Shown here one piece after another: positions 1 to 64,000 of a stretch of 64,000 bases of DNA. The notes beneath the pieces are model-generated. The model was not told where the DNA came from. It searched no databases and saw nothing but the letters and a program-made list of their open reading frames with translations. The position numbers and the translations under genes are program-made. The DNA is taken from NCBI GenBank assembly GCA_963740355.1, contig CAVUDW010000002.1, positions 1,056,001 through 1,120,000 on the forward strand. Direction: 5' to 3'. Position 1 is the stretch's first letter. Each line of letters starts with the position of its first letter. This DNA is from an uncultured Gemmatimonadaceae bacterium (lineage in GTDB: Bacteria > Gemmatimonadota > Gemmatimonadetes > Gemmatimonadales > Gemmatimonadaceae).

Positions 1-592
1 CCCAGGTGCGCGCCAGTCGACGCAACAGTGTCACCGTCGCCTCGATGCTCTTCATCTGGTCGAAACCGTCCGTCTCGCTCGAGAGCACCTTGGCGAGGTC
101 ACTGCTCTCGCTGATCTCTCGCGTCACGACGTCAGCGCGCCAGAGCTTGCCGTGCAGCGTGGGATAGACGGCATACCCGAGCACACGCGGAGTCGGAATC
201 CCGACATGGCGCAACGTCCAGCTGATGCGCAGTTCGTCAGCAGCGCGTGGCGTGATGAACACATCGCGCGTGAGCCCAGCGAGCATTCCGCCGTGAAAGC
301 TGTGTCGCACGACGACGTTGACATCGATCCCGGGCAGCGGCACCGCGTAGGCCACGTGTCGGCCCTGCAGTGATCGAGCTTCCGGATGCTTGGCCGCCCA
401 CTGGTAGAGCGTGCGATGCTCCATCAGCATGTCGTCGAAGTAGCGCATGGTGGCGCCATGTGACACCACGGTGGCGTCGCGGATCATCTTCTGCGTGTAC
501 CCGGAGGGGTACATGCCGTCGGGAATCAGGCCGCCGGGTGAGGCGATCGGCGATCCGGCGAATGGCGAGACGGCATCGTGCACATTGATCAT
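1..592 (-). CDS. Kdo kinase / lipopolysaccharide kinase (Kdo/WaaP/InaA family), 3' end runs off the window
   Basis: Not in the ORF track; translated by hand from ATG at 592, which overlaps the trpE stop (ATGA): MINVHDAVSPF...VVVRHSFHGGML...RAADELRISWTLRHVGIPTPRVLGYAV...RADVVTREI. Resembles KdkA motifs (RHYxRGG, ExxL...GxPxP, RADxxT). Confidence 0.7.
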   Translation of the reverse strand, partial: MINVHDAVSPFAGSPIASPGGLIPDGMYPSGYTQKMIRDATVVSHGATMRYFDDMLMEHRTLYQWAAKHPEARSLQGRHVAYAVPLPGIDVNVVVRHSFHGGMLAGLTRDVFITPRAADELRISWTLRHVGIPTPRVLGYAVYPTLHGKLWRADVVTREISESSDLAKVLSSETDGFDQMKSIEATVTLLRRLARTW

Positions 593-2085
593 TTCTGCCG
601 CACCCTGCCGATCGCCGTCAGCATCGCGCCGGCCTTGTTCTCGGTTTCCAGCCACTCGTGCGCAGGCACGGAATCGTAGACGATTCCGGCACCGACCTGC
701 ACGCTGGCCTCACCACCGGCGATGACGCAGGTGCGAATCGTGATGGCGAGATCCATGCGACGATCGCCGGCGGCGAGGTAGCCGACCGCACCGGCGTAGG
801 GTCCGCGACGCTCCGGTTCGAGCTCATCGATGATTTCCATCGCGCGCACCTTGGGCGCTCCCGTCATCGTACCCGCCGGGAAGGTGGCGCGCACGACGTC
901 GAGCGCGGAGGCGTCGGGACCGACGTTGCCGATCACTTCACTGACGAGATGCAGCACATGTGAGTAGCGCTCGACGATCATGAACTCGGTGACCTGCACT
1001 GTGCCATACCTGGCGAGGCGCCCGACGTCATTGCGACCGAGGTCCACCAGCATCACATGTTCTGCCCGTTCCTTCTCGTCGTTCTGCAACTCCTCGGTCA
1101 GGCGCGCATCATCGGCCGGCGTCTTGCCGCGGCGACGTGTGCCGGCGATCGGACGCACGGTGACGGTGCCACCCGCCAGTCGCACCAGCACTTCCGGTGA
1201 GCTGCCCACCAGCTCCATGCCGTCCAGCACGAGGTGGTACATGTACGGTGACGGATTGAGCGCCCGTAGTGCGCGATAAAGCGTCAGCCCGTCAAAGTCG
1301 TGCGGCACCGTGATGCGACGCGCAATCAGGCACTGGAAGCAGTCGCCGGCGACGATGTACTCCTTGATTCGCTCGACCGCCGCGCTGAACGTCTCGCGGG
1401 TGAAGTTCGAGCGGCCTTCGGCGACCGGGGCCGCATCGTCGAGCGCCAGTGGCTCGAGTGTCGCCGGCGACTGCAATCGCGCGATCGTCGACTTGATCTC
1501 GGCCACGGCAGCGTCATAGGCGGCGCGCAGCGTCGGCTCGTCATCACTGTCGATCGGGACGGCGGTCACGACACGTGCCTGCGACTTCAGGTTGTCCATC
1601 ACCACCAGCGTGCGGGTGGACACGAACAGGGCATCGGGGGTGGCCGTGCCACGCGGTGGCGCATGTGGCAGCTTCTCGATGTGCCGCACCACGTCATAGC
1701 TGAAGAAGCCCACCGCACCAGCCCAGAAGTCGCCCAGCTCGGGCACCACGACGGGCTCGTATTGCGAGACTTCGGCACGCAACGAATCGAACGGGTCGGC
1801 CACCGGCGTTGCACCATGCCAGCCGGCGTCGGGAGTCCAGCGGTCCACGGTTCCGTCACGAAGACGCCACGCCGCCCGCGGCTCGGTGCCAAGGAAGGTG
1901 TAGCGGGCCCACGTTTCGCTGCCGGCGGGCGCCGACTCGAGAAGGAACGCAAAGGGTCCACGCCGCAGCTTGGCGAACGCCGACACCGGGGTGTCGAGGT
2001 CCAGCAGGCAATCATGCCAGACCGGTACCAGCCGGCCCGGCGCCGCCATGGCGCGAAACGATTCGTACGACGTGACCAGTGACAC
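589..2085 (-). CDS. trpE: Anthranilate synthase component I (chorismate-binding enzyme)
   Basis: Motifs FLLESA, NPSPYM, SSPE, PIAGTR, KERAEHVMLVDLGRND, GAPKVRAMEII, YAGAVGY. GTG at 2085 chosen as start; the track start at 2223 overlaps the divergent gene. Confidence 0.88.
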   Translation of the reverse strand: MSLVTSYESFRAMAAPGRLVPVWHDCLLDLDTPVSAFAKLRRGPFAFLLESAPAGSETWARYTFLGTEPRAAWRLRDGTVDRWTPDAGWHGATPVADPFDSLRAEVSQYEPVVVPELGDFWAGAVGFFSYDVVRHIEKLPHAPPRGTATPDALFVSTRTLVVMDNLKSQARVVTAVPIDSDDEPTLRAAYDAAVAEIKSTIARLQSPATLEPLALDDAAPVAEGRSNFTRETFSAAVERIKEYIVAGDCFQCLIARRITVPHDFDGLTLYRALRALNPSPYMYHLVLDGMELVGSSPEVLVRLAGGTVTVRPIAGTRRRGKTPADDARLTEELQNDEKERAEHVMLVDLGRNDVGRLARYGTVQVTEFMIVERYSHVLHLVSEVIGNVGPDASALDVVRATFPAGTMTGAPKVRAMEIIDELEPERRGPYAGAVGYLAAGDRRMDLAITIRTCVIAGGEASVQVGAGIVYDSVPAHEWLETENKAGAMLTAIGRVRQK

Positions 2086-2142
2086 TCGAGCGGGGACAGG
2101 GGGACGTGGGTGCCGGGTGCGGCGGGCCAGAGCGAGATTGCC

Positions 2143-4221
2143 ATGATGCGACGAGTCACGCACCTGATCAGCGCTGCGCTGCTGACACTCATCACGCTGC
2201 ACCCCTCCACCGTACACGGCCAAGCCGCAGAATGGAATGATGCACGTGCGCTCGACCTGGCGCAGCGGGCGACCTCCCGGCGCTCGGCTCAGCTCGCAGA
2301 CACCACCCTTCGCGACTACAGCGCACGTGCACGTGGCTACGTGACGTTCCTCGCACAGGCTGGCGAGGGGCTCACCGAGCCGCCCAAGGTCGTCAAGGCC
2401 GATGAACTGGGGCTCGAGGTCTTCTGGCGGTCGCCCAACCAGAGCAAGCAGCGCATTCTCGGCCGGCGTGACACGCTGCTGCTACCGACGGATATCAACT
2501 ACCACCGCGACCACCTCGGCATCATCCAGAACAACTTCCCCGACATCATCCGGCTCGGGGATGGGGACGAGGTGATGGACGTGCCTCACCCGCTCTCGCC
2601 ACGCGGGATGGGCGAATACGACTTCAAGATTGCCGACTCGCTGGTGATCAAGCTCGCAGATCGGGTGATCGAGGTGTTTCAGCTCAGCATCCGACCGAAG
2701 AACGATCGTGCGCCGCGTGCCGTGGGCGCGGTGTTCGTGGAACGGGCCACGGCGCAGGTGGTGCGCATGGCGTTCTCGTTCACCCGCGTCGCGCTGAAGG
2801 ACAAGTCGCTCGAGGATGTGTCGGTGATCCTCGAGAACGGAATGATCGAGGATCGATACTGGCTGCCGCGGCGGCAACAGATCGAGATTCGACGGACGGG
2901 CACCTGGCTCGATTTCCCGTTCCGGGGCATCATCCGCGGCCGGTGGGAAATTCGGGACTACGATGTGAATACGGGGATTCCCGCGGCCTTCTTCGCTGGA
3001 CCCGAGATCGTGCAGGCGCCGCCGGATCGTCAGGCCGCGTTCACGTTCAAGGGCGAACTGCTGGATGGCCTGCCACCTGATGTGCGCACGGTGACCGACA
3101 ACGACGTGAAGGCGGTACAGGACGCGGCCCGCGAGCTGGTGCGCGCGCAGGCGCTGCAGCGCACCCGCGCCACGGCCATTCAGGCGCGTGGGCTCTCCGA
3201 TTTCGTGCGCGTCAATCGCGTGGAAGGCTTGGCGCTTGGCGCCGGGATCACGCAGCGCCTCGGTGCCGGTGTGCGTGTCAGCGCGACGGGTCGATATGGG
3301 ATCTCCGACGAGCAGGTTCGTGGCACCGCAATCATCGCATGGGAGCGCGCATCAGGCGCCGGCATTTCGCTTCGCGCCGAGCGACAGCTCGGTGACGTGG
3401 CCTTGGTGCCAGAGGGCTCGCTGGCGCGCAATTCCATTGCCGCGCAGGAGTTCGGCTCCGACTGGACGAGCCCCTTCCAGCGACGGCAGGTGGCGGTGCG
3501 ACTCGACTTGCCGCCGCTGCTCGAACGGCGCTGGCGACTGAGCCTGGAGGGCGCCGTCGAGAAGCACTCGCGTGTCTCGGTCAATGCCACGCCGGCCACC
3601 GGCGTGTACGAAGCCACGCCGCCGGTTCTGGACGACCAGTTCACTCGCGCATCGCTGCTCGTGCGGCGGCCGACAGCGCTGGGGCCATTCGGAGCAGAAG
3701 TGTCGTTCACGGGCTCGATCGACGCGATGCGTGCGAGGTCATCGGGCCGCGATTTCAGTCGCGCAGTGATCGACATCGACATTCAGCGGCCGATTGGGCG
3801 CGACCGGCTGGTACTTCGCACCATCGCTGCTGGCAACGTCGGGAGCTACATCCCGCTGGAATACGAGGCGTGGCTCGGCGGACCAGTGACCTTGCCGGGC
3901 GCGGGATTTCATGCGGTACGCGGGCGTGTTGGTGTGTCGCAGCGTGTCGAGTGGCAACACGCCGTGCCTGGCCCGTCGATCCCACTCGGCCGCTACGGTC
4001 GCGTCCCCGGCCAGATCACGCTCGCCCCATACGCGGTGCTCGGCTGGACCGATGCCAAGACATCATCTGCGCGGGTCGTGCCGCGCGGATTTCACCCAGC
4101 CGTCGGTGTGGCTGGCATCGGGTTATTCAATTTGCTGCGGGTCGACGTGGCGCGTGGCCTACGCGACGGTCGCTGGATGTTCTCGATCGATCTCACGCGC
4201 GACTTCTGGAGAATATTGTGA
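2143..4221 (+). CDS. Exported outer-membrane protein with C-terminal beta-barrel (DUF5686/surface-antigen-like)
   Basis: Sec signal peptide (MMRRVTHLISAALLTLITLHPSTVHG-Q), RVNRVEGLALGAG motif, alternating beta-strand pattern and aromatic C-terminus (LRVDVARG...FSIDLTRDFWRIL). Confidence 0.65.
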   Translation: MMRRVTHLISAALLTLITLHPSTVHGQAAEWNDARALDLAQRATSRRSAQLADTTLRDYSARARGYVTFLAQAGEGLTEPPKVVKADELGLEVFWRSPNQSKQRILGRRDTLLLPTDINYHRDHLGIIQNNFPDIIRLGDGDEVMDVPHPLSPRGMGEYDFKIADSLVIKLADRVIEVFQLSIRPKNDRAPRAVGAVFVERATAQVVRMAFSFTRVALKDKSLEDVSVILENGMIEDRYWLPRRQQIEIRRTGTWLDFPFRGIIRGRWEIRDYDVNTGIPAAFFAGPEIVQAPPDRQAAFTFKGELLDGLPPDVRTVTDNDVKAVQDAARELVRAQALQRTRATAIQARGLSDFVRVNRVEGLALGAGITQRLGAGVRVSATGRYGISDEQVRGTAIIAWERASGAGISLRAERQLGDVALVPEGSLARNSIAAQEFGSDWTSPFQRRQVAVRLDLPPLLERRWRLSLEGAVEKHSRVSVNATPATGVYEATPPVLDDQFTRASLLVRRPTALGPFGAEVSFTGSIDAMRARSSGRDFSRAVIDIDIQRPIGRDRLVLRTIAAGNVGSYIPLEYEAWLGGPVTLPGAGFHAVRGRVGVSQRVEWQHAVPGPSIPLGRYGRVPGQITLAPYAVLGWTDAKTSSARVVPRGFHPAVGVAGIGLFNLLRVDVARGLRDGRWMFSIDLTRDFWRIL

Positions 4222-4700
4222 GCAACGGCGGTACCGTTTCCGTACGAGTCAGCATCGTCGACCTGGCCGTGGTGCGCTTCGGCACCAACGGCCTGGAAAC
4301 ACTCCTGATGCGCCGCGCCGCCGGCATGCGCTGCACCGGCGCGTGGGAGATCGTGCACGGCAAGATCGACAAGGGCGAGCGCCCGGACGCCGCGGCAGTG
4401 CGCGAGCTGCGCGAGGAGACGGGTCTCACCTGTCAGCGCCTCTACAACATCACGCTCGGCGGCTTCTACCTCCACACGCAGGGTGTGTTGAGCCTGACCG
4501 TCGTGTTCTGCGCACTGGTCGCGCCCGATGTCGATCCGGTGATCGGCGAGGAACACGATGCCTTTCGCTGGCTGCCACTGGCCGAAGCCATGACCGAGTG
4601 CGCCTGGCCGCGCGAGCGTGAAGCGCTGCAACACATTGCACACCTTCTCCGCAATGGCCACGACGCGGGCGCTGTCGAGGACGTGTTACGAGTCTTCTGA
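4218..4700 (+). CDS. NUDIX hydrolase (NudB/Ap4A-hydrolase-like)
   Basis: Nudix box GKIDKGERPDAAAVRELREETGL plus EEHDAFRWL; GTGA overlap with the upstream stop. Confidence 0.85.
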   Translation: MSNGGTVSVRVSIVDLAVVRFGTNGLETLLMRRAAGMRCTGAWEIVHGKIDKGERPDAAAVRELREETGLTCQRLYNITLGGFYLHTQGVLSLTVVFCALVAPDVDPVIGEEHDAFRWLPLAEAMTECAWPREREALQHIAHLLRNGHDAGAVEDVLRVF

Positions 4701-4743
4701 TTCGCCTCGGCGAACGGTCTGTCTACGCGCGGCTCCGTTAAAA

Positions 4744-4922
4744 GCAAATGAGGGGGAGGCCACGGAGCTCACGGAGTGCTCGGCAGGCCACCAATGTTGC
4801 TTCGCCAACTGGCGGTGACTTTGAGGGAACTGCAGTTCTCTCATGTCTTCAATCTGTGCGAAACTCAGAGCCATCGCCGATGGAGCTACTCCGTGAGCTC
4901 CGTGGCCTCCCTCCCCCATTGC
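4744..4922. repeat. Intergenic inverted-repeat element (REP/MITE-like)
   Basis: Perfect 24-bp inverted repeat gggaggccacggagctcacggagt (4754-4777) / actccgtgagctccgtggcctccc (4888-4911), extending imperfectly outwards. Internal palindrome gaactgcagttc. Lies between convergent genes. Confidence 0.7.
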
Positions 4923-4965
4923 AGTTCGCAGAGGCGGCGCAGCAAGAACGCTCGCGTCTGGCGAA

Positions 4966-5751
4966 CTATCCGTGCGTTTCTGGGAGTTCGTCCGAACCAG
5001 AATCGTCGTCGATGTCGGGAAGTTCGTCGAACGGCGGCGGCGTTGCGGCGTCACCGTCTGCGCGCGGAACGTAGACGGGTTCCTCTCGCCACGGACCGGC
5101 GTTGAGCAGTTGCACCAACGCATCGGCGAGTTCGTCGCGACCGATGTTTTCGTGCGCGCTGAAAGGGATCACCTGGTCTTCATCGACCTCGTACGCCGTG
5201 CACAGCTCGGTGATGCGCTTGGCGCGGGCCATCTTGCCGAGCTTGTCCACCTTGGTCAGCGCCAGCAATGTCGGTACGCCGAGCTCGGCGAGGAAGTCGA
5301 GCATCACGCGATCGTCGGCCGTCGGGTCATGGCGCACGTCGAGCAACTGCACCACGCCGCGCAGGTACGGGCTTTGTTGCATGTAGCTGGCGATCAACGG
5401 CTTCCACGCTGCCTTGCGGTCCTTGCTGATCTTGGCGTAGCCGTAGCCCGGCAGGTCGACCAGCATGAACTGGTCGTTGACGCGGAAGAAGTTGATTTCA
5501 CGCGTGCGGCCCGGCGTGCGGCTGACGCGCGCAAAGGCCTTCCGGCGCACCAGCGCATTGAGCAGCGAGCTTTTCCCGACGTTCGAGCGGCCGGCAAAGG
5601 CGATCTCCGGCAGTCGCGGCTCGGGGCGCCAGCCGTCCACGGACGCCATCGGCCCGTCGAACTCCAGGGAACGGATCACCAGCGGGTCGGACTTCGGCGC
5701 GCTGGTGGTCGGTGCATCCTGCGGGTCGTACGACAACTCAGGGTCGGTCAC
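4966..5751 (-). CDS. engB: Ribosome biogenesis GTP-binding protein YihA/EngB
   Basis: GRSNVGKSS (G1), SRTPGRT, DLPGYGY (G3), TKVDK (G4); downstream of lon as is typical. Confidence 0.95.
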   Translation of the reverse strand: MTDPELSYDPQDAPTTSAPKSDPLVIRSLEFDGPMASVDGWRPEPRLPEIAFAGRSNVGKSSLLNALVRRKAFARVSRTPGRTREINFFRVNDQFMLVDLPGYGYAKISKDRKAAWKPLIASYMQQSPYLRGVVQLLDVRHDPTADDRVMLDFLAELGVPTLLALTKVDKLGKMARAKRITELCTAYEVDEDQVIPFSAHENIGRDELADALVQLLNAGPWREEPVYVPRADGDAATPPPFDELPDIDDDSGSDELPETHG

Positions 5752-5757
5752 GCAATC

Positions 5758-8229
5758 TCAGTGTGGGTGCACCGGCGCACGACGTCCGCCACGCTCGCGG
5801 CGCGGTTGAACGGTGGCAGGTGGTACGGGGTGACCGGCAGGTGGCGGCGGCCCGACGACCGTCAGCGGCACGCTGGGCGTGCGCAGGCCGAGGGCCAGCA
5901 CCTCATCCATGCTGCCGACGAAATGGAAGGTGATCGCGTCCTTCACTTCCTGCGGCACGTCATCGAGGTCGCGTTCGTTCGCCTTCGGCAGGAGCACGTG
6001 GCTGATGCCGGCACGGTGCGCGCCGACGGCCTTTTCCTTCACGCCACCGATCGGCAGCACACGTCCACGCAGCGTGATCTCACCCGTCATCGCGACATCG
6101 CCGCGCACTGGTGTACCCGTCAGCGCGCTGACCACCGCCGTGGCGATCGCGATCCCCGCACTCGGGCCATCCTTCGGTGTCGCGCCGGCCGGAATGTGGA
6201 TGTGAATGTCCTTTGTTTTGTAGAACTCCGGCGCGATGCCAAGCTGCACAGCGCGCTGGCGCGCATAACTCATCGCGGCCGACGCCGACTCCTTCATCAC
6301 GTCACCGAGCGTGCCGGTGAGTTGCAGGCGTCCTCGGCCATCGACGACACTGACTTCGATCTCGAGCGTCTCGCCACCGACCGTGGTGTAGGCGAGGCCA
6401 GTGGCCACGCCCACCTTGTCTTCGAGCGACGTATCATCGGGATCGAACTGCATGGAGCCCAGCAGGGCCGTGAGCTCGGCGGTCTTCACGACCAGCGGCG
6501 CGCGACCCTTCTTGCTGTCCGGTTCCTCGGCGCGCTGCCGCGCCAACTTGCGAGCCACTCGTGCGAGGCGACGCTCGAAGTCGCGTACACCGGCCTCTCG
6601 TGTCCAGCCACGACAGATGGTGCGCAGTGCATCAGGCTCCCACGTCACTTCACTGGAATCGATCCCGACTGCCTTCAGCGTGCGTGGCACCAGGTACTGC
6701 CTCGCGATCGCGAGCTTTTCCTGGTCGAGGTAGCCCGTCAACCGAATGATCTCCATTCGGTCGCGCAGCGGCTCGGGAATGCCACTCAGCGAATTGGCTG
6801 TCGTGATGAACAGCACCTGGCTGAGATCGTAGTCGATCTCGAGGTAGTGATCATTGAACGCCGTGTTCTGCTCAGGGTCGAGCACTTCGAGCAGCGCTGC
6901 CGACGGATCGCCGCGGTAGTCCGAGCCGAGCTTGTCCACTTCGTCCAGCAGGAAGACTGGATTCACGCTCTCGGCGCGCCGCATGGCCTGGATGATCCGA
7001 CCAGGCATGGCACCGATGTAGGTGCGACGATGACCGCGAATTTCAGCCTCGTCGCGTACGCCGCCGAGTGACATGCGCACGAACTTGCGACCCAGCGCCC
7101 CCGCGATCGATCGGGCCAGCGAGGTCTTGCCGACACCCGGTGGGCCAACGAGGCAGAGAATCGGGCCATCCATCTTGCCGACCGACTTCAGCACGGCGAT
7201 GTAATCGAGAATGCGGTCCTTCACATCCTCGAGGCCGTAGTGATCCTCGTCCAGCACCTTCTTCGCGCTCGCGACATCGAGTGTGTCGTCGGTGCGGGTG
7301 TTCCATGGCAGCGCCAGCACCCAGTCGAGGAAGGTGCGGCTGACGGTCGCCTCAGGGCTGAGTGGCGCCATCTTGCGCAACTTGCGCACTTCGCGACGGG
7401 CACGTGTGAGGACGGCCTCCGGCAGCTTCGCGGCCACCAGTTGGGCGTCCAGCTCCTGCACCTCGTCGCCGTCTTCGTTGCCGAGTTCGCGATGAATCGC
7501 GCGCAGCTGTTCCTGCAGGTAGAACTCGCGCTGGTTCTGGAAGAGGGCGCCACGCACGTCGTCCTCGATCTTCCGCTCGAGGCGCAGCAGTTCCACCTCA
7601 CCCGCCAGCGTCATCGCCAACTGCTCGTACATGATGCCGAGCGTCGGTGCATCCAGCAGGCGCTGGCGCACATCGAGCTTCACGCTGAGGTGCGCTGCCA
7701 TCAGGCAGGCCTGCTGTTCGAACGACTCGGCGCCACCGATCAGTCGCACCACTTCATCCGGCAAGCGACGATGCAGCGCGACGTACTCTTCGAAGGTGGC
7801 CACGGCGCGACGCGTCTGGCGCTCTTCGTCCTCGCTCAGCGGCGTGGCATCGAGCGGATACGGCTGCACGTTGGCCTTCAGGTGCGAGCCGGCCATCGCG
7901 TAGCGCGTGACCTTGGCGCGTGCGAGCGACTCCACCAGGACACGTGTGGTGCCGTTCTGCAGGCGCGAGATCTGGAGGATGCGCGCGACGACGCCGACAC
8001 GATACAGGTCGGTGCTGCCGGGTTCTTCGGTGTCCGCGCGCTTCTGCGCGACGAGCAGCACCAGCGAGTCGTCCGCGGCTGCCGTATCGAGGGCGGCGAG
8101 GCTGGCGGCACGGCCGACCAGCAAGGGCATGACGACGTGAGGAAAGATGACCACGTCGCGCAGCGGTACTACGGGCAACCGCTCCGGCGTCTCGATCTTG
8201 TCCCCATCGCGCCGGAAGACCGGGCTCAG
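5758..8229 (-). CDS. lon: ATP-dependent Lon protease (copy 1)
   Basis: PVVPLRD N-domain, Walker [23 protein letters not shown], catalytic PKDGPSAG and GGVKEK. Start placed at CTG 8229 (see findings); TTG 8178 is the alternative. Confidence 0.95.
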
Positions 8230-8231
8230 GG

Positions 8232-9476
8232 CTATGCTTCCTTCTTGCGACGGGCGGGGGAGATCTCGAGGAGCGGCTGCGCACGACTGGTCACGCAGCT
8301 CTCGATCACGCGCACTTCGGTCACGTCTTCGCGACTCGGCAGGTCGAACATCACATCCATGAGGATTTCCTCGAGGATGGCGCGCAGGCCGCGCGCACCC
8401 GTGCCACGCTTGAGGGCCTTGGTGGCCACGGCGCGGAGGGCACTCTCCTCGAAGTCGAGCTTCACTTCCTCGAGCGCGAAGAGCTTCTGGTACTGCTTGA
8501 CGAGGGCGTTCTTCGGCTCGCGCAGGATCTGCACCAGCGCTTCCTCGTCGAGTGATTCCAGCGGCACCGCGACCGGCAGGCGACCCACCAACTCGGGGAT
8601 GATGCCGAAGCGCAGGAGGTCATCCGGCTCGACATCCGCGAACGGTTCCTTGGCGGTGCGCTCCAGCAGGGCCTTGTCGGCGCCGCCGAACCCGATCCGC
8701 TGCTTGCCGACACGCGCCTCGATGATCTTCTCGAGACCGTCGAAGGCGCCACCGCAGATGAACAGGATGTCCTTGGTGTTGATCTGGATGTATTCCTGCT
8801 GCGGGTGCTTGCGGCCACCCTGCGGCGGCACGCTGGCTACCGTCCCCTCGAGAATCTTGAGGAGCGCCTGCTGCACGCCCTCGCCGCTGACGTCGCGGGT
8901 GATGCTCGGGTTCTCGCTCTTGCGCGCGATCTTGTCGATTTCGTCGATGTAGACGATGCCGCGCTCGCATTCCTGCACGTTGAAGTCGCCAGCCTGCAGC
9001 AGGCGGACGAGGATGTTCTCGACATCCTCGCCGACGTAGCCGGCTTCGGTCAACGTGGTGGCATCGGCGATCGTGAACGGCACATCGAGGATCTTGGCCA
9101 GCGTCTGCGCGAGCAGCGTCTTGCCGACACCCGTGGGGCCGATCATGAGGATGTTCGACTTCTCGAGCTCGACATCCTCGTCGCGTGACGCACCAAGGTT
9201 GATGCGCTTGTAGTGGTTGTAGACCGCCACCGACAACGCCTTCTTGGCCCGCTCCTGCCCGATGACGTACTGATCGAGGATGTCCTTGATCTCTTGCGGA
9301 GTCGGGACCTGCGTGATCGCTTCCGCGACCTCGCGTTCCTCATCCTCGGCGAGGATCTCATTGCAGAGCGCAATGCATTCGTTGCAGATGTACACGGACG
9401 GGCCGGAAATGAATTTCCGGACAGCGTCCTTGGACTTTCCGCAGAACGAACAGCGCAGATGCTTGTCGTGCGACAT
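8232..9476 (-). CDS. clpX: ATP-dependent Clp protease ATP-binding subunit ClpX
   Basis: C4 zinc finger CSFCGK...[37 protein letters not shown] loop; start MSHDKHLRC at 9476. Confidence 0.97.
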
Positions 9477-9533
9477 TCGCGACCCGGCAGAAAACACGGC
9501 AAGCCCCCCGTATGGGGACTCGTCCACCCTTCG

Positions 9534-9561
9534 AAGCTACAACTCGGGCAGGGGATCGCAA
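9534..9561 (-). promoter_or_regulatory. Putative sigma70-type promoter for clpX
   Basis: Minus strand TTGCGA-N16-TAGCTT, about 57 nt upstream of the clpX ATG. Confidence 0.4.
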
Positions 9562-9587
9562 TGCAAGATCCCACCTCCCGCAGATGG

Positions 9588-9660
9588 CAAAGGGCTGCAC
9601 CGCGTGAGCTGCAGCCCCAGCCAAGTATCGGCACGACAACCGTTTACCGGTATCGTGCCG
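9588..9660 (-). terminator. Two hairpins after clpP (putative terminator or mRNA stabiliser)
   Basis: cggcacga...tcgtgccg (9629-9660) and gggctgca...tgcagccc (9592-9617), the latter followed by TTTG on the minus strand. Confidence 0.5.
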
Positions 9661-9673
9661 CCCTCCACGCCGA

Positions 9674-10309
9674 TCAGCCAGCCGCGATCACAGCCGGCTT
9701 CGTGTCGACCGCAAGCTCGCTGCGGCTGGTCACGATGTTGTCGATGATGCCGTAATCCAGCGCTTCCTGGGCACTCATGAAGCGGTCACGGTCGGTATCA
9801 CGTTCGATGACCTCCACCGGCTTGCCGGTGTGCTTGGCCATCAGTTCGTTCATCTTGCCCTTCAGGTACAGAATTTCGCGCGCCTGAATCTCGATGTCCG
9901 AGGCCGTGCCACCGCCGCCGTTCTGGCTCGGCTGGTGGATCATGATGCGGCTGTGCGGCAGGGCGGAGCGCTTGCCCTTGCGACCGGCGCTGAGCATGAA
10001 GGCGCCCATGCTGGCGGCCATGCCCATGCAGATCGTGTTCACCGGCGCCGACATGAAGTTCATCGTGTCGTAGATCGCGAGGCCCGCCGAGATGCTGCCA
10101 CCGGGCGAGTTGATGTACAAGCTGATGTCGCGATCCGCATTGTCCGCCTGCAGAAACAGCAGCTGGGCAATGATGACGTTGGCCACGTCGTCATTGATCG
10201 GCGTGCCGAGGAAGATGATCCGGTCCATCAACAGCCGCGAGAAGACGTCATACGACCGCTCGCCGCGGCTGGACCGTTCGATCACGTACGGAGCGTAAAT
10301 GCTGGCCAT
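9674..10309 (-). CDS. clpP: ATP-dependent Clp protease proteolytic subunit
   Basis: [26 protein letters not shown] (catalytic Ser), MIHQP, DTDRD. Confidence 0.97.
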
Positions 10310-10371
10310 GGTTCGGGCTTCCTGCTGAGGTTATGGCACCGGGGCGAACCCCGATGAGAACTCCTGCTGCT

Positions 10372-11619
10372 CTACGCTACCTGATTCACCGTGTTCCGTG
10401 CAATCAGCCAACCGAACACCTTCTCGTCGGTGAGACTGCGCTCCAGCTCCTTGAGCCGGCCCGCCTTCTCGAGCTGGACGTAGAGACTCCCAGTCTCGAC
10501 ACCTCGCTCGGCGGCCATCTCGGCCACCTTGTCGTCCACATCCGACGTGGTCGCCGCCAATCCTTCCTTCTCCGCAATCGTGTCGATCACGACATCGCGG
10601 CGGACCTGACGCTCGGCCATCGGACGGAACTCACCGGCGAACCGGTCCTGCATCCCCTCTGGCACCTGATACATCTGCATGTACGCACCCATCACCTGCT
10701 GCACCCAGGCGTTGGGGATCTCGAACGGGTTGGCCGCGATGACCTGATCGAGCAGCTGTTCGCGCACCGATGAGTCGGCTTCGCGCTTCACATGCTCGCC
10801 CATGTCCTTGCGGATGGCTTCGGTCAGCTTTTCGACGGTCTCGAAATCACCCAGCTCGCGGGCAAAGGCGTCATCGAGCGCCGGCAACGTCTTACGCTTC
10901 ACTTCGAGAAGGGTCACGCGGGTCAGCTTCGACTTGCCACGCTGCGCCTCATCGGGGAAGTCGTCCGGCCAGCGAACGGCACGCTCGACGGTCTCGCCCG
11001 GGGTGGCTTCCATGATCAGCTCCTCGATCCCAGCAATCGCCTGGCCCTTGCCAAGCTCGAGCGGGTACTCGCGCTGCTCCGGCATTTCGCCACCCTCCTC
11101 CTGCGACGCGATCTGGACCTTGACCTGGTCGCCCGGCTGCGGCTTGCCCTCGACCGGGGCCAGCGCGCCGCGCTGCTCCCGAAGGGTCTCGAGCTGCTCC
11201 TCGACCATCGCATCGGTGACGGCTTCCGACGGACGGGCCACTGTGAAGCCAGTGGTGGTCTCGATCACGATCTCGGGGCGGACCTCGAGATGGATGTCGA
11301 AGGTGACCGGCTCGCCGTCCTCGAACTTGAGGTCGTGGACGTGGGGCTGGGCGATCGGCTCCAGCTTCTCCTGATCGAGCGCCTGCTTCCAGGCATCCTG
11401 GACGAGGCTTTCCATCGCCTCTTCACGGATCTGGGCGGCGTAGGCCTTCTTGATCAGGTGGATCGGCGCCTTGCCCGGGCGGAAGCCCGGCATCCGGGCA
11501 GCGGAGGCATACCGCTTGACGGCCTTGTCTTCGGCGGCCTTGACGGTCTCGACGGACACGGTCACGCCGAGCAGGCGCTCAACGCCCTCGGCCTTCTTGA
11601 CGGCAATTTCAAACGACAT
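10372..11619 (-). CDS. tig: Trigger factor
   Basis: Ribosome-binding signature GFRPGKAP, FKBP-like middle domain, ALDDAFA; tig-clpP-clpX-lon synteny. Confidence 0.95.
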   Translation of the reverse strand: MSFEIAVKKAEGVERLLGVTVSVETVKAAEDKAVKRYASAARMPGFRPGKAPIHLIKKAYAAQIREEAMESLVQDAWKQALDQEKLEPIAQPHVHDLKFEDGEPVTFDIHLEVRPEIVIETTTGFTVARPSEAVTDAMVEEQLETLREQRGALAPVEGKPQPGDQVKVQIASQEEGGEMPEQREYPLELGKGQAIAGIEELIMEATPGETVERAVRWPDDFPDEAQRGKSKLTRVTLLEVKRKTLPALDDAFARELGDFETVEKLTEAIRKDMGEHVKREADSSVREQLLDQVIAANPFEIPNAWVQQVMGAYMQMYQVPEGMQDRFAGEFRPMAERQVRRDVVIDTIAEKEGLAATTSDVDDKVAEMAAERGVETGSLYVQLEKAGRLKELERSLTDEKVFGWLIARNTVNQVA

Positions 11620-11809
11620 CGTCGGATCGGAATCGGGAGGAACGGGATCGCAGCCGAGCTACGGCGGTGCATCCGCACAAGCTAACCAGAGCTGGGGGCC
11701 TGCGCGCTGGTCAACCGGCTAGCGGCGCGAAGGGTGCCCGAGCCGCGACCGAGGCCGAGCGCGGTCGCCCAATACCGCCCCCATCGGTAACGATTCCCTA
11801 GATTGCAGG

Positions 11810-12313
11810 ATGCCTTACCCCTCGGAACTTCAGGATCCCGATCGTCATCCGACCCCTCGGGTGCCCGTGACGCCGCCCGCGATGCCTGGGCCAGGCGCGA
11901 CGACGACCGAATCGGCCCTCGCCTTTCCCACCTTCGGGCATCTCTTCCGGTTGATGGGCCGTGCGCTCCGATTGCGCTGCCCGAATTGCGGTGAGGGCAA
12001 GGTCGTGCGCCCGTGGGCGACGGTCCTGCCGAAGTGCAGTCACTGCGGCTTCCGCTTCACCCGCAGCAGCGACTCGTACTTCTCCGGGGCGATGCTGGCG
12101 AACCTGGCGGTTGCCGAAGGGCTGTTTGCGGTGGTATTTGGCGTGTCGATCATCGCGTCCTGGCCGAATGTGCCGTGGGACACGCTGACCTGGGCGATGC
12201 CGCTCGGCATCGCGCTCGCTCCCGCGTTGCTGCTGCCGTTTGCGAAGGTGGCATGGCTGACCTTCGATGTCGCGTTCCGACCGGTCACGCCGGAAGAGAT
12301 CGAGACGCCGTAG
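11810..12313 (+). CDS. DUF983 family membrane protein (zinc-ribbon plus TM helices)
   Basis: RALRLRCPNCGEG...CSHCG followed by two hydrophobic helices and LLPFAKVAW. Confidence 0.75.
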   Translation: MPYPSELQDPDRHPTPRVPVTPPAMPGPGATTTESALAFPTFGHLFRLMGRALRLRCPNCGEGKVVRPWATVLPKCSHCGFRFTRSSDSYFSGAMLANLAVAEGLFAVVFGVSIIASWPNVPWDTLTWAMPLGIALAPALLLPFAKVAWLTFDVAFRPVTPEEIETP

Positions 12314-12403
12314 GCCGTCGTTCTGCAGCGGTGGCAGGGTGGTGCAGGTGACGTCGGTGATGTGTTCGCCCGCAGGTCGCACGCCCGCCCTCCCGACGCC
12401 CTG

Positions 12404-13732
12404 ATGCTCACGTTCCTCGCATTCGGCATGGTCATCGTCTTCATGACGCTGATCATGACCAAGAAGATGGCGCCACTGACGGCACTGATCCTGGTGCCGA
12501 TCCTGTTCGGCGTCATTGGCGGCTTCGCGTCGGGGCTGGGCGCAATGATGCTGGCCGGTGTGACGAAGATCGCCCCCACCGGCATCATGCTGATGTTCGC
12601 GATTCTCTACTTCGCGATCATGATCGACGCCGGGTTGTTCGAGCCGGTGGTGACGGCTCTGGTCCGCGTGGTGGACGGTGATCCGGTGCGCGTGGTAGTG
12701 GGCACGGCGGTGCTGGCGTTGGTCGTGTCGCTGGATGGCGACGGCTCCACGACCTACATGATCACGGCCGCCGCGATGTTGCCGCTCTATCGCAAGATGG
12801 GCATCCGGCCATTGGTGCTGGCCTGTGTGACGATGATGGCGGGCGGGGTGATGAACATCCTGCCATGGGGTGGGCCGACCGCGCGTGCCGCGACTGCGCT
12901 GTCGCTCGATGCCTCGACACTCTTCGTGCCGATGATTCCATCGATGCTGGTCGCCGCCACCTGGGTGCTCTACGCCGCGTACCGCCTCGGTCTACGCGAG
13001 CGCACTCGCATTGCGGCTACTGGCGTCGTCAGCTTTTCCGATGAGACGGCACTCGACGACAACACAGCATTGATCGACACCCGTCGACCGAAGCTGCTGC
13101 CCGTCAATGCCGCTCTCACCGTCGCCCTGATGATTGCACTGCTGGCTGGTGTGTTACCACTCCCGGTGTTGTTCATGATTGCGTTTGCGATCGCCATCAT
13201 GATCAACTATCCGAGTGTGGCGGAGCAGAAGCACCTGCTCGCCACCCATGCCGGGAACGTGATGGCAGTGGCGTCGCTGATTTTCGCAGCGGGAATCTTC
13301 ACCGGTATCCTGTCCGGCACGAAGATGGTGGACGCGATGGCTGACAGCGTGGTGCACCTCATTCCACCGGCACTCGGCCCATACCTCGCGATCGTGACCG
13401 GAGTGCTCAGCATCCCGTTCACGTTCTTCGTGTCGAACGACGCCTTCTACTTCGGCATCCTGCCGATCCTGGCCAAGGCGGGGCAGGCGTACGGCATCAC
13501 CGCCGCTGAGATCGGACGGGCGTCTTTGATCGGCCAGCCCGTGCACCTGCTCAGCCCACTGGTGCCATCCACCTACCTGCTGGTTGGACTCGCCGGCGTC
13601 GACTTCGACGAACATCAGCGCTTCACGATCAAGTGGGCGCTCCTGACGGCGTTGGTCCTGCTCGGCACCGGGTTGCTCACGACGGTGATCCCAATCGTCG
13701 GACATCTCGTATCGACACCTATTTCGCGATGA
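12404..13732 (+). CDS. CitMHS family citrate(-metal):H+ symporter
   Basis: Polytopic membrane protein with SLDGDGSTT, NILPWGGPTARAA, SNDAFYFGILP, HLLSPLVPS. Confidence 0.88.
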   Translation: MLTFLAFGMVIVFMTLIMTKKMAPLTALILVPILFGVIGGFASGLGAMMLAGVTKIAPTGIMLMFAILYFAIMIDAGLFEPVVTALVRVVDGDPVRVVVGTAVLALVVSLDGDGSTTYMITAAAMLPLYRKMGIRPLVLACVTMMAGGVMNILPWGGPTARAATALSLDASTLFVPMIPSMLVAATWVLYAAYRLGLRERTRIAATGVVSFSDETALDDNTALIDTRRPKLLPVNAALTVALMIALLAGVLPLPVLFMIAFAIAIMINYPSVAEQKHLLATHAGNVMAVASLIFAAGIFTGILSGTKMVDAMADSVVHLIPPALGPYLAIVTGVLSIPFTFFVSNDAFYFGILPILAKAGQAYGITAAEIGRASLIGQPVHLLSPLVPSTYLLVGLAGVDFDEHQRFTIKWALLTALVLLGTGLLTTVIPIVGHLVSTPISR

Positions 13733-15615
13733 TCATGAGAGCTTCGCACCGATCAGTCCTGATCGCGCTGTCGTGCGCGGTGGCAAGCGTCTCGATGGCC
13801 GCGCCGCTCGCAGCGCAAGCCGCCGCACCGTACGAGATGGTGCTGGCTGAGCACAACCTGATGATCCCGATGCGCGATGGCGTGAAGATGGCCACCGACA
13901 TCTATCGGCCATCACGCAATGGCGTGCCGATCGAAGGTCGATTGCCGCTGTTGCTCAACCGCACACCGTATGACAAGGGATCCCTCGCGACGCAGGCTGA
14001 GACCTTTGCGAAGCACGGCTATGTGGTGGCGGTGCAGGACCTGCGCGGCCGCTACGCCTCGGAAGGGAAGTTCCTCAAGGTGCAGCCGGCTGATGCCACC
14101 GACGGGTACGACACCGTCGAGTGGCTCGCGAAGCAGCCGTGGTCGAACGGCAAGGTCGGCATGTGGGGACAATCGTTTGCGGCGCACGCACAAGCCGGGG
14201 CGGCACAGCTCAATCCACCGCATCTCTCGACGCTCGTGATCAACATGGGTGGCATGTCGAACGCCTGGGATCATGGCGTGCGATATCGCGGCACGTACGA
14301 GATGGGACGCCAGCTGACATGGGCCTGGAGTCAGTTGCTGGCCGATGCGCCGAATCCTGCGGTCAAGGCGCTGCTGACGAAGGAGAAGGTCGAGGATTGG
14401 TACAACGTCCAGCCGATGCGCCGCGGACTCAATCCGCTTTCCGTCGCACCGCTCTACGAAGGTTGGTATCTCGACTTCTTCGAGCACGCCGACTACGACG
14501 CGTTCTGGAAGGATCCGATGGTGAACTGGGAGGAGCACTACGCACAGACGTCGAACATCCCGATGATCCACATCGGCGGCTGGTACGACATCTTCCTCGC
14601 CGGCACCTTCAAGAACTTCGTCGAGCTGGGCAAGCTGAAGTCGCAGCCGCAGCGGCTGCTGGTGGGGCCATGGACACACAGTGGCAATGTGCGCCCGTAT
14701 GCGGGCGATGTGGCGTTCGGCACCGAGGCTGCGATCGCGGACTTCTACGGCGCGTTCCACCTGCGCTGGTTCGACCACTTCCTGAAGGGCGTCGCGACCG
14801 GCGTCGAGAATGATTCGCCGGTGCGCGTCTTCGTGATGGGCACCGGCGACGGCCACAAGGATACCGACGGTCGCCTCTTTCACGGCGGGTATTGGCGCGA
14901 TGCACCATCGTGGCCGCTGCCTGGCACACGTTTGGTACCGTACTACTTCCATGCCGATGGTTCGCTTAGCACCGCGCGTCCCGCGCCAGCGCGGTCATCC
15001 ACGACCTACACCTTCGATCCGCAGCACCCGGTGCCGACGCTCGGCGGTGGTTCGTCCGCTCGGCTGAAGGATGGCGCGTACGACCAACGCGAAGATCCAC
15101 GCTTCCCGCCGTCAGCCGCACCGTTCCTGCCGCTGCGGTCGCGCAATGATGTCGTTGTATTCCAGACCGAGCCGCTGACGGAAGACATGACGGTGATCGG
15201 GCCGATCAAGGTCGTACTGCACGCTTCGTCGTCACGGACTGACACCGACTTCACCGCAAAGTTGATCGATGTCTATCCGTCAAGCGATGCGTGGCCTGGT
15301 GGCTTCGACATGAACCTCACCGATGCCATCGTCCGCGGTCGGTATCGCGCCACGCGGGACCACGCCGTGATGCTGACGCCAGGCACGGTCTATCCGTTCA
15401 CGATCGAGCCGTTCCCGACAGCCAATGTGTTCAAGAAGGGCCATCGCATCCGCGTGGATATCTCCAGCAGCAACTTCCCGCGATTCGACGTGAACCCGAA
15501 CACCGGCGAACCGCTCGGTCGCAATCGCCGGATGGTGACCGCCGACAACACGATATTTCACAGCGCGCGCTACCCGTCACACATCATCCTGCCGCTTGCA
15601 CCAGCCAATCGGTGA
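13729..15615 (+). CDS. Exported CocE/NonD (peptidase S15) family hydrolase
   Basis: Signal peptide; IPMRDGVKMATDIY, RTPY, QDLRGRYASEG, nucleophile GMWGQSF, GGWYD, GPWTH, RVDISSSNFPRF. Confidence 0.9.
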   Translation: MIMRASHRSVLIALSCAVASVSMAAPLAAQAAAPYEMVLAEHNLMIPMRDGVKMATDIYRPSRNGVPIEGRLPLLLNRTPYDKGSLATQAETFAKHGYVVAVQDLRGRYASEGKFLKVQPADATDGYDTVEWLAKQPWSNGKVGMWGQSFAAHAQAGAAQLNPPHLSTLVINMGGMSNAWDHGVRYRGTYEMGRQLTWAWSQLLADAPNPAVKALLTKEKVEDWYNVQPMRRGLNPLSVAPLYEGWYLDFFEHADYDAFWKDPMVNWEEHYAQTSNIPMIHIGGWYDIFLAGTFKNFVELGKLKSQPQRLLVGPWTHSGNVRPYAGDVAFGTEAAIADFYGAFHLRWFDHFLKGVATGVENDSPVRVFVMGTGDGHKDTDGRLFHGGYWRDAPSWPLPGTRLVPYYFHADGSLSTARPAPARSSTTYTFDPQHPVPTLGGGSSARLKDGAYDQREDPRFPPSAAPFLPLRSRNDVVVFQTEPLTEDMTVIGPIKVVLHASSSRTDTDFTAKLIDVYPSSDAWPGGFDMNLTDAIVRGRYRATRDHAVMLTPGTVYPFTIEPFPTANVFKKGHRIRVDISSSNFPRFDVNPNTGEPLGRNRRMVTADNTIFHSARYPSHIILPLAPANR

Positions 15616-15627
15616 GGTCCCGCAGGA

Positions 15628-16410
15628 TCAGAAGCGCAGTGAGAGGCAACTCAGGCCGCCGTCCATCTTGCGATACTCGCTCATGTCCAGCACCTCGAGC
15701 GTGTAACCCAGACCCCTGAGCATCGCGTCGAGCTTCGGCTGTCCCACTGACGTGAACACGACGTCGTTCACACGCACACAATTGGCGCCATACTCCTCGC
15801 CCGCCGGCACGCGCACGATGTCGAATCCGGCGAACGCCGGATGGCCTGCCAGATCGTCGATCAGCACCAGCCGCGTCGGGTCGATGGCCGCAATGCCGCT
15901 CTTGAGATGCAGGATGCTGTCGATCTCTCGAATGTCGACCGTCGATGCCGTATACCCGAACTTGGCCAGCCACGTCGTCAGTTGCTCTGCTCCCTCGTGG
16001 TTGGTGCGGTGCGAGATCCCGATGAACACATGGCTGCCAGCTTCGCAGACATCGCCAGCATCGAGCGTGCCGGTGGCGGTGATGCGCGCGATCGCCGGGA
16101 AGTAGTGGCCGAGCGCCGCTGCCATCGCGTCCACTTCACCGGCCCGACTGGCGGCACCAGGCCTCGTCAGGATTGCCCCCAACCCCGGGAGGATCAGCGC
16201 CGTGTCTTCCACGAAGGTGGAGTCGGGAAACCTCGCGTCAGCCGGCAGCGCGATCACCTCGCATCCGTGCCGCACCAGCGCCGCGCAGTACTCGGCGTGC
16301 TGCTCAAGCGCGAGGTCCACGTCGGGGACGCCGAGATCGACGGTCGTCAGCCCATCAGCGAAGTTGCGGGCGGGTGGGCGCACGATCGCGCGGGTGAATC
16401 GTGAGAACAT
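15628..16410 (-). CDS. N(G),N(G)-dimethylarginine dimethylaminohydrolase (amidinotransferase fold)
   Basis: FPDSTFVEDTA, RPGAASRAGE, SHRTN, LHLKSG and C-terminal KMDGGLSCLS with the catalytic Cys. Confidence 0.9.
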   Translation of the reverse strand: MFSRFTRAIVRPPARNFADGLTTVDLGVPDVDLALEQHAEYCAALVRHGCEVIALPADARFPDSTFVEDTALILPGLGAILTRPGAASRAGEVDAMAAALGHYFPAIARITATGTLDAGDVCEAGSHVFIGISHRTNHEGAEQLTTWLAKFGYTASTVDIREIDSILHLKSGIAAIDPTRLVLIDDLAGHPAFAGFDIVRVPAGEEYGANCVRVNDVVFTSVGQPKLDAMLRGLGYTLEVLDMSEYRKMDGGLSCLSLRF

Positions 16411-16574
16411 GGCGTAGTGATCGGGGCCGCGGGCAGTTGGCTCGGGTCGGAAGGTGCCCGCTCGGGATTCAATCCCGCGGCGCCGTTCCCCGCAATGCCC
16501 CTCCGCACGCGGCGTGACGTGCGCGTACGTTGCGGCACGACGTCGCTACTCCAGCCAGCAACTCAGCCCACCTC

Positions 16575-17900
16575 ATGGCCGACTCCCTCGCGCGCACGCT
16601 TGGCACCCGCGACCTCACGCTGCTGGTCGTCGGCAACGTGATCGGCTCCGGCATTTTCCTCGTGCCGTCATCGGTGCTGGCGCAAAGCGGTGAGTCGGTG
16701 CCGATCGCGACAGCGGTCTGGTTGGTGGGAGGGGTGCTCTCTTTGCTCGGCGCGCTGAGTTACGGTGAGCTAGGCGCGATGGAAGGCACCGGCGGCGGCG
16801 GAGGCCTCTACGCCTTCATTCGTGATGGCTTCGGTGCGTTTCCCGCGTTCCTGTACGGATGGACACTGTTCTTCGTCATCGGCGCCGGCACGATTGCCAC
16901 GCTGGCAGTCGCCGCCGCCAACTACATGACGCAGTTCGTCCCACTGTCCTCCGCGCAGAAGAGCCTCGTGGCCGTGGCGCTGATCGCACTGATGATGGTG
17001 ATCAACGTCCGTAGTACCCGCGAAAGTGCGACGGTGCAGAACGTGGCGACAGGCATCAAGGTGATCGCGATCCTCATCATGAGCGCCGTCCTGTTCGCGC
17101 TCGGCGATGGCAAGTCGATCGCCCCAGTCGCGCATATCGTGACACCGGCATCATTCTCCGGCGTCGGTCTCTCGATCATCTCGGTCTTGTGGGCCTACGA
17201 AGGTTGGCAGTACGTGACCTTCGTATCGGCAGAGGCGAAGGACCCGCAGAAGTCCTTGCCACGCGCCATCACGCTTGGCACGCTGGCACTGATCGCGATC
17301 TACCTGCTGGCGAACTTCGCCTACCTGGCGGCCCTCGGGCCCGCACGCGTTGCCGCATCGCACCGGGTGGCGGGTGAGGCGATGGCCGAGGTGATGGGAC
17401 CGGTCGCGGGATACCTGATCGCGTCGGTGATCATCGTCTCGATGTACAGCGCGGCACATGCCACGGTGATCACCGTGCCACGCGTGTACTTCGCGATGGC
17501 GCGCGACGGGCTGTTCTTCAAGCGACTGACGGAAGTGCACCCGCGCTTCAACACGCCGGCACTGGCGATCGTCAGCAGCTGCCTCTGGGCGATGGTGTTG
17601 GCCGTCACGGGGACCTTCGAACAGCTGCTGACCTATGTCGTCTTCATTGGCTGGATCTTCTATGCACTGGGCGCCGCTGCCGTGATTGCGCTGCGCATCA
17701 AGCGCCCTGACGCCGTGCGCCCCTTTCGTGTGCCTGGCTATCCAGTGACGCCGATCCTGTTTGTGCTGGCCGCGGCAGTGATCGTCATCAACACCCTGAT
17801 CTCGCAACCGAAGCAAGCCGCCATCGGCATCGCGGTCGTGCTCTGTGGTGCGCCCGCATACCTGATCTGGCGTCGCGGGTTCCGCGTCTCGAACGCCTGA
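16575..17900 (+). CDS. APC family amino acid permease (LAT-like)
   Basis: VIGSGIF, YGELG, LWAYEGW, EAKDPQK, MARDGLF, RPFRVPGYP; about 12 TM helices. Confidence 0.9.
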   Translation: MADSLARTLGTRDLTLLVVGNVIGSGIFLVPSSVLAQSGESVPIATAVWLVGGVLSLLGALSYGELGAMEGTGGGGGLYAFIRDGFGAFPAFLYGWTLFFVIGAGTIATLAVAAANYMTQFVPLSSAQKSLVAVALIALMMVINVRSTRESATVQNVATGIKVIAILIMSAVLFALGDGKSIAPVAHIVTPASFSGVGLSIISVLWAYEGWQYVTFVSAEAKDPQKSLPRAITLGTLALIAIYLLANFAYLAALGPARVAASHRVAGEAMAEVMGPVAGYLIASVIIVSMYSAAHATVITVPRVYFAMARDGLFFKRLTEVHPRFNTPALAIVSSCLWAMVLAVTGTFEQLLTYVVFIGWIFYALGAAAVIALRIKRPDAVRPFRVPGYPVTPILFVLAAAVIVINTLISQPKQAAIGIAVVLCGAPAYLIWRRGFRVSNA

Positions 17901-17918
17901 CGTTCACCCTACGATTGT

Positions 17919-18440
17919 ATGTCGCGATACGCTCTCGTCGTCATGGGGACGGCCGGCTCCGGCAAGACCGTCATCGGCAGCGCACTGGCCACGGCGCTCG
18001 GTGTGCGGTTCGTGGAAGGTGATGCCTTTCATCCACCAGACAACGTCGAGAAGATGCGATCCGGGCAGCCGCTTGACGACACCGACAGGCACGGCTGGCT
18101 GCTGGCACTCGGCGCCGAGCTCGAAGCCGCGCGCGATGCGGGGCGTGGCGTGGTGATGTCATGCTCGGCACTCAAGCGACGATATCGCGACCTGCTCCGC
18201 GCCGGCGACGACTCTGTGCGTTTCGTCTTCCTGACGGGCGATACCCGGCTGCTCCGTGAGCGCCTTCAGTCCCGCGCCGGCCACTACATGCCCGTCTCGT
18301 TGCTCGACAGCCAGTTGGAGGCACTCGAGGTCCCTGCGACAGACGAGAGCGCGTGGACCTTCGACATCGGGGAAACGCCGGCGACGATCGTCGCGTCGAT
18401 CATGGCGCGCCTGACCGACAGCCGTACGGAAGCCACGTGA
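17919..18440 (+). CDS. gntK: Gluconokinase
   Basis: MGTAGSGKT, EGDAFHPPDNVEKMRSGQPLDDTDR, SCSALKRRYRD, HYMPVSLLDSQ. Confidence 0.92.
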   Translation: MSRYALVVMGTAGSGKTVIGSALATALGVRFVEGDAFHPPDNVEKMRSGQPLDDTDRHGWLLALGAELEAARDAGRGVVMSCSALKRRYRDLLRAGDDSVRFVFLTGDTRLLRERLQSRAGHYMPVSLLDSQLEALEVPATDESAWTFDIGETPATIVASIMARLTDSRTEAT

Positions 18441-19795
18441 CGCCCGCCGCCACTGCAGCACCGGATTCGATGTTACTGCTCTATGCGTTGATCGCGGTCA
18501 TCGCCCTCATCGTGCTGATCGCGAAGTTCAAGCTCCATCCCTTCGTGGTGTTGATCAGCGTTTCGCTCTGCACCGGGCTGGCCGCCGGCATGCCTCTCGG
18601 TGGCATCGTGAAGGCCTTCCAGGACGGCGTCGGTACATCGTTGGGCTTCATCGCGATCGTGGTCGGGTTGGGCACGATGCTGGGCAAGATGATGGCCGAG
18701 TCGGGAGGGGCCGCACGCATTGCGAAAACGCTGATCGGGCTTTTCGGCGAGTCACGCGTGCACTGGGCGATCATGTTCGTCGCCTTCATCGTCGGCATCC
18801 CGGTGTTCTTCCAGGTCGGCTTCGTGCTGTTGATCCCGTTGGTGTTCACGATCGCGCGGCAAACGGGAACGTCACTGGTCAAAATCGGGTTGCCGTTGGT
18901 GGCTGGCCTGTCGGTCGTGCACGGCTTCGTGCCACCGCATCCTGCGGCGATGCTCGCGGTGGTCGCGTTCAAGGCGGACGTCGGCCTGACGATCGTCTAT
19001 GCACTGATCGTCGGCCTGCCCACTGCAGCACTGGCCGGACCGATCTACGCTTCGTGGATCGCGCCGCGCATTCACCTGCCCCCCGATAACCCGCTGGCGT
19101 TGCAGTTCCAGACGGATGACACCCGCGTATTGCCAGGCTTCGCCATCACCGTCTTCACCGTGCTGCTGCCGGTGCTGTTGATGCTCGGCGCCAGCACTGC
19201 GGAAGTCACCCTCGATGCCGCTAGCCCACTGCGGCACGGGATGGCGTTCGTCGGCAGCCCGATCGTATCGCTGCTGATTGCGCTGCTCTTCTCTTTCTTC
19301 TCCCTTGGTCAGCGGCAGGGCTTCACGCGTGACCAGGTGCTGAAGTTCTGCAACGACTGCCTCGCGCCCACGGCCACGATTCTTCTGGTGATCGGCGCCG
19401 GCGGTGGCTTCAACAAGGTGTTGATCGAAAGCGGCGTTGGACGCGCGATCGCGGACGTTGCGATCGGCGCCCACGTATCGCCGATCCTGCTGGCGTGGAC
19501 CGTGGCCGCGCTGATTCGTGTGGCCACCGGCTCGGCCACCGTGGCGATGACCACTGCGGCCGGCATCGTGGCACCGATTGCGCTCCTGACGCCCGGCACG
19601 CCGCCTGAACTGCTCGTCCTCGCGACTGGCGCCGGGTCACTGGTGCTGTCACACGTGAACGACTCAGGCTTCTGGTTGATCAAGGAGTTCTTCAACATGA
19701 CGGTGGCGCAAACGCTGCGGACATGGACGGTCACCGAGACGATCATCGGTGTCGCCGGACTGGTGTTCACGTTGTTGCTGTCCGCCGCGCTGTAG
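18437..19795 (+). CDS. gntP: GntP family gluconate:H+ symporter
   Basis: KLHPF, ESGGA, VPPHP, RVATGSATVA, SHVNDSGFW; GTGA overlap with gntK. Confidence 0.9.
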   Translation: MTPAATAAPDSMLLLYALIAVIALIVLIAKFKLHPFVVLISVSLCTGLAAGMPLGGIVKAFQDGVGTSLGFIAIVVGLGTMLGKMMAESGGAARIAKTLIGLFGESRVHWAIMFVAFIVGIPVFFQVGFVLLIPLVFTIARQTGTSLVKIGLPLVAGLSVVHGFVPPHPAAMLAVVAFKADVGLTIVYALIVGLPTAALAGPIYASWIAPRIHLPPDNPLALQFQTDDTRVLPGFAITVFTVLLPVLLMLGASTAEVTLDAASPLRHGMAFVGSPIVSLLIALLFSFFSLGQRQGFTRDQVLKFCNDCLAPTATILLVIGAGGGFNKVLIESGVGRAIADVAIGAHVSPILLAWTVAALIRVATGSATVAMTTAAGIVAPIALLTPGTPPELLVLATGAGSLVLSHVNDSGFWLIKEFFNMTVAQTLRTWTVTETIIGVAGLVFTLLLSAAL

Positions 19796-19839
19796 CTTTC
19801 CTCATCGCCTCATATTCGCCGCACGATCCTGGAGAACAG

Positions 19840-20616
19840 ATGTCGTCCCAACACCGCCTGATCGCCGCCGTCGCCGTCCTTGCGCTGGGCGGCTGCACGG
19901 CGAAGACCACGCTGCCGGCCGAGATGGCAACACCGGTGTCGCGATTGCCCGTGGACGGCTGGATCGATGCCACGGCGACGCTCGAGGCTGGCCGCACGCC
20001 GGTGTACGAAGGCGATGCACCGATGGTGTTCTCGTTTCTGAAGAACATGCAGAAGGGAGACGGCCTGACACTGTCGAAGTTCGACATGGGTGCGCATAGT
20101 GGCACCCATGTCGATGCCCCGATGCATTTCATCAAGGACGGCATCGCAATCGACAAGGTGCCGCTGTCGGCGCTGATCGGGCCGGCCACGGTGATCCAGA
20201 TTGCCGACAGCGTGCAGGTCATCGACGCGGCGGAACTCAATCGCCACGAGTGGAAGGGGGCGGAGCGGATCATCTTCCGCACGCGGGCCACGTTGCGTGG
20301 CTGGATGGATTCGTCGCAGTTCCATCGCGACTTCGCCTACATCACCGGCGATGCTGCGCAACTGCTGGCCGATGCGAATGTGAAGCTGGTGGCGGTGGAC
20401 TACATCTCCGCCGAGCAGTTTGCGGCACCGGCGCCGCTCGCGCACCGCGCATTGCTGGGCAAGGGCATCCCGATCGTGGAAGGGATCTACTTGAAGGATG
20501 CGCCGGCCGGCACCTATGACCTGATCGTCCTGCCGCTGAAGGTGGCCGGTCACGATGGCTCACCAGCGCGCGCGATGCTCCGATCCACCACCGCAACCGT
20601 CCCCAGCGCACCGTAA
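19840..20616 (+). CDS. Cyclase family (kynurenine formamidase-like) metal hydrolase with lipoprotein signal
   Basis: HSGTHVDAPMHF, AHRALLG, IVEG, LPLK...GSPARA; lipobox-like LALGGC; GGAG RBS. Confidence 0.85.
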   Translation: MSSQHRLIAAVAVLALGGCTAKTTLPAEMATPVSRLPVDGWIDATATLEAGRTPVYEGDAPMVFSFLKNMQKGDGLTLSKFDMGAHSGTHVDAPMHFIKDGIAIDKVPLSALIGPATVIQIADSVQVIDAAELNRHEWKGAERIIFRTRATLRGWMDSSQFHRDFAYITGDAAQLLADANVKLVAVDYISAEQFAAPAPLAHRALLGKGIPIVEGIYLKDAPAGTYDLIVLPLKVAGHDGSPARAMLRSTTATVPSAP

Positions 20617-20649
20617 CCGGGCGCGAGGGACGATCGACGCGATGGCCGA

Positions 20650-22197
20650 TCAGACCGTCGTGAGTTCCTCGACGGCCTGACGCGCGGTCTTCGACTTGGT
20701 GCCGCGAAGCCGCGCACCGGTCGCGAGGCCGATCATGTCGGCCACGATCTTGCCCGACCCCATCACGCCTGGCAGCCCTGCGCCCGGATGTGTTCCGGCG
20801 CCCGCGAAATACAGGTTCGGAATGTCCTCGCTCACATTGTGCGGGCGCATCCACGCCGACTGCAGCAGCGTCGGCTCGACGCTGAATGCCGTGCCGAGAT
20901 AGCTGTTGAGCGAGTTCTGGAAGTAGCGCGGATCGACGTGCCGTTCCGTCACGATGCGCTCCTTGAGGCCCGGCAGATATCGCTTGTCGAGATGATCGAT
21001 GATCTTTTCACTGTACGACTGATGCACGGCGGCCCAGTCGGTGTTGCCGCCAAGATGTGGCACCACCGACAGCACATACCACGCGTCATCCCCTTCTGGT
21101 GCGAGCGATGGATCGGTGACAGTGGGGCGGTGCAGGTAGAGCGAGAAGTCGTCAGCGAGGATCTTCTTGTCGAAGATGTCCGTCAGCAGCTCCTTGTAGC
21201 GGGGGCCCATCAGGATCTCATGGTGCGCCGTCTCGGGCCACATGCCGCGCGTGCCCCGCGTGCCGAAATAGCTCACGAAGAGTGACATCGAATAGCGCTT
21301 CTTCTTGAAGCGCCGGTCGGTGTTCTTCGGCCGGAACTCCGGCTTGATCAGCTTCATGTAGCTCATCGCCACATCACCGTTGCAGACCACGGCGTCGGCC
21401 TTCACGGTGTCACCGCTCATCAGCAGCACACCGGTCGTCTTCCGCGTGGACGCATCGACGAGAATCTCGCGCACTTCGGCATTGAACTGCATCACGCCGC
21501 CGATGTCCGTGAAACACTGCACCATGCCGCGTACCAAGGCACCGGTGCCGCCCATCGCGAAGTGAACGCCCCACTTCTGCTCCAGCGCGTGCACCAGCGT
21601 GTAGAGGCAGCTGGCGTCGAATGGATTGCCACCGATCAGCAGGGGGTGGAAGCTGAACACCTGCTGCAGGCGTGGATCCTTGATGTACTTGTTGACGAAT
21701 GTCGCCACCGACCGCTGCGCCCGCAGGAGCGCCAGCTGCGGCGCCACCTTCATCATGCTGCCGACGGTGGTGAAGGGCATGTCCACCAGCGACATACCGG
21801 CCACGAAGATCTTCTCCGCCTCGGCGAAGAACGCCTTGTACCCCTCGACATCATCCGGGTTGAATCGCGCGACCTCCTTCAGCACGGTATCCATGTTGCC
21901 GCCGTAGCGGAAACAGCTGCCATCGTCGAAGCGCACGTTGTAGTACGGATCGATCGGAACGATCTGCACGTACTCGTCGGTGCGCTTGCCGGCGGCCGCG
22001 AAGATGTCGTCGATCATCCACGGGGCCGTGATGATCGTGGGGCCGGCGTCGAACTTGAAGCCCTCGCGCTCGAAGACGTAGGCGCGCCCGCCCGCCTTGT
22101 CGAGCTTCTCGACGATCGTGACCTGATGCCCTTGTGCCTGCAGGCGGATCGCGGCGGAGAGTCCGCCGAATCCACTTCCAACGACGACGATGCGCAT
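20650..22197 (-). CDS. crtI: Phytoene desaturase
   Basis: GSGFGGLS FAD-binding motif, FDAGPTIIT, FHPLLIGGNPF, SMSLFV, GAGTHPGAGLPGV. Confidence 0.93.
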   Translation of the reverse strand: MRIVVVGSGFGGLSAAIRLQAQGHQVTIVEKLDKAGGRAYVFEREGFKFDAGPTIITAPWMIDDIFAAAGKRTDEYVQIVPIDPYYNVRFDDGSCFRYGGNMDTVLKEVARFNPDDVEGYKAFFAEAEKIFVAGMSLVDMPFTTVGSMMKVAPQLALLRAQRSVATFVNKYIKDPRLQQVFSFHPLLIGGNPFDASCLYTLVHALEQKWGVHFAMGGTGALVRGMVQCFTDIGGVMQFNAEVREILVDASTRKTTGVLLMSGDTVKADAVVCNGDVAMSYMKLIKPEFRPKNTDRRFKKKRYSMSLFVSYFGTRGTRGMWPETAHHEILMGPRYKELLTDIFDKKILADDFSLYLHRPTVTDPSLAPEGDDAWYVLSVVPHLGGNTDWAAVHQSYSEKIIDHLDKRYLPGLKERIVTERHVDPRYFQNSLNSYLGTAFSVEPTLLQSAWMRPHNVSEDIPNLYFAGAGTHPGAGLPGVMGSGKIVADMIGLATGARLRGTKSKTARQAVEELTTV

Positions 22198-22228
22198 GCG
22201 CCAGACTCTCGGGAAACGCGCGCCTGGC

Positions 22229-22489
22229 TCAGCGGCCGGCGCGCAAGTGCAACAAGTGACAGATGAACGCGGCGCTCAACGCGGGCGCGAGCGTCCATGG
22301 AGGCCAGCCGGCCGCCAATGAGCGACAGGCGAGCGTGAAGCCGGCACCGGCGCCGAGAAACGCGGCGAGCTGCGGCAGCGGCATGCCGCGACCGGTGCGA
22401 CGGGTGATACGTGCGAGCACCGCGCCTTCAACTACCAGCAGCGCCAGGATCGCGTCGTACAGCGCTGGAGCGCGCAGCCAGTCGAGCAA
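22229..22489 (-). CDS. Small membrane protein in the carotenoid operon
   Basis: 86 aa with about 3 hydrophobic segments, co-oriented and filling the cruF-crtI gap; DAILALLVVE...RRTGRG...HLLHL pattern. Confidence 0.65.
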   Translation of the reverse strand: MLDWLRAPALYDAILALLVVEGAVLARITRRTGRGMPLPQLAAFLGAGAGFTLACRSLAAGWPPWTLAPALSAAFICHLLHLRAGR

Positions 22490-22507
22490 GGGTGCGCGCC
22501 GACGCCG

Positions 22508-23470
22508 TCAGCGACCAGCGACAGCGATGTCGCCGAGGGCGCCAGAGGATCGCACGGTGCTGCCCGCGGCCACGTGCGGACGCTTGCGCAGCGCGAGGCC
22601 CAGCGGGATGGCCATGGCGATCAGGCCGAGCGCAAACGCCAGCCACATGCCACGACCCACACAGATGCCAAGTGGCAGCACGCCATTCACGGCATACAGG
22701 CCGAGCGGGAAGTTCGACGGCGATACCTTCTTCGCCCACGTGGACGGCGGCACGATCGCCAGCATCACACGCGCCACTACGATGCCCGTCAGCAACCAGC
22801 CAAGCCAGTTGGTGAGCGGCATGCCGTAGAAATGGCCACCGATCAACACGCTCTGCCAGAGGGGCATGCCTTCCAGCGACGGCAGATGCCAGAGCCAGTG
22901 CACGCTGGCCACCATCGCCGGATCCATCGAGACATCCCACGCCGTCAAAACGAACGCTGCCACCAGCGCCCACCACCAGCGGCTCTTGCCGTCATCGGTG
23001 GCCGGCAACAACCGACCGCAAATGGCGAGCGAGCAATACAGCATGTAGAACCACGACGTCGGGATATTGAACGGCACCAGGCCGAGAATCTTGTAGCCCA
23101 GCTGGTTGGTGTAGCTGTAGGGACCGAACGGCAGGCCCGTGCTGGTACCTAGCAGCTCGGAGCAGAGCGAAATGCCGAAGCTGGCGATGAACACCATGAT
23201 GGCGGTCCGACGCCCCAGCTTGCCCACCGAGTGCAGCAGGCCAGCGAGCGCGCCAAAGACCACCGTGGTCTGACCACCCCACTTGAAGTTGAACGCCATG
23301 ATCTTCTGGTTCGCCGGCGTCGACAGCCACTCGGGAAGCGGCGGCGACAGGAACGTGGCGAACGCAACGCCAGAAAAAATCGACAGCGCGGCATGCGCGA
23401 ACAGGCACATCAGTGCCACGCGCATCAGCGGTGCGGAATCGTCCTGTGGCATTTCGGATGCAACCGTCAC
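22508..23470 (-). CDS. cruF: Carotenoid 1,2-hydratase CruF-like (DUF422 carotenoid biosynthesis protein)
   Basis: SELLGTSTGLPFGPYSY, LVPFNIPTSWF, TAWDVSMDPAM, FYGMPLTNWLGW; GAGGA RBS before GTG. Confidence 0.85.
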   Translation of the reverse strand: MTVASEMPQDDSAPLMRVALMCLFAHAALSIFSGVAFATFLSPPLPEWLSTPANQKIMAFNFKWGGQTTVVFGALAGLLHSVGKLGRRTAIMVFIASFGISLCSELLGTSTGLPFGPYSYTNQLGYKILGLVPFNIPTSWFYMLYCSLAICGRLLPATDDGKSRWWWALVAAFVLTAWDVSMDPAMVASVHWLWHLPSLEGMPLWQSVLIGGHFYGMPLTNWLGWLLTGIVVARVMLAIVPPSTWAKKVSPSNFPLGLYAVNGVLPLGICVGRGMWLAFALGLIAMAIPLGLALRKRPHVAAGSTVRSSGALGDIAVAGR

Positions 23471-23588
23471 GTGCAGTTCCTCGAGTCAAAGCGGCGGGAG
23501 AACAATTGAGCTTGCCACGCATTGGGGATCGCGTCAATCAGGCAAGCACCTAACCCTGGCAATCCGGTAGCGCTGATGAACAAAAAGC

Positions 23589-24578
23589 TCAGGCGAGTCG
23601 AACCAGTTCGTCCGACTGTGCGGCGTCGGCGGGTTCCCACGCCAGATGCGGTCCGGCGGCGATCGGGTGCGGTCGCACGGGCTGGGCCACGGGTTTCGCG
23701 CGCCAGACCTGCCAGAGGACCTGCAAGCGGGCGAGCGTGCTGAGTCGAGCCCGAGTGGTGAGGCTGTCGCACCCAATCCGCTCGACGGCGCCGAGGATGC
23801 CGCTGTACCCGATCGCGCAGGCCCAGGCGCAACGTTGCGCGTCGGGCGAGAGCAGCGGGATACCGGGCATCGCGGCTTCGTACAGCGCGCGGGCTCGCGC
23901 AATCTGCTGCGTCATGAACCGCTGCCAGCGCGGGTCGGTAGCGACCAGCGAGCCATCGAGGATCTGCGCAGGGGTGAGGCCGAATGCCGCCAGATCCTGC
24001 ACGGGGAGGTAACAGCGGCCTCGCTTGGCGTCCTCCCCCACGTCGCGGAGAATGTTCGTCAGCTGCATGGCGAGGCCGAGCGTGCGCGCATACCGCAGCG
24101 CCACGGCGCGAACTTCCGCATCCCCCTGCACGCCAAACACATGGGTGCACATCTCGCCCACCGAGCTCGCGACCCCTTCGCAGTAGCCGGCCAGTTCAGC
24201 CCAGGTGTCGTAGCGCACCGGCGCGAGGTCCATCGCGACGCCATCCAGCAATTCGCGAAGCACGGCCTCTGGAACGCCGAACTCGCGCATCACCCGGTCG
24301 AGTTCACGGAAGACGGGGTCGGACGGGGTGCCGGCGAGGGCGTCGCGCAGCTTCTGCTCGTGCGCCGCCAAAGCAGCTTGCACGGCAGGATCGACGGTAC
24401 CGGTGGCGCAGCGCGCCTCGTCTGCACGGTCGACGATATCGTCAGCCACTCGGCAGAAGGCATACAGCGCAAAGGCGGCGCGACGCTTGTGCTGGGGCAG
24501 GAAAACGCTGGCCAGATGGAACGTTCGTGCATGCTCTCGCACGACGCGCTGGCACACCTGCGCATCACGATCACTCAT
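23589..24578 (-). CDS. crtB: Phytoene synthase
   Basis: ARTFHLAS, YAFCRVADDIVD, YCEGVASSVG, LAMQLTNILRDVGED, GRCYLP. Confidence 0.93.
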   Translation of the reverse strand: MSDRDAQVCQRVVREHARTFHLASVFLPQHKRRAAFALYAFCRVADDIVDRADEARCATGTVDPAVQAALAAHEQKLRDALAGTPSDPVFRELDRVMREFGVPEAVLRELLDGVAMDLAPVRYDTWAELAGYCEGVASSVGEMCTHVFGVQGDAEVRAVALRYARTLGLAMQLTNILRDVGEDAKRGRCYLPVQDLAAFGLTPAQILDGSLVATDPRWQRFMTQQIARARALYEAAMPGIPLLSPDAQRCAWACAIGYSGILGAVERIGCDSLTTRARLSTLARLQVLWQVWRAKPVAQPVRPHPIAAGPHLAWEPADAAQSDELVRLA

Positions 24579-24766
24579 CGCGGGACAGCGGGTCAGGGTT
24601 GAGGGCGGCCGTGGCCGGACGGGTCTGCCAGCTGAACGCAAAGCGTGGCATGAAGTTCCGGCTTGAGGCGACAGGGGGCCGAACGCCGTCGCCGACGATC
24701 AGCCCCTGATGACACAAGGTACCGCACCCAGCAGCCGGGGCGGGAGGCCCCGGCTGGAGTTCAAGC

Positions 24767-25114
24767 CTAGTTCTTGAGTCCGAAGCCGGTCATGGCGCTG
24801 AGGGCCGCACCGATCGGCTTGAAGACGAGTTCGAGCGCCTTGCCGATGGCATCGAATGCCGCGCCAATGGGCTTGAAGACGAGCTCGAAGCCCTTGCCGA
24901 TGACATCGAACAGCATGGCGACGACCCGGTACGGTGCCTCTGCACGGCCGAGCTCGCCAAGGGCGGAGCCGACGGGGTCCATCAACGACCGGCCCTTCTT
25001 GTAATCCTCTGGGGCCGGAGCCCAGCCCATCTTCTGCAGGCGGCTGTAGTGGTCACCAATGAACGCGGCGAGCACGATGAGAATCAGGATGAAAAAGACG
25101 CTGAACGCGGACAT
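24767..25114 (-). CDS. Hypothetical membrane-anchored protein with a tandem 18-aa amphipathic repeat
   Basis: N-terminal hydrophobic helix, then FDVIGKGFELVFKPIGAA / FDAIGKALELVFKPIGAA; GC-rich third codon positions. Confidence 0.6.
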   Translation of the reverse strand: MSAFSVFFILILIVLAAFIGDHYSRLQKMGWAPAPEDYKKGRSLMDPVGSALGELGRAEAPYRVVAMLFDVIGKGFELVFKPIGAAFDAIGKALELVFKPIGAALSAMTGFGLKN

Positions 25115-25276
25115 GGGGCGGGTCACGGGTTGGGGAGACGGGCCGGAATCGCGGACCTGCAAGACATGGTCGAACTCGAGCTGGCCTACTGATACGAAAG
25201 CGCCTGACGCTGCTACCGGCAAGTCGACCGTTTCACGGTTAACCGTCCCGCTGACGGCTCACCAGCGGTCACCACA

Positions 25277-25358
25277 TGCCAACGGCGAGACTCGAACTCG
25301 CACACCGTGAGGTACCAGATCCTAAGTCTGGCGTGTCTACCAGTTCCACCACGTCGGC
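25277..25358 (-). tRNA. tRNA-Leu (anticodon TAG)
   Basis: Minus strand GCCGACGTGGTGGAACTGGTAGACACG-CCAGA-CTTAGGA-TCTGG-long variable arm-GCGAGTTCGAGTCTCGC-CGTTGGCA; CCA not encoded. Confidence 0.95.
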
Positions 25359-25403
25359 ATTGCACCGGCCAATCTAGGGGGCCGGGGAGGAAACTGCGAA
25401 ACG

Positions 25404-25443
25404 AGAAAGCGGCGCCCGGAGAGCTCTCCAGGCGCCGCTTTCT
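25404..25443. terminator. Intrinsic terminator downstream of degP
   Basis: 13-bp stem agaaagcggcgcc / ggcgccgctttct, 13 nt past the degP stop. Confidence 0.75.
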
Positions 25444-25456
25444 GCACGGTTCAGAA

Positions 25457-27016
25457 CTAGTTGCCGCCGATCCGGATCGTCTCCACCCGGTTCGTCTGCG
25501 TCTGCGCGTTGTAGACACCGAGCGTGATCACGTCACCCGCCTTGAGGCCGCTGAGCGCCGACTGGAGCTCGGCCGCGGTCCGCACTGCACGACGTGGACG
25601 GGGATAGACGATCTCCGTGATCACATCGCTTTCGAACAGCTTCCCGCGAGCGCCGCTCGTGACATCCACTGACGCCACGTGCACACCCTTCACGGTGGCC
25701 GGAATGCGTGCCTCGGTCTTGAAGGCCTCCGAGAGCGGCTCGACCGTGATGCCCAGCTTGTCGGCCGAGACACTTTCCGGCGCGTCGCTGTCCTTGTTGT
25801 CACCTGGCGCGCCGGCGACCGCGACAGCCGTCGTGCCATCACCAGGCGCCTCCGCCAGCTTGACGCGGAATGTCTTCTTGTCGCCGAAGCGCATCACGTC
25901 AACCGACACCACATCGCCGGGCTTCTTCATGCGGACGATGCGCTGCAGCGTACCGACGCGATCCACAGGCGCACCTTCGATCGCGATGATCACGTCGCCC
26001 GGCTCGAGACCCGCTGCCTTCGCCGGGCTCGGGGTGTTGCCATCGTTCGAGAAATCACCAAGCGTGACGCCAGCGATCGATGTCAGCTGCGCGGCCTTCG
26101 CTTCTTCGGCCGACACTTCCTTGATCTGGATGCCGAGCACTGCGCGACGCACGCGACCATGCGCGATGATGTCGTCGGAGACACTCTTGGCCAGCGAAAT
26201 CGGAATCGCGAAGCCATACCCGCTGTAGTATCCCGTTTCACTCGCGATCATGCTGTTGATGCCGATCACTTCACCGCGTGCATTGACCAGCGGACCACCC
26301 GAGTTGCCTGGGTTGATCGCGGCGTCGGTCTGGATGAAGTCCGTGATCGCGTAGCGATTCTCGAGTGGACGCTGCAACGACGGTCCGCCGCGGCCCTTGG
26401 CGCTGATGATGCCCGCGGTGACCGTGAAATCGAGGCCCAGCGGATTGCCGATCGCGAGCACCCAGCTGCCGATGCGCGCCGTGTTGTCATCGCCGAACGC
26501 CACCGTCGGGAACCCGCTGCCTTCGATCTTGATCACGGCGACGTCCGTCGTCGGATCCTTGCCGATCAGCTTCGCGGTGAACTCGCGATGATCGGTGAGG
26601 ATCACCTTGATCCGGTCTGCATCGCCGACGACGTGATTGTTCGTCAGGATGTAACCAGTCGACGAGACGAGGAAGCCGGTGCCGCTGCCTTCCATCGGCT
26701 GGCGTGGCTGGCGCCCCTGAAACTGGTTGAAGAACTCTTCCATGCCCGGCGGCACGTTCGTCGGGCGTCGCGCCGTCGTGCGCTTCGGCGCGTCCTTCTC
26801 GACCTGAATCGAGACGACGGCCGGCGTCACGCGCTCGGCGACATCGGCGAAGCCCGGTGCACCACCATCATCGCGTGGCCCGCTGGCCGTTCGAACCGTG
26901 CGCGTGGTCTGCGCGAAGCTCGACTGCGGCAGCTCGAACGCCGTCGCGATGCCCAACCCACCAACGAATGCCGCCGTAACGGCGCCTACAACCTTTGCGC
27001 GTGTCATCATGCTCAT
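25457..27016 (-). CDS. degP: DegP/HtrA (Do family) serine protease with two PDZ domains
   Basis: GSGTGF, LTNNHVV, DVAVIK, FIQTDAAINPGNSGGPL, two PDZ-like segments, N-terminal signal/anchor. Confidence 0.9.
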   Translation of the reverse strand: MSMMTRAKVVGAVTAAFVGGLGIATAFELPQSSFAQTTRTVRTASGPRDDGGAPGFADVAERVTPAVVSIQVEKDAPKRTTARRPTNVPPGMEEFFNQFQGRQPRQPMEGSGTGFLVSSTGYILTNNHVVGDADRIKVILTDHREFTAKLIGKDPTTDVAVIKIEGSGFPTVAFGDDNTARIGSWVLAIGNPLGLDFTVTAGIISAKGRGGPSLQRPLENRYAITDFIQTDAAINPGNSGGPLVNARGEVIGINSMIASETGYYSGYGFAIPISLAKSVSDDIIAHGRVRRAVLGIQIKEVSAEEAKAAQLTSIAGVTLGDFSNDGNTPSPAKAAGLEPGDVIIAIEGAPVDRVGTLQRIVRMKKPGDVVSVDVMRFGDKKTFRVKLAEAPGDGTTAVAVAGAPGDNKDSDAPESVSADKLGITVEPLSEAFKTEARIPATVKGVHVASVDVTSGARGKLFESDVITEIVYPRPRRAVRTAAELQSALSGLKAGDVITLGVYNAQTQTNRVETIRIGGN

Positions 27017-27236
27017 AGCGTGCTCACAGATCCGGGAAGAGTCACTCGTCAGTACCCGAACAGAACCACAACAGTTTCCTCGCCGTTCCGCCGCTTCCTA
27101 TCGTAACCCCTGTTTCGACTGGCGGGACGCCGTCGCCCCCATTCCGGAGGCCGAAATGAGGGCGGGGTCGTACCGGTTGTTCCGCCGCTGACACCCATGC
27201 CGGTGTCAGGGCGGGCCAACCGTTCGTGCGACAGCC

Positions 27237-29156
27237 TTACTTCTTGTCGTCGACGATCTCGTAGTCTGCCTCGACGACGTCCTCAGCCTTCGGGGCGTCA
27301 CCCGCCGTCGGTTCGGCGGCTGGTGCAGCACCTGCCTCGGCTCCAGCCTGCTGGTAGAGCGACGCACCTGCCTCGCTATACACCCGGCTCAACTCTTCCT
27401 GTGCCGCCTGGATCTCGGCCAGATCTTCACCGCGCAGTGCCTTGCGAGCCCGCTCGACGGCTGCATCGAGCTTTTCCTTGGTGCCGACCGCGAGGCGATC
27501 CGACCATTCCTTCGCATTCTTCTCGACATCATACGTCATGCTGTCGAGACGGTTCCGGGCGTCGATCTGCTCGCGGCGCTTCTTGTCTTCTTCCGCGTTC
27601 TTCTCGGCGTCCTTCACCATGCGATCGACTTCGCCATCGGACAGGCCGCTCGAGGCCTCGATGCGGATCTTCTGTTCCTTGCCGGTCGTCTTGTCCTTCG
27701 CCGTCACGTGCAGGATGCCGTTGGCGTCGATGTCGAAGACCACTTCCACCTGCGGCTGGCCGCGCGGTGCCGGCGGAATGCCCGTCAGCTGGAACTTGCC
27801 GATCGTCTTGTTATACACGGCCAGGTCGCGCTCACCCTGCAGCACGTGGATTTCCACCTGCGTCTGGTTGTCGTCGGCCGTGCTGAAGGTCTCGGACTTC
27901 TTGGTCGGAATCGTGGTGTTGCGCGGGATCAGCGTGGTCATCACGCCGCCGAGCGTCTCGATGCCGAGCGAGAGCGGTGTCACGTCGAGCAGCAACACGT
28001 CCTTCTGCTCGCCGGTGAGCACGGCGCCCTGCACGGCGGCACCGATCGCCACCACTTCGTCCGGGTTCACACCCTTGTTCGGTTCCTTGCCGAAGAACTT
28101 CTTGACCGTCTCCTGAATCTTCGGGATACGCGTCGAGCCGCCCACCAGCAGGATCTCGTCGATCTCGCTCGGCTTGAGACCAGCGTCCGACAACGCCTTC
28201 TCCATCGGCGGAATGCAGCGCGTGATCAGGTCGTCCACCAGCTGCTCGAACTTGGCGCGGGTGAGCGAATAGTTCAGGTGCTTCGGGCCACTCGCGTCGG
28301 CGGTGATGAACGGCAGGTTGATGTCCGTCGACTGTGTCGAGGACAACTCCATCTTCGCCTTTTCACCGGCTTCCTTGAGCCGCTGCAGCGCCATCGGATC
28401 CTTCGAGAGGTCGATGGCCTGGTCCTTCTTGAATTCCGCGACGAGCCAGTCGATCACGCGCTGGTCGAAGTCGTCACCGCCAAGGTGTGTGTCACCGTTG
28501 GTGGACTTCACCTCGAACTGACGCGACCCATCGACGTCGTACAGCTCCAGCACGGAGATGTCGTAGGTACCGCCGCCGAGGTCGAAGACGGCGACCTTCT
28601 CGTCCTTCTTCTTGTCGAGGCCATACGCCAGCGCGGCGGCCGTCGGCTCGTTGATGATGCGGAGCACGTCGAGGCCCGCGATCTTGCCGGCGTCCTTGGT
28701 GGCCTGACGCTGCGAGTCGTTGAAGTACGCCGGCACCGTGACGACGGCCTTGGTGACGCCGTGGCCGAGGTAGTCCTCGGCGGTCTGCTTCATCTTCTGC
28801 AGGATCATGGCGGAGATTTCGGGCGGCGTGTAGCGCTTGCCCTGGATCTCGACGCTGGCGAGGTCGTTCTGGCCGGCGACGATCGTGTACGGCACACGAC
28901 CCTTCTCCTGGGTCGCCTCGGACATCTTGCGACCCATGAAGCGCTTGATCGAGAAGATCGTGTTCGTCGGGTTGGTCACCGCCTGACGCTTGGCGATCTG
29001 GCCGACGAGGCGCTCGCCGTCCTTCGAGAAGCCCACCACCGACGGGGTCGTACGACCACCCTCGGCGTTGGGGATCACGACCGGATCCCCGCCTTCCATC
29101 ACGGCCACCACAGAGTTCGTGGTGCCGAGGTCGATGCCAATCACTTTATCAGCCAT
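27237..29156 (-). CDS. dnaK: Chaperone DnaK (Hsp70)
   Basis: [45 protein letters not shown]; true start 29156, the track start is over-extended. Confidence 0.98.
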
Positions 29157-29390
29157 TTCGTCTGCGTCCTCGAGTTTCGAATCAAGCGCGCTCCAAGGCA
29201 GGAAGCCGGAGCCCTGATCGCCGCATCGGTGCCAATGGCGCACGCGACACGACGTGCGGACACCAAGGGCAAGAGCGGGACCCCGATTCTCTGCCGGTTT
29301 GGCAGGGTAGCGCGGAGGGTGTGGCAGGTCGTGCGGACGCGAGCTGGGAGGCGTTAGTTTCCACGGACCACCGCCTCCCACCCGCGAGTC

Positions 29391-30158
29391 ATGTTCCCGA
29401 TCGGCGACGAAAACCCGACCGACAATCGTCCGGTCATGACCTGGACGATTCTTGGGCTGATGGTCGCGTCCTGGCTCTTCGTGCAGGGCGGGGGGGCCGA
29501 CGGCACGTCGCTGATCAAGAGCGTCTGCGAGCTGGGCCTCGTGCCCGGTGAAGTGACGCACATGGCGCCCGTTGGGCAGGCCGTGCCGATGGGCTCGGGC
29601 TGGGCCTGCCTCGTGGACCGGTCCGCGGTCAACTGGTTCACCCCGCTCACATCCATGTTTCTGCATGGCGGGTGGGGACACCTGCTGGGCAACGCCCTTT
29701 TCCTGTGGGTGTTCGGAGACAATGTCGAGGACCTGATGGGCCCGCGGCGGTTCCTGTCGTTCTATCTCGTCTGCGGCCTCGCGGCAGCGGCGTTGCACGT
29801 GGCGCTCTCGCCGGCCTCGCCTATCCCCACCGTCGGTGCTTCAGGCGCGATCTCCGGCGTGATGGGCGGCTATCTGGTGCTCTTTCCGCGGCACCGAGTG
29901 CGGATGTTTTTCCCGCCGATCTTCTTTTTCCATTTCCCGGCCTGGCTGGTGCTGCTCTGGTGGTTCGCCCTCCAGGTGCTGGCCGGGCTGCCGCAGCTGA
30001 CGATGCTGCACGCGGATCCGTCGGGCGGCGTGGCCGTGTGGGCGCACGTGGGCGGATTCGTCGCCGGTGTGCTGCTGGTGCGTCGGTTTGCCCTGCCAGA
30101 TCGCCTCGAGCGACGGCTGGCTCGACAGCTCTCAGGTAGTGTCCGCGCCTACATGTAA
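29391..30158 (+). CDS. Rhomboid family intramembrane serine protease
   Basis: [39 protein letters not shown] (Ser), WAHVGGF (His). Confidence 0.92.
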
Positions 30159-30190
30159 CGGTCCCGTGTCGATTTCATGTAACGGCGCAC
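30152..30190 (+). promoter_or_regulatory. PHO-box-like direct repeats upstream of DUF47-pit-ppk1
   Basis: catgtaacgg twice (30152, 30176); GTAAC/GTGTC/GTAAC at 30155, 30166, 30179; TGTAACGGCG identical to 45551-45560. Confidence 0.55.
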
Positions 30191-30268
30191 TCGGCTTCTA
30201 GTTTTCCTCATGTAGTCCGTGCCGGCGATGACTTGCTGGCACCCCACCAAATCTGGAGCTCCTCCTCC

Positions 30269-30880
30269 GTGCGTCTGATTCCCCGGGACGATCGATTCTT
30301 CGATCTCTTCGCCGAAATGGCCGGCATTCTCGTCCAGTCGGCCAATACACTGCAGCAGCTGTTCGCCGATCCGTCGCGTCTGGACGAGTTCCAGACCAAC
30401 ATCAAGAATCTCGAACACCAGGCTGACCGGCTCACCGCCGAGGCGAATCGCAAGGTCGACACGACCTTCGTGACGCCGCTCGATCGCGAAGACATCCACG
30501 CCCTCGTGACGCGCCTCGACAACGTGGTGGACCTGATCGACGGCTGTGCGCGGCGCGCGCAGATCTACCGCATCACCGAAGCGCGCGACCCGGCCATTCG
30601 CATGTGCTCCGTGCTCGGAGAAGCCTGTGTGCAGATCCGCGAGGCCGTGGCGTCGATGAAGAAGCCGCAGATGGTGTATGAGCATGGCGTGCGCATCAAG
30701 CGCCTCGAGGAACAGGCCGACGCGATCTATCACGAGACGCTCGGCAACCTCTTCGCCGGGTCGCCGGATCCGCTGACGGTGATGAAGTGGAAGGACCTGT
30801 ACGACTCGCTGGAGACCTCGATCGATGAGTGCCATTATGTGTCGCTGGCGCTCGAGAGTATCTCGCTCAAGAACAGCTGA
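30269..30880 (+). CDS. DUF47 / PhoU-like phosphate transport regulator
   Basis: RLIPRDDRFFDLF, LEHQAD, FVTPLDREDI, LEEQAD, MKWKDLY; directly upstream of a Pit gene. Confidence 0.9.
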   Translation: MRLIPRDDRFFDLFAEMAGILVQSANTLQQLFADPSRLDEFQTNIKNLEHQADRLTAEANRKVDTTFVTPLDREDIHALVTRLDNVVDLIDGCARRAQIYRITEARDPAIRMCSVLGEACVQIREAVASMKKPQMVYEHGVRIKRLEEQADAIYHETLGNLFAGSPDPLTVMKWKDLYDSLETSIDECHYVSLALESISLKNS

Positions 30881-30886
30881 GTTGCC

Positions 30887-31945
30887 GTGATTGCGTACGT
30901 CATAGGAATCGTGGTGGTCGCGCTGGTCTTCGACTTCATCAACGGTTTCCACGATTCGGCCAACTCGATCGCCACGATTGTCGGCACGCGCGTCCTGACG
31001 CCGTTCAAGGCCGTGTTGTGGGCGGCGACGTTCAACTTCGCGGCGCTCTTCACGGTGGGCACGGCCGTCGCGAAGGCGATCAGCTCGGGGTATGTCGACC
31101 AGTCGGCGATTTCGGCCAACGTGATCGCCGCTGCATTGCTGGGCGCGATCATCTGGAACCTGATCACCTGGTGGTTCGGCATTCCGTCCAGCTCATCCCA
31201 CGCGCTGATCGGCGGCTTTGCCGGCGCCGCGGTGGCGAGCAAGGGATTCGGGGCCCTCAACTGGGGCCCGAAATGGATCGAGACGCTGACGGCCATTGCG
31301 GTGTCACCGGCGCTCGGTGCGCTGCTCGGCATGACGCTGATGGTGATCGTCTACCGGGTGTTTGCGAAGGTGACGCCTGGCAAGGTGGATCGGTTCTTTC
31401 GACCGGCGCAGCTGGCCAGTTCGGCGCTGCTGTCGCTGGCCCACGGTGGCAATGACGCGCAGAAGACGATGGGGATCATCGTCGGCCTGCTCGCCTCGCC
31501 GTCGGTTCGCAAGCTGTTCGAGCCGTACACCACGGGTGCGCTGAGCTACATGTACGTGCCGGACACATCGACGATCCCGCTCTGGGTGGAAATCCTGGCG
31601 TACTTCGCGATTTCGCTCGGGACACTCTTCGGCGGTTGGCGCATCGTGCATACCATGGGCACGCGGATCACGAAACTCCGTCCGGTGGGTGGATTCTGCG
31701 CTGAGACCGGTGGTGCGATCGTCATCTTGATGGCGTCGAAGTTCGGCATCCCGGTGAGCACCACGCACACGATCACCGGCTCGATCGTGGGCGTCGGGGC
31801 GGCGAACCGAGTGCGAGCCGTCCGCTGGGGCCTGGCGGGCAACATCGTATGGGCGTGGATCGTCACGATTCCGGCGGCAGGGCTGCTGGCGGCGCTCAGT
31901 GCGCTCATCTTGAATGCAATCGTGGTGGTCGGCCGTCCCGGCTGA
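30887..31945 (+). CDS. pit: Inorganic phosphate transporter (PiT family)
   Basis: NGFHDSANSIAT, PSSSSHALIGG, HGGNDAQK, PVSTTH. Confidence 0.93.
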   Translation: MIAYVIGIVVVALVFDFINGFHDSANSIATIVGTRVLTPFKAVLWAATFNFAALFTVGTAVAKAISSGYVDQSAISANVIAAALLGAIIWNLITWWFGIPSSSSHALIGGFAGAAVASKGFGALNWGPKWIETLTAIAVSPALGALLGMTLMVIVYRVFAKVTPGKVDRFFRPAQLASSALLSLAHGGNDAQKTMGIIVGLLASPSVRKLFEPYTTGALSYMYVPDTSTIPLWVEILAYFAISLGTLFGGWRIVHTMGTRITKLRPVGGFCAETGGAIVILMASKFGIPVSTTHTITGSIVGVGAANRVRAVRWGLAGNIVWAWIVTIPAAGLLAALSALILNAIVVVGRPG

Positions 31946-32001
31946 CCATCAGGAGAAAGGCGGCTGCCAACCGGGCGGCCGCCTGAACCTGTGGGGAGAC
32001 G

Positions 32002-34155
32002 ATGGCGACACGACGGAAGAAGGCGCGAAGCGGCGGTGATGCCGATGCCGATGCCATGGGCTCGGTTGGTGCTGCCGGTGAAGCGCACCTGTTCTTCAGT
32101 CGTGAGTTGAGCTGGCTGGAGTTCAACGCAAGGGTGCTCAACGAGGCGCGTGACCCGCGGACGCCGCTGCTCGAACGGCTCAAGTTCCTCGCCATCTTCA
32201 GCTCGAACCTCGACGAGTTCTACATGGTCCGCGTGGGCGGACTGCGTCGCAAGGTGAAGAACGGGCAGAGCGGGTACCCGCAGGAGCGCCTCTCGCCGGC
32301 CGAATTGCTGCTGGCGATCGAGAAGCGGGTCGGTGAACTGCTGCGGTTGCAGCGGAATTGCCTGACCGATGACCTGCTGCCGGCGCTCGAGTCGCGTGGC
32401 GTGAAGCTGGTGCGCATGGATGACCTCACGCCGGCCGAGTGGCTGGTGGTCGACGCGTTCTTCGAGTCGCAGGTGTTCCCGGTCCTGACCCCACTCGCGG
32501 TCGATCCCGGGCATCCGTTCCCCTACATCTCGAACCTGTCGCTGTCGCTCGCGGTCCGCGTGCGTGATCCGCAAACAGGCGCGGAGCATTTCGCGCGCGT
32601 GAAGGTCCCCAAGTCGCTCGCGCGCTGGGTACCAGCTGGTCGCCCGGGGTTGTTCGTGCCGATCGAGGACGTGATCGGCGTCAATCTCGGCGCGCTCTTT
32701 CCCGGCATGGAAGTGCTGAGCTGGCATGCATTCCGGATCACCCGCTTCTCCGATTTCGAGCTCACCGGCGTGGAGGAGGACGACGACCTGTTGTCGGTCG
32801 TCGAGCGCCAGGTGTTCGAGCGCAAGTTCGGCGAGGTGGTGCGTCTCGAGGTGCAGACGGGCATGCCGGAAGAGTTGCGCACGCTGCTGATGGAGGAACT
32901 GCGCGATGAAGAAGATGCGCTGATCGTCGCGTTGCCACTCACCGAACGTGACGTCGACGAGCCGGGGACGCTGCTCGATCTCGGTGACCTGATGTCGCTG
33001 TCGGCCGCCATCGACCTTCCCGACGAACGCTTCGCGGCCTTCACGCCCGCAATTCCGGCCGAGTTGGCGGATGCCGTGAATATTTTCGACGCCATTCGCG
33101 ATCGTGACATCCTCGTGCATCATCCGTTCGAGAGCTTTCGCGAGACCGTCGAACATTTCATCGAACGCGCGGCGCTGGATGAACAGGTGCTCGCCATCAA
33201 GCTCACGCTGTATCGCACGTCGGGCGAGACGGCCATCGTCCGGTCACTGATCGAGGCGGCAGAGCGGGGCAAGCAGGTGGTGGTGCTGATCGAGTTGCAG
33301 GCCCGTTTCGACGAAGCGAACAACATCGCCTGGGCACGCACGCTCGAGAATTACGGCGTGCATGTCGTGTACGGCGTGCCGGGGCTGAAGACGCATACGA
33401 AGACCGCCCTCGTCGTCCGCCGCGAGCCGGACGGCATCCGACGGTATGTGCACATCGGTACCGGCAACTATCACTCCCGCACGGCGAAGCTCTACACCGA
33501 CATCGGACTGTTCACGTGCAGCCCGAGCATCGGCGCCGATGTCAGTGACCTGTTCAACGCACTGACGGGGTTCAGTCGTCAGCAGCTGTATCGCAAGTTG
33601 CTGGTGGCGCCAGCCAACATGCGCCGTCGCTTCGTGGAATTGATCGACCGCGAAGCGGAGCATGCTCGCGCGGGTCGAGAAGGGCGGATCATCGCCAAGA
33701 TGAACGCACTGGTCGATCCGGATGCAATCCTCGCGCTGTATCGTGCCTCGGCTGCCGGCGCCAGGATCGACCTGATCGTGCGCGGCGTCTGTTGCCTTCG
33801 CAGTGGCATGCCGGGCGTGAGCGAGAACATCACGGTGCGGAGCCTCATCGGCCGATTCCTCGAGCACTCGCGCATCTTCTTCTTCGGCAACGCGGGCGAG
33901 CCGGAGTACTACCTTGGCTCGGCCGACTGGATGCCGCGCAACTTCGATCGCCGAGTGGAAACCGTTGCGCCGATCGAGGATCCGGTGCTGCACGCACGGC
34001 TCGAGTCGCTGCTGCGCACCTGCCTCGAGGACAACCGGCAGGCGTGGATGCTGCAGACGGATGGCACCTATGTGCAGCGCATGCCGGCACCGGGTGAGCC
34101 CGAGCGTGCCACGCACGCGATCCTGCTGAAGGACGCCTGGGCGACGTCGCAGTAG
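32002..34155 (+). CDS. ppk1: Polyphosphate kinase 1
   Basis: RELSWLEFNARVL, SNLDEFYMVRV, HPFPYISN, HHPFESF, LYRT, ARFDE, KTHTK, GTGNY, GRFLEHSR, SADWMPRN. Confidence 0.97.
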   Translation: MATRRKKARSGGDADADAMGSVGAAGEAHLFFSRELSWLEFNARVLNEARDPRTPLLERLKFLAIFSSNLDEFYMVRVGGLRRKVKNGQSGYPQERLSPAELLLAIEKRVGELLRLQRNCLTDDLLPALESRGVKLVRMDDLTPAEWLVVDAFFESQVFPVLTPLAVDPGHPFPYISNLSLSLAVRVRDPQTGAEHFARVKVPKSLARWVPAGRPGLFVPIEDVIGVNLGALFPGMEVLSWHAFRITRFSDFELTGVEEDDDLLSVVERQVFERKFGEVVRLEVQTGMPEELRTLLMEELRDEEDALIVALPLTERDVDEPGTLLDLGDLMSLSAAIDLPDERFAAFTPAIPAELADAVNIFDAIRDRDILVHHPFESFRETVEHFIERAALDEQVLAIKLTLYRTSGETAIVRSLIEAAERGKQVVVLIELQARFDEANNIAWARTLENYGVHVVYGVPGLKTHTKTALVVRREPDGIRRYVHIGTGNYHSRTAKLYTDIGLFTCSPSIGADVSDLFNALTGFSRQQLYRKLLVAPANMRRRFVELIDREAEHARAGREGRIIAKMNALVDPDAILALYRASAAGARIDLIVRGVCCLRSGMPGVSENITVRSLIGRFLEHSRIFFFGNAGEPEYYLGSADWMPRNFDRRVETVAPIEDPVLHARLESLLRTCLEDNRQAWMLQTDGTYVQRMPAPGEPERATHAILLKDAWATSQ

Positions 34156-34171
34156 CGGCCCCAGACGTCGA

Positions 34172-35556
34172 TCATTTCCCCTCGAAGGTCTTTCGTTTCA
34201 CCAGCGTCGTGTCGCCGGCATAGATGAACCGGATGTTCTTCATGTAGGTCGCTGCTGCGCGACGAATCGAACTGCTCGACACGACGCGCATCCTGCGCGG
34301 GACGTTGTCCGACAGGTGGTAGTCCCCCTGCAGGATCTCGGCATGCGCGAGCGCGTCGGCCTGCACGCCACTCGTCGACCGTCGAAAGAGGAAGGTGAGC
34401 GAGTTCTTGTCCGACGTGAACGAGAACCCCGCCGGCATCGAGTCGGGGTCCGTCAGCTTGCGGATCTGTGCCTTCACCAGCTGCACCACCGTGTCGGGCT
34501 TGCCAGTGGAGACGTAGATCACGCCCGTGACGATGGCGCGATCGTACACGCTGGCAGAGGCTGCGTAGCTCAGCCCCCGCTTCTCGCGCACCGCGTCACT
34601 GATCATGCCACCGAGGAACGATGTGGCGGCGCTGAACGATGGAAAGTCGTCACTCGTTTCGGGGGGACCATCGAAGACCCCGATCACGTAGTTCGTGGCG
34701 CTGCTGCGCGGCAGCATCGTCACGGAGCCAGTGTGGGCCGATACAGGTGACGGCGGCGTCCACTTGTAGCTGCCAACCGGCACGTCATGCAGTGTGCGCT
34801 TCACGGCTGCCTCGACCATCGCACGCGTGGCGGCGCCGACCACCACGACCAGCATGCGCGATCGCACCACCTGCTCGCGCACATATCTGGCCAGCATGGC
34901 AGAGTCGATCTTCGCGAGGCTGACCTCCGTGCCGGAGGGCGACAGGCCATACGCGTGCCCCGAAAATGCCACGCTGTCGGAGATCGAGCCGATCTCCCCA
35001 TCCGGGCTGCCGCGCTGCTGTCGCAGGGCACCGATCAATCGTTGGCGTGCAGTATTCACACCTTCCGATGGAAACTGTGGCTGTGTGAGCCGCTCGGTCA
35101 TCAGGTTCCACGACTCGTCGAACTCCGACTGCACGCTGCGAAAGCCCAGCATCGTCCAGTCGCTGGTGTATTCGACGGCCAGCGCACTGCCCGTCATCGC
35201 CCACGCCGTGCGGAGCGTGGTGTCGGGATGGCTGCGCGTGCCGTACTTCGACGCGGTCAGCAGCAGCGCCTCGATGCCTTGCGTTGCCGGCGTCAACTGC
35301 CGTGAGCCACCCAGCAAGTACACGTTCGCCGCAACGACTTCGGTCGATGGCGTGATGCGCTGGATCACGCGGACGCTGTCCACCGTGTACGAGACGAGAT
35401 TGCTGTCGTCGGCACCTGACAAGGCAGAGGCAGCGGCAGCGGCAGAGGCGCAGCGGGTGCCCCACCGGTCGTACTGCGCGTGGATGCCGGAGCGAACGGG
35501 CCGGCGAAGATCGCGGAGAGCGCCGACAACGCGATGGCGTGATGGAGTCTGATCAT
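34172..35556 (-). CDS. M16 peptidase non-catalytic subunit, frameshifted near the 5' end (about 35450-35500)
   Basis: Body has REKRGLSY (R/Y pair) and no HxxEH. The signal peptide MIRLHHAIALSALSAIFAG starts at ATG 35556 in a different frame; span is 3n+2. Confidence 0.75.
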
Positions 35557-36954
35557 GGCTTCATGAAGGCGACGTACTGCGCGACAGTCGTTCCCACTTT
35601 CTGCTCCGTGCCGACGGGGGTCAGCACCCCGATCACGTACGGCCGATTGACGATCCACTTTTGCGCGAATGCCGCCAGCGACTGGGGCGTGGAACGTCTT
35701 GCCGGTGTCCGGGCCCGACATCCGCTCGAGACGGCCGAGGGCCCAGGCGCCGCCGAGCGTCGAGGCGAGGGACGCCGTCTCCTCGAAGGTCAGAGCCAGG
35801 CCGACACGATCACGCCGTGCGTCAGCCTTCAGCGCCGACTCTTCGTAGTAGCCGTCATTGCCGACCTGCCCGAGCACGGTGCCAAGGGCGTTGAGTGCAT
35901 TGCTCAACTGCTCCAGCGTCGTCGTGCCGGTGAAGCGCAACTCGCCACTGTGCCGGTTGAGGTCCGACGACATGTAGGCGGAGGTGAAGAAGCCACCATC
36001 GACGAGGGTGCGCTGAAATGGCGATTCGTCGGCACCGAGCAGGTCGGTGAAGGTCGCGGCATCACGCGTGTCGGTCGAATCACGCGACAGGCTCGGGCCG
36101 CGCCAGCTGATCTGCACTGTGACCGTCTGCACTTCGTGCGTGTAGACGAATGCAAACGTGGAATCCATCGGCGGTGGGGCTGGTACTGGGTCCGCCTTCA
36201 ACGGATCGGCCGCACGGCGCCACCGACCGAACTCCTTGCGTGCCGCGCTGAACACCTTTTCCGCGTCGACGTCGCCTGTGATCACCAGCGCCGCGTTGTT
36301 CGGCACATACCATTTCTGATAAAAGGCTTTCAACTGCACCGCGTTCGCAGTGAACAGTGACAGGTCATTCCCAATGGTGTTCTTGCGAGGATACCAGTCG
36401 CCCCAGAGTGCCCGAGTGGACGCGTCATTCAGCAGGTAGGACGGCTGCGACTGGGCACGCTGCATCTCATTGCGCACCACGAACCGCTCCGTCTGCAGGT
36501 CCTTGTCCTTGAAGAACGGGTCGCGCACGAGGTCGGCCATCAGGCTCACGTTCCGGCCCATCTCCTCCGAGGGAAACCAGAGGGTGTACGACACACTTTC
36601 GTCACTGGTGGCGCCGTTGTAGCTCGCCTTCGAGAGCGAGGCGTCGCGGCCGAACGAGCCGTCCTCGCTCCCCTGGTAGCTCTTGAAGAGCATGTGCTCG
36701 AAGAGGTGCGGAATCCCCTGCAACTCGGGCGTCTGGGTCATCGCCCCACCGCGGAAGACCACGTGCGCGGTGGCGAGGGGTACCGCGTGGTTCTCCACCA
36801 CGATCACCGTCAGGCCGTTTGGTAGCGTATCGCGCCGCACCACCTGGTCGGGACGCGTACCTGTTTGCCCTGCCAGCATCGCGGCAGCGTAGAGCGAGGA
36901 CAGCGCCGCCAACGCGTAGCGGCGTACCGGCAGTCCAAGGAACGTTTGTAACAC
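35553..36954 (-). CDS. M16 zinc peptidase catalytic subunit, frameshifted near 35700
   Basis: LPNGL, GIPHLFEHMLF (HxxEH), NGATS, ERFVVRNE, WYVPNNA. The natural C-terminus (...AFAQKWIVNRPYVIGVLTP...FMKP*) is in another frame, ending at TGA 35553; span is 3n+1. Confidence 0.8.
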
Positions 36955-37062
36955 CGTGAACCCTCTCGAAAGCGTCGAGTGCACTGCTCGCTGTCGAGTG
37001 TATCATCACGAGACTAATCAGGGAAGAGCCCGCCAGCGGCCTCGCCGTGGCCCCTCGCGGCG

Positions 37063-38800
37063 TCAGTCCACCGAATCGGTCGCTTCCCACTCCACCGGCT
37101 TGCCGTCGGGACCGATCACGTGCACCGGAAAGTCGATCAACTTCTCGAGCAGGTCGCTCTTCCGGCTCGCGCCCCAGAGCTCGAGGCGCGTCGATCGGGC
37201 GCGCGGATCGGGCACAGGCGTGATGCGGAGCGCCCGTTCCGTCCACCGCACCTTCAGTTGCTGCACCGCGCCGACATGCCCGCGATCGAAGCCATCCGCC
37301 ACGCGCAGGATCGCCGCCAGTCGTCGCACGCGCTGCTGCTGATCTTTCGTCAACTCGGCAAATGTCGGATGCTTCAACTTTGGCGGTGAGCCGCGATGGT
37401 AGCGCGCGACATTCGCCATCACCACCTGTTCCTCCGGTGAGACGCCGAGCAGGTCGGCGTGCACGATGAGGTGATAGGAGTGTTTGTGGTGCGAGTTGTA
37501 GCTGATGTGATAGCCAGTGTCGTGCAGCAACGCCGCATCGCGTAGCGTGTCGCGATCTTCCGGTGCACACCCGATCCGTGTGCCGATCGCATCGAAGAGT
37601 TGCAGGGCCAGCTTCTGCACGTGCTGGGCGTGCATCTCCTCGTACTGCGTGCGCTCGGCGAATGCCTGCACACTCCGGCGCCGTCCCTCGCCCGGATCGG
37701 TCGCCTGCGGCGTCACCTCGGCCGCCTCGAGCAGCAGGCCTTCACGAATGCCGTATGCCGACACGTGGAATTCGCGGATGTCGAGAAATGCCATCACTTC
37801 GGCGGCGACGGCCATGCCGGCCACGATGATGTCAGCCCGCCCCGGATTGAGCCCGGGTACGGTGAGCCGCTCTGACGGCGACAACTCGATCAGCTGGTCC
37901 AGCAGGTGCTCGAGTTCACCGCGGCTGACGACCTTGCCGTGCACCGTGCGCGCCGTGCCCACAGCGCTGCTGCTGCAGCAACATCCCGGCAACGTTGGTG
38001 AACGTGCCGCCGGACCCGATCATGCCAGCGCCACGCCATTCCTTGACCGCAAATCGCTCGCGAATCTCCTCACGCAGCGCCTTGCGAAGCTTCGAGACGG
38101 TTCCGCGGCGGATGCCCTTCCGCAGGTACGTCTCGGTGGCGCGGATCGCACCGAACGGCATCGACAGCAGTCGCTCGACCAGTCCGTCGGCCGAGAGTGC
38201 GAGTTCCACCGAGCCACCACCGATGTCACAGGTGACCATGCGCCCGTGGCCGACATCGAAATGCGCCTGTGCGCTGCGGAAGGAGAGCCGCGCCTCGTCC
38301 TCGCCGGAAATGACGCGCACCGTGAGTCCGGCGGCCTTCTTCACCTGTCGAACGAAGGCTGCGCCGTCGGCGGCGTCGCGGACCGCACTGGTCGCCACAC
38401 ATTCAATGCGCTCGGCACCGAGCTGCTTGGCCAGCGTCACCATCCGCTGCAGCGCCTCGATCGCGGCCAGCGCACTTTCGACCGACAGGTGCCCCGTTTC
38501 GTCGACACCGGTGCTGAGGCGCGGTGCCGCCTTCATCTCATCGACCGTGCGGATCTGTCCCGTGCTGCTGACATCCGCCACGATGGCACGAATGGAGTTC
38601 GAGCCGATGTCGATTGCCGCGATGCGTCGTGGCCGCTCGGCGCCGCCCTTGATCGCCTCGTTGGAGAGCGGCGTGGCGCCCCGCGCGCGGGTTGCAGGGA
38701 TCGCGGGAAGCGGTGCGGCGGGCGTCTTGCGGCGGGGCGACCGTTCAGGCATGCGATGCGGGGCAGGGGAGTGTGGCTCGGCGGAAGTTACCGGTACCAC
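37063..38800 (-). CDS. ppx: Exopolyphosphatase Ppx/GppA with HD domain, frameshifted near 37965
   Basis: 5' ORF has AAIDIGSNSIR, ATSAVRDA, ISGEDEA, DIGGGSVE, GSGGT. 3' ORF has RADIIVAG, GIREG, ALLHDTG, HHKHSY, ARYHR, LRVAD. The frames overlap around 37916-37992. Confidence 0.88.
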
Positions 38801-38851
38801 TCGGCGATGCTAGCCAAGCCGGGCCACAAACACCTGCGTCATGCGTCCCTC

Positions 38852-39910
38852 CTACTTCGGTGCGGCGCTCCACGCCCGTAGCAGCGTGCGGCGCATGGCG
38901 TCCGGCAATGGCGCATAGCCGAGCGCAAGCGCGTCGTTCTCGCCGTTGGTCAACGCCCATGTCACGAAGCGCCCCATGGCTGCGGCGCGCGTCGAATCGA
39001 CGCCGCGTGTCGGCACAATCAGCCACGACAGCGACGCGATGGGGTAACTCAACTCGCCAGGAGCGTCGCTGATGCTGGTTGCAAATTCGACCGTGTCGTC
39101 GATCGAGCCAAGCATCGCGCTGGCCGCCGCCCGCAGCCCGCCGGTTTGCGGCGTCACCCAGGCACCAGCGTGGTTACGAATGCGGGCAACCTGCAGGCGA
39201 TTCTGCATCGCATATACCGCCTCCACGACGCCAATCGTGTTTTCGGTGGTCCGGATCTCGGCCGCCACGCCTTCGTTGCCGCGCACACCACTGCCTACTG
39301 GCCAAGTTGGGAATCGGCTTCGTCCCGGACCGGCAGCCCAGGCCGGGCTCAGTCGCGACAGGTAGTCCGTCAGGATCCAACTGGTACCACTGCTGTCCGC
39401 GCGCGTCACGACGCGAATCGGGGATTTCGGCAGCTGTACATCGGGATTGAGCGCGACCAGCCGCGGGTCGTCCCAGTGTGTGATCCGACCCAGGTAGATG
39501 TCGCCCAGTGTCGCGCCGTCGAGTCGCAGCTGTCGCTGCAGGGCCGGCAGGTGATACGACACCGCCGCGCCACCGACGATCATGGGGACTTGCCGCACGC
39601 CCTTTGCCGCCAGCGCGGCACGGTCGGCGGCGTCGAGCGGCGCGTCGGTGGCCGCGAAGTCGACACTGCTGTCACGCAGCGCGCGCACGCCGGCCCCGGA
39701 CCCAATCGATCGATAGTTGATGCGCACGCCACTCTCGTCTCCGAAACGGGAAAACCAGCGTGTATAGACCGGATAGGGGAAGGTGGCGCCCGCTCCTTCG
39801 ATCTTCAGTGACGGCTTGGCGCCGCGTTCGGCAAGTGCATCTCCTTTTCCCGTGCACCCTGCTGCGACGGCCAGCAACGCGAACGCAACGAGCCTTCTGG
39901 GTGTCGTCAT
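38852..39910 (-). CDS. pstS: Phosphate ABC transporter substrate-binding lipoprotein PstS
   Basis: Lipobox AAGC, GAGATFPYP, SIGSGAG, DFAATD, RADSSGTS, GNEGVA, YPIAS. Confidence 0.92.
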   Translation of the reverse strand: MTTPRRLVAFALLAVAAGCTGKGDALAERGAKPSLKIEGAGATFPYPVYTRWFSRFGDESGVRINYRSIGSGAGVRALRDSSVDFAATDAPLDAADRAALAAKGVRQVPMIVGGAAVSYHLPALQRQLRLDGATLGDIYLGRITHWDDPRLVALNPDVQLPKSPIRVVTRADSSGTSWILTDYLSRLSPAWAAGPGRSRFPTWPVGSGVRGNEGVAAEIRTTENTIGVVEAVYAMQNRLQVARIRNHAGAWVTPQTGGLRAAASAMLGSIDDTVEFATSISDAPGELSYPIASLSWLIVPTRGVDSTRAAAMGRFVTWALTNGENDALALGYAPLPDAMRRTLLRAWSAAPK

Positions 39911-40587
39911 CACATGTCGTTGGCGTAGCCGACGAACTTGAATCGTCCGCCGAACTCGATGATGGAGCCGAACAGGCGCCCACTGAACTTGGTGCCGTCG
40001 GTGGCCGCGATGCGTACCGTGCAACCATCGTGGAGTGTCATGGCGCCCGATGTCGTCGGTGGGTTGGGACAATCGAGCGATTCGAGCGTGAGCGGCTTGC
40101 CACCCACCCGATCGAGCGCGCGGGTGATGCCCTTTTCACTATTGAGCGTGATGCCATTCCAGCGGAGCTGCGGTGAGAGGCCGTTGGCCGCCGTGGCGTC
40201 ACTCGAATTCGGGAAATAGACGTACGCGAACTCGGCGCGCGAGAGCGTGAGGTGCCCAAGCGCCTTCTTGTCCTTCGTGGCCACCGCTTGCACGAACTTC
40301 GCAACCAGCGCCTGCCGGCTGACTTCGCCGTCGATCAACTGGCGAACTTCAGGCAGGTCAGCACGAAAGCGACGGATCATCTCCGGCATCGGGAACACCG
40401 AGTCGATGATCGTGCCCGGCTGATGCGAGGTGTCGAGCGGGACGCGCTGATAGGCGTACGCGGTGCCGCCTGGCGCAGCAGCGATCGCAGAATCGGCGAC
40501 CTTCGCTTCTGATCCGGCACGCGAGCATGCTGCGACGGCCAGCGCCGCGGCGAGTGTGACAGGTGCAAACAAACGGGACATGGTCAT
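39910..40587 (-). CDS. Hypothetical lipoprotein coupled to pstS
   Basis: Lipobox LAVAAC; C-terminus LFGSIIEFGGRFKFVGYANDM; TGATG overlap with the pstS start. Confidence 0.75.
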   Translation of the reverse strand: MTMSRLFAPVTLAAALAVAACSRAGSEAKVADSAIAAAPGGTAYAYQRVPLDTSHQPGTIIDSVFPMPEMIRRFRADLPEVRQLIDGEVSRQALVAKFVQAVATKDKKALGHLTLSRAEFAYVYFPNSSDATAANGLSPQLRWNGITLNSEKGITRALDRVGGKPLTLESLDCPNPPTTSGAMTLHDGCTVRIAATDGTKFSGRLFGSIIEFGGRFKFVGYANDM

Positions 40588-40592
40588 TGGAT

Positions 40593-40639
40593 GAAAAGAC
40601 CGCGGGCCGATGCGCGAATCCATGCGCACCGGCCCGCGG
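40593..40639 (-). terminator. Intrinsic terminator after the FN3/beta-helix lipoprotein
   Basis: Stem ccgcgggccg...cggcccgcgg (40600-40639) followed by TCTTTTC on the minus strand. Confidence 0.75.
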
Positions 40640-40654
40640 AAACGTACTGCGAGA

Positions 40655-42373
40655 TCAGTTGATGATGTACGTGGACCAGCCGTTCCACCACTTCGCGCCA
40701 GCCGGGTCGGCTGCACCGCGATAGGTGGTGCCGGTGACGACCGTTCCAGCCTTGGTGGACAGCGTTCCCGTGAAGGTCGCGAGTCCGCCCGTCGCGGCGG
40801 CGCCTGCTGCTGGCGGTGCCCAGTCGAAGGTGGCGCCAGAGGCTGGCTGTGCGGCCGGCACGCTGGTGAACAGCGCCGAGGCCGTCCCGGCCACGATGCT
40901 CAGCTTGTTGACGGTCGTGTCGGCGGTGTACTGGCGCGTCGAGGTCGGCACGCCACCGGACAGCAGCTGCGGATCAAAGAGTGCGCCGTTTTCAGCCGTG
41001 AGGATGTTCGAGAGTGCGAAGTTGCCTTCGGTCTGGCGGATGAATGTGGTCGTGTCGCGGAACGAGATCGCCGCCGACGGCCAGCGTGCGATGATACCGT
41101 TCACGTAGTAGCCACCCGTACCGCGGCGAAGCATTGCCCCGCGGCCGCCTGCGGCCGGCAACGTGACGCCGTTGGCCGTGCCGACGCCGATGACCGTGAA
41201 GTTGGCCATGATCGGGACGGTGAGCGGCGTGGAATTCTGGCCCAGATCGCAACCGGCGCCGTTACAGCCGTCGTTCTCGATGCCCTGCGGATCGCTGGAC
41301 GGCGAGCCGGCGGCGGAGCGCGGCGGGATGATGCGGGTCTGCATCGCGATCAGGTACTGCAGGCGACCGACGTAGCCTTCGGAGATGTCGAAGTGGTCGT
41401 CGCCGGCTTCGTAGCTGATGAGATGCTTGGCATCCACAGCACCGCCGAAGAATTCGAAGCTGTCATCGAGGCCAGCCATCGACTGCAAGTAGTCCAACGT
41501 GGTGCCGCTGCCGATGGCGGCCAGCGTGAAGGAGTTCAGTTCCTGGTCGGTGGCGGTGGCGTAGCCGGCAAACTCCACGCGGACATAGCGCATGATGCCG
41601 CTGTTGTCGGTGTTGCTGGTGCCACCGCTGTACGTCTGCGCGGGATTGTTGGCGCCATTGCCCGTCCCTTCGATCGTGATGCTGCCGCTACGGTTGATGA
41701 GGCCGTTGCCGATGATGATCAGGCCGCCCCAGTCGCCGGGCTGGCGTGAACCCGCAGCGCGTGATGACGTGAAGACGATGGGGTTCGCCGCGGTGCCCTG
41801 GGCGTCGATCTTTGCGCCACGCGTGATGAACAGCGATGAGCCGGTGGTGGCAAAGTCGCCGAGGATCTTCGTGCCCGGCTGGATCGTCAGCGTTGCGCCG
41901 TTCGTGACCTGGATGAAGCCCTGCAACGTGTAGGTCGTGTCGGCGTACAGCGTGCGATTGGCGGTGATGTTGGCCGACAGCGTGCTCGATGCGGTGCCCG
42001 GTGCCTTGGTGGTGACGCTGATCTCTGCGCTGTACTGCGACAGGCCGCTGCTGCGCACTGCCTGCACGCGGTACCGGTATGCGGCACTCGGCTCGAGGCC
42101 ACTATCCACAAACACCGTGTCCGTGAGGCCGGCTGCCGAGATGACGGTGAAGGTGCCGCCGCTGGCGCCAACGGCGCGTTCGACGTTGTAACTCGTCGCG
42201 TCGGCGACCTTGTTCCAGGTGATGCGCGCGGTGGTGGCGGTCGGCGCCGTCACGGCCGCATTCGTCGGCGGAAGGTCGGTCGGACCGGTGGACTTATCGC
42301 TGCCGCAAGCAGACAGCGTCAACACGGACGCTGCCACAATTCCGGCAGACAGCGAACGCCAATTGAACATCAT
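40655..42373 (-). CDS. Surface lipoprotein with fibronectin type III domain and beta-helix-like domain, partner of the TonB-dependent receptor
   Basis: Lipobox LTLSAC; FN3 (ITWNKV...YNVER...GLEPSAAYRYRVQA); GATLTIQPGT, PIVFTS, GDWGGLII, DNSGIMRYVRVEFAG, DDSFEFFGG, DDHFD, GIEND. Confidence 0.8.
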   Translation of the reverse strand: MMFNWRSLSAGIVAASVLTLSACGSDKSTGPTDLPPTNAAVTAPTATTARITWNKVADATSYNVERAVGASGGTFTVISAAGLTDTVFVDSGLEPSAAYRYRVQAVRSSGLSQYSAEISVTTKAPGTASSTLSANITANRTLYADTTYTLQGFIQVTNGATLTIQPGTKILGDFATTGSSLFITRGAKIDAQGTAANPIVFTSSRAAGSRQPGDWGGLIIIGNGLINRSGSITIEGTGNGANNPAQTYSGGTSNTDNSGIMRYVRVEFAGYATATDQELNSFTLAAIGSGTTLDYLQSMAGLDDSFEFFGGAVDAKHLISYEAGDDHFDISEGYVGRLQYLIAMQTRIIPPRSAAGSPSSDPQGIENDGCNGAGCDLGQNSTPLTVPIMANFTVIGVGTANGVTLPAAGGRGAMLRRGTGGYYVNGIIARWPSAAISFRDTTTFIRQTEGNFALSNILTAENGALFDPQLLSGGVPTSTRQYTADTTVNKLSIVAGTASALFTSVPAAQPASGATFDWAPPAAGAAATGGLATFTGTLSTKAGTVVTGTTYRGAADPAGAKWWNGWSTYIIN

Positions 42374-42441
42374 GAGGCTCTCGTTATGAAGAGAAGTGGT
42401 ATACGGCTCGAACAGTGAGCTGCCGTGAATTTCCCCTCGTT

Positions 42442-42503
42442 GTGTCATGACGTGCACACATGCCGGTCACGGTCGCGTCACAGCGATTTGTGGGTGTCGT
42501 GAC
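42442..42503. promoter_or_regulatory. PHO-box-like 11-bp-periodic array upstream of the lipoprotein gene
   Basis: GTCAT 42444, GTCAC 42466, GTCAC 42477, GTGAC 42499; all offsets are multiples of 11. Confidence 0.6.
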
Positions 42504-42665
42504 GCGGCAAACTCCTGCGCAATCGCAATGCCTCCTTGCGCAGGCCGCGGAAAAGCAAAGAGGCACGGATCGACATGATCCGTGCCTCTCAGGTTCAGTG
42601 CGAACTGCAGGTATCAGCCAGTGCGAGGCCAAACACCCGCGCATTCGCGATACATCAGCGCGCGA

Positions 42666-45425
42666 CTACGGCTGCCAGTTGAATCCGACGGCGAAGGTGC
42701 GGCCGGTGTAGTAGGACTCGCGCGTCACCGGACCCTGTTCGATCCGATACTGTGCATCGAGCAGGTTCTTCGCATCGAAGCGACCGCTGAAGCCCGCACC
42801 CACCGGGAAGCGCAGCGAGAAGTCCACGACGTTGCGTGCCAGTTCCTTCACGTCCGGCAGCGGGCGCTCGCCGGCGTCGATGATGCGCGCGCCGACGGTG
42901 TTGTAGAGCAGGGTGGCGCTGGTGCTGCCGCTGGTGGTGGTCCACGTGACGCCGGTGTTGATCATGTACGGCGCCTGGCCGACCATCGCACGATCGGAGC
43001 TGGTCACGCTGGCGAGGCCCTGGCGCAGCTCGATCTTGCTTTTCATGAGCGTGGCATTGGTGAACACCGAGACGTTCTCCAGTGCGCCAGCCAGCTTGCC
43101 GAGGCCGGAGCGGGCCTCGAGTTCCACACCGACGTTGTTGGCGCGCTTTGCGTTCTGGTACGAGACGATGCGCGTGCCCGACGTGCCGAGATAGATGCGC
43201 TCGATCGGGTTGTCGAACTGCTTGCCGAAGAGCGAGACGCTGAACACTTCATTGCGCGTCGGGAACCACTCCCAGCGGATGTCCGCGTTCTTGATCAGCG
43301 AGCGGACGAGATCCTTGTTGCCGAGGAAGTTGTCGCCACCGAGCACGTCGCGGAACTGCAGTGGCGCCAGTTCGCGGTATTCAGGCCGGGCCAGCGTCTG
43401 CGACACCGAGATGCGCACGTTCTGGTTTTCGCTGGCCTTCACCGTCACGGCCAGCGATGGCAACACATCGTTGAACGTCGGCTTGGTGATCACGGCCGGT
43501 CCGATGGTCGGCGATGCCACGACCTGCACTTCTGAGCGTTCGAAACGGGCACCGGTCACCACGTTGACCGACGGCCGCACTTGCCAGTTCATCATCACGT
43601 ACGCTGCGCTGAGGCGATCCTGCGCGGTGTAGCTGCCACCCTGTGCCAGTGGCACGAGGCGCATGGCGCTGCTGCCGGGCTGCGTGAAGCGGCCATCGAA
43701 GATCGACTCCGGCGCCAGCTGACGCTGCGCGTTGTCGAGACCGAAGCCCTGCACGCTATAGACGTTGTTGGTGGCGTCGCGATCCGTGGAGCGATACAGG
43801 CCACCGAACTTCACGCGCAGCTCCTTCGACGGGTCGAAGAAGTTCATGCGGTAGTTGACCTGGCCTTCATAGTTGTTCTCGCGCAGGTCGCCGAAGGTGC
43901 GCACCGCGCCTTCATTGCCGATCGCGAACCATTCCGGCGTCGCGCTGCCGTTCACCGTGTAGACGATCTCCGAGCGATCCGGCTCCTGCCGCGTGACGCC
44001 CGATGCCGTCGCCGAATAGTCGAGCTGGTGCCGCCCACCGAAGAGCGAGTGTTCCACTGCCAGCTGCGAGCTGCGGATCATGCGCTCGACATACTGCAGG
44101 CGCGTGATGTTCAGCTGCGTGCCAAGATTCTCGCTGGTGCCCGTCTCGACGCGAGCATCGTTGTCGCTGGTGCGGTTGTACGTGTTGTTGAGCGAGACCT
44201 TGGTGGCGCGACCAAGGAAGGTGCTGAAGTTCGCCAGGCCGCCCCACAGCACACCGGTGCCGGCAGACGTGCCGCTGAACCGATCCACTTCCTCGACCGT
44301 GTTGCGTGCGAGGGCGTAGGCACGGACCTGCCGTTCCTTGATGTTCTGCTGGACGTTGTAGTTGGCGCTCAGCAGGTAGCCGAAGCGCTGGCCCAGGATC
44401 GGGTCGCTGCCACCGACCGACATGCCAAAGCTGCCGTTCGGCTTGCCCGTCGTCGGCGTCGCGCTCCAACGGTTGCGGAAGGTGCCGATCAAGCTGTTCA
44501 GCTCACCCTGGCCCGGCTGCGGATCGAACGTGCCGTAGCTGCGGATGATGCTGGGCAGTTCGCGCTTCGAGGAGCCGAGCGCGAAGTAGTCGCTGCCCGT
44601 GTTGCCAGCCGAGATGGTGTTCTTGCCCGTCACCGCGGCGTTGTAGCCGCTCGACGATGAGAACACGAACGTGCGCTGCGCCGGGAATTCCTTCGTCTGG
44701 ATGTTCACGGCGGCGCCGGCGAAATCGCCCGGCTGGTCGGGCGTGAACGTCTTCGAGGTGGTGACGCTCTGGATCAGGCTCGCGGGGAAGAGGTCGAGCG
44801 GAACGACCTTGCGCTCCGGCTCCGGGCTCGGCAACCGTGCGCCATTCAGAGACGACGTCGTGTAGCGATCGCCTAGGCCGCGCACGAACACATACTTGCC
44901 ATCCTGCACGCTCACGCCACTCACACGACCGACGGCCGCGGCTGCGTCAGCGTCAGGGCTTTTGGCGATCTGCTCGCTGGTGACGGTGTTGATGATCGCG
45001 GCAGCACTGCGCTGACGATCGAGCGCCGCGCTCACCGAGCCGCGTTCCTGCGTCGCGGTCACGGTGGCGGTCGCCAACTGCATCGTCGCGGGGGCCATCG
45101 CGATGTTCTGCTCAACGGTCTGGCCTGCGCCCACCGTGATGCCCGTGATCGTCTTCGATGCAAAGCCGATGCGCCGTGCGAGGATCGTGACGCTGCCCGC
45201 TGGTACGCCAGCGAGGGTGTAGCGGCCATCCACGCCAGACAGCGCGCCCATCGTCGTACCCACCACCTGGATGCCGACATCCGACATTCCATTGCCCTGC
45301 GGGTCCAGCACTCGACCGGTGATCCGACCGCGCGCCGCGGAAGGCGTCTGCGCATGTACGAAAGTCGAAAGGCTGCACACGGCGACGAGCGCGAGTGACA
45401 GCCGGCGAACGAAAGAAAGCGACAT
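42666..45425 (-). CDS. TonB-dependent receptor with N-terminal carboxypeptidase-regulatory-like domain
   Basis: Signal peptide, GRITGRV...DGRYTL, plug motifs RVSGVS, VRGLGDRY, PLDLFP, SKTFTPDQPGDFAG, barrel motifs ARPEYRELAP, GNKDL, KNLLD. Confidence 0.92.
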   Translation of the reverse strand: MSLSFVRRLSLALVAVCSLSTFVHAQTPSAARGRITGRVLDPQGNGMSDVGIQVVGTTMGALSGVDGRYTLAGVPAGSVTILARRIGFASKTITGITVGAGQTVEQNIAMAPATMQLATATVTATQERGSVSAALDRQRSAAAIINTVTSEQIAKSPDADAAAAVGRVSGVSVQDGKYVFVRGLGDRYTTSSLNGARLPSPEPERKVVPLDLFPASLIQSVTTSKTFTPDQPGDFAGAAVNIQTKEFPAQRTFVFSSSSGYNAAVTGKNTISAGNTGSDYFALGSSKRELPSIIRSYGTFDPQPGQGELNSLIGTFRNRWSATPTTGKPNGSFGMSVGGSDPILGQRFGYLLSANYNVQQNIKERQVRAYALARNTVEEVDRFSGTSAGTGVLWGGLANFSTFLGRATKVSLNNTYNRTSDNDARVETGTSENLGTQLNITRLQYVERMIRSSQLAVEHSLFGGRHQLDYSATASGVTRQEPDRSEIVYTVNGSATPEWFAIGNEGAVRTFGDLRENNYEGQVNYRMNFFDPSKELRVKFGGLYRSTDRDATNNVYSVQGFGLDNAQRQLAPESIFDGRFTQPGSSAMRLVPLAQGGSYTAQDRLSAAYVMMNWQVRPSVNVVTGARFERSEVQVVASPTIGPAVITKPTFNDVLPSLAVTVKASENQNVRISVSQTLARPEYRELAPLQFRDVLGGDNFLGNKDLVRSLIKNADIRWEWFPTRNEVFSVSLFGKQFDNPIERIYLGTSGTRIVSYQNAKRANNVGVELEARSGLGKLAGALENVSVFTNATLMKSKIELRQGLASVTSSDRAMVGQAPYMINTGVTWTTTSGSTSATLLYNTVGARIIDAGERPLPDVKELARNVVDFSLRFPVGAGFSGRFDAKNLLDAQYRIEQGPVTRESYYTGRTFAVGFNWQP

Positions 45426-45516
45426 ATGGATTCGCGAATCGATTCGGGGTGATCGCGTGGGCCAGGTACCGTCGCCCACTGCGTGCCGTAGCACGCACCG
45501 TTACGTTCGCGTTCCC

Positions 45517-45569
45517 ATGTGACAGTGCCCCCGCATTTCTGCAACGGACGTGTAACGGCGTACCGTAAC
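45517..45569 (-). promoter_or_regulatory. PHO-box-like array upstream of the TonB-dependent receptor
   Basis: Minus strand GTTAC (45556), GTTGC (45545), GTCAC (45523, within CTGTCACAT) in 11-bp register, plus a further GTTAC at 45569. Confidence 0.6.
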
Positions 45570-45586
45570 CGGGCTGTCGCCGTCCG

Positions 45587-47302
45587 TTACACGTCCGTGA
45601 CGGGGACCGGCCAGGTGGTCGTGATGGTCGTCCCGACGCCCGCCTCGCTCTCGGCGGTCACGTTGCCGCCGTGCGCCTCCACCAGGTGCCGCACTATGGC
45701 CAGCCCGAGCCCGGTGCCGCCCTGCTCGCGCGAGCGGGCCGGATCGACGCGGTAGAACCGCTCGAAGATGCGCGGCAGGTGATCGGCCGGTATGCCGATG
45801 CCAGTGTCGGTCACGGCCAAGGTGATGGTCTCGCCGTCTCGACGTGCCACGACCTTCACCGTGCCTTCCGCAGTGTGCCGTACCGCGTTCTCGACGAGGT
45901 TGCCCAGCACCTGACGGAGTGCGGTCGGATCCGCCAGGACCTCCTCGGCGTCGGCGGCAATGTCGGCACGCACCACCACCGCCTTCGCCGCCGCCGCCGG
46001 CTTCACGGCCAGCATCACGTCGGCCACCACGTCCGGAATCCTGCTCCAGACGGGATTCGGACGCCACCCGCCGCTCTCGATCCGGCTCAGGTCGAGCAGG
46101 TCATCCACGATGCGCTGCATTCGCCTGGTGTTCGACAGGATGGTCTGCAGGAACGCCTGTCGATTCCCGATCGGCATGTCGCTGTCATCCACCAGCGTTT
46201 CCGCATACCCGCCAACGATCGTGAGCGGTGTGCGCAGCTCGTGACTGACGTTGGCGACGAAGTCGCGGCGCACCTGCTCCAGCCGGCGGATCGGCGTCAG
46301 GTCGTACATCGCCAGCACGGCACCGCCGTCCGTGAGCGGGCGCGCCACGAGCGAAATTGCGCGCCCGAACAGCAGGACTTCGCGCGGCTCCACGATCTGC
46401 CCGGAGAGGGCGCGCTGCAACGCGTCGCGGAGGTGCGAGTCGGTGGGGAGGCGATCGACGGAAAACGGCACTTCTCCCTCGACACTCGCCAGCACGCGTC
46501 CGACATCGTTGATGCGCATCACCTGTCGCCCGGAGTCGACGGCGATCGCCCCTTCGGTCAGCGAATCGAAGAGCTCCGTGAGCAGCGACTCTTCGGCCTC
46601 CAGCGTGGCGAGGCGCGCGCCCAGCTGCTCCGCCAGTCGATGGACCGCGCGCGCCAGGTCACCCACTTCGCCCGGTGCCGACAGCGCCGGCCTGCGCGAG
46701 AGGTCGCCAGCCGCGAGTGACTGTGCCACATCGCGTAGCTCGATGATCGGCTTGGTGATGGAGCGCGAGAAGAACCAGCCGAACAGCGCCACCGCGAAGA
46801 TGGCACCGACACCCACCAGCAGGATGTCGACGCGTGAACGGGCGAAGAGTTCGTCCACGGCGCGTGTGCGCACGGACACGCGCGAGACACCGAGCGGCAT
46901 GCGCACCGCGACGTACAACTCCTCGTCACCCGCCGAGGCGGAGAGGCGTCGTGCCTGACCGGTCCCGGTCTCCAGTGCATTCTGCACTTCGGGCCGCGTC
47001 CTGTGATTTTCGAGCTGGCCGAGGCGTGGTGGATCGAAGTCGGAGTCACCAAGCACCACGCCGTCGGCATCGATCAACGTCACGCGGTGCCCGGTTGCGA
47101 CACCGGCCGCGTTGGCGATCGCGTCCGCCTGCGCACGATCATTCCACTGCGCCGCGAGCAGGCGCGCCTCGCTCTGCAGTTGCGCCACCTGCTCCTCGCC
47201 GATCCGCTTGTAGAGCCGACGATCGAGAACACCAATGACCGCCGCCAGCAGCAGTGACACGCCGAGGACGAGGCCGAGCAGGAGTCGGGTAGTGAGACGC
47301 AC
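45587..47302 (-). CDS. phoR: Phosphate regulon sensor histidine kinase (PhoR-like)
   Basis: Two TM helices, ENHRTRPEV extracytoplasmic motif, HAMP, PAS-like, RRDFVANVSHELRTPL, NLVENA, DTGIGI, FERFYRVDPARSREQGGTGLGL. Confidence 0.88.
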   Translation of the reverse strand: MRLTTRLLLGLVLGVSLLLAAVIGVLDRRLYKRIGEEQVAQLQSEARLLAAQWNDRAQADAIANAAGVATGHRVTLIDADGVVLGDSDFDPPRLGQLENHRTRPEVQNALETGTGQARRLSASAGDEELYVAVRMPLGVSRVSVRTRAVDELFARSRVDILLVGVGAIFAVALFGWFFSRSITKPIIELRDVAQSLAAGDLSRRPALSAPGEVGDLARAVHRLAEQLGARLATLEAEESLLTELFDSLTEGAIAVDSGRQVMRINDVGRVLASVEGEVPFSVDRLPTDSHLRDALQRALSGQIVEPREVLLFGRAISLVARPLTDGGAVLAMYDLTPIRRLEQVRRDFVANVSHELRTPLTIVGGYAETLVDDSDMPIGNRQAFLQTILSNTRRMQRIVDDLLDLSRIESGGWRPNPVWSRIPDVVADVMLAVKPAAAAKAVVVRADIAADAEEVLADPTALRQVLGNLVENAVRHTAEGTVKVVARRDGETITLAVTDTGIGIPADHLPRIFERFYRVDPARSREQGGTGLGLAIVRHLVEAHGGNVTAESEAGVGTTITTTWPVPVTDV

Positions 47303-47340
47303 GGGCGGAAGCTAGCGCGCAGCCAGTCGTGCCTGGTGCC

Positions 47341-48057
47341 TTACCGGGTCGAGGCTCCGCGCATCCGGTAGCCGAAGCCGCGCACCGTCTCGATCAGGTC
47401 TCCGGCGTCGCCAAGCTTCGTCCGCAGCCGCTGGATGTGCATGTCCACCGTGCGCGTCTGGATGTCGGGCGCGGCTTCCCACACCGTCTCCAGCAGGTGA
47501 CCGCGCGCCTGTACGCGACCTCGGCGTTCAGCGAGGGTGATCAGCAGCTTGTATTCGGTCGGCGTGAGCTCGACCTCATCGTTCTCGATGGCGACGCGAT
47601 GCGCCGCGCGATCGATGCGGATCGGCCCGATCTGGAGCAGGTCGGCCGGCGCCTCGGTGGCACCCGTGGTCCGGCGGAGAATCGCGCCGACTCGGAGCAC
47701 CAGTTCCTGTGGACTGAACGGCTTGGTGAGGTAGTCATCGGCACCGAGCGACAGGCCGCGAATGCGATCCTGCTCTTCCTTGCGGGCGGTCAACATCAGC
47801 ACGGCGATGTGACGCGTGCCTTCCTCAGCGCGAATGTGCTCGAGTACGTCGAAGCCGCTCATGCCAGGGAGCATGAGATCCAGCACCAGCAACGACGGCC
47901 GTTCCTGCCGCGCGATCGAGAGGGCATCGGTGCCGTTCGAGGCGGTGGACACGCGGTAGTTCGTCTTCGCCAGGTGGTAGGCGACGAGGGCGACGATGTC
48001 CGGCTCGTCGTCGACGACCAGGATCCGTTCCTGCACATGCTGCACGGGGCTGGTCAT
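47341..48057 (-). CDS. phoB: OmpR/PhoB family response regulator (PhoB-like)
   Basis: ILVVDDE, LDLMLPGMSG, MLTA, GADDYLTKPFS, RTVDMHIQRLRTKL, IETVRGFGY; adjacent to phoR within a phosphate cluster. Confidence 0.85.
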   Translation of the reverse strand: MTSPVQHVQERILVVDDEPDIVALVAYHLAKTNYRVSTASNGTDALSIARQERPSLLVLDLMLPGMSGFDVLEHIRAEEGTRHIAVLMLTARKEEQDRIRGLSLGADDYLTKPFSPQELVLRVGAILRRTTGATEAPADLLQIGPIRIDRAAHRVAIENDEVELTPTEYKLLITLAERRGRVQARGHLLETVWEAAPDIQTRTVDMHIQRLRTKLGDAGDLIETVRGFGYRMRGASTR

Positions 48058-48767
48058 GCCGTGTGCCCTTCGCGGATCGCAGGATGCGACCCGGTGGGCG
48101 TGAGACGACGTTCGTCCGCCACCATCGGAATGTGCGGTGCGCCGTTGGTGGCCAGCCGCTGCCTGATCTTCGCCAGAATCATTTCAATCGCCACTGTGTT
48201 ATGGCCACCGCGCGGGACGATGACATCCGCCCAGCGCTTGCTTGGTTCGATGAACTGCAGGTGCATCGGTCGCACCGTATTGACGTACTGCTCGAGAATT
48301 TCCTCCAGCGGCCGGCCGCGGGATGCCATGTCGCGCCGGATCCGCCGCACCAGCCGGATGTCCGCATCCGCGTCCACGAACACCTTCACGTCCAACCGCT
48401 GCCGCACCCGTTCGTCGGTGAACAGCAGGATGCCATCCACCACCACCACATCGACCTTGGCCACCCGCACCGTCTCGGCGCTGCGCGCGTGGATGGTGTA
48501 GTCGTAGATCGGCTTCTCGATTGGCTCGCCCCGCGACATGGCGTCGAGGTGTGAGACGAAGAGATCGATGTCGAACGCGTCCGGATGGTCCCAGTTGATG
48601 TGATGCAGCTCCCGCATGGACAACCCGGAGTGATTCCGGTAGTACGAGTCCATTTCCACGAACGCGACGGAGGAATCGGCCAGGGCGGCCGCGACCCGAC
48701 GGGCGACGGTGGTCTTGCCGGATCCGGTACCTCCGGCAATTCCGATCATCAGCGGGCGGTTCGGCAC
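48054..48767 (-). CDS. udk: Uridine kinase
   Basis: IGIAGGTGSGKTT, DSYY, NWDHPDAFD, RRIRRD...RGR, VRPMHLQFIEPSKRWAD; GGAGG RBS; ATGA overlap with phoB. Confidence 0.93.
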   Translation of the reverse strand: MPNRPLMIGIAGGTGSGKTTVARRVAAALADSSVAFVEMDSYYRNHSGLSMRELHHINWDHPDAFDIDLFVSHLDAMSRGEPIEKPIYDYTIHARSAETVRVAKVDVVVVDGILLFTDERVRQRLDVKVFVDADADIRLVRRIRRDMASRGRPLEEILEQYVNTVRPMHLQFIEPSKRWADVIVPRGGHNTVAIEMILAKIRQRLATNGAPHIPMVADERRLTPTGSHPAIREGHTA

Positions 48768-48779
48768 TGCACCTCCATC

Positions 48780-48836
48780 GTCACGAATACATGGTGATTC
48801 GTGACTGTGTTGTAATTCGTGATGATTCGGTCACGA
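48780..48836. promoter_or_regulatory. Operator-like repeat array in the divergent udk-phoB / nucleotidase promoter
   Basis: Perfect inverted repeat gtcacgaat-N8-attcgtgac (48780-48805), a further attcgtga at 48815 and tcacga at 48831; GTGAC/GTAAT (48801/48812) and GTGAT/GTCAC (48819/48830) are 11 bp apart. Confidence 0.6.
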
Positions 48837-48943
48837 CTCCGTATCGACGCACCGGGAGCGGTGGCGATCCTGCGGCAATCTACCCGGGGAAGGCCGGGCC
48901 CGGTCCGCTGCCGGGGGACGACCGGCTCCGCTAGCTTCCCTCC

Positions 48944-51900
48944 ATGAAACTCATGCCATCGCACTGTCGGCGGCTCGTGACGCTGACGGCGCATTTGTTT
49001 GTGGCGGGGGCACTGGCGGCACAGCCGAGTCCCGCGACCCGCTCCCTGGTCGTGGTCGCCACGACCGACGTCCACGGCCGCCTCCGCGGCTGGGACTACT
49101 ACGACGGCCGCGCCGACAGCGCGCGCAGCCTCGCCGCCGCGGCCACCATCGTGGACTCGATCCGCGCCGCCCATCCCGGGGACGTCCTCCTGGTGGACGC
49201 CGGGGACCTGCTGCAGGGCAACCCGATGATGACGGTGGCCGCCAAAGCCACGGCGGCAAGGGTTCACCCCGTGATCGCGGCCATGAATGTGATGGCCTAT
49301 GACGCGGCAGCCGTGGGCAACCACGAGTTCAACTACGGCCTGCCCCTGCTCAAGCGCGCCATCGCACAGGCGCGATTCCCGTTCCTGTCGGCCAACGCGG
49401 TCGCGGCCCGGCCATCGGACGCATTCCCCCGGTTTACGCTCGTCCGTCGCGGGAATGTGACGGTCGGGATCGTGGGTGCGACCACGCCGGGCGTGATGGT
49501 CTGGGACCGTGACAATGTCCGGGGACGGATCCGATACACCGATATCGTCGCGTCCCTCAAGCGTGCGGCGGCCGATGCCCGGCGTGCCGGCGCCGACATC
49601 GTGGTGGCTGTGGTCCACGCCGGACTCGATGGCCAGGCCACCTATGACACGGTCGCAACGGGGTTGCCGAGCGAAAACGTGGTCAATCGGATCCCGCGCG
49701 AAGTCCCGGGCATCGACCTCGTGGTCTACGGACACTCGCATCGCGAGATGATCGACACGCTCATCAACGGTGTACGGCTGATGCAACCGCGCAACTACGC
49801 GGCGACGGTGGCGGTTGCCACCCTCAACCTGACCCGCGACGGGGGCAAGTGGTCCGTCGCCTCGTCCACCGGTGCGTCGGTGAAGGTGGCCCGCCACGCC
49901 GAATCGGCGGCGGTCCTTCGCGTCACGGAGGAGGCGCACCGGAAAGCGCTGGCGTACGTGGCCGAGTCCCTGGCCGTGACACGTGTTGCCTGGCGGGCCG
50001 ACCAGGCGCGCGCAGTCGACATGCCGATCACCGATCTTGTGGGCGAGGTGATGCGACGCGAGTCCGGGGCGCAGTTGGCTGCTGCGCCGGTCTTCTCGCT
50101 CGACGCACAGCTCGATAGCGGCACCATCACCGTCGCGGCGATCGCCAAGATCTATCCGTACGAAAACACTCTTCGCGCCGTGCGCATCAGCGGGGCACAG
50201 CTGCGCGCCTATCTGGAGCACAGCGCGAAGTACTGGAAGACATGGATCCGTGGCACCACGGCGTCGCTGGTCAACACCACGATCCCGGGATTCAACAACG
50301 ACATCGTCGTCGGCGCCGACTATGAAGTCGACCTCTCGAAGCCAGTCGGACGACGGATCTCGACGCTCGCGGTCGGTGGCACGCCGGTGCGTGACTCCGA
50401 TTCCTTCACCATCGCCCTCAGCAACTATCGCCAGACCGGAGGCGGCGGCTACGCGATGATCGCGAATGCCCCATTGGTCTACGAATCCAAGGGTGACATT
50501 CGCGAGATGATCGTCGAGGCCGTGCGGAAGGCGGGAAAGCTCGACCCGGCGGACTGGGCGCGCGTCAACTGGCGCATCGTACCTGAAGGCGCTGCGGTGG
50601 TGGCGCGTGCGTCACAACGGGGCGGTGCCGGTGATCGCGACGCGCGCGCCACGACTTTCGCCGGTCCGCGACTGCGTGTCATCGGTCTCAACGATTTCCA
50701 TGGCGCGTTCGAATCCCGCATCGGGGCCCGCAGCCAGCCGTTTGGTGGCGCCGGTGCACTGATCGCAGCGATCCGGCGTGCGCAGGCCGAGTGTGCACCG
50801 CCGAGCTGTTACTCGGTGCTGGTTGATGGCGGCGATGAGTTTCAGGGCACACCGGCCTCGAACCTCGCTTTCGGGCGCACCGTGGTGACGCTGTTCGATT
50901 CACTTGGACTGACAGCCGCAGCACTCGGCAATCATGAGTTCGACTACGGCCAGGACACCCTGCGCGCGCGCATCCGCCAGGCATCGTATCCCGTGCTCTC
51001 GGCCAACCTGCGCGATACCCTCGGCAACATCCCCGCCTGGATCAGGCAGGACACGATCGTCACGCGCGGTCCCTTCCAGGTTGGCATCATAGGCATCAGC
51101 ACCATCGAGACGCCGAAGACCACTCGTGCGATCAACGTCACCGACCTGCGATTCATCGATCCTGCCCCGGTCGTGAGCGAGCGGGCCAAGGCACTGCGCG
51201 CGCGAGGGGCGAACGTGATCGTCGTCACCGGCCATGTCGGCGGATTCTGCAACAATGGCGTGTGCGAAGGCGAGATCTTCGACATGGTGAACCGGCTCAC
51301 GTCGCCGGTGGATGTCGTCGTCAGCGGACACTCGCACAGCTACATCAACACGCGCCTTCGGGGCGTGCCGATCGTGCAGGCCCGGTCACGCGGTGAGGCG
51401 ATCGATGTGGTGGACCTGGCGGTTGGCGACACTACTGGGCATGCGACCGGCGACATCAACTTCTCGCGCGTGCTGACGGCGTCGGTACTCGATGTGATGG
51501 CCGATACCATCACCGCCGATCCGCAGGCCGCGCGCATCGCGAAGGCGGCGGTGGACGCGGTGGCGAGCATCATCGCCGAGCCGGTGGGCAAGATCAACAG
51601 CGACATGAAGCGCGATGGCTCGCAGTATGCGCTCGGCAACCTCGTGGCGGACGCGATGCGCGAGGCCGCGAGGAGTGACATCGCCGTCATGAACAACGGC
51701 GGCATTCGCGCCAATCTGCTGGCCGGCGACGTGAACTTCGGCCGCCTCTACGAAGTGCAGCCGTTCGGCAATACGCTCTACACCCTCAAGGTACGGGGCG
51801 CCGACCTGCGAGCGTACCTGTCGCGGTTGGTCGCAGGCAATTCTCCACGTGCCCATCTCAGTGGTGTTGCGCTGCGCTGGGATCCGGCGCGGCCGGCCGA

Positions 51901-52138
51901 TGACCGCATCGTCGAGGTCACCGTCGCTGGAAAGGCGATCGATGCCAGGCGGATCTACACCATCACACTCAATGACTTCATGGTCACGGGCGGTGATGGG
52001 CTGGGACTGGCCGGTGTCGCGCTCGAGACACGTGCCACCAACATCGTCGATCTCGACGCGCTCGTGTCGTACGTTCGTGCCCGCCCGCAGGGAGTGGTTG
52101 CTCCCGCTGTTGATCGCATCGTGTCAGTCACTCCATGA
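48944..52138 (+). CDS. Exported tandem nucleotidase: CpdB-like 2',3'-cyclic phosphodiesterase/3'-nucleotidase fused to a UshA-like 5'-nucleotidase
   Basis: Two complete metallophosphoesterase motif sets (TTDVHG, DAGDLLQGNP, GNHEFNYG, GHSH; LNDFHG, DGGDEFQGT, GNHEFDYG, GHSH), each followed by a nucleotidase C-domain (YPYENTL/NYRQTGGGGY; NNGGIR/QPFGN/GGDG); signal peptide. Confidence 0.9.
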   Translation: MKLMPSHCRRLVTLTAHLFVAGALAAQPSPATRSLVVVATTDVHGRLRGWDYYDGRADSARSLAAAATIVDSIRAAHPGDVLLVDAGDLLQGNPMMTVAAKATAARVHPVIAAMNVMAYDAAAVGNHEFNYGLPLLKRAIAQARFPFLSANAVAARPSDAFPRFTLVRRGNVTVGIVGATTPGVMVWDRDNVRGRIRYTDIVASLKRAAADARRAGADIVVAVVHAGLDGQATYDTVATGLPSENVVNRIPREVPGIDLVVYGHSHREMIDTLINGVRLMQPRNYAATVAVATLNLTRDGGKWSVASSTGASVKVARHAESAAVLRVTEEAHRKALAYVAESLAVTRVAWRADQARAVDMPITDLVGEVMRRESGAQLAAAPVFSLDAQLDSGTITVAAIAKIYPYENTLRAVRISGAQLRAYLEHSAKYWKTWIRGTTASLVNTTIPGFNNDIVVGADYEVDLSKPVGRRISTLAVGGTPVRDSDSFTIALSNYRQTGGGGYAMIANAPLVYESKGDIREMIVEAVRKAGKLDPADWARVNWRIVPEGAAVVARASQRGGAGDRDARATTFAGPRLRVIGLNDFHGAFESRIGARSQPFGGAGALIAAIRRAQAECAPPSCYSVLVDGGDEFQGTPASNLAFGRTVVTLFDSLGLTAAALGNHEFDYGQDTLRARIRQASYPVLSANLRDTLGNIPAWIRQDTIVTRGPFQVGIIGISTIETPKTTRAINVTDLRFIDPAPVVSERAKALRARGANVIVVTGHVGGFCNNGVCEGEIFDMVNRLTSPVDVVVSGHSHSYINTRLRGVPIVQARSRGEAIDVVDLAVGDTTGHATGDINFSRVLTASVLDVMADTITADPQAARIAKAAVDAVASIIAEPVGKINSDMKRDGSQYALGNLVADAMREAARSDIAVMNNGGIRANLLAGDVNFGRLYEVQPFGNTLYTLKVRGADLRAYLSRLVAGNSPRAHLSGVALRWDPARPADDRIVEVTVAGKAIDARRIYTITLNDFMVTGGDGLGLAGVALETRATNIVDLDALVSYVRARPQGVVAPAVDRIVSVTP

Positions 52139-52374
52139 CCATGTCTACCGTTCGTGTGTTCGTGAATGCCCGCGGGCATGATGTCCCGCCTGGCGCCTCG
52201 GCGCTCGATGCCGTGCGCATCGCCGACGCAGCCGAAGCCGATGGCGTGACCGCCGGTACCCGCCAGATCACCGACAGCCGCGGCATCGCGGTGCAGCCCG
52301 AGACACCGGTGTATGGCGGTGTGATCTATCGCACCGTTGCCAACCGTGAACGCGACCCCGGGAGCACGTCGTGA
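52135..52374 (+). CDS. Small hypothetical protein, possibly beta-grasp fold
   Basis: 79 aa with 4-nt overlaps on both sides; VRVFVNARGHDVPPGASALDAV resembles 2Fe-2S/ThiS-like N-termini but there is no Cys. Confidence 0.65.
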   Translation: MTMSTVRVFVNARGHDVPPGASALDAVRIADAAEADGVTAGTRQITDSRGIAVQPETPVYGGVIYRTVANRERDPGSTS

Positions 52375-53426
52375 GCCCGAGTCTGGTGGCGTCGGATCGG
52401 TCGCTGCTGCGGCGATTGCCGAAGGCGGAACTGCACTGCCATCTCGACGGTTCGGTGCGGCCGGAGACGATGATCGAGCTGGCGAAGGAGTACAAGGTCG
52501 CCATGCCACGCGACGACGCCGATGCCTTGCGCGAGTACATGCGTGTGGACGATGCGCGAAATCTCGAGGATTACCTGCTGCGCTTCGACACCACGCTGTC
52601 GGTGATGCAGACGGAAGAAGCGCTCGAGCGCATCGCCTACGAACTGGCGATCGACGTCGCGGCCGAAGGCGTTCGCTACATCGAGATGCGCTACGCACCG
52701 CCGCTCAACACGTTGCAGGGGATGACGCTCGCACAGGCCGTGGAGGCGCCACTGCGTGGCATCGCCAAGGCGCAGAAGGAAGCCGACATCACCGCCCGCG
52801 TCATCGTCTGCAGCCTGCGGCACTACGATCCGGAACTGTCACTGCAGCTGGCCAAGCTGGCTGTCGGCTACAAGGATCGTGGCGTGGTCGGCTTCGATCT
52901 CGCCGGCGGCGAAATCGGCAACCCGGCGTCACGGCACGCGGCGGCGTTTGCCTACTGCGAGGAACATGGCCTGGCCTGCACCTGTCACGCTGGTGAGGGT
53001 GACGGTCCGGATTCGATCCGGCAGGCGGTGCACGATTGTCACGCACATCGCATCGGGCACGCCACACGACTGCTGGAAGACGTGACGTTGCTCGAGGAAG
53101 TCCACGAACGTGGCATCGCACTCGAACTCTGCCTCACCAGCAACGTGCAAACGCGCGCCACCGAACGGTACGAGACCCACCCGTTGAAGCAGTTCCTTGC
53201 GCGCGGCATGAACGTCTGCCTCAATACCGATAATCGCCTCATGTCCGCCACCACCCTCGTCGACGAGTACCATCACGCGGCCGTGAGTTGCGATTGCACG
53301 TTCGATGAACTGGCAGGGATGGCGCTCGATGGATTCCGCAGCAGTTTCCTTCCGGACGCGGAGAAGGTGGCGATGGTGTCGCGCATGGAGCGTGAGATCG
53401 AGGCAATCCGCACGGGGCAGGGATGA
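52371..53426 (+). CDS. add: Adenosine deaminase
   Basis: LPKAELHCHLDGS, GFDLAGGE, HAGE, RIGH, ELCLTSN, NTDN. Confidence 0.93.
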   Translation: MSPSLVASDRSLLRRLPKAELHCHLDGSVRPETMIELAKEYKVAMPRDDADALREYMRVDDARNLEDYLLRFDTTLSVMQTEEALERIAYELAIDVAAEGVRYIEMRYAPPLNTLQGMTLAQAVEAPLRGIAKAQKEADITARVIVCSLRHYDPELSLQLAKLAVGYKDRGVVGFDLAGGEIGNPASRHAAAFAYCEEHGLACTCHAGEGDGPDSIRQAVHDCHAHRIGHATRLLEDVTLLEEVHERGIALELCLTSNVQTRATERYETHPLKQFLARGMNVCLNTDNRLMSATTLVDEYHHAAVSCDCTFDELAGMALDGFRSSFLPDAEKVAMVSRMEREIEAIRTGQG

Positions 53427-54313
53427 GCACAGGTCACGTCCAGTCGGGCGACGAGTGGGAACCGGTGTCGGAAGCCGAGCTGCAGGAGCACTATGGCGCC
53501 GATGCAGCCGCGGTCGCGGCTGGTGTCGTGCGCGCGAGAGCGGGCCGGCCGTTGCCGACGCCGGTGGCGGCGATCGTGCTCGGATCGGGGCTGGGGGGGC
53601 TCGCTGAGCAGATCGATGATGCGGTGCGCATCCCCTTTCACGACGTTCCGGGATTTCCACCGGCAACCGTGGAAGGGCATGCCGGCGCGCTGATCATCGG
53701 AACGCTGGCCGGCAAGCCGGTCATCTGCCTCGCCGGCCGCTTTCACTTGTATGAGGCGCATCCCGCTGCGGTGGCGGTATTTCCGGTTCGGCTGGCGCAC
53801 GCCCTCGGCGCAGAGACACTGATCGTCTCGAATGCCGCGGGTGGTATCCGGCGGACATTCATGCCCGGCACGCTGATGCGGATCGAGGATCACATCAACC
53901 TGATGAATCGACATCCGCTGGCGGGTCCATCACAGCCGGGTGAGCCACGTTTTCCCGACATGTCGGCGCCGTATGATCGGGCGCTCGGTGCGAGTCTCGA
54001 TGCGACCGCGCGCACCATGGGCCTGCGGCTCGATGTGGGCGTCTACTGCGGTCTGCTCGGCCCGACGTACGAAACGCCAGCCGAAGTACGGATGCTGGAG
54101 AAACTCGGTGCTGACGCGGTCGGGATGAGCACCGTCCCTGAAGTGATCATGGCGCGCACGCTCGGCATGCGGTGCGTTGGTGTGAGCCTGATCACCAATG
54201 CCGCAGCGGGCTACACCGCCAACCTGCTGAACCACGCCGAAGTCCTGCACGAATCGAAGGACGCAGCCGGTCGATTCCAGTCCCTCATTTCCAGCTTCGT
54301 CGCAACGCTCTGA
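53423..54313 (+). CDS. punA: Purine nucleoside phosphorylase (trimeric type)
   Basis: VLGSGLGG, TVEGHAG, GRFHLYE, SNAAGG, GPTYETPAE, DAVGMSTVPE, LITN, HAEV. Confidence 0.92.
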   Translation: MSTGHVQSGDEWEPVSEAELQEHYGADAAAVAAGVVRARAGRPLPTPVAAIVLGSGLGGLAEQIDDAVRIPFHDVPGFPPATVEGHAGALIIGTLAGKPVICLAGRFHLYEAHPAAVAVFPVRLAHALGAETLIVSNAAGGIRRTFMPGTLMRIEDHINLMNRHPLAGPSQPGEPRFPDMSAPYDRALGASLDATARTMGLRLDVGVYCGLLGPTYETPAEVRMLEKLGADAVGMSTVPEVIMARTLGMRCVGVSLITNAAAGYTANLLNHAEVLHESKDAAGRFQSLISSFVATL

Positions 54314-54402
54314 AATCGCCGAGTGCCTGTGCCGCGGTCACCGTCGGACGGCAGATGATTCCGCCCGACGGTGACGCGACTTGGCGCTGATCCTACCGGA
54401 CG

Positions 54403-55227
54403 CTATTTCCCCGGCTTCGGCGTCTGCGGCAAGGAGGCGAGTCGTGCCTTGAAGCGCTGGTACGCCGGTGTGTCTTTCGTCAGGCCATCGAGCGATCCTG
54501 GCGGCAGTGCCGCAATGGCGCGACGCGTGGCCGCGATGCGGTCTTCCTCGATCGGGTGACTGGCCAGCCAGCTGGAACTGCCGCCGCCTTTGGCATCGCG
54601 CGCGGCCAGCATGATCTCGAACATTTCGGGCAACCCGCGAGGATCAATTCCAGCTCGCAGCACATACTTCACGCCGAACTGGTCGGCCTCGGCTTCATCG
54701 CCGCGGCTGAACTTCGCCATGATGGCCGTGGCCCCAAGGTTGAGCAGGTCGCCGCCACCGTTCTGGCAGAAGCTGGGCTGGAGAATGCAGGCCAGCGTGG
54801 CGCCGATGCCAACCTTCTGCCCCTTCTCCATCTGCTGCACCGAGTGTCGTTGCGTGACGTGCGCGATTTCGTGGCCCACCACGCCCGCCAGCTGCGACAA
54901 CGTCTGCGCCTTCATGATCAGGCCCTTGTTGACGTAGATGTAGCCGCCCGGCACCGCGAAGGCGTTGATCTCGGGATCATCCACGATCGAGAAACGCCAG
55001 TTGCGGCCCTGATCGTCCACCAACACGGCCAGCGAATCGCCGAGACGATTGATGTAGGCATTCACTTCCGGGTCGCGCACGATCGGCAGTTGCGCGTTAA
55101 TCTGCTGGGAATAGCTGAGGCCCATCTCCGCTTCTTTCTGCGGCGAGATGCTCGCGCAGCCGGTCGCCGATACCAGCAGCGCCGCGGCCGTGCAGAACGA
55201 AAGGATGTGTGATCGTGTGGTACTCAT
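54403..55227 (-). CDS. M48 family zinc metalloprotease lipoprotein
   Basis: Lipobox ATGC, INAFAVPGG, GHEIAH (HExxH), FSRGDEAEAD, SHP. Confidence 0.9.
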   Translation of the reverse strand: MSTTRSHILSFCTAAALLVSATGCASISPQKEAEMGLSYSQQINAQLPIVRDPEVNAYINRLGDSLAVLVDDQGRNWRFSIVDDPEINAFAVPGGYIYVNKGLIMKAQTLSQLAGVVGHEIAHVTQRHSVQQMEKGQKVGIGATLACILQPSFCQNGGGDLLNLGATAIMAKFSRGDEAEADQFGVKYVLRAGIDPRGLPEMFEIMLAARDAKGGGSSSWLASHPIEEDRIAATRRAIAALPPGSLDGLTKDTPAYQRFKARLASLPQTPKPGK

Positions 55228-55263
55228 TGCGCGAATTCCATTGGACGTCCTGAGAGGTCTGTC

Positions 55264-56016
55264 GTGAGTTTGCTGACCGTAGCCCGCGACCTGCAACGTC
55301 GCAAGGCGCGTGAACGCAGTGGGCGCTTTGTCGCGGAAGGGGTGCGAACGATCGAGGAGTTGCTGCGGAGCAGACTCGCGATCGATGGCATCCTCGCCGC
55401 CGACGACGCTCGCTCCGTCCCGCGTACTGCCGACCTGCTCGATCGCGCCGCCGAGGCTGGCGTGCCGATCATGACCGTGTCAGCACGCGAGTTCTCGACC
55501 GCAGCCGGCACAGAGGCACCACAGGGGGTGCTGGCCGTCGCGGTCACGCCAGTCTGGACTCTCGAGTCGCTTCCCTCGAGCGGACACCGGCTGCTGGTCC
55601 TGGATGCCGTACAGGACCCCGGGAACGTCGGAACGATCCTCCGGACCGCGGCTGCCTTCGCGGCCTCGGCCACCATCGCGCTGCCGGGAACTGTTGACCT
55701 TTGGAATGCGAAGGTCGTCCGTAGCGCGATGGGCAGTCACTTCGTCCACCCCACCGTCGCTTGTACCGTTGACGCGCTTGCCCCGTTCCTCGCGGAACGC
55801 GGGATTCCCTTATGGGGCGCTGACGCGGCCGGGACTCCGCTCCCGGAAGTCGAGATCCCCTCGGAATGGGCGCTCGCGGTGGGGAACGAGGGGGCTGGCC
55901 TGTCTCCTGCAGTCCAGTCGCTCGTCACGGGGACCGTCGCGCTGCCGATCAGCGTCGCGGTCGAGTCGCTCAACGTGGCGGTCGCGACTGGAATCCTTCT
56001 GTTTGCCTTCCGCTGA
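55264..56016 (+). CDS. TrmH/SpoU family RNA methyltransferase
   Basis: FVAEG, PQGV, VQDPGNVGTILRTA, VRSAMGS, GNEGAGL, ESLNVAVA. Confidence 0.92.
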   Translation: MSLLTVARDLQRRKARERSGRFVAEGVRTIEELLRSRLAIDGILAADDARSVPRTADLLDRAAEAGVPIMTVSAREFSTAAGTEAPQGVLAVAVTPVWTLESLPSSGHRLLVLDAVQDPGNVGTILRTAAAFAASATIALPGTVDLWNAKVVRSAMGSHFVHPTVACTVDALAPFLAERGIPLWGADAAGTPLPEVEIPSEWALAVGNEGAGLSPAVQSLVTGTVALPISVAVESLNVAVATGILLFAFR

Positions 56017-56021
56017 GTCCA

Positions 56022-56861
56022 GTGAACGCCACCCTGTTGACCACGCTCACCTACGCGCTGTTCGGAGCCTGCTTCGGCTCGTTCCTGAACGTGTGCGTCT
56101 CGCGCTGGCCCGCGGGCCTCTCTGTGGTCCGGCCTGCCAGTCGGTGTCCGAAGTGTGAGCGCGAGATCCGGTGGCACGAAAACGTCCCGGTGCTCGGTTG
56201 GCTTCGACTGCGCGGCAAGTGCGCCGGCTGTGCGCTGCCGATTTCGATCGAGTATCCCCTGGTCGAGATCACCGTGGCGCTGCTGTGGGCCGGCTCGGCC
56301 TTCCTCGCCGGTTGGGGGCTGGATGCGCTTCGGCTCGCCACCTTCTCGACGATCATGTTCGGCATCACGCTCACCGACGCCAAGCACTACGTGATTCCTG
56401 ATGGATTCACCGTGTTCGGTTTCCTGTTCGTGCTCATCACCAGTGTGATCGCCTTCTTCAACGGTTCCACCGAGCAGTGGTTTGCGCCGCCGATCGAGGC
56501 GCTGTACGGCGCCTGCGCCGGCGCGGGTTTCATCGCCATCATCGGCTGGCTTGGCGAAGTTGCGCTGAAGAAGGAAGCGATGGGTTTTGGTGACGCCACG
56601 TTGATGGCCGTGGTCGGTGCTGCGATCGGCCCGACGCGCGCCATCATCACTGTCTTCGTGGCGGCCGCACTCGGTGCCACGGCATTCCTCTGCGTGGTGT
56701 ACCCGATTGCGTATGCGCGTGCCAGGAAGCAGGGGAAGGAGTTCGAGCCGCCGCTCGTTCCGTTCGGCGTGTTTCTCGCGCCGGCGGCAGTCGCAATGCT
56801 GCTGGCGGGCCAGCCGCTGCTCGACTGGGGCAGTACCTTGCTCGGTGTTCCGCTGCGCTGA
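56022..56861 (+). CDS. pilD: Prepilin peptidase / N-methyltransferase (A24)
   Basis: GSFLNVC, SRCPKC, NVPVLGWLRLRGKCAGC, YPLVE, TD...IPD, MGFGD, VPFGVFL. Confidence 0.9.
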   Translation: MNATLLTTLTYALFGACFGSFLNVCVSRWPAGLSVVRPASRCPKCEREIRWHENVPVLGWLRLRGKCAGCALPISIEYPLVEITVALLWAGSAFLAGWGLDALRLATFSTIMFGITLTDAKHYVIPDGFTVFGFLFVLITSVIAFFNGSTEQWFAPPIEALYGACAGAGFIAIIGWLGEVALKKEAMGFGDATLMAVVGAAIGPTRAIITVFVAAALGATAFLCVVYPIAYARARKQGKEFEPPLVPFGVFLAPAAVAMLLAGQPLLDWGSTLLGVPLR

Positions 56862-56911
56862 TTTCCAGTCACCGCGCCACTGCCGGTTTTCGCATCCCCG
56901 ACCCTGATCTC

Positions 56912-58141
56912 GTGCGCCGTTTCGTTCTCGTCCCGCTCGTTGCCCTGGCGCTTGGCGCCTGTGATCGCAAGCCGCTGCCGAAGGCCGGTGACCTGCAGGG
57001 AGAAGTCGAGGCGCTGGTGCCGAAGGTGGAGGAGGCGTCGGGCCTGAAGTTCAAGCAGCCGCCGAAAGTTGCGACGCAGTCGCAGGACGAGGTGCAGAAA
57101 TTCCTCATCGCGCAATTCGCGCGACCGGAAGTGCGCCGCGATCTGGACTTCAAGGTCGGTGTCTGGAAGCGCATCGGCGTGGTGCCGGATTCAGTCGATG
57201 TCGTCGGACTTCTGACGCGCCTGCTCTCGGAACAGGTGGTCGGTTTCTACGACCCCAAGCGCAAGACGCTTTTCGTGGTCGAGGGACGGGCAGGCGTCGA
57301 GCGTGAAACCGTCATCCGGCACGAGCTGACGCACGCGCTGCAGGACCAGTACGTGAATCTCGATTCGATCCAGAACCTCCAGAACGATGATGATCGCGTG
57401 GAAGCGGCGCAGGCGGTCTTCGAGGGCCACGCCACCGTGATCATGATCGGCAACGCCGCACGCACGATTGCGTGGGACAAGGCCCGTGAAGGGATTCGTG
57501 ATGCGCGCGCCGCGAATCCGATCTTCAACGCGGCACCGGCATTTCTCGCGGAAGGGCTGCTCTTCCCGTACCTCGGTGGCGCCGAGTTCGTGCGCAACCA
57601 GATGGGCGATGGAATCACCAGTGCACAACTCCTGGCCGAGCTGCCCACGAGCACGTCGCAGGTGCTGCACAAGGAACGGTGGGGCGCGAAAGGCAATCCT
57701 GCCGAAGTCGTGCGGTTCACCCCCGCTGCCGGAACGACGATCCGCTACGAGAACAGCTTCGGTGAGTTCGAGACGCGCCTAGCGCTGGCCGAGTTGCTCG
57801 GAGACGTGTCGCGCGCGTCGGCGGCGGCGCGAGGGCAGGACGGCGACCGGTATGCGGTGCTCACGACGCCTGCCGGCGAAGGACTCGCCTGGGTCAGCGT
57901 GTGGGACTCGCCGCTGGACGCGGAGGAGTTCGCTGAGGCGTATGCCGGCGCAATGGCCAAGCGCTACAAGTCGACCGTCGTGTCCACAAATGGCCGGCGC
58001 GAGATCACTGGCGAAGGGCGCCATGTGACGATCCGGACCGACAAGGCGGGCGGCCGCGACGTGACCCTGGTCGAGGACCTGCCCGCGGCCGCGAAAACGC
58101 CGGTGATTCCGACCTCCGGCATCACGATTCGGGCACGCTGA
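56912..58141 (+). CDS. Lipoprotein with zinc-metallopeptidase-like HExxH motif
   Basis: Lipobox LALGAC; GFYDP, HELTHALQDQ, EGHA, FPYLGG...PTSTSQVLH, GEF, WDSPLDAEEF. Confidence 0.75.
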   Translation: MRRFVLVPLVALALGACDRKPLPKAGDLQGEVEALVPKVEEASGLKFKQPPKVATQSQDEVQKFLIAQFARPEVRRDLDFKVGVWKRIGVVPDSVDVVGLLTRLLSEQVVGFYDPKRKTLFVVEGRAGVERETVIRHELTHALQDQYVNLDSIQNLQNDDDRVEAAQAVFEGHATVIMIGNAARTIAWDKAREGIRDARAANPIFNAAPAFLAEGLLFPYLGGAEFVRNQMGDGITSAQLLAELPTSTSQVLHKERWGAKGNPAEVVRFTPAAGTTIRYENSFGEFETRLALAELLGDVSRASAAARGQDGDRYAVLTTPAGEGLAWVSVWDSPLDAEEFAEAYAGAMAKRYKSTVVSTNGRREITGEGRHVTIRTDKAGGRDVTLVEDLPAAAKTPVIPTSGITIRAR

Positions 58142-58314
58142 GCGGCGTCGCCCGTCGAGCGAATCGGGCGCCACGTCCGTAGACGAACGGTGGCGCCGAA
58201 GGGGATTGCGGGACAAGTTCAGCTTTGCGAACTGTGCCGTGGCAACGCGGCGTCCGACGCTTTCTCGTCCGCTGGAGCCCCCAGCACGGACGGTGATCCC
58301 TCATATTTCCGTGC

Positions 58315-59283
58315 ATGACTGCTCCAACGAACGAACTCCTCGCCAAGGTCGAGGTGCTGGCGGACCTCGAGCCGCTGGTGAACGACCTGATGGCGGCGCA
58401 CGAATCGAAGCGTGTCCTCTGGTATCCGAGCGAGTTGTTGGCGCCGGCGCCGGATACGGACCCCGATGTCTACATCAAGGAACTGCGTGAGCGGAGCAAG
58501 GGCATCTCGACGCCGGCGCGTGTCGCACTGGCGCTGAACCTGCTCACCGAAGAGGGGTTGCCGCACTTCCACCGCCTGCTGGCGGTGTACCTCGGCAACG
58601 AATCGTTCTGGCACAAGTGGACGAACCTCTGGACGGCAGAGGAGGATCGACACGGGGCCGTGCTGCACGACTACATGCACGACAGCCGGATCCTCGACAA
58701 TCCGGTGCTCGAGAAGATGCAGTTCGAGTATCTCAAGGCTGGCTTCGCGCCGGCATGGGATCGCGATCCGTATCGCGTGTTCGTCTACACCTCGCTGCAG
58801 GAACGCGCGACGCAGGTGAGTCACGCGAACACCGGCAAGCTGGCGAGCATCACGGAGCCATTGATCGGCGAAGTGCTGTCGAATGTCGCGAAGGAAGAGG
58901 CGCGCCACTACACGTTCTATCGCGCGATCTTCAAGGCGGTGCTGGAGCGCGACCCGACGCGCGCGATGTTGTCGGCGGCGGAAATCATGCCGTCGATCGA
59001 GATGCCGGGCGTGGCGATGCCGCATTTCCGCGACATGGCGGACGTGGTGCGTCGTGCGGGCATCTATGGCCCACGCGACTACCTGAAGATCGTCGAGGAG
59101 CTGATCAAGTTCTGGGCGATCGAGGCGGTCACGGGGCTGGACGAGATGGGCCGAAAGGCGCAGGAAAAGATCATGGCCGTGCCGGCACGTCTCCTGCGAG
59201 TGGCGGACATGATGGAGACGCGCAGCCGCGCGAAGACGTTCTCGTTCGACGTCGCCTTCGCCCGCGAATTTGCAATGGATTGA
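58315..59283 (+). CDS. Soluble acyl-ACP desaturase family (ferritin-like di-iron)
   Basis: NLLTEEGLP, WTAEEDRHG, YTSLQERAT..SH.NTG, EEARH, MPG, AGIY. Confidence 0.9.
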   Translation: MTAPTNELLAKVEVLADLEPLVNDLMAAHESKRVLWYPSELLAPAPDTDPDVYIKELRERSKGISTPARVALALNLLTEEGLPHFHRLLAVYLGNESFWHKWTNLWTAEEDRHGAVLHDYMHDSRILDNPVLEKMQFEYLKAGFAPAWDRDPYRVFVYTSLQERATQVSHANTGKLASITEPLIGEVLSNVAKEEARHYTFYRAIFKAVLERDPTRAMLSAAEIMPSIEMPGVAMPHFRDMADVVRRAGIYGPRDYLKIVEELIKFWAIEAVTGLDEMGRKAQEKIMAVPARLLRVADMMETRSRAKTFSFDVAFAREFAMD

Positions 59284-59321
59284 GGGGCCACGGAGCCCCT
59301 CGGGTGCCCTCCGGGGCACCC
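59282..59321 (+). terminator. Tandem hairpins after the desaturase
   Basis: gaggggc-N6-gcccctc followed by gggtgccc-N4-gggcaccc; no U-tract. Confidence 0.45.
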
Positions 59322-59391
59322 CGCGCGTCCTTCATCGGCTGTCGTGACGTGACCGTTGCGGCGCGCATTCACTGCGAAGGAGCGAATTGTG

Positions 59392-59862
59392 ATGATGTCG
59401 ACCTGGCGTAAATGGGTGGCGCTGAGCGCCGTGGTGGTCTCGGGTGCGACGGCGTGTGGCACTGCCACAACCGACCCCGTGGTGGTCGATGCTGGCGTGA
59501 CGCTGGCTGGCCTGAACTTCAAGTTCGCCGGTGCTACGCTGACCACCGCTGCGGGATCGTTGCCGGCACCGGATGCATCATTTGCCGCGCCGGTCGTCAA
59601 CATCAGTCAGCCACCCACGATTTCCACGCCCGTGACCCTCTCAGTCGGCGCGGCTGAGCCATTCCAGACTGTGCTGATTCAGCCCGTGGGGAGTGCATCG
59701 TACGTTCGCATCTTCCTGCCCGCACAAACCACTCTGATTTCCATCAGCGTGCTCAGCGACGCGACCAGTTCCTTCCTCGCAACCTCCGCAATCATCTCCG
59801 TCGGCAACGGTGTTCGCGTGTCGAAACCCTCGACGCTGTCCTTGCAGCCGATCAGCAACTGA
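59392..59862 (+). CDS. Hypothetical lipoprotein (beta-rich)
   Basis: AAGGAG RBS, lipobox GATAC, Ser/Thr/Val-rich beta-type composition. Confidence 0.65.
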   Translation: MMSTWRKWVALSAVVVSGATACGTATTDPVVVDAGVTLAGLNFKFAGATLTTAAGSLPAPDASFAAPVVNISQPPTISTPVTLSVGAAEPFQTVLIQPVGSASYVRIFLPAQTTLISISVLSDATSSFLATSAIISVGNGVRVSKPSTLSLQPISN

Positions 59863-59890
59863 CGTTACGCATCTCGCGCTGGGAGCCTGA

Positions 59891-61450
59891 CTACGGCAGC
59901 GCGCGGATGGCCTGTGAGATGAAGAACGTCCCGACACCGATGAAGGCACCGAGCACGAAGCCGAACTTGATGATCAGGTTCAGTTCGCGCTGTGTGACGC
60001 CACGCACGATCTCTTCCACACGCTCGGTGCTGAACTCATTCACCTTGCGTTCGATCAGTGCTGGCACATCGAACTTCTGTACCAGCGCCGGCAGCGACGT
60101 GACGATCCATTCCCACATCGCCGGCGCCAGGACGGCGGCCAGTCGTTCATTGGCATGGGCGGGCAACCAGCGCGCGGGCCGACCGATGGGTGCGTCGAGC
60201 GCCTTCTGCACCACGCGTGCAGCGGTGTCGCGGACGAACTGCTGCGTCGCATCACCGCGCATCGCTTCCAGCACCCAGTTGGCGATCGTTTCGTCGGTGA
60301 CGCCACTGAGCAGGTCGTCGATGCGACGATGCGCCACCCCTTCCAGCGCCGACTCGATGCGGCCGGCGACGAACTTCTGCGTCGAGTCGGAGCGAAGCAG
60401 CGTCAGCGCCCCCTTCGACAGTCCCTCCGACAAGGCCTGAACGCGCGCCGCATCCGGCGCGCCGACGATGTCCTTGAGCGGCTTCCGCAGCAGCGACTCG
60501 ACGCCATCGCGCACGGCCTTCGTGACCTGATCGCGGATCGCCGGCTCGCGCAACAGCGCCGAGAGTTCATCGACCCCCTCGCCGCCGAGCGCGTCGAGCG
60601 CCTTTTCCAGCGCGCGCTCCGTCACCAGGAACCGCGCCAGCACCCGTTCGTGGAAGCGAAGATCGGTGACGAACTTCGCCACCACGCCCTGCAGCGTGCG
60701 CTTGACGGTCTCGCGGCTTTCCGTCTGCGCCAGCCACGCGCCAAGCTTGTCCACCGCCACCGGGATGTAGGCGTCGACGGCCTTGTCCAGCATCGCACTC
60801 AATTCGGCGGGCAGCGTCTGCAGCAACGGCGCATCGCGCGTCAGCAACGATTCGGCCTGCGTGCGTACGCTGGTCGCGACGGCATCGGCCACGGTGTCGC
60901 TATGGGCGAGCGTGAGCGCCAGTGCACGCCCCTGCTCCACGATGGCCGCGCGACGCGCCGCCGGCAGTACATCGGAGAGTGTCTGGTCGCCGATGGCACC
61001 GCGCAAGCGTGCCACGAACGCGATCACCGCCGGCCGCGCTTCCTCACTCTCGGCCCACACTTCCACGCGCTCTGCGACCGTGGACGCCACGCCCTGCAGC
61101 GCCGTCTCCAGCTCACCACTCATCGACTCCGGCACGAGACTGCGCAGCGAACCGCGCTCCGTCTCGAGGAGCGACTGCACCACACTCGCGACACGCTCAT
61201 TGAACGCGTCGCGGATGCCGCCATGCGTCAGTTCCTGCAGCATGTCCTGCGGGGTCAGCAACTTTTCGCCGACGACCTTGCCGATGCTGGCGGCGAGCCG
61301 CGCCTTGTTCTTGGGGATCGCGCCCTGCACGCCGAGAAACGGCTTGTGCGGATTGAAGAGCATCCACACGGCGACGGTGTCCGTCAGGCCACCGGCGAGG
61401 CTGTGCAGGACGACGTTGAGCGCGAACTCGCGATAGAGGTGTGAAGCCAT
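59891..61450 (-). CDS. DUF445 family membrane-anchored helical protein
   Basis: N-terminal AGGLTDTVAVWMLFNP...QGAIPKNK and C-terminal ELNLIIKFGFVLGAFIG typical of DUF445/YheB. Confidence 0.85.
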   Translation of the reverse strand: MASHLYREFALNVVLHSLAGGLTDTVAVWMLFNPHKPFLGVQGAIPKNKARLAASIGKVVGEKLLTPQDMLQELTHGGIRDAFNERVASVVQSLLETERGSLRSLVPESMSGELETALQGVASTVAERVEVWAESEEARPAVIAFVARLRGAIGDQTLSDVLPAARRAAIVEQGRALALTLAHSDTVADAVATSVRTQAESLLTRDAPLLQTLPAELSAMLDKAVDAYIPVAVDKLGAWLAQTESRETVKRTLQGVVAKFVTDLRFHERVLARFLVTERALEKALDALGGEGVDELSALLREPAIRDQVTKAVRDGVESLLRKPLKDIVGAPDAARVQALSEGLSKGALTLLRSDSTQKFVAGRIESALEGVAHRRIDDLLSGVTDETIANWVLEAMRGDATQQFVRDTAARVVQKALDAPIGRPARWLPAHANERLAAVLAPAMWEWIVTSLPALVQKFDVPALIERKVNEFSTERVEEIVRGVTQRELNLIIKFGFVLGAFIGVGTFFISQAIRALP

Positions 61451-61466
61451 TGTGCTGGATTCTACG

Positions 61467-61503
61467 CGAAACGCGCCGCGTGTGTGTCACGCGGCGCGTT
61501 TCG
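61467..61503. terminator. Hairpin between lon copy 2 and DUF445
   Basis: Perfect 16-bp stem cgaaacgcgccgcgtg / cacgcggcgcgtttcg with a 5-nt loop. Confidence 0.7.
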
Positions 61504-61534
61504 GGGTGTCGTCAGGGACAGGGCGAACCGGGCA

Positions 61535-64000
61535 TCACTGAACGCGCGCAGCGGCCGCCGTCCGATCGGGGAAGGGCAGGACGACCTGCGCACCATCGCC
61601 ATCGTCCTCGTCTTCCGCCTCGACCGGCGCGACCTCCGGAATGACTTCGCGCGGTAACATCGCCCGATCGAGCACCTCGTCCATCGTCTGCACGAACGTG
61701 AAGGTCATGCGCTCGCGCACTTCGAGTGGAATATCGCGAATGTCCTTCGCGTTTCCCTGCGGCACGATGACTTCGCGCAGCCCGGCCCGATACGCGGCCA
61801 GCACCTTCTCCTTCAGGCCACCGATCTCGAGCGCCTTGCCGCGCAGCGTCACCTCGCCGGTCATGGCCATATCGCGGCGCACGCGACGACCGCTGAGCAC
61901 ACTGGCGATGGCCAGGGTCACGGCGAGGCCGGCACTCGGACCATCTTTCGGGATCGCACCCGCAGGGAAGTGAATGTGCAGGTCCGTGTCGCGGAACTCG
62001 TCGTCGGCGATGTTGAGCAGGTTGCTGCGCGAACGCACGTATGAATACGCGGCATCGACCGACTCGCGCATCACTTCGCCCAGCTGCCCCGTCACCGTGA
62101 GGCGACCGGTGCCGGGCATCTTGAGTGCCTCGATCAGCATCAACTCGCCGCCATTCGGTGTCCAGGCGAGGCCCGTCACGACGCCGACTTCTGGCTCCTG
62201 CTCGGTTTCCTCGGCCGCAAACTGCGGAACGCCCAGCAGTTCTTCCGCCTTCTGCGGCGTGATGGTCCATGGCTCCATCTCGCCTTCGGCCTTGCGGCGT
62301 GCGCGCTTGCGCAGCACGGCAGCCACCTGCCGCTCAAAGTTGCGGAGCCCCGCTTCGCGACTGTAGCGCGCCGCGATGAACTGCAGCGCTTCATCGGTGA
62401 ACACGGCGTCTTCCTCGGTCAAGCCATGCTCGGTGCAGAGCTTGGGAATGAGGTAGCGCCACGCGATCTGCACCTTCTCTTCCGAGGTGTAGCCCGCGAT
62501 GCGGATCACTTCCAGTCGGTCGCGCAGCGCCGCTGGAATGTCGTAAAGATTGTTGGCGGTGCAGATGAAGAGCACCGAACTGAGGTCGAACGGTTGATTG
62601 AGGTAGTGGTCGACGAATGACTTGTTCTGCGACGGGTCGAGCACCTCGAGCATCGCGGCGGTCGGATCTCCGGTCGCACCGCCGGTGCCCATCTTGTCGA
62701 TCTCGTCGATCATCACCACCGGATCGCGCACACCAGTGCGGCGCAACGCCTGAATCAGCAGGCCGGGCATGGCGGCAACGTACGTGCGACGATGTCCACG
62801 CACTTCGGCCTCATCTCGCACGCCACCGACCGAAATACGGTGGAACTCACGTCCGATCGAGGTTGCGATGGCCTCGCCGAGCGAGGTCTTGCCGGTGCCT
62901 GGCGGACCAACGAAGCAGAGGATCGGGCCAGCCGGATCACCACCGCGCAGTTTGCGCACCGCGAGATACTCGATGATGCGTTCCTTCGCCTCACCAAGAC
63001 CGTAGTGTCGTGTGTCGAGCGCGGAACCGACTTTCTCGAGCGAGATATCGCGATCCCCCGACTTCTTCGACCAGGGCAATGACAGCACCCAGTCGAGATA
63101 GGTGCGAAGCACCTGATACTCGCTGCTGGCGGGCGACAACATGCGCAACCGTTCACACTCGCGACGAGCCTCGATCGAGACCTTCTCCGGCAGGTGCGCT
63201 TCATCGATGCGGCGCAGCAGCTCGGTGCTTTCGCGCTCGCCGGGATCGGTCTCGCCCAGCTCGGTCTGGATCGCGCGCAACTGCTGCTTGAGGAAGAACT
63301 CGCGCTGGTGCTGCTCGATCTTCACTTCGGTGGTCTTCTTCACGTCGTCCATGACGCGTGCGCGCGCCACTTCGCGTTCGAGGCGACCGAGAATGAAGCG
63401 CAGGCGGTCACCGACGTCGAGCTTCTGCAGCACGTCGTCCTTGTCGGCGATCTTGAAGTTCAGGTTCGTGGCGGCGAGATCGGCAAAACGCCCGGGGTCC
63501 GAGACGTTCATGCGGAGGATCGCCGGAATTTCGCCCGGGATGCGATCCACGAGGCTGGCGAGGGTTTCGGTCGCGCTGACGATGCGCGTGACCAGTTCCT
63601 CGACTTCGAACGCAGGCGGCAGTACATCCCACGCCGGCGACACGGCGGCCACCACGAACGGCGAGGCCTGGTCGATGCGCTGGATGGTGATGCGGCGAAG
63701 TCCCTGCAGCGTGATCTGCACGGTATCACCGGGCAGGTTGATTCGTTCGTGCACGCGGGCGGCGACGCCGATCTTGCCCACGAACTCCTGCGCATCCGGC
63801 GCGTCTTCGAGCTCGCCACCCGCAACCACCAGCGCCACTACCACGCCGGGTTCGTCGAACGCCCGCAGCAGCGCGAGGTTTTCCGGGCTGCCCATCTGGA
63901 CCGCGATTGTCCCGAGCGGATAGACCATCGTCGAGCGCAGCGCCATCAACGGCAGCGTTGGTGGCAATTCGGCGCGAAGGATCTCGTCCCGGCGTTGGGA
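61535..64000 (-). CDS. lon: ATP-dependent Lon protease (copy 2), 5' end beyond the window
   Basis: Frame is open to the window edge (SQRRDEILRAELPPTLPLMALR); [36 protein letters not shown]. Confidence 0.93.
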   Translation of the reverse strand, partial: SQRRDEILRAELPPTLPLMALRSTMVYPLGTIAVQMGSPENLALLRAFDEPGVVVALVVAGGELEDAPDAQEFVGKIGVAARVHERINLPGDTVQITLQGLRRITIQRIDQASPFVVAAVSPAWDVLPPAFEVEELVTRIVSATETLASLVDRIPGEIPAILRMNVSDPGRFADLAATNLNFKIADKDDVLQKLDVGDRLRFILGRLEREVARARVMDDVKKTTEVKIEQHQREFFLKQQLRAIQTELGETDPGERESTELLRRIDEAHLPEKVSIEARRECERLRMLSPASSEYQVLRTYLDWVLSLPWSKKSGDRDISLEKVGSALDTRHYGLGEAKERIIEYLAVRKLRGGDPAGPILCFVGPPGTGKTSLGEAIATSIGREFHRISVGGVRDEAEVRGHRRTYVAAMPGLLIQALRRTGVRDPVVMIDEIDKMGTGGATGDPTAAMLEVLDPSQNKSFVDHYLNQPFDLSSVLFICTANNLYDIPAALRDRLEVIRIAGYTSEEKVQIAWRYLIPKLCTEHGLTEEDAVFTDEALQFIAARYSREAGLRNFERQVAAVLRKRARRKAEGEMEPWTITPQKAEELLGVPQFAAEETEQEPEVGVVTGLAWTPNGGELMLIEALKMPGTGRLTVTGQLGEVMRESVDAAYSYVRSRSNLLNIADDEFRDTDLHIHFPAGAIPKDGPSAGLAVTLAIASVLSGRRVRRDMAMTGEVTLRGKALEIGGLKEKVLAAYRAGLREVIVPQGNAKDIRDIPLEVRERMTFTFVQTMDEVLDRAMLPREVIPEVAPVEAEDEDDGDGAQVVLPFPDRTAAAARVQ

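Follow-up and report, generated by a model that had tools for sequence, protein, structure and literature searches.

The genes at 30152-54313 of the window (the whole analysed stretch of 64,000 nucleotides) probably constitute, in a Gemmatimonadaceae bacterium from soil or sediment, the core locus for phosphate starvation (Pho), composed of separable modules around phoBR. We regard this explanation, taken as a whole, as the best one. All the genes named in a preliminary description of this DNA were found with Pfam and NCBIfam profiles, and two M16 peptidase genes and a 79-aa ORF, which were missing from its list, also lie within the span. The genes are as follows.

30233-30880, plus strand: DUF47 (PhoU_div) protein (Pfam PF01865, E 3e-21)
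30887-31945, plus strand: Pit-type phosphate transporter, PHO4 family (Pfam PF01384, E 2e-97)
32002-34155, plus strand: Ppk1, polyphosphate kinase 1, with all four PP_kinase domains (Pfam)
34172-36984: two M16 peptidase genes
37063-38800, minus strand: Ppx/GppA exopolyphosphatase, in two reading frames that overlap at 37916-37992
38852-39910, minus strand: PstS (TIGR00975, 310 bits; cut-off 205)
39910-40581, minus strand: small lipoprotein, with a lipobox in its translation
40655-42373, minus strand: fn3 (Pfam) and beta-helix lipoprotein, with a lipobox and PF28492
42666-45425, minus strand: TonB-dependent receptor, with CarboxypepD_reg, Plug and OMP_b-brl_3 (Pfam) and a signal peptide
45587-47302, minus strand: PhoR-like sensor kinase, with HAMP, HisKA and HATPase (Pfam)
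47341-48057, minus strand: PhoB-like response regulator (TIGR02154, 249.6 bits; cut-off 296.2)
48054-48767, minus strand: Udk, uridine kinase (NF004018, 284 bits; cut-off 180)
48944-52138, plus strand: tandem nucleotidase, with one metallophosphatase and one 5'-nucleotidase C domain per half
52135-52374, plus strand: 79-aa ORF (orf79), between the nucleotidase and add
52371-53426, plus strand: Add, adenosine deaminase (TIGR01430, 318 bits; cut-off 216.6)
53423-54313, plus strand: purine nucleoside phosphorylase of the PunA/DeoD-II type (NF006054, 334.5 bits; cut-off 218)

Both regulators score below the curated NCBIfam cut-offs. Of the 84 TIGR02154 matches in the genome, that of PhoB scores highest, and the top models for PhoR are PnpS, WalK and PhoR, all below their cut-offs. 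In ppx, a frameshift occurs near 37962: positions 3-196 of the Ppx-GppA profile fall in one ORF, and positions 203-281 and domain III in the other. The gene is a single frame in the relative G016, and one near-relative contig has one base fewer at 37962. G016 is also the only one among the relatives examined that carries the M16 genes.

DUF47 proteins usually pair with Pit, and ppk1 adjoins pit in all three genus relatives fetched. Pit is the one PHO4-family match in the whole genome, and a search of the genome for a Na/Pi cotransporter found none. PstS, likewise the only match of its kind in the genome, has a lipoprotein signal with the lipobox Cys at residue 19, and the start of its gene shares one base with the small lipoprotein stop codon. 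Neither pstCAB nor phoU was found in the genome, where no PstB match exceeded the cut-off; thus, PstS is an orphan lipoprotein here, and the step "Pi is taken up" of the preliminary description would depend on Pit alone. All seven genus relatives with flanking sequence carry a separately located pstS-pstC-pstA-pstB-pstB operon.

The four control regions that had been described as carrying related repeat arrays all contain them, with GTNAC as the unit and a spacing of 11 bp. These regions and the neighboring elements are as follows.

30152-30185: Pho-box-like site ahead of DUF47-pit, where CATGTAACGG occurs twice at a distance of 24 bp
42464-42483, minus strand: putative site of the lipoprotein gene, a GTGAC-N6-GTGAC direct repeat in gene orientation (12.3 bits)
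45500-45603: receptor-promoter array, the densest one, with six GTNAC units
48779-48847: udk-nucleotidase control region, with GATAC, GTGAC and ATCAC phased 11 bp apart in the udk direction
48875-48943: back-to-back -10-like elements, TAGATT (48878-48883, towards udk) and TAGCTT (48932-48937)
40600-40639, minus strand: hairpin of 16 pairs with a T-rich tail, directly 3' of the beta-helix lipoprotein gene
42558-42590, minus strand: hairpin of 14 pairs with a T-rich tail, 3' of the receptor gene

A matrix of 20 columns, trained on 12 sites that all came from other genera, gave six matches of at least 10.8 bits within the about 620 nt of the four control regions, where about 0.03 are expected from the genome-wide background of 0.046 matches per kb (5.45 Mb genome). 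Two inverted Pho-box-like sites in the receptor promoter rank first and third in the genome. One occupies 45539-45558 on the minus strand and scores 22.9 bits; the other, at 45584-45603 on the plus strand, scores 21.5 bits and overlaps the stop codon of phoR. The same promoter has four GT[AT]AC in 87 nt, and at most three per 110 nt are found elsewhere in the genome. The other matches include one at 30153-30172 (minus strand, 13.3 bits) and two in the udk-nucleotidase region, at 48828 (12.7 bits) and 48817 (10.8 bits), both on the minus strand; further units, GTCAC and GTGAC, lie nearer udk. The lipoprotein repeat is located about 90 nt 5' of the beta-helix lipoprotein start. Outside the locus, the top non-coding matches adjoin the genes for DUF188, RecJ and a hybrid kinase, with no evident phosphorus link, and the matrix found no box for PhoD.

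The repeats are conserved. In the udk-nucleotidase region, the units are kept in 11-12 of the 12 genus loci, with little covariation favouring an RNA structure, and the repeat blocks of the other three regions are kept overall in all four genus genomes. Specifically, the first DUF47-pit copy and its adjoining block are kept in two genomes (G016, G014) and in part in a third, G009, and a conserved TAGTTT-type -10-like element follows about 30-45 nt downstream of the repeats; the lipoprotein repeat is kept in 4/4 genomes, with one spacer base changed in G009; and the receptor array is kept in G016, G009 and G014. An independent check was made at the pst promoters. In all seven genus relatives with flanking sequence, forward matches of 14.2-20.0 bits occur just 5' of the pstSCAB operon or at the called pstS start, and the motif is therefore read as a putative Pho box. 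The view of this span as a Pho-type locus is supported, and the repeats behave like Pho boxes.

A regulator different from PhoB, for example a dimeric repressor acting on inverted GTCAC...GTGAC pairs, might instead use the arrays as operators. Such inverted repeats do exist, as two 15-nt arms around 45550-45600 and as pairs in 48780-48805 and 48817-48840, and since GTNAC is its own reverse complement, the core gives no strand orientation. However, the best-conserved arrangement is the 11-bp phased direct repeat, and the motif lies not only at the pst promoters of the genus but also ahead of phoBR and, in the sister families, as direct repeats just 3' of phoR and 5' of the Porin_O_P-pstS operon. 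To our knowledge, pst operons are the most conserved PhoB targets across bacteria. We thus consider an operator of this kind highly improbable. In the Pho-locus explanation, PhoB would bind GTNAC units phased at 11 bp, with a consensus of about CCGTKACA-N4-CGTGACA, and would thereby control four target units, with induction expected at low Pi: its own operon udk-phoB-phoR; the TonB-dependent receptor; the beta-helix surface lipoprotein followed by the small lipoprotein and the lipoprotein PstS; and DUF47-pit, perhaps reading into ppk1.

The phoBR module also contains a salvage gene. The first gene of the udk-phoB-phoR operon is udk, which shares its last 4 nt with the start of phoB and, to judge from this overlap, is translationally coupled to phoB, 3' of the udk-phoBR boxes. 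It is present here in all 12 genus loci and also in G022, L033, L034, L041 and L068, and was not found at the corresponding place in families f2 and f3. A search of 30000-49999 gave no sigma-70 consensus promoter. The -10-like blocks at 48875-48943, which may be promoters, are kept in all 12 genus loci, and TAG-N-TT elements stand ahead of start codons in G022, G035 and G040 too. As TAGCTT lies 6 nt before the nucleotidase ATG, a leaderless nucleotidase transcript is suggested. If TAGATT is the udk promoter, the array sits downstream of it, a position that suits repression better than activation.

On the other side of this region, the nucleotidase, orf79, add and punA are joined by 4-nt overlaps. 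The closest matches of the nucleotidase N half (about residues 30-560) are CpdB and the N part of YfkN, and those of the C half (about 575-1060) are the UshA-type 5'-nucleotidases; the metal-binding motifs are invariant in eight aligned orthologues, and the translation begins with a signal peptide without a lipobox. In the periplasm, the exported enzyme would hydrolyse 2',3'-cyclic, 3'- and 5'-nucleotides; the Pi set free would enter the cell through Pit, with storage by Ppk1 as a possible further step. The nucleosides would be imported, Add and PunA acting on the purine and Udk on the pyrimidine ones. In G025 and G035, of sister families, a CNT/NupC transporter gene lies between add and punA, which fits this order of periplasmic dephosphorylation, nucleoside uptake and salvage. 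No NupC-family nucleoside transporter was found in the present genome, where another carrier would serve. As for orf79, it has 146 relatives of 43-139 aa; among the 120 listed, none has a Pfam domain, and wherever the source name states an organism, it belongs to Gemmatimonadota.

Linkage of this operon to phoBR had been set beforehand as a point on which the proposal could be refuted, and it proved to be conserved across the order. The two are divergent in all ten fetched relatives, which represent three families with nucleotidase identities of 37-89%, and, among 14 further Gemmatimonadota loci whose flanks are long enough, in 11; a twelfth of these has phoBR within 8 kb. Add and PunA are encoded downstream of the nucleotidase in the ten relatives and in 15 further loci. 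Outside the phylum, 62 loci with homologues, in every case single-domain ones, had neither phoBR nor add nor punA close by.

Whether the operon belongs to the Pho response must be weighed against another reading, namely that it serves purine nucleotide and nucleoside catabolism (for carbon, nitrogen or salvage) without Pho control, obeying its own signals (nucleosides, or an ArsR-type regulator in some families) beside a phoBR that is adjacent through inherited gene order. Within the 176 nt shared by the two operons, the boxes face udk-phoBR, 85-150 nt from the nucleotidase -10-like element. Among 24 loci, 23 lack a nucleotidase-oriented match of at least 9 bits (the exception is G025), while udk/phoB-oriented matches occur in seven and none in 16. 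Moreover, an ArsR-type gene was read as an ORF between phoB and the nucleotidase in G035, G037 and G031, so that another regulator may govern the operon there. PunA uses up Pi and does not release it. E. coli ushA is reported not to be phosphate-regulated (PMC4714964). Nevertheless, the divergent pairing is retained in three families, even where nucleotidase identity has dropped to 37%, while pit, ppk1, the receptor and the M16 genes vary, which argues for selection on the phoBR-nucleotidase pairing. In Gemmatimonadaceae, moreover, the nucleoside-salvage gene udk lies inside the phoBR operon, 3' of its boxes, and related exported nucleotidases are reported to be linked to phosphorus starvation in Bacillus and Corynebacterium (PMC4714964, PMC4744853). 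We hold independent catabolism to be rather unlikely; the nucleotidase operon may be induced together with the Pho locus.

The receptor and its lipoproteins form a further module. The receptor reaches 229 bits with TIGR01782, below the cut-off of 310, and only 34.5 bits with the SusC model. The beta helix is pectate-lyase-like: PF28492 is precomputed on the lipoprotein and on all 120 relatives listed, and the Atlas clusters agree with this assignment. The small lipoprotein has no Pfam or NCBIfam match, its nearest Atlas clusters being unnamed Gemmatimonadota lipoproteins, and its gene also accompanies that of the beta-helix lipoprotein in G016, G009, G014, G031, L033, L043 and L045. The hairpin at 40600-40639, whose stem is kept and whose loop is variable in the four genus genomes, is a candidate terminator or attenuator; that at 42558-42590 is probably the terminator of the receptor gene.

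The preliminary description had joined all these modules into a single pathway, in which the receptor and lipoprotein capture and import nucleotides or oligonucleotides and the periplasmic nucleotidase then dephosphorylates them. The receptor, lipoprotein and nucleotidase genes do lie within 10 kb near phoBR, both in the genus and in G022, G031, L033, L043, L045 and L068, and the receptor and lipoprotein promoters share the motif with the udk-phoBR region. On the other hand, the module is near the nucleotidase in only five of the ten relatives and four of the 14 further loci, the remaining five and ten having the nucleotidase and phoBR without it; it occupies the position that the phosphate-selective porin (Porin_O_P) holds in the sister families, in front of pstS; and no nuclease gene was seen within the span. 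Oligonucleotides exceed general porin size, a point in favour of the single pathway. A point against it is that, in E. coli and Vibrio, mononucleotides gain access to periplasmic UshA and CpdB with no dedicated receptor (PMC4714964). Nothing ties the receptor to nucleotides, and while the Pho-type locus and the phoBR-nucleotidase linkage stand, the single pathway appears quite unlikely.

Comparison with known systems supports the Pho-locus explanation. Related exported nucleotidases are reported to be induced by phosphorus starvation in Bacillus, as for B. subtilis yfkN (PMC4744853), and to be placed under the phosphate-starvation regulatory system in Corynebacterium (PMC4714964, PMC4744853). 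The phoBR cluster of F. johnsoniae is reported to encode OprP, PhoR, PhoB, a receptor and a pectin-lyase-fold lipoprotein, and upon Pi depletion the receptor and lipoprotein were strongly induced, whereas OprP, PhoR and PhoB were not (PMC8115612). The same report relates the Flavobacterium lipoproteins to Caulobacter ElpS, which adjoins the receptor CC0171 (PMC2996285). As published there, the clusters of these pairs are not described with a nucleotidase of this kind (PMC8115612, PMC2996285). The statement that the system had not been described as one locus thus fails for the receptor and lipoprotein, since a matching pair has been published in Flavobacterium and Caulobacter (PMC8115612, PMC2996285). 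The three Pfam domains of the F. johnsoniae receptor are identical to those of the receptor here (PMC8115612), and the receptor and beta-helix lipoprotein of this locus are the counterpart of the phosphate-induced pair in Flavobacterium and Caulobacter (PMC8115612, PMC2996285).

The window has a G+C content of 65% and lies on contig C2 of a host genome that comprises 5.45 Mb in 5 contigs and is 94.5% complete; the closest public loci and the protein names are those of Gemmatimonadaceae and Gemmatimonadales metagenome-assembled genomes. The preliminary description had read the genes in 30152–54313 as one nucleotide-scavenging pathway. Its observation was confirmed, and its interpretation was partly supported. 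All of the listed genes were present by Pfam and NCBIfam, by which DUF47, Pit, Ppk1, Ppx, PstS, Udk, adenosine deaminase and purine nucleoside phosphorylase were identified, as well as a PhoR-like kinase and a PhoB-like regulator. The features referred to by position are as follows.

30199–30205, 38830–38840 and 48932–48946: conserved TAG-N-TT or TAACTT elements, each shortly 5′ of a start codon
37916–37992: overlap of the two frames over which ppx is split
39910–40581: small lipoprotein gene, between the beta-helix lipoprotein gene and pstS
40655–42373: fn3/beta-helix lipoprotein gene
42666–45425: TonB-dependent receptor gene
52135–52374: 79-aa ORF, between the nucleotidase gene and add, translationally coupled

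Overlaps of 4 nt were found between the nucleotidase gene and the 79-aa ORF, between this ORF and add, between add and punA, and between udk and phoB. The 79-aa protein has 146 relatives, which belong to Gemmatimonadota wherever the source name states the organism, and a Pfam domain was found in none of the 120 listed. Its comparison with the ORF at the matching place in the relative G025 gave no significant similarity, and thus its conservation beyond the family is not established. Long hairpins with T-rich tails occur 3′ of the receptor gene and of the beta-helix lipoprotein gene. The span also includes two M16 peptidase genes, which, among the relatives examined, are shared with G016 only. 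The ppx gene occupies a single frame in G016. Two low-depth contigs from public reads cover the site of the split: one, from a near relative in a public run, is without the base at 37962, and this missing base would keep a single ppx frame; the other stops at 37961. These reads give only a hint as to whether the split is an assembly error or a strain-specific frameshift. As for transcription, a search of 20 kb gave no sigma-70 consensus promoter, where 2.3 were expected. This result and the TAG-N-TT elements near the starts together suggest that the −10 element is non-canonical and that some transcripts are leaderless. In a search for RNA runs that contain 45300–52400, none was found.

The most consistent feature of the locus is the mutual position of phoBR and the nucleotidase operon. 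The order sample comprises 41 genomes, in 38 of which the tandem nucleotidase was found. We compared about 30 kb around its gene in ten relatives, which were chosen for full-length matches on long contigs, and a second set of further Gemmatimonadota loci, 14 of which carry at least 2.5 kb of upstream flank. The linkage to phoBR, on which the preliminary description had been set beforehand to stand or fall, was kept in both sets, as shown in the first line of the following list.

Gene neighborhood of the tandem nucleotidase in the two sets of loci
phoB-phoR divergent from the nucleotidase gene: 10 of 10 relatives; 11 of 14 loci of the second set
phoBR in the rest of the second set: within 8 kb in one locus; no phoBR in the two most distant loci
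add and punA downstream: 10 of 10 relatives; 15 loci of the second set
Receptor and beta-helix lipoprotein genes nearby: 5 of 10 relatives; 4 of 14 loci of the second set

Among 62 loci from other phyla, which encode single-domain homologues, none has phoBR, add or punA nearby. The other neighbors are more restricted in distribution: udk occurs at this place in the family Gemmatimonadaceae only, and the adjacency of pit, DUF47 and ppk1 is confined to the genus. A CNT/NupC nucleoside transporter gene lies between add and punA in the relatives G025 and G035; the host genome gave no match to this family. In genomes that lack the receptor module, the genes after phoR are, in order, one of the phosphate-selective porin family and pstS. 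In G035, G037 and G031, the gap between phoB and the nucleotidase gene holds a small ArsR-type regulator gene preceded by an AT-rich palindromic element, and in that family the nucleotidase operon may alternatively be regulated by the product of this gene.

The nucleotidase itself has 1064 residues and consists of two modules, each with a metallophosphatase domain and a 5′-nucleotidase C-terminal domain (Pfam). The CpdB-like module comes first, as in YfkN-type fusions: the CpdB model covers residues 21–548, while the UshA and YfkN C-part models cover residues 577–1047 (NCBIfam). Solved structures agree with this division, the N half being nearest to CpdB and the YfkN N domain, and the C half to Thermus 5′-nucleotidase and UshA. 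Both halves retain the metal-binding motifs of the calcineurin-like fold. Among 8 orthologues, D42, H44, D85, D88, H127, H225, H264 and H266 of the N half and D584, D628, D631 and H664 of the C half are invariant, and the GH-x-H motif of the C half can be read from the translation. The scores stayed far below the equivalog level of YfkN: the best (NF006934) was 459 bits where 1646 are required, and the other YfkN models, with cut-offs of 2542 to 2801, gave 282 to 353 bits, e.g., 325 bits for a cut-off of 2554. By its predicted architecture, the protein is thus YfkN-like, yet not to be filed as a YfkN orthologue. Full-length tandem matches were seen in Gemmatimonadota only, and the protein is probably a fusion that arose independently of YfkN. 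In four genomes of the genus (G002, G005, G012 and G019), the match ends at about residue 565 within an ORF of 586–588 aa; either the CpdB-like half alone is encoded there or the fusion is split.

The repeat arrays noticed earlier in four promoters proved to be real. They were found by reading the intergenic DNA, and a repeat search over the whole span returned only chance-like pairs inside genes. Their units are GTCAC, GTGAC, GTAAC and GTTAC, and they occur in four intergenic regions. GTGAC-N6-GTGAC in the 5′ region of the lipoprotein gene, as well as GTTAC-N6-GTTGC and its mirror GTCAC-N6-GTAAC in the 5′ region of the receptor gene, are kept in all four genus genomes compared, and the block 5′ of DUF47-pit is kept in three of the four. 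The region between udk and the nucleotidase gene contains five units, each of which is retained in 11–12 of 12 genus loci. In the sister families, the same repeat with its 11-bp phasing precedes the porin-pstS operon and lies just 3′ of the stop codon of phoR. From 12 such sites, none of them from the host genus, we built a matrix of 20 columns. The sites of the receptor promoter scored 22.9 and 21.5 bits, the first and third best in the 5.45-Mb genome. In the other control regions, the matches were 12.3 bits at the lipoprotein promoter, 13.3 bits at the DUF47-pit promoter, and 12.7 and 10.8 bits, in phase, on the udk side. The four control regions, which contain these six matches, add up to about 620 nt. 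The genome-wide rate is 0.046 per kb for matches of at least 10.8 bits, and thus the density observed is far from chance. Plain counting gave a similar picture: four GT[AT]AC within 110 nt occur at the receptor promoter only in the whole genome. Here, the coding and non-coding tallies of the genome-wide motif counts are approximate, since the gene caller was a rough GC3-based script that missed a rhomboid gene and both lipoprotein genes.

Because the training sites and the receptor-promoter sites both sit downstream of phoR, we also made a test with an unlinked pst operon. Eight genus relatives carry a pstS-pstC-pstA-pstB-pstB operon elsewhere in the genome, and upstream sequence was available in seven. 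In all seven, forward matches of 14.2–20.0 bits were found directly upstream of the operon or at its called start; the genome-wide rate of matches of at least 14 bits is 0.0073 per kb. Among the known targets of PhoB, the pst operon is the most conserved one. Based on these two points, we read the GTNAC motif as the candidate Pho box of the lineage, present at the receptor, lipoprotein-pstS, DUF47-pit and udk-phoBR promoters. An RNA structure in the udk leader was also considered and was rejected: for 12 sequences of the genus, RNAalifold predicted two hairpins with a covariation term of +0.22 kcal/mol, and double changes were seen in only 2 of the 13 pairs.

The naming of the two regulators as probable PhoB and PhoR is favored by context. 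PhoB scored 249.6 bits with TIGR02154, the cut-off of which is 296.2, and was the top of 84 matches in the genome; for PhoR, the best models were PnpS, WalK and PhoR, all below their cut-offs. In the sister families, Porin_O_P, pstS and pstB follow the pair. Control of the whole locus by this pair, as previously proposed, can be accepted in part. Pho control of the receptor, the lipoprotein-pstS unit, DUF47-pit and udk-phoBR is well supported in silico by the boxes. At the nucleotidase promoter, the boxes do not agree with the proposal. The 176-nt region between udk and the nucleotidase gene holds three phased units that read towards udk, at a distance of 85–150 nt from a conserved TAGCTT-type element, which itself ends 6 nt before the nucleotidase ATG. 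Among 24 loci, a box of at least 9 bits oriented towards the nucleotidase gene was found in one (G025), while matches oriented towards udk or phoB were found in 7 and none in 16; in the host genus, no box was found that is placed and oriented for the nucleotidase-add-punA promoter. Nevertheless, Pho control of this operon is plausible, and we rate it a little above an even chance, given that the pairing is conserved and that the phoBR operon includes udk, and by analogy with other bacteria. Induction by phosphorus starvation is reported for B. subtilis yfkN in the available text of PMC4744853, and that of PMC4714964 places Corynebacterium ushA under the phosphate-starvation regulatory system, but not E. 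coli ushA.

In the wider genome, GTNAC clusters and the top non-coding matrix matches mostly adjoin genes unrelated to phosphorus, such as those for an AraC-type regulator, TerB, DAP epimerase, Lon, RecJ, DUF188 and a hybrid kinase. The only suggestive neighbors elsewhere are a PLD-like protein and two more outer-membrane barrels with CarboxypepD_reg. Five GTNAC units (L125, G000:C3:1355681–1355735) are clustered between divergent genes for a CarboxypepD_reg outer-membrane barrel and for a PLD-like domain protein. No match of at least 8 bits was found upstream of the PhoD gene or of a second Porin_O_P gene. Within the window but 5 kb beyond the span, a Pho-box-like site of 16.2 bits at 59342 precedes by about 30–50 nt a small lipoprotein gene of about 155 codons (site and gene together at window 59342–59862), the product of which matched no family. 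In another stretch of the host genome (L143, positions 878–920; G000:C2, about 1603611–1603653), four phased CGTKRN units with matrix scores of 10.8 and 11.7 bits precede, by about 150 nt, a gene that matches the PhoX family weakly (38 bits) and is possibly a further member of the Pho regulon.

We turn to the receptor module. The receptor carries Plug, CarboxypepD_reg and OMP_b-brl_3 domains (Pfam), and the beta-helix lipoprotein has a lipobox and, like its relatives, PF28492. The family of the latter is large, with more than 7000 matches, and is common in Gemmatimonadota and Bacteroidota; with solved structures, only the fn3 domain was matched by sequence. Among 20 relatives, the lipoprotein has invariant acidic and histidine clusters, e.g., GLDDSFEFFGG, GDDHFD and ENDGC, which have the look of a site for metal binding or catalysis, not of a surface that binds passively. 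The stop codon of the small lipoprotein gene overlaps the pstS start by one base. A SusCD-type locus was rejected: TIGR04056 (SusC) gave 34.5 bits against a cut-off of 368, and the lipoprotein consists of fn3 and a beta helix, not SusD. The import of nucleotides by the receptor, as had been supposed, found no support. About half of the nucleotidase loci do not have the module, and it stands in the place of the phosphate porin.

The host genome has a single PstS, with a lipobox in its translation, and one match to Pit. The best PstB match was 149 bits against a cut-off of 343, and no match to PhoU or to a Na/Pi cotransporter was found in the genome. Thus, of the Pst transporter only PstS was found, which stands without an ABC partner, and the locus holds all of the recognizable phosphate carriers of the genome. 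PstCAB and PhoU are likely absent from the host, with 5.5% of the genome unassembled. In the sample, pstB was found in 8 of the 19 other genus genomes, as compared with all 15 other genera. A bolder reading, graded as speculation and improbable, is as follows: in this genus, the capture of phosphate with high affinity at the outer membrane would have passed to the receptor module; its TonB-powered gate would receive phosphate, or else a small phosphorus compound, from PstS and the beta-helix lipoprotein; Pit would complete the uptake; and PhoR would have to sense phosphate without a Pst-PhoU complex. Alongside, the nucleotide-to-nucleoside salvage operon is fixed to phoBR across the order. This reading is based on the module in the porin's place, on pstS directly 3′ of the lipoprotein genes and coupled to the small one, and on the finding of no PstCAB or PhoU in about half of the genus, the host included. 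If it is true, nucleotides would be the organic phosphorus source for which the lineage is best equipped.

Gemmatimonadota are common in soils and sediments, and their phosphorus economy is known from gene inventories only. The available text of one survey names pstSCAB and PhoR-PhoB as their main phosphate route (PMC10581226). The present results bear on this subject in three respects. One is the pairing, throughout the order, of the regulator genes with a fused 3′/5′-nucleotidase and a nucleoside-salvage operon, which points to nucleotides from dead biomass as a favored organic phosphorus source. Another is that a candidate Pho box for the order would allow the Pho regulon to be predicted in hundreds of uncultured genomes. 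The last is that genus members without recognizable Pst or PhoU keep PstS in the receptor operon; such genomes bear on the cargo of phosphate-induced receptor-lipoprotein pairs and on sensing by PhoR without Pst. The single parts are already known, and the value lies in the arrangement and the leads. In the literature searched, with subscription journals outside its scope, no description was found of the order-wide pairing, of the candidate Pho box or of the Pst-less genomes.

Several known systems can be compared with the locus. The E. coli Pho box consists of two 7-bp direct repeats with a 4-bp spacer, i.e., an 11-bp period, and Streptomyces PhoP recognizes 11-nt direct-repeat units. The candidate box resembles both in its 11-bp phasing and in its sites before the pst operon and phoBR. 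It differs in its GTNAC core (mostly GTGAC, GTCAC or GTTAC) and in that units occur in both orientations at some promoters; the binding of PhoB here is predicted.

The receptor module is real and phosphorus-linked, and it is already described in kind; in this part, the locus is not as new as was first supposed. In Flavobacterium johnsoniae, the phoBR cluster 'PUSIV' comprises OprP (Fjoh_0542), PhoR (0543), PhoB (0544), a receptor (0545) and lipoprotein FII (0546), and Lidbury and co-workers found the receptor and lipoprotein to be induced several hundred-fold by Pi depletion (PMC8115612, available text). The Pfam set of the receptor is identical (PF07715, PF13715 and PF14905), and a pectin-lyase-type beta-helix lipoprotein follows beside phoBR; this likeness is one of domains and gene layout. 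As compared with PUSIV, the Gemmatimonad version has in addition the fn3 domain, a PstS that is a lipoprotein and a second small lipoprotein, and has no OprP at the locus; the available text mentions no tandem nucleotidase, add or punA for PUSIV. In Caulobacter crescentus, the surface lipoprotein ElpS (CC0170) appears under phosphate starvation only, and its gene adjoins that of the receptor CC0171; the authors state that homologues of the two co-occur across genomes (PMC2996285, available text). The likeness here is a surface-type lipoprotein gene beside a TonB-dependent receptor gene. The Flavobacterium authors, in the available text, relate their pectin-lyase-fold lipoproteins to ElpS, and it is through this statement and the common fold family that the lipoprotein in the window is related to it. 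Differences on the Caulobacter side are that ElpS is reported to be released by a type II secretion-dependent protease and CC0171 to be constitutively expressed.

The nucleotidase shares with YfkN of Bacillus subtilis the fusion of CpdB-like and UshA-like halves in the same order, as well as export, and the best matches to its N half among solved structures include the N domain of YfkN (3gve). YfkN is trifunctional, acting as a 2′,3′-cyclic-nucleotide phosphodiesterase, a 2′(3′)-nucleotidase and a 5′-nucleotidase. The Gemmatimonad protein differs in its length, in comparison with YfkN profiles of 1174 to 1445 positions, and has no cell-wall anchor. Finally, the route by which Vibrio cholerae obtains phosphorus from nucleotides and extracellular DNA consists of the nucleases Xds and Dns, periplasmic UshA and CpdB, NupC and Pst; CpdB activity rises under Pi limitation, while ushA is thought not to be Pi-regulated (PMC4714964, available text). 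By analogy, the likeness would lie in periplasmic 5′- and 3′-nucleotidases that free Pi and in nucleosides that enter via NupC. However, the Vibrio genes are scattered and encode two separate nucleotidases, whereas in the Gemmatimonad arrangement both activities are fused, and the operon with add and punA, joined by nupC in sister families, is fixed beside phoBR.
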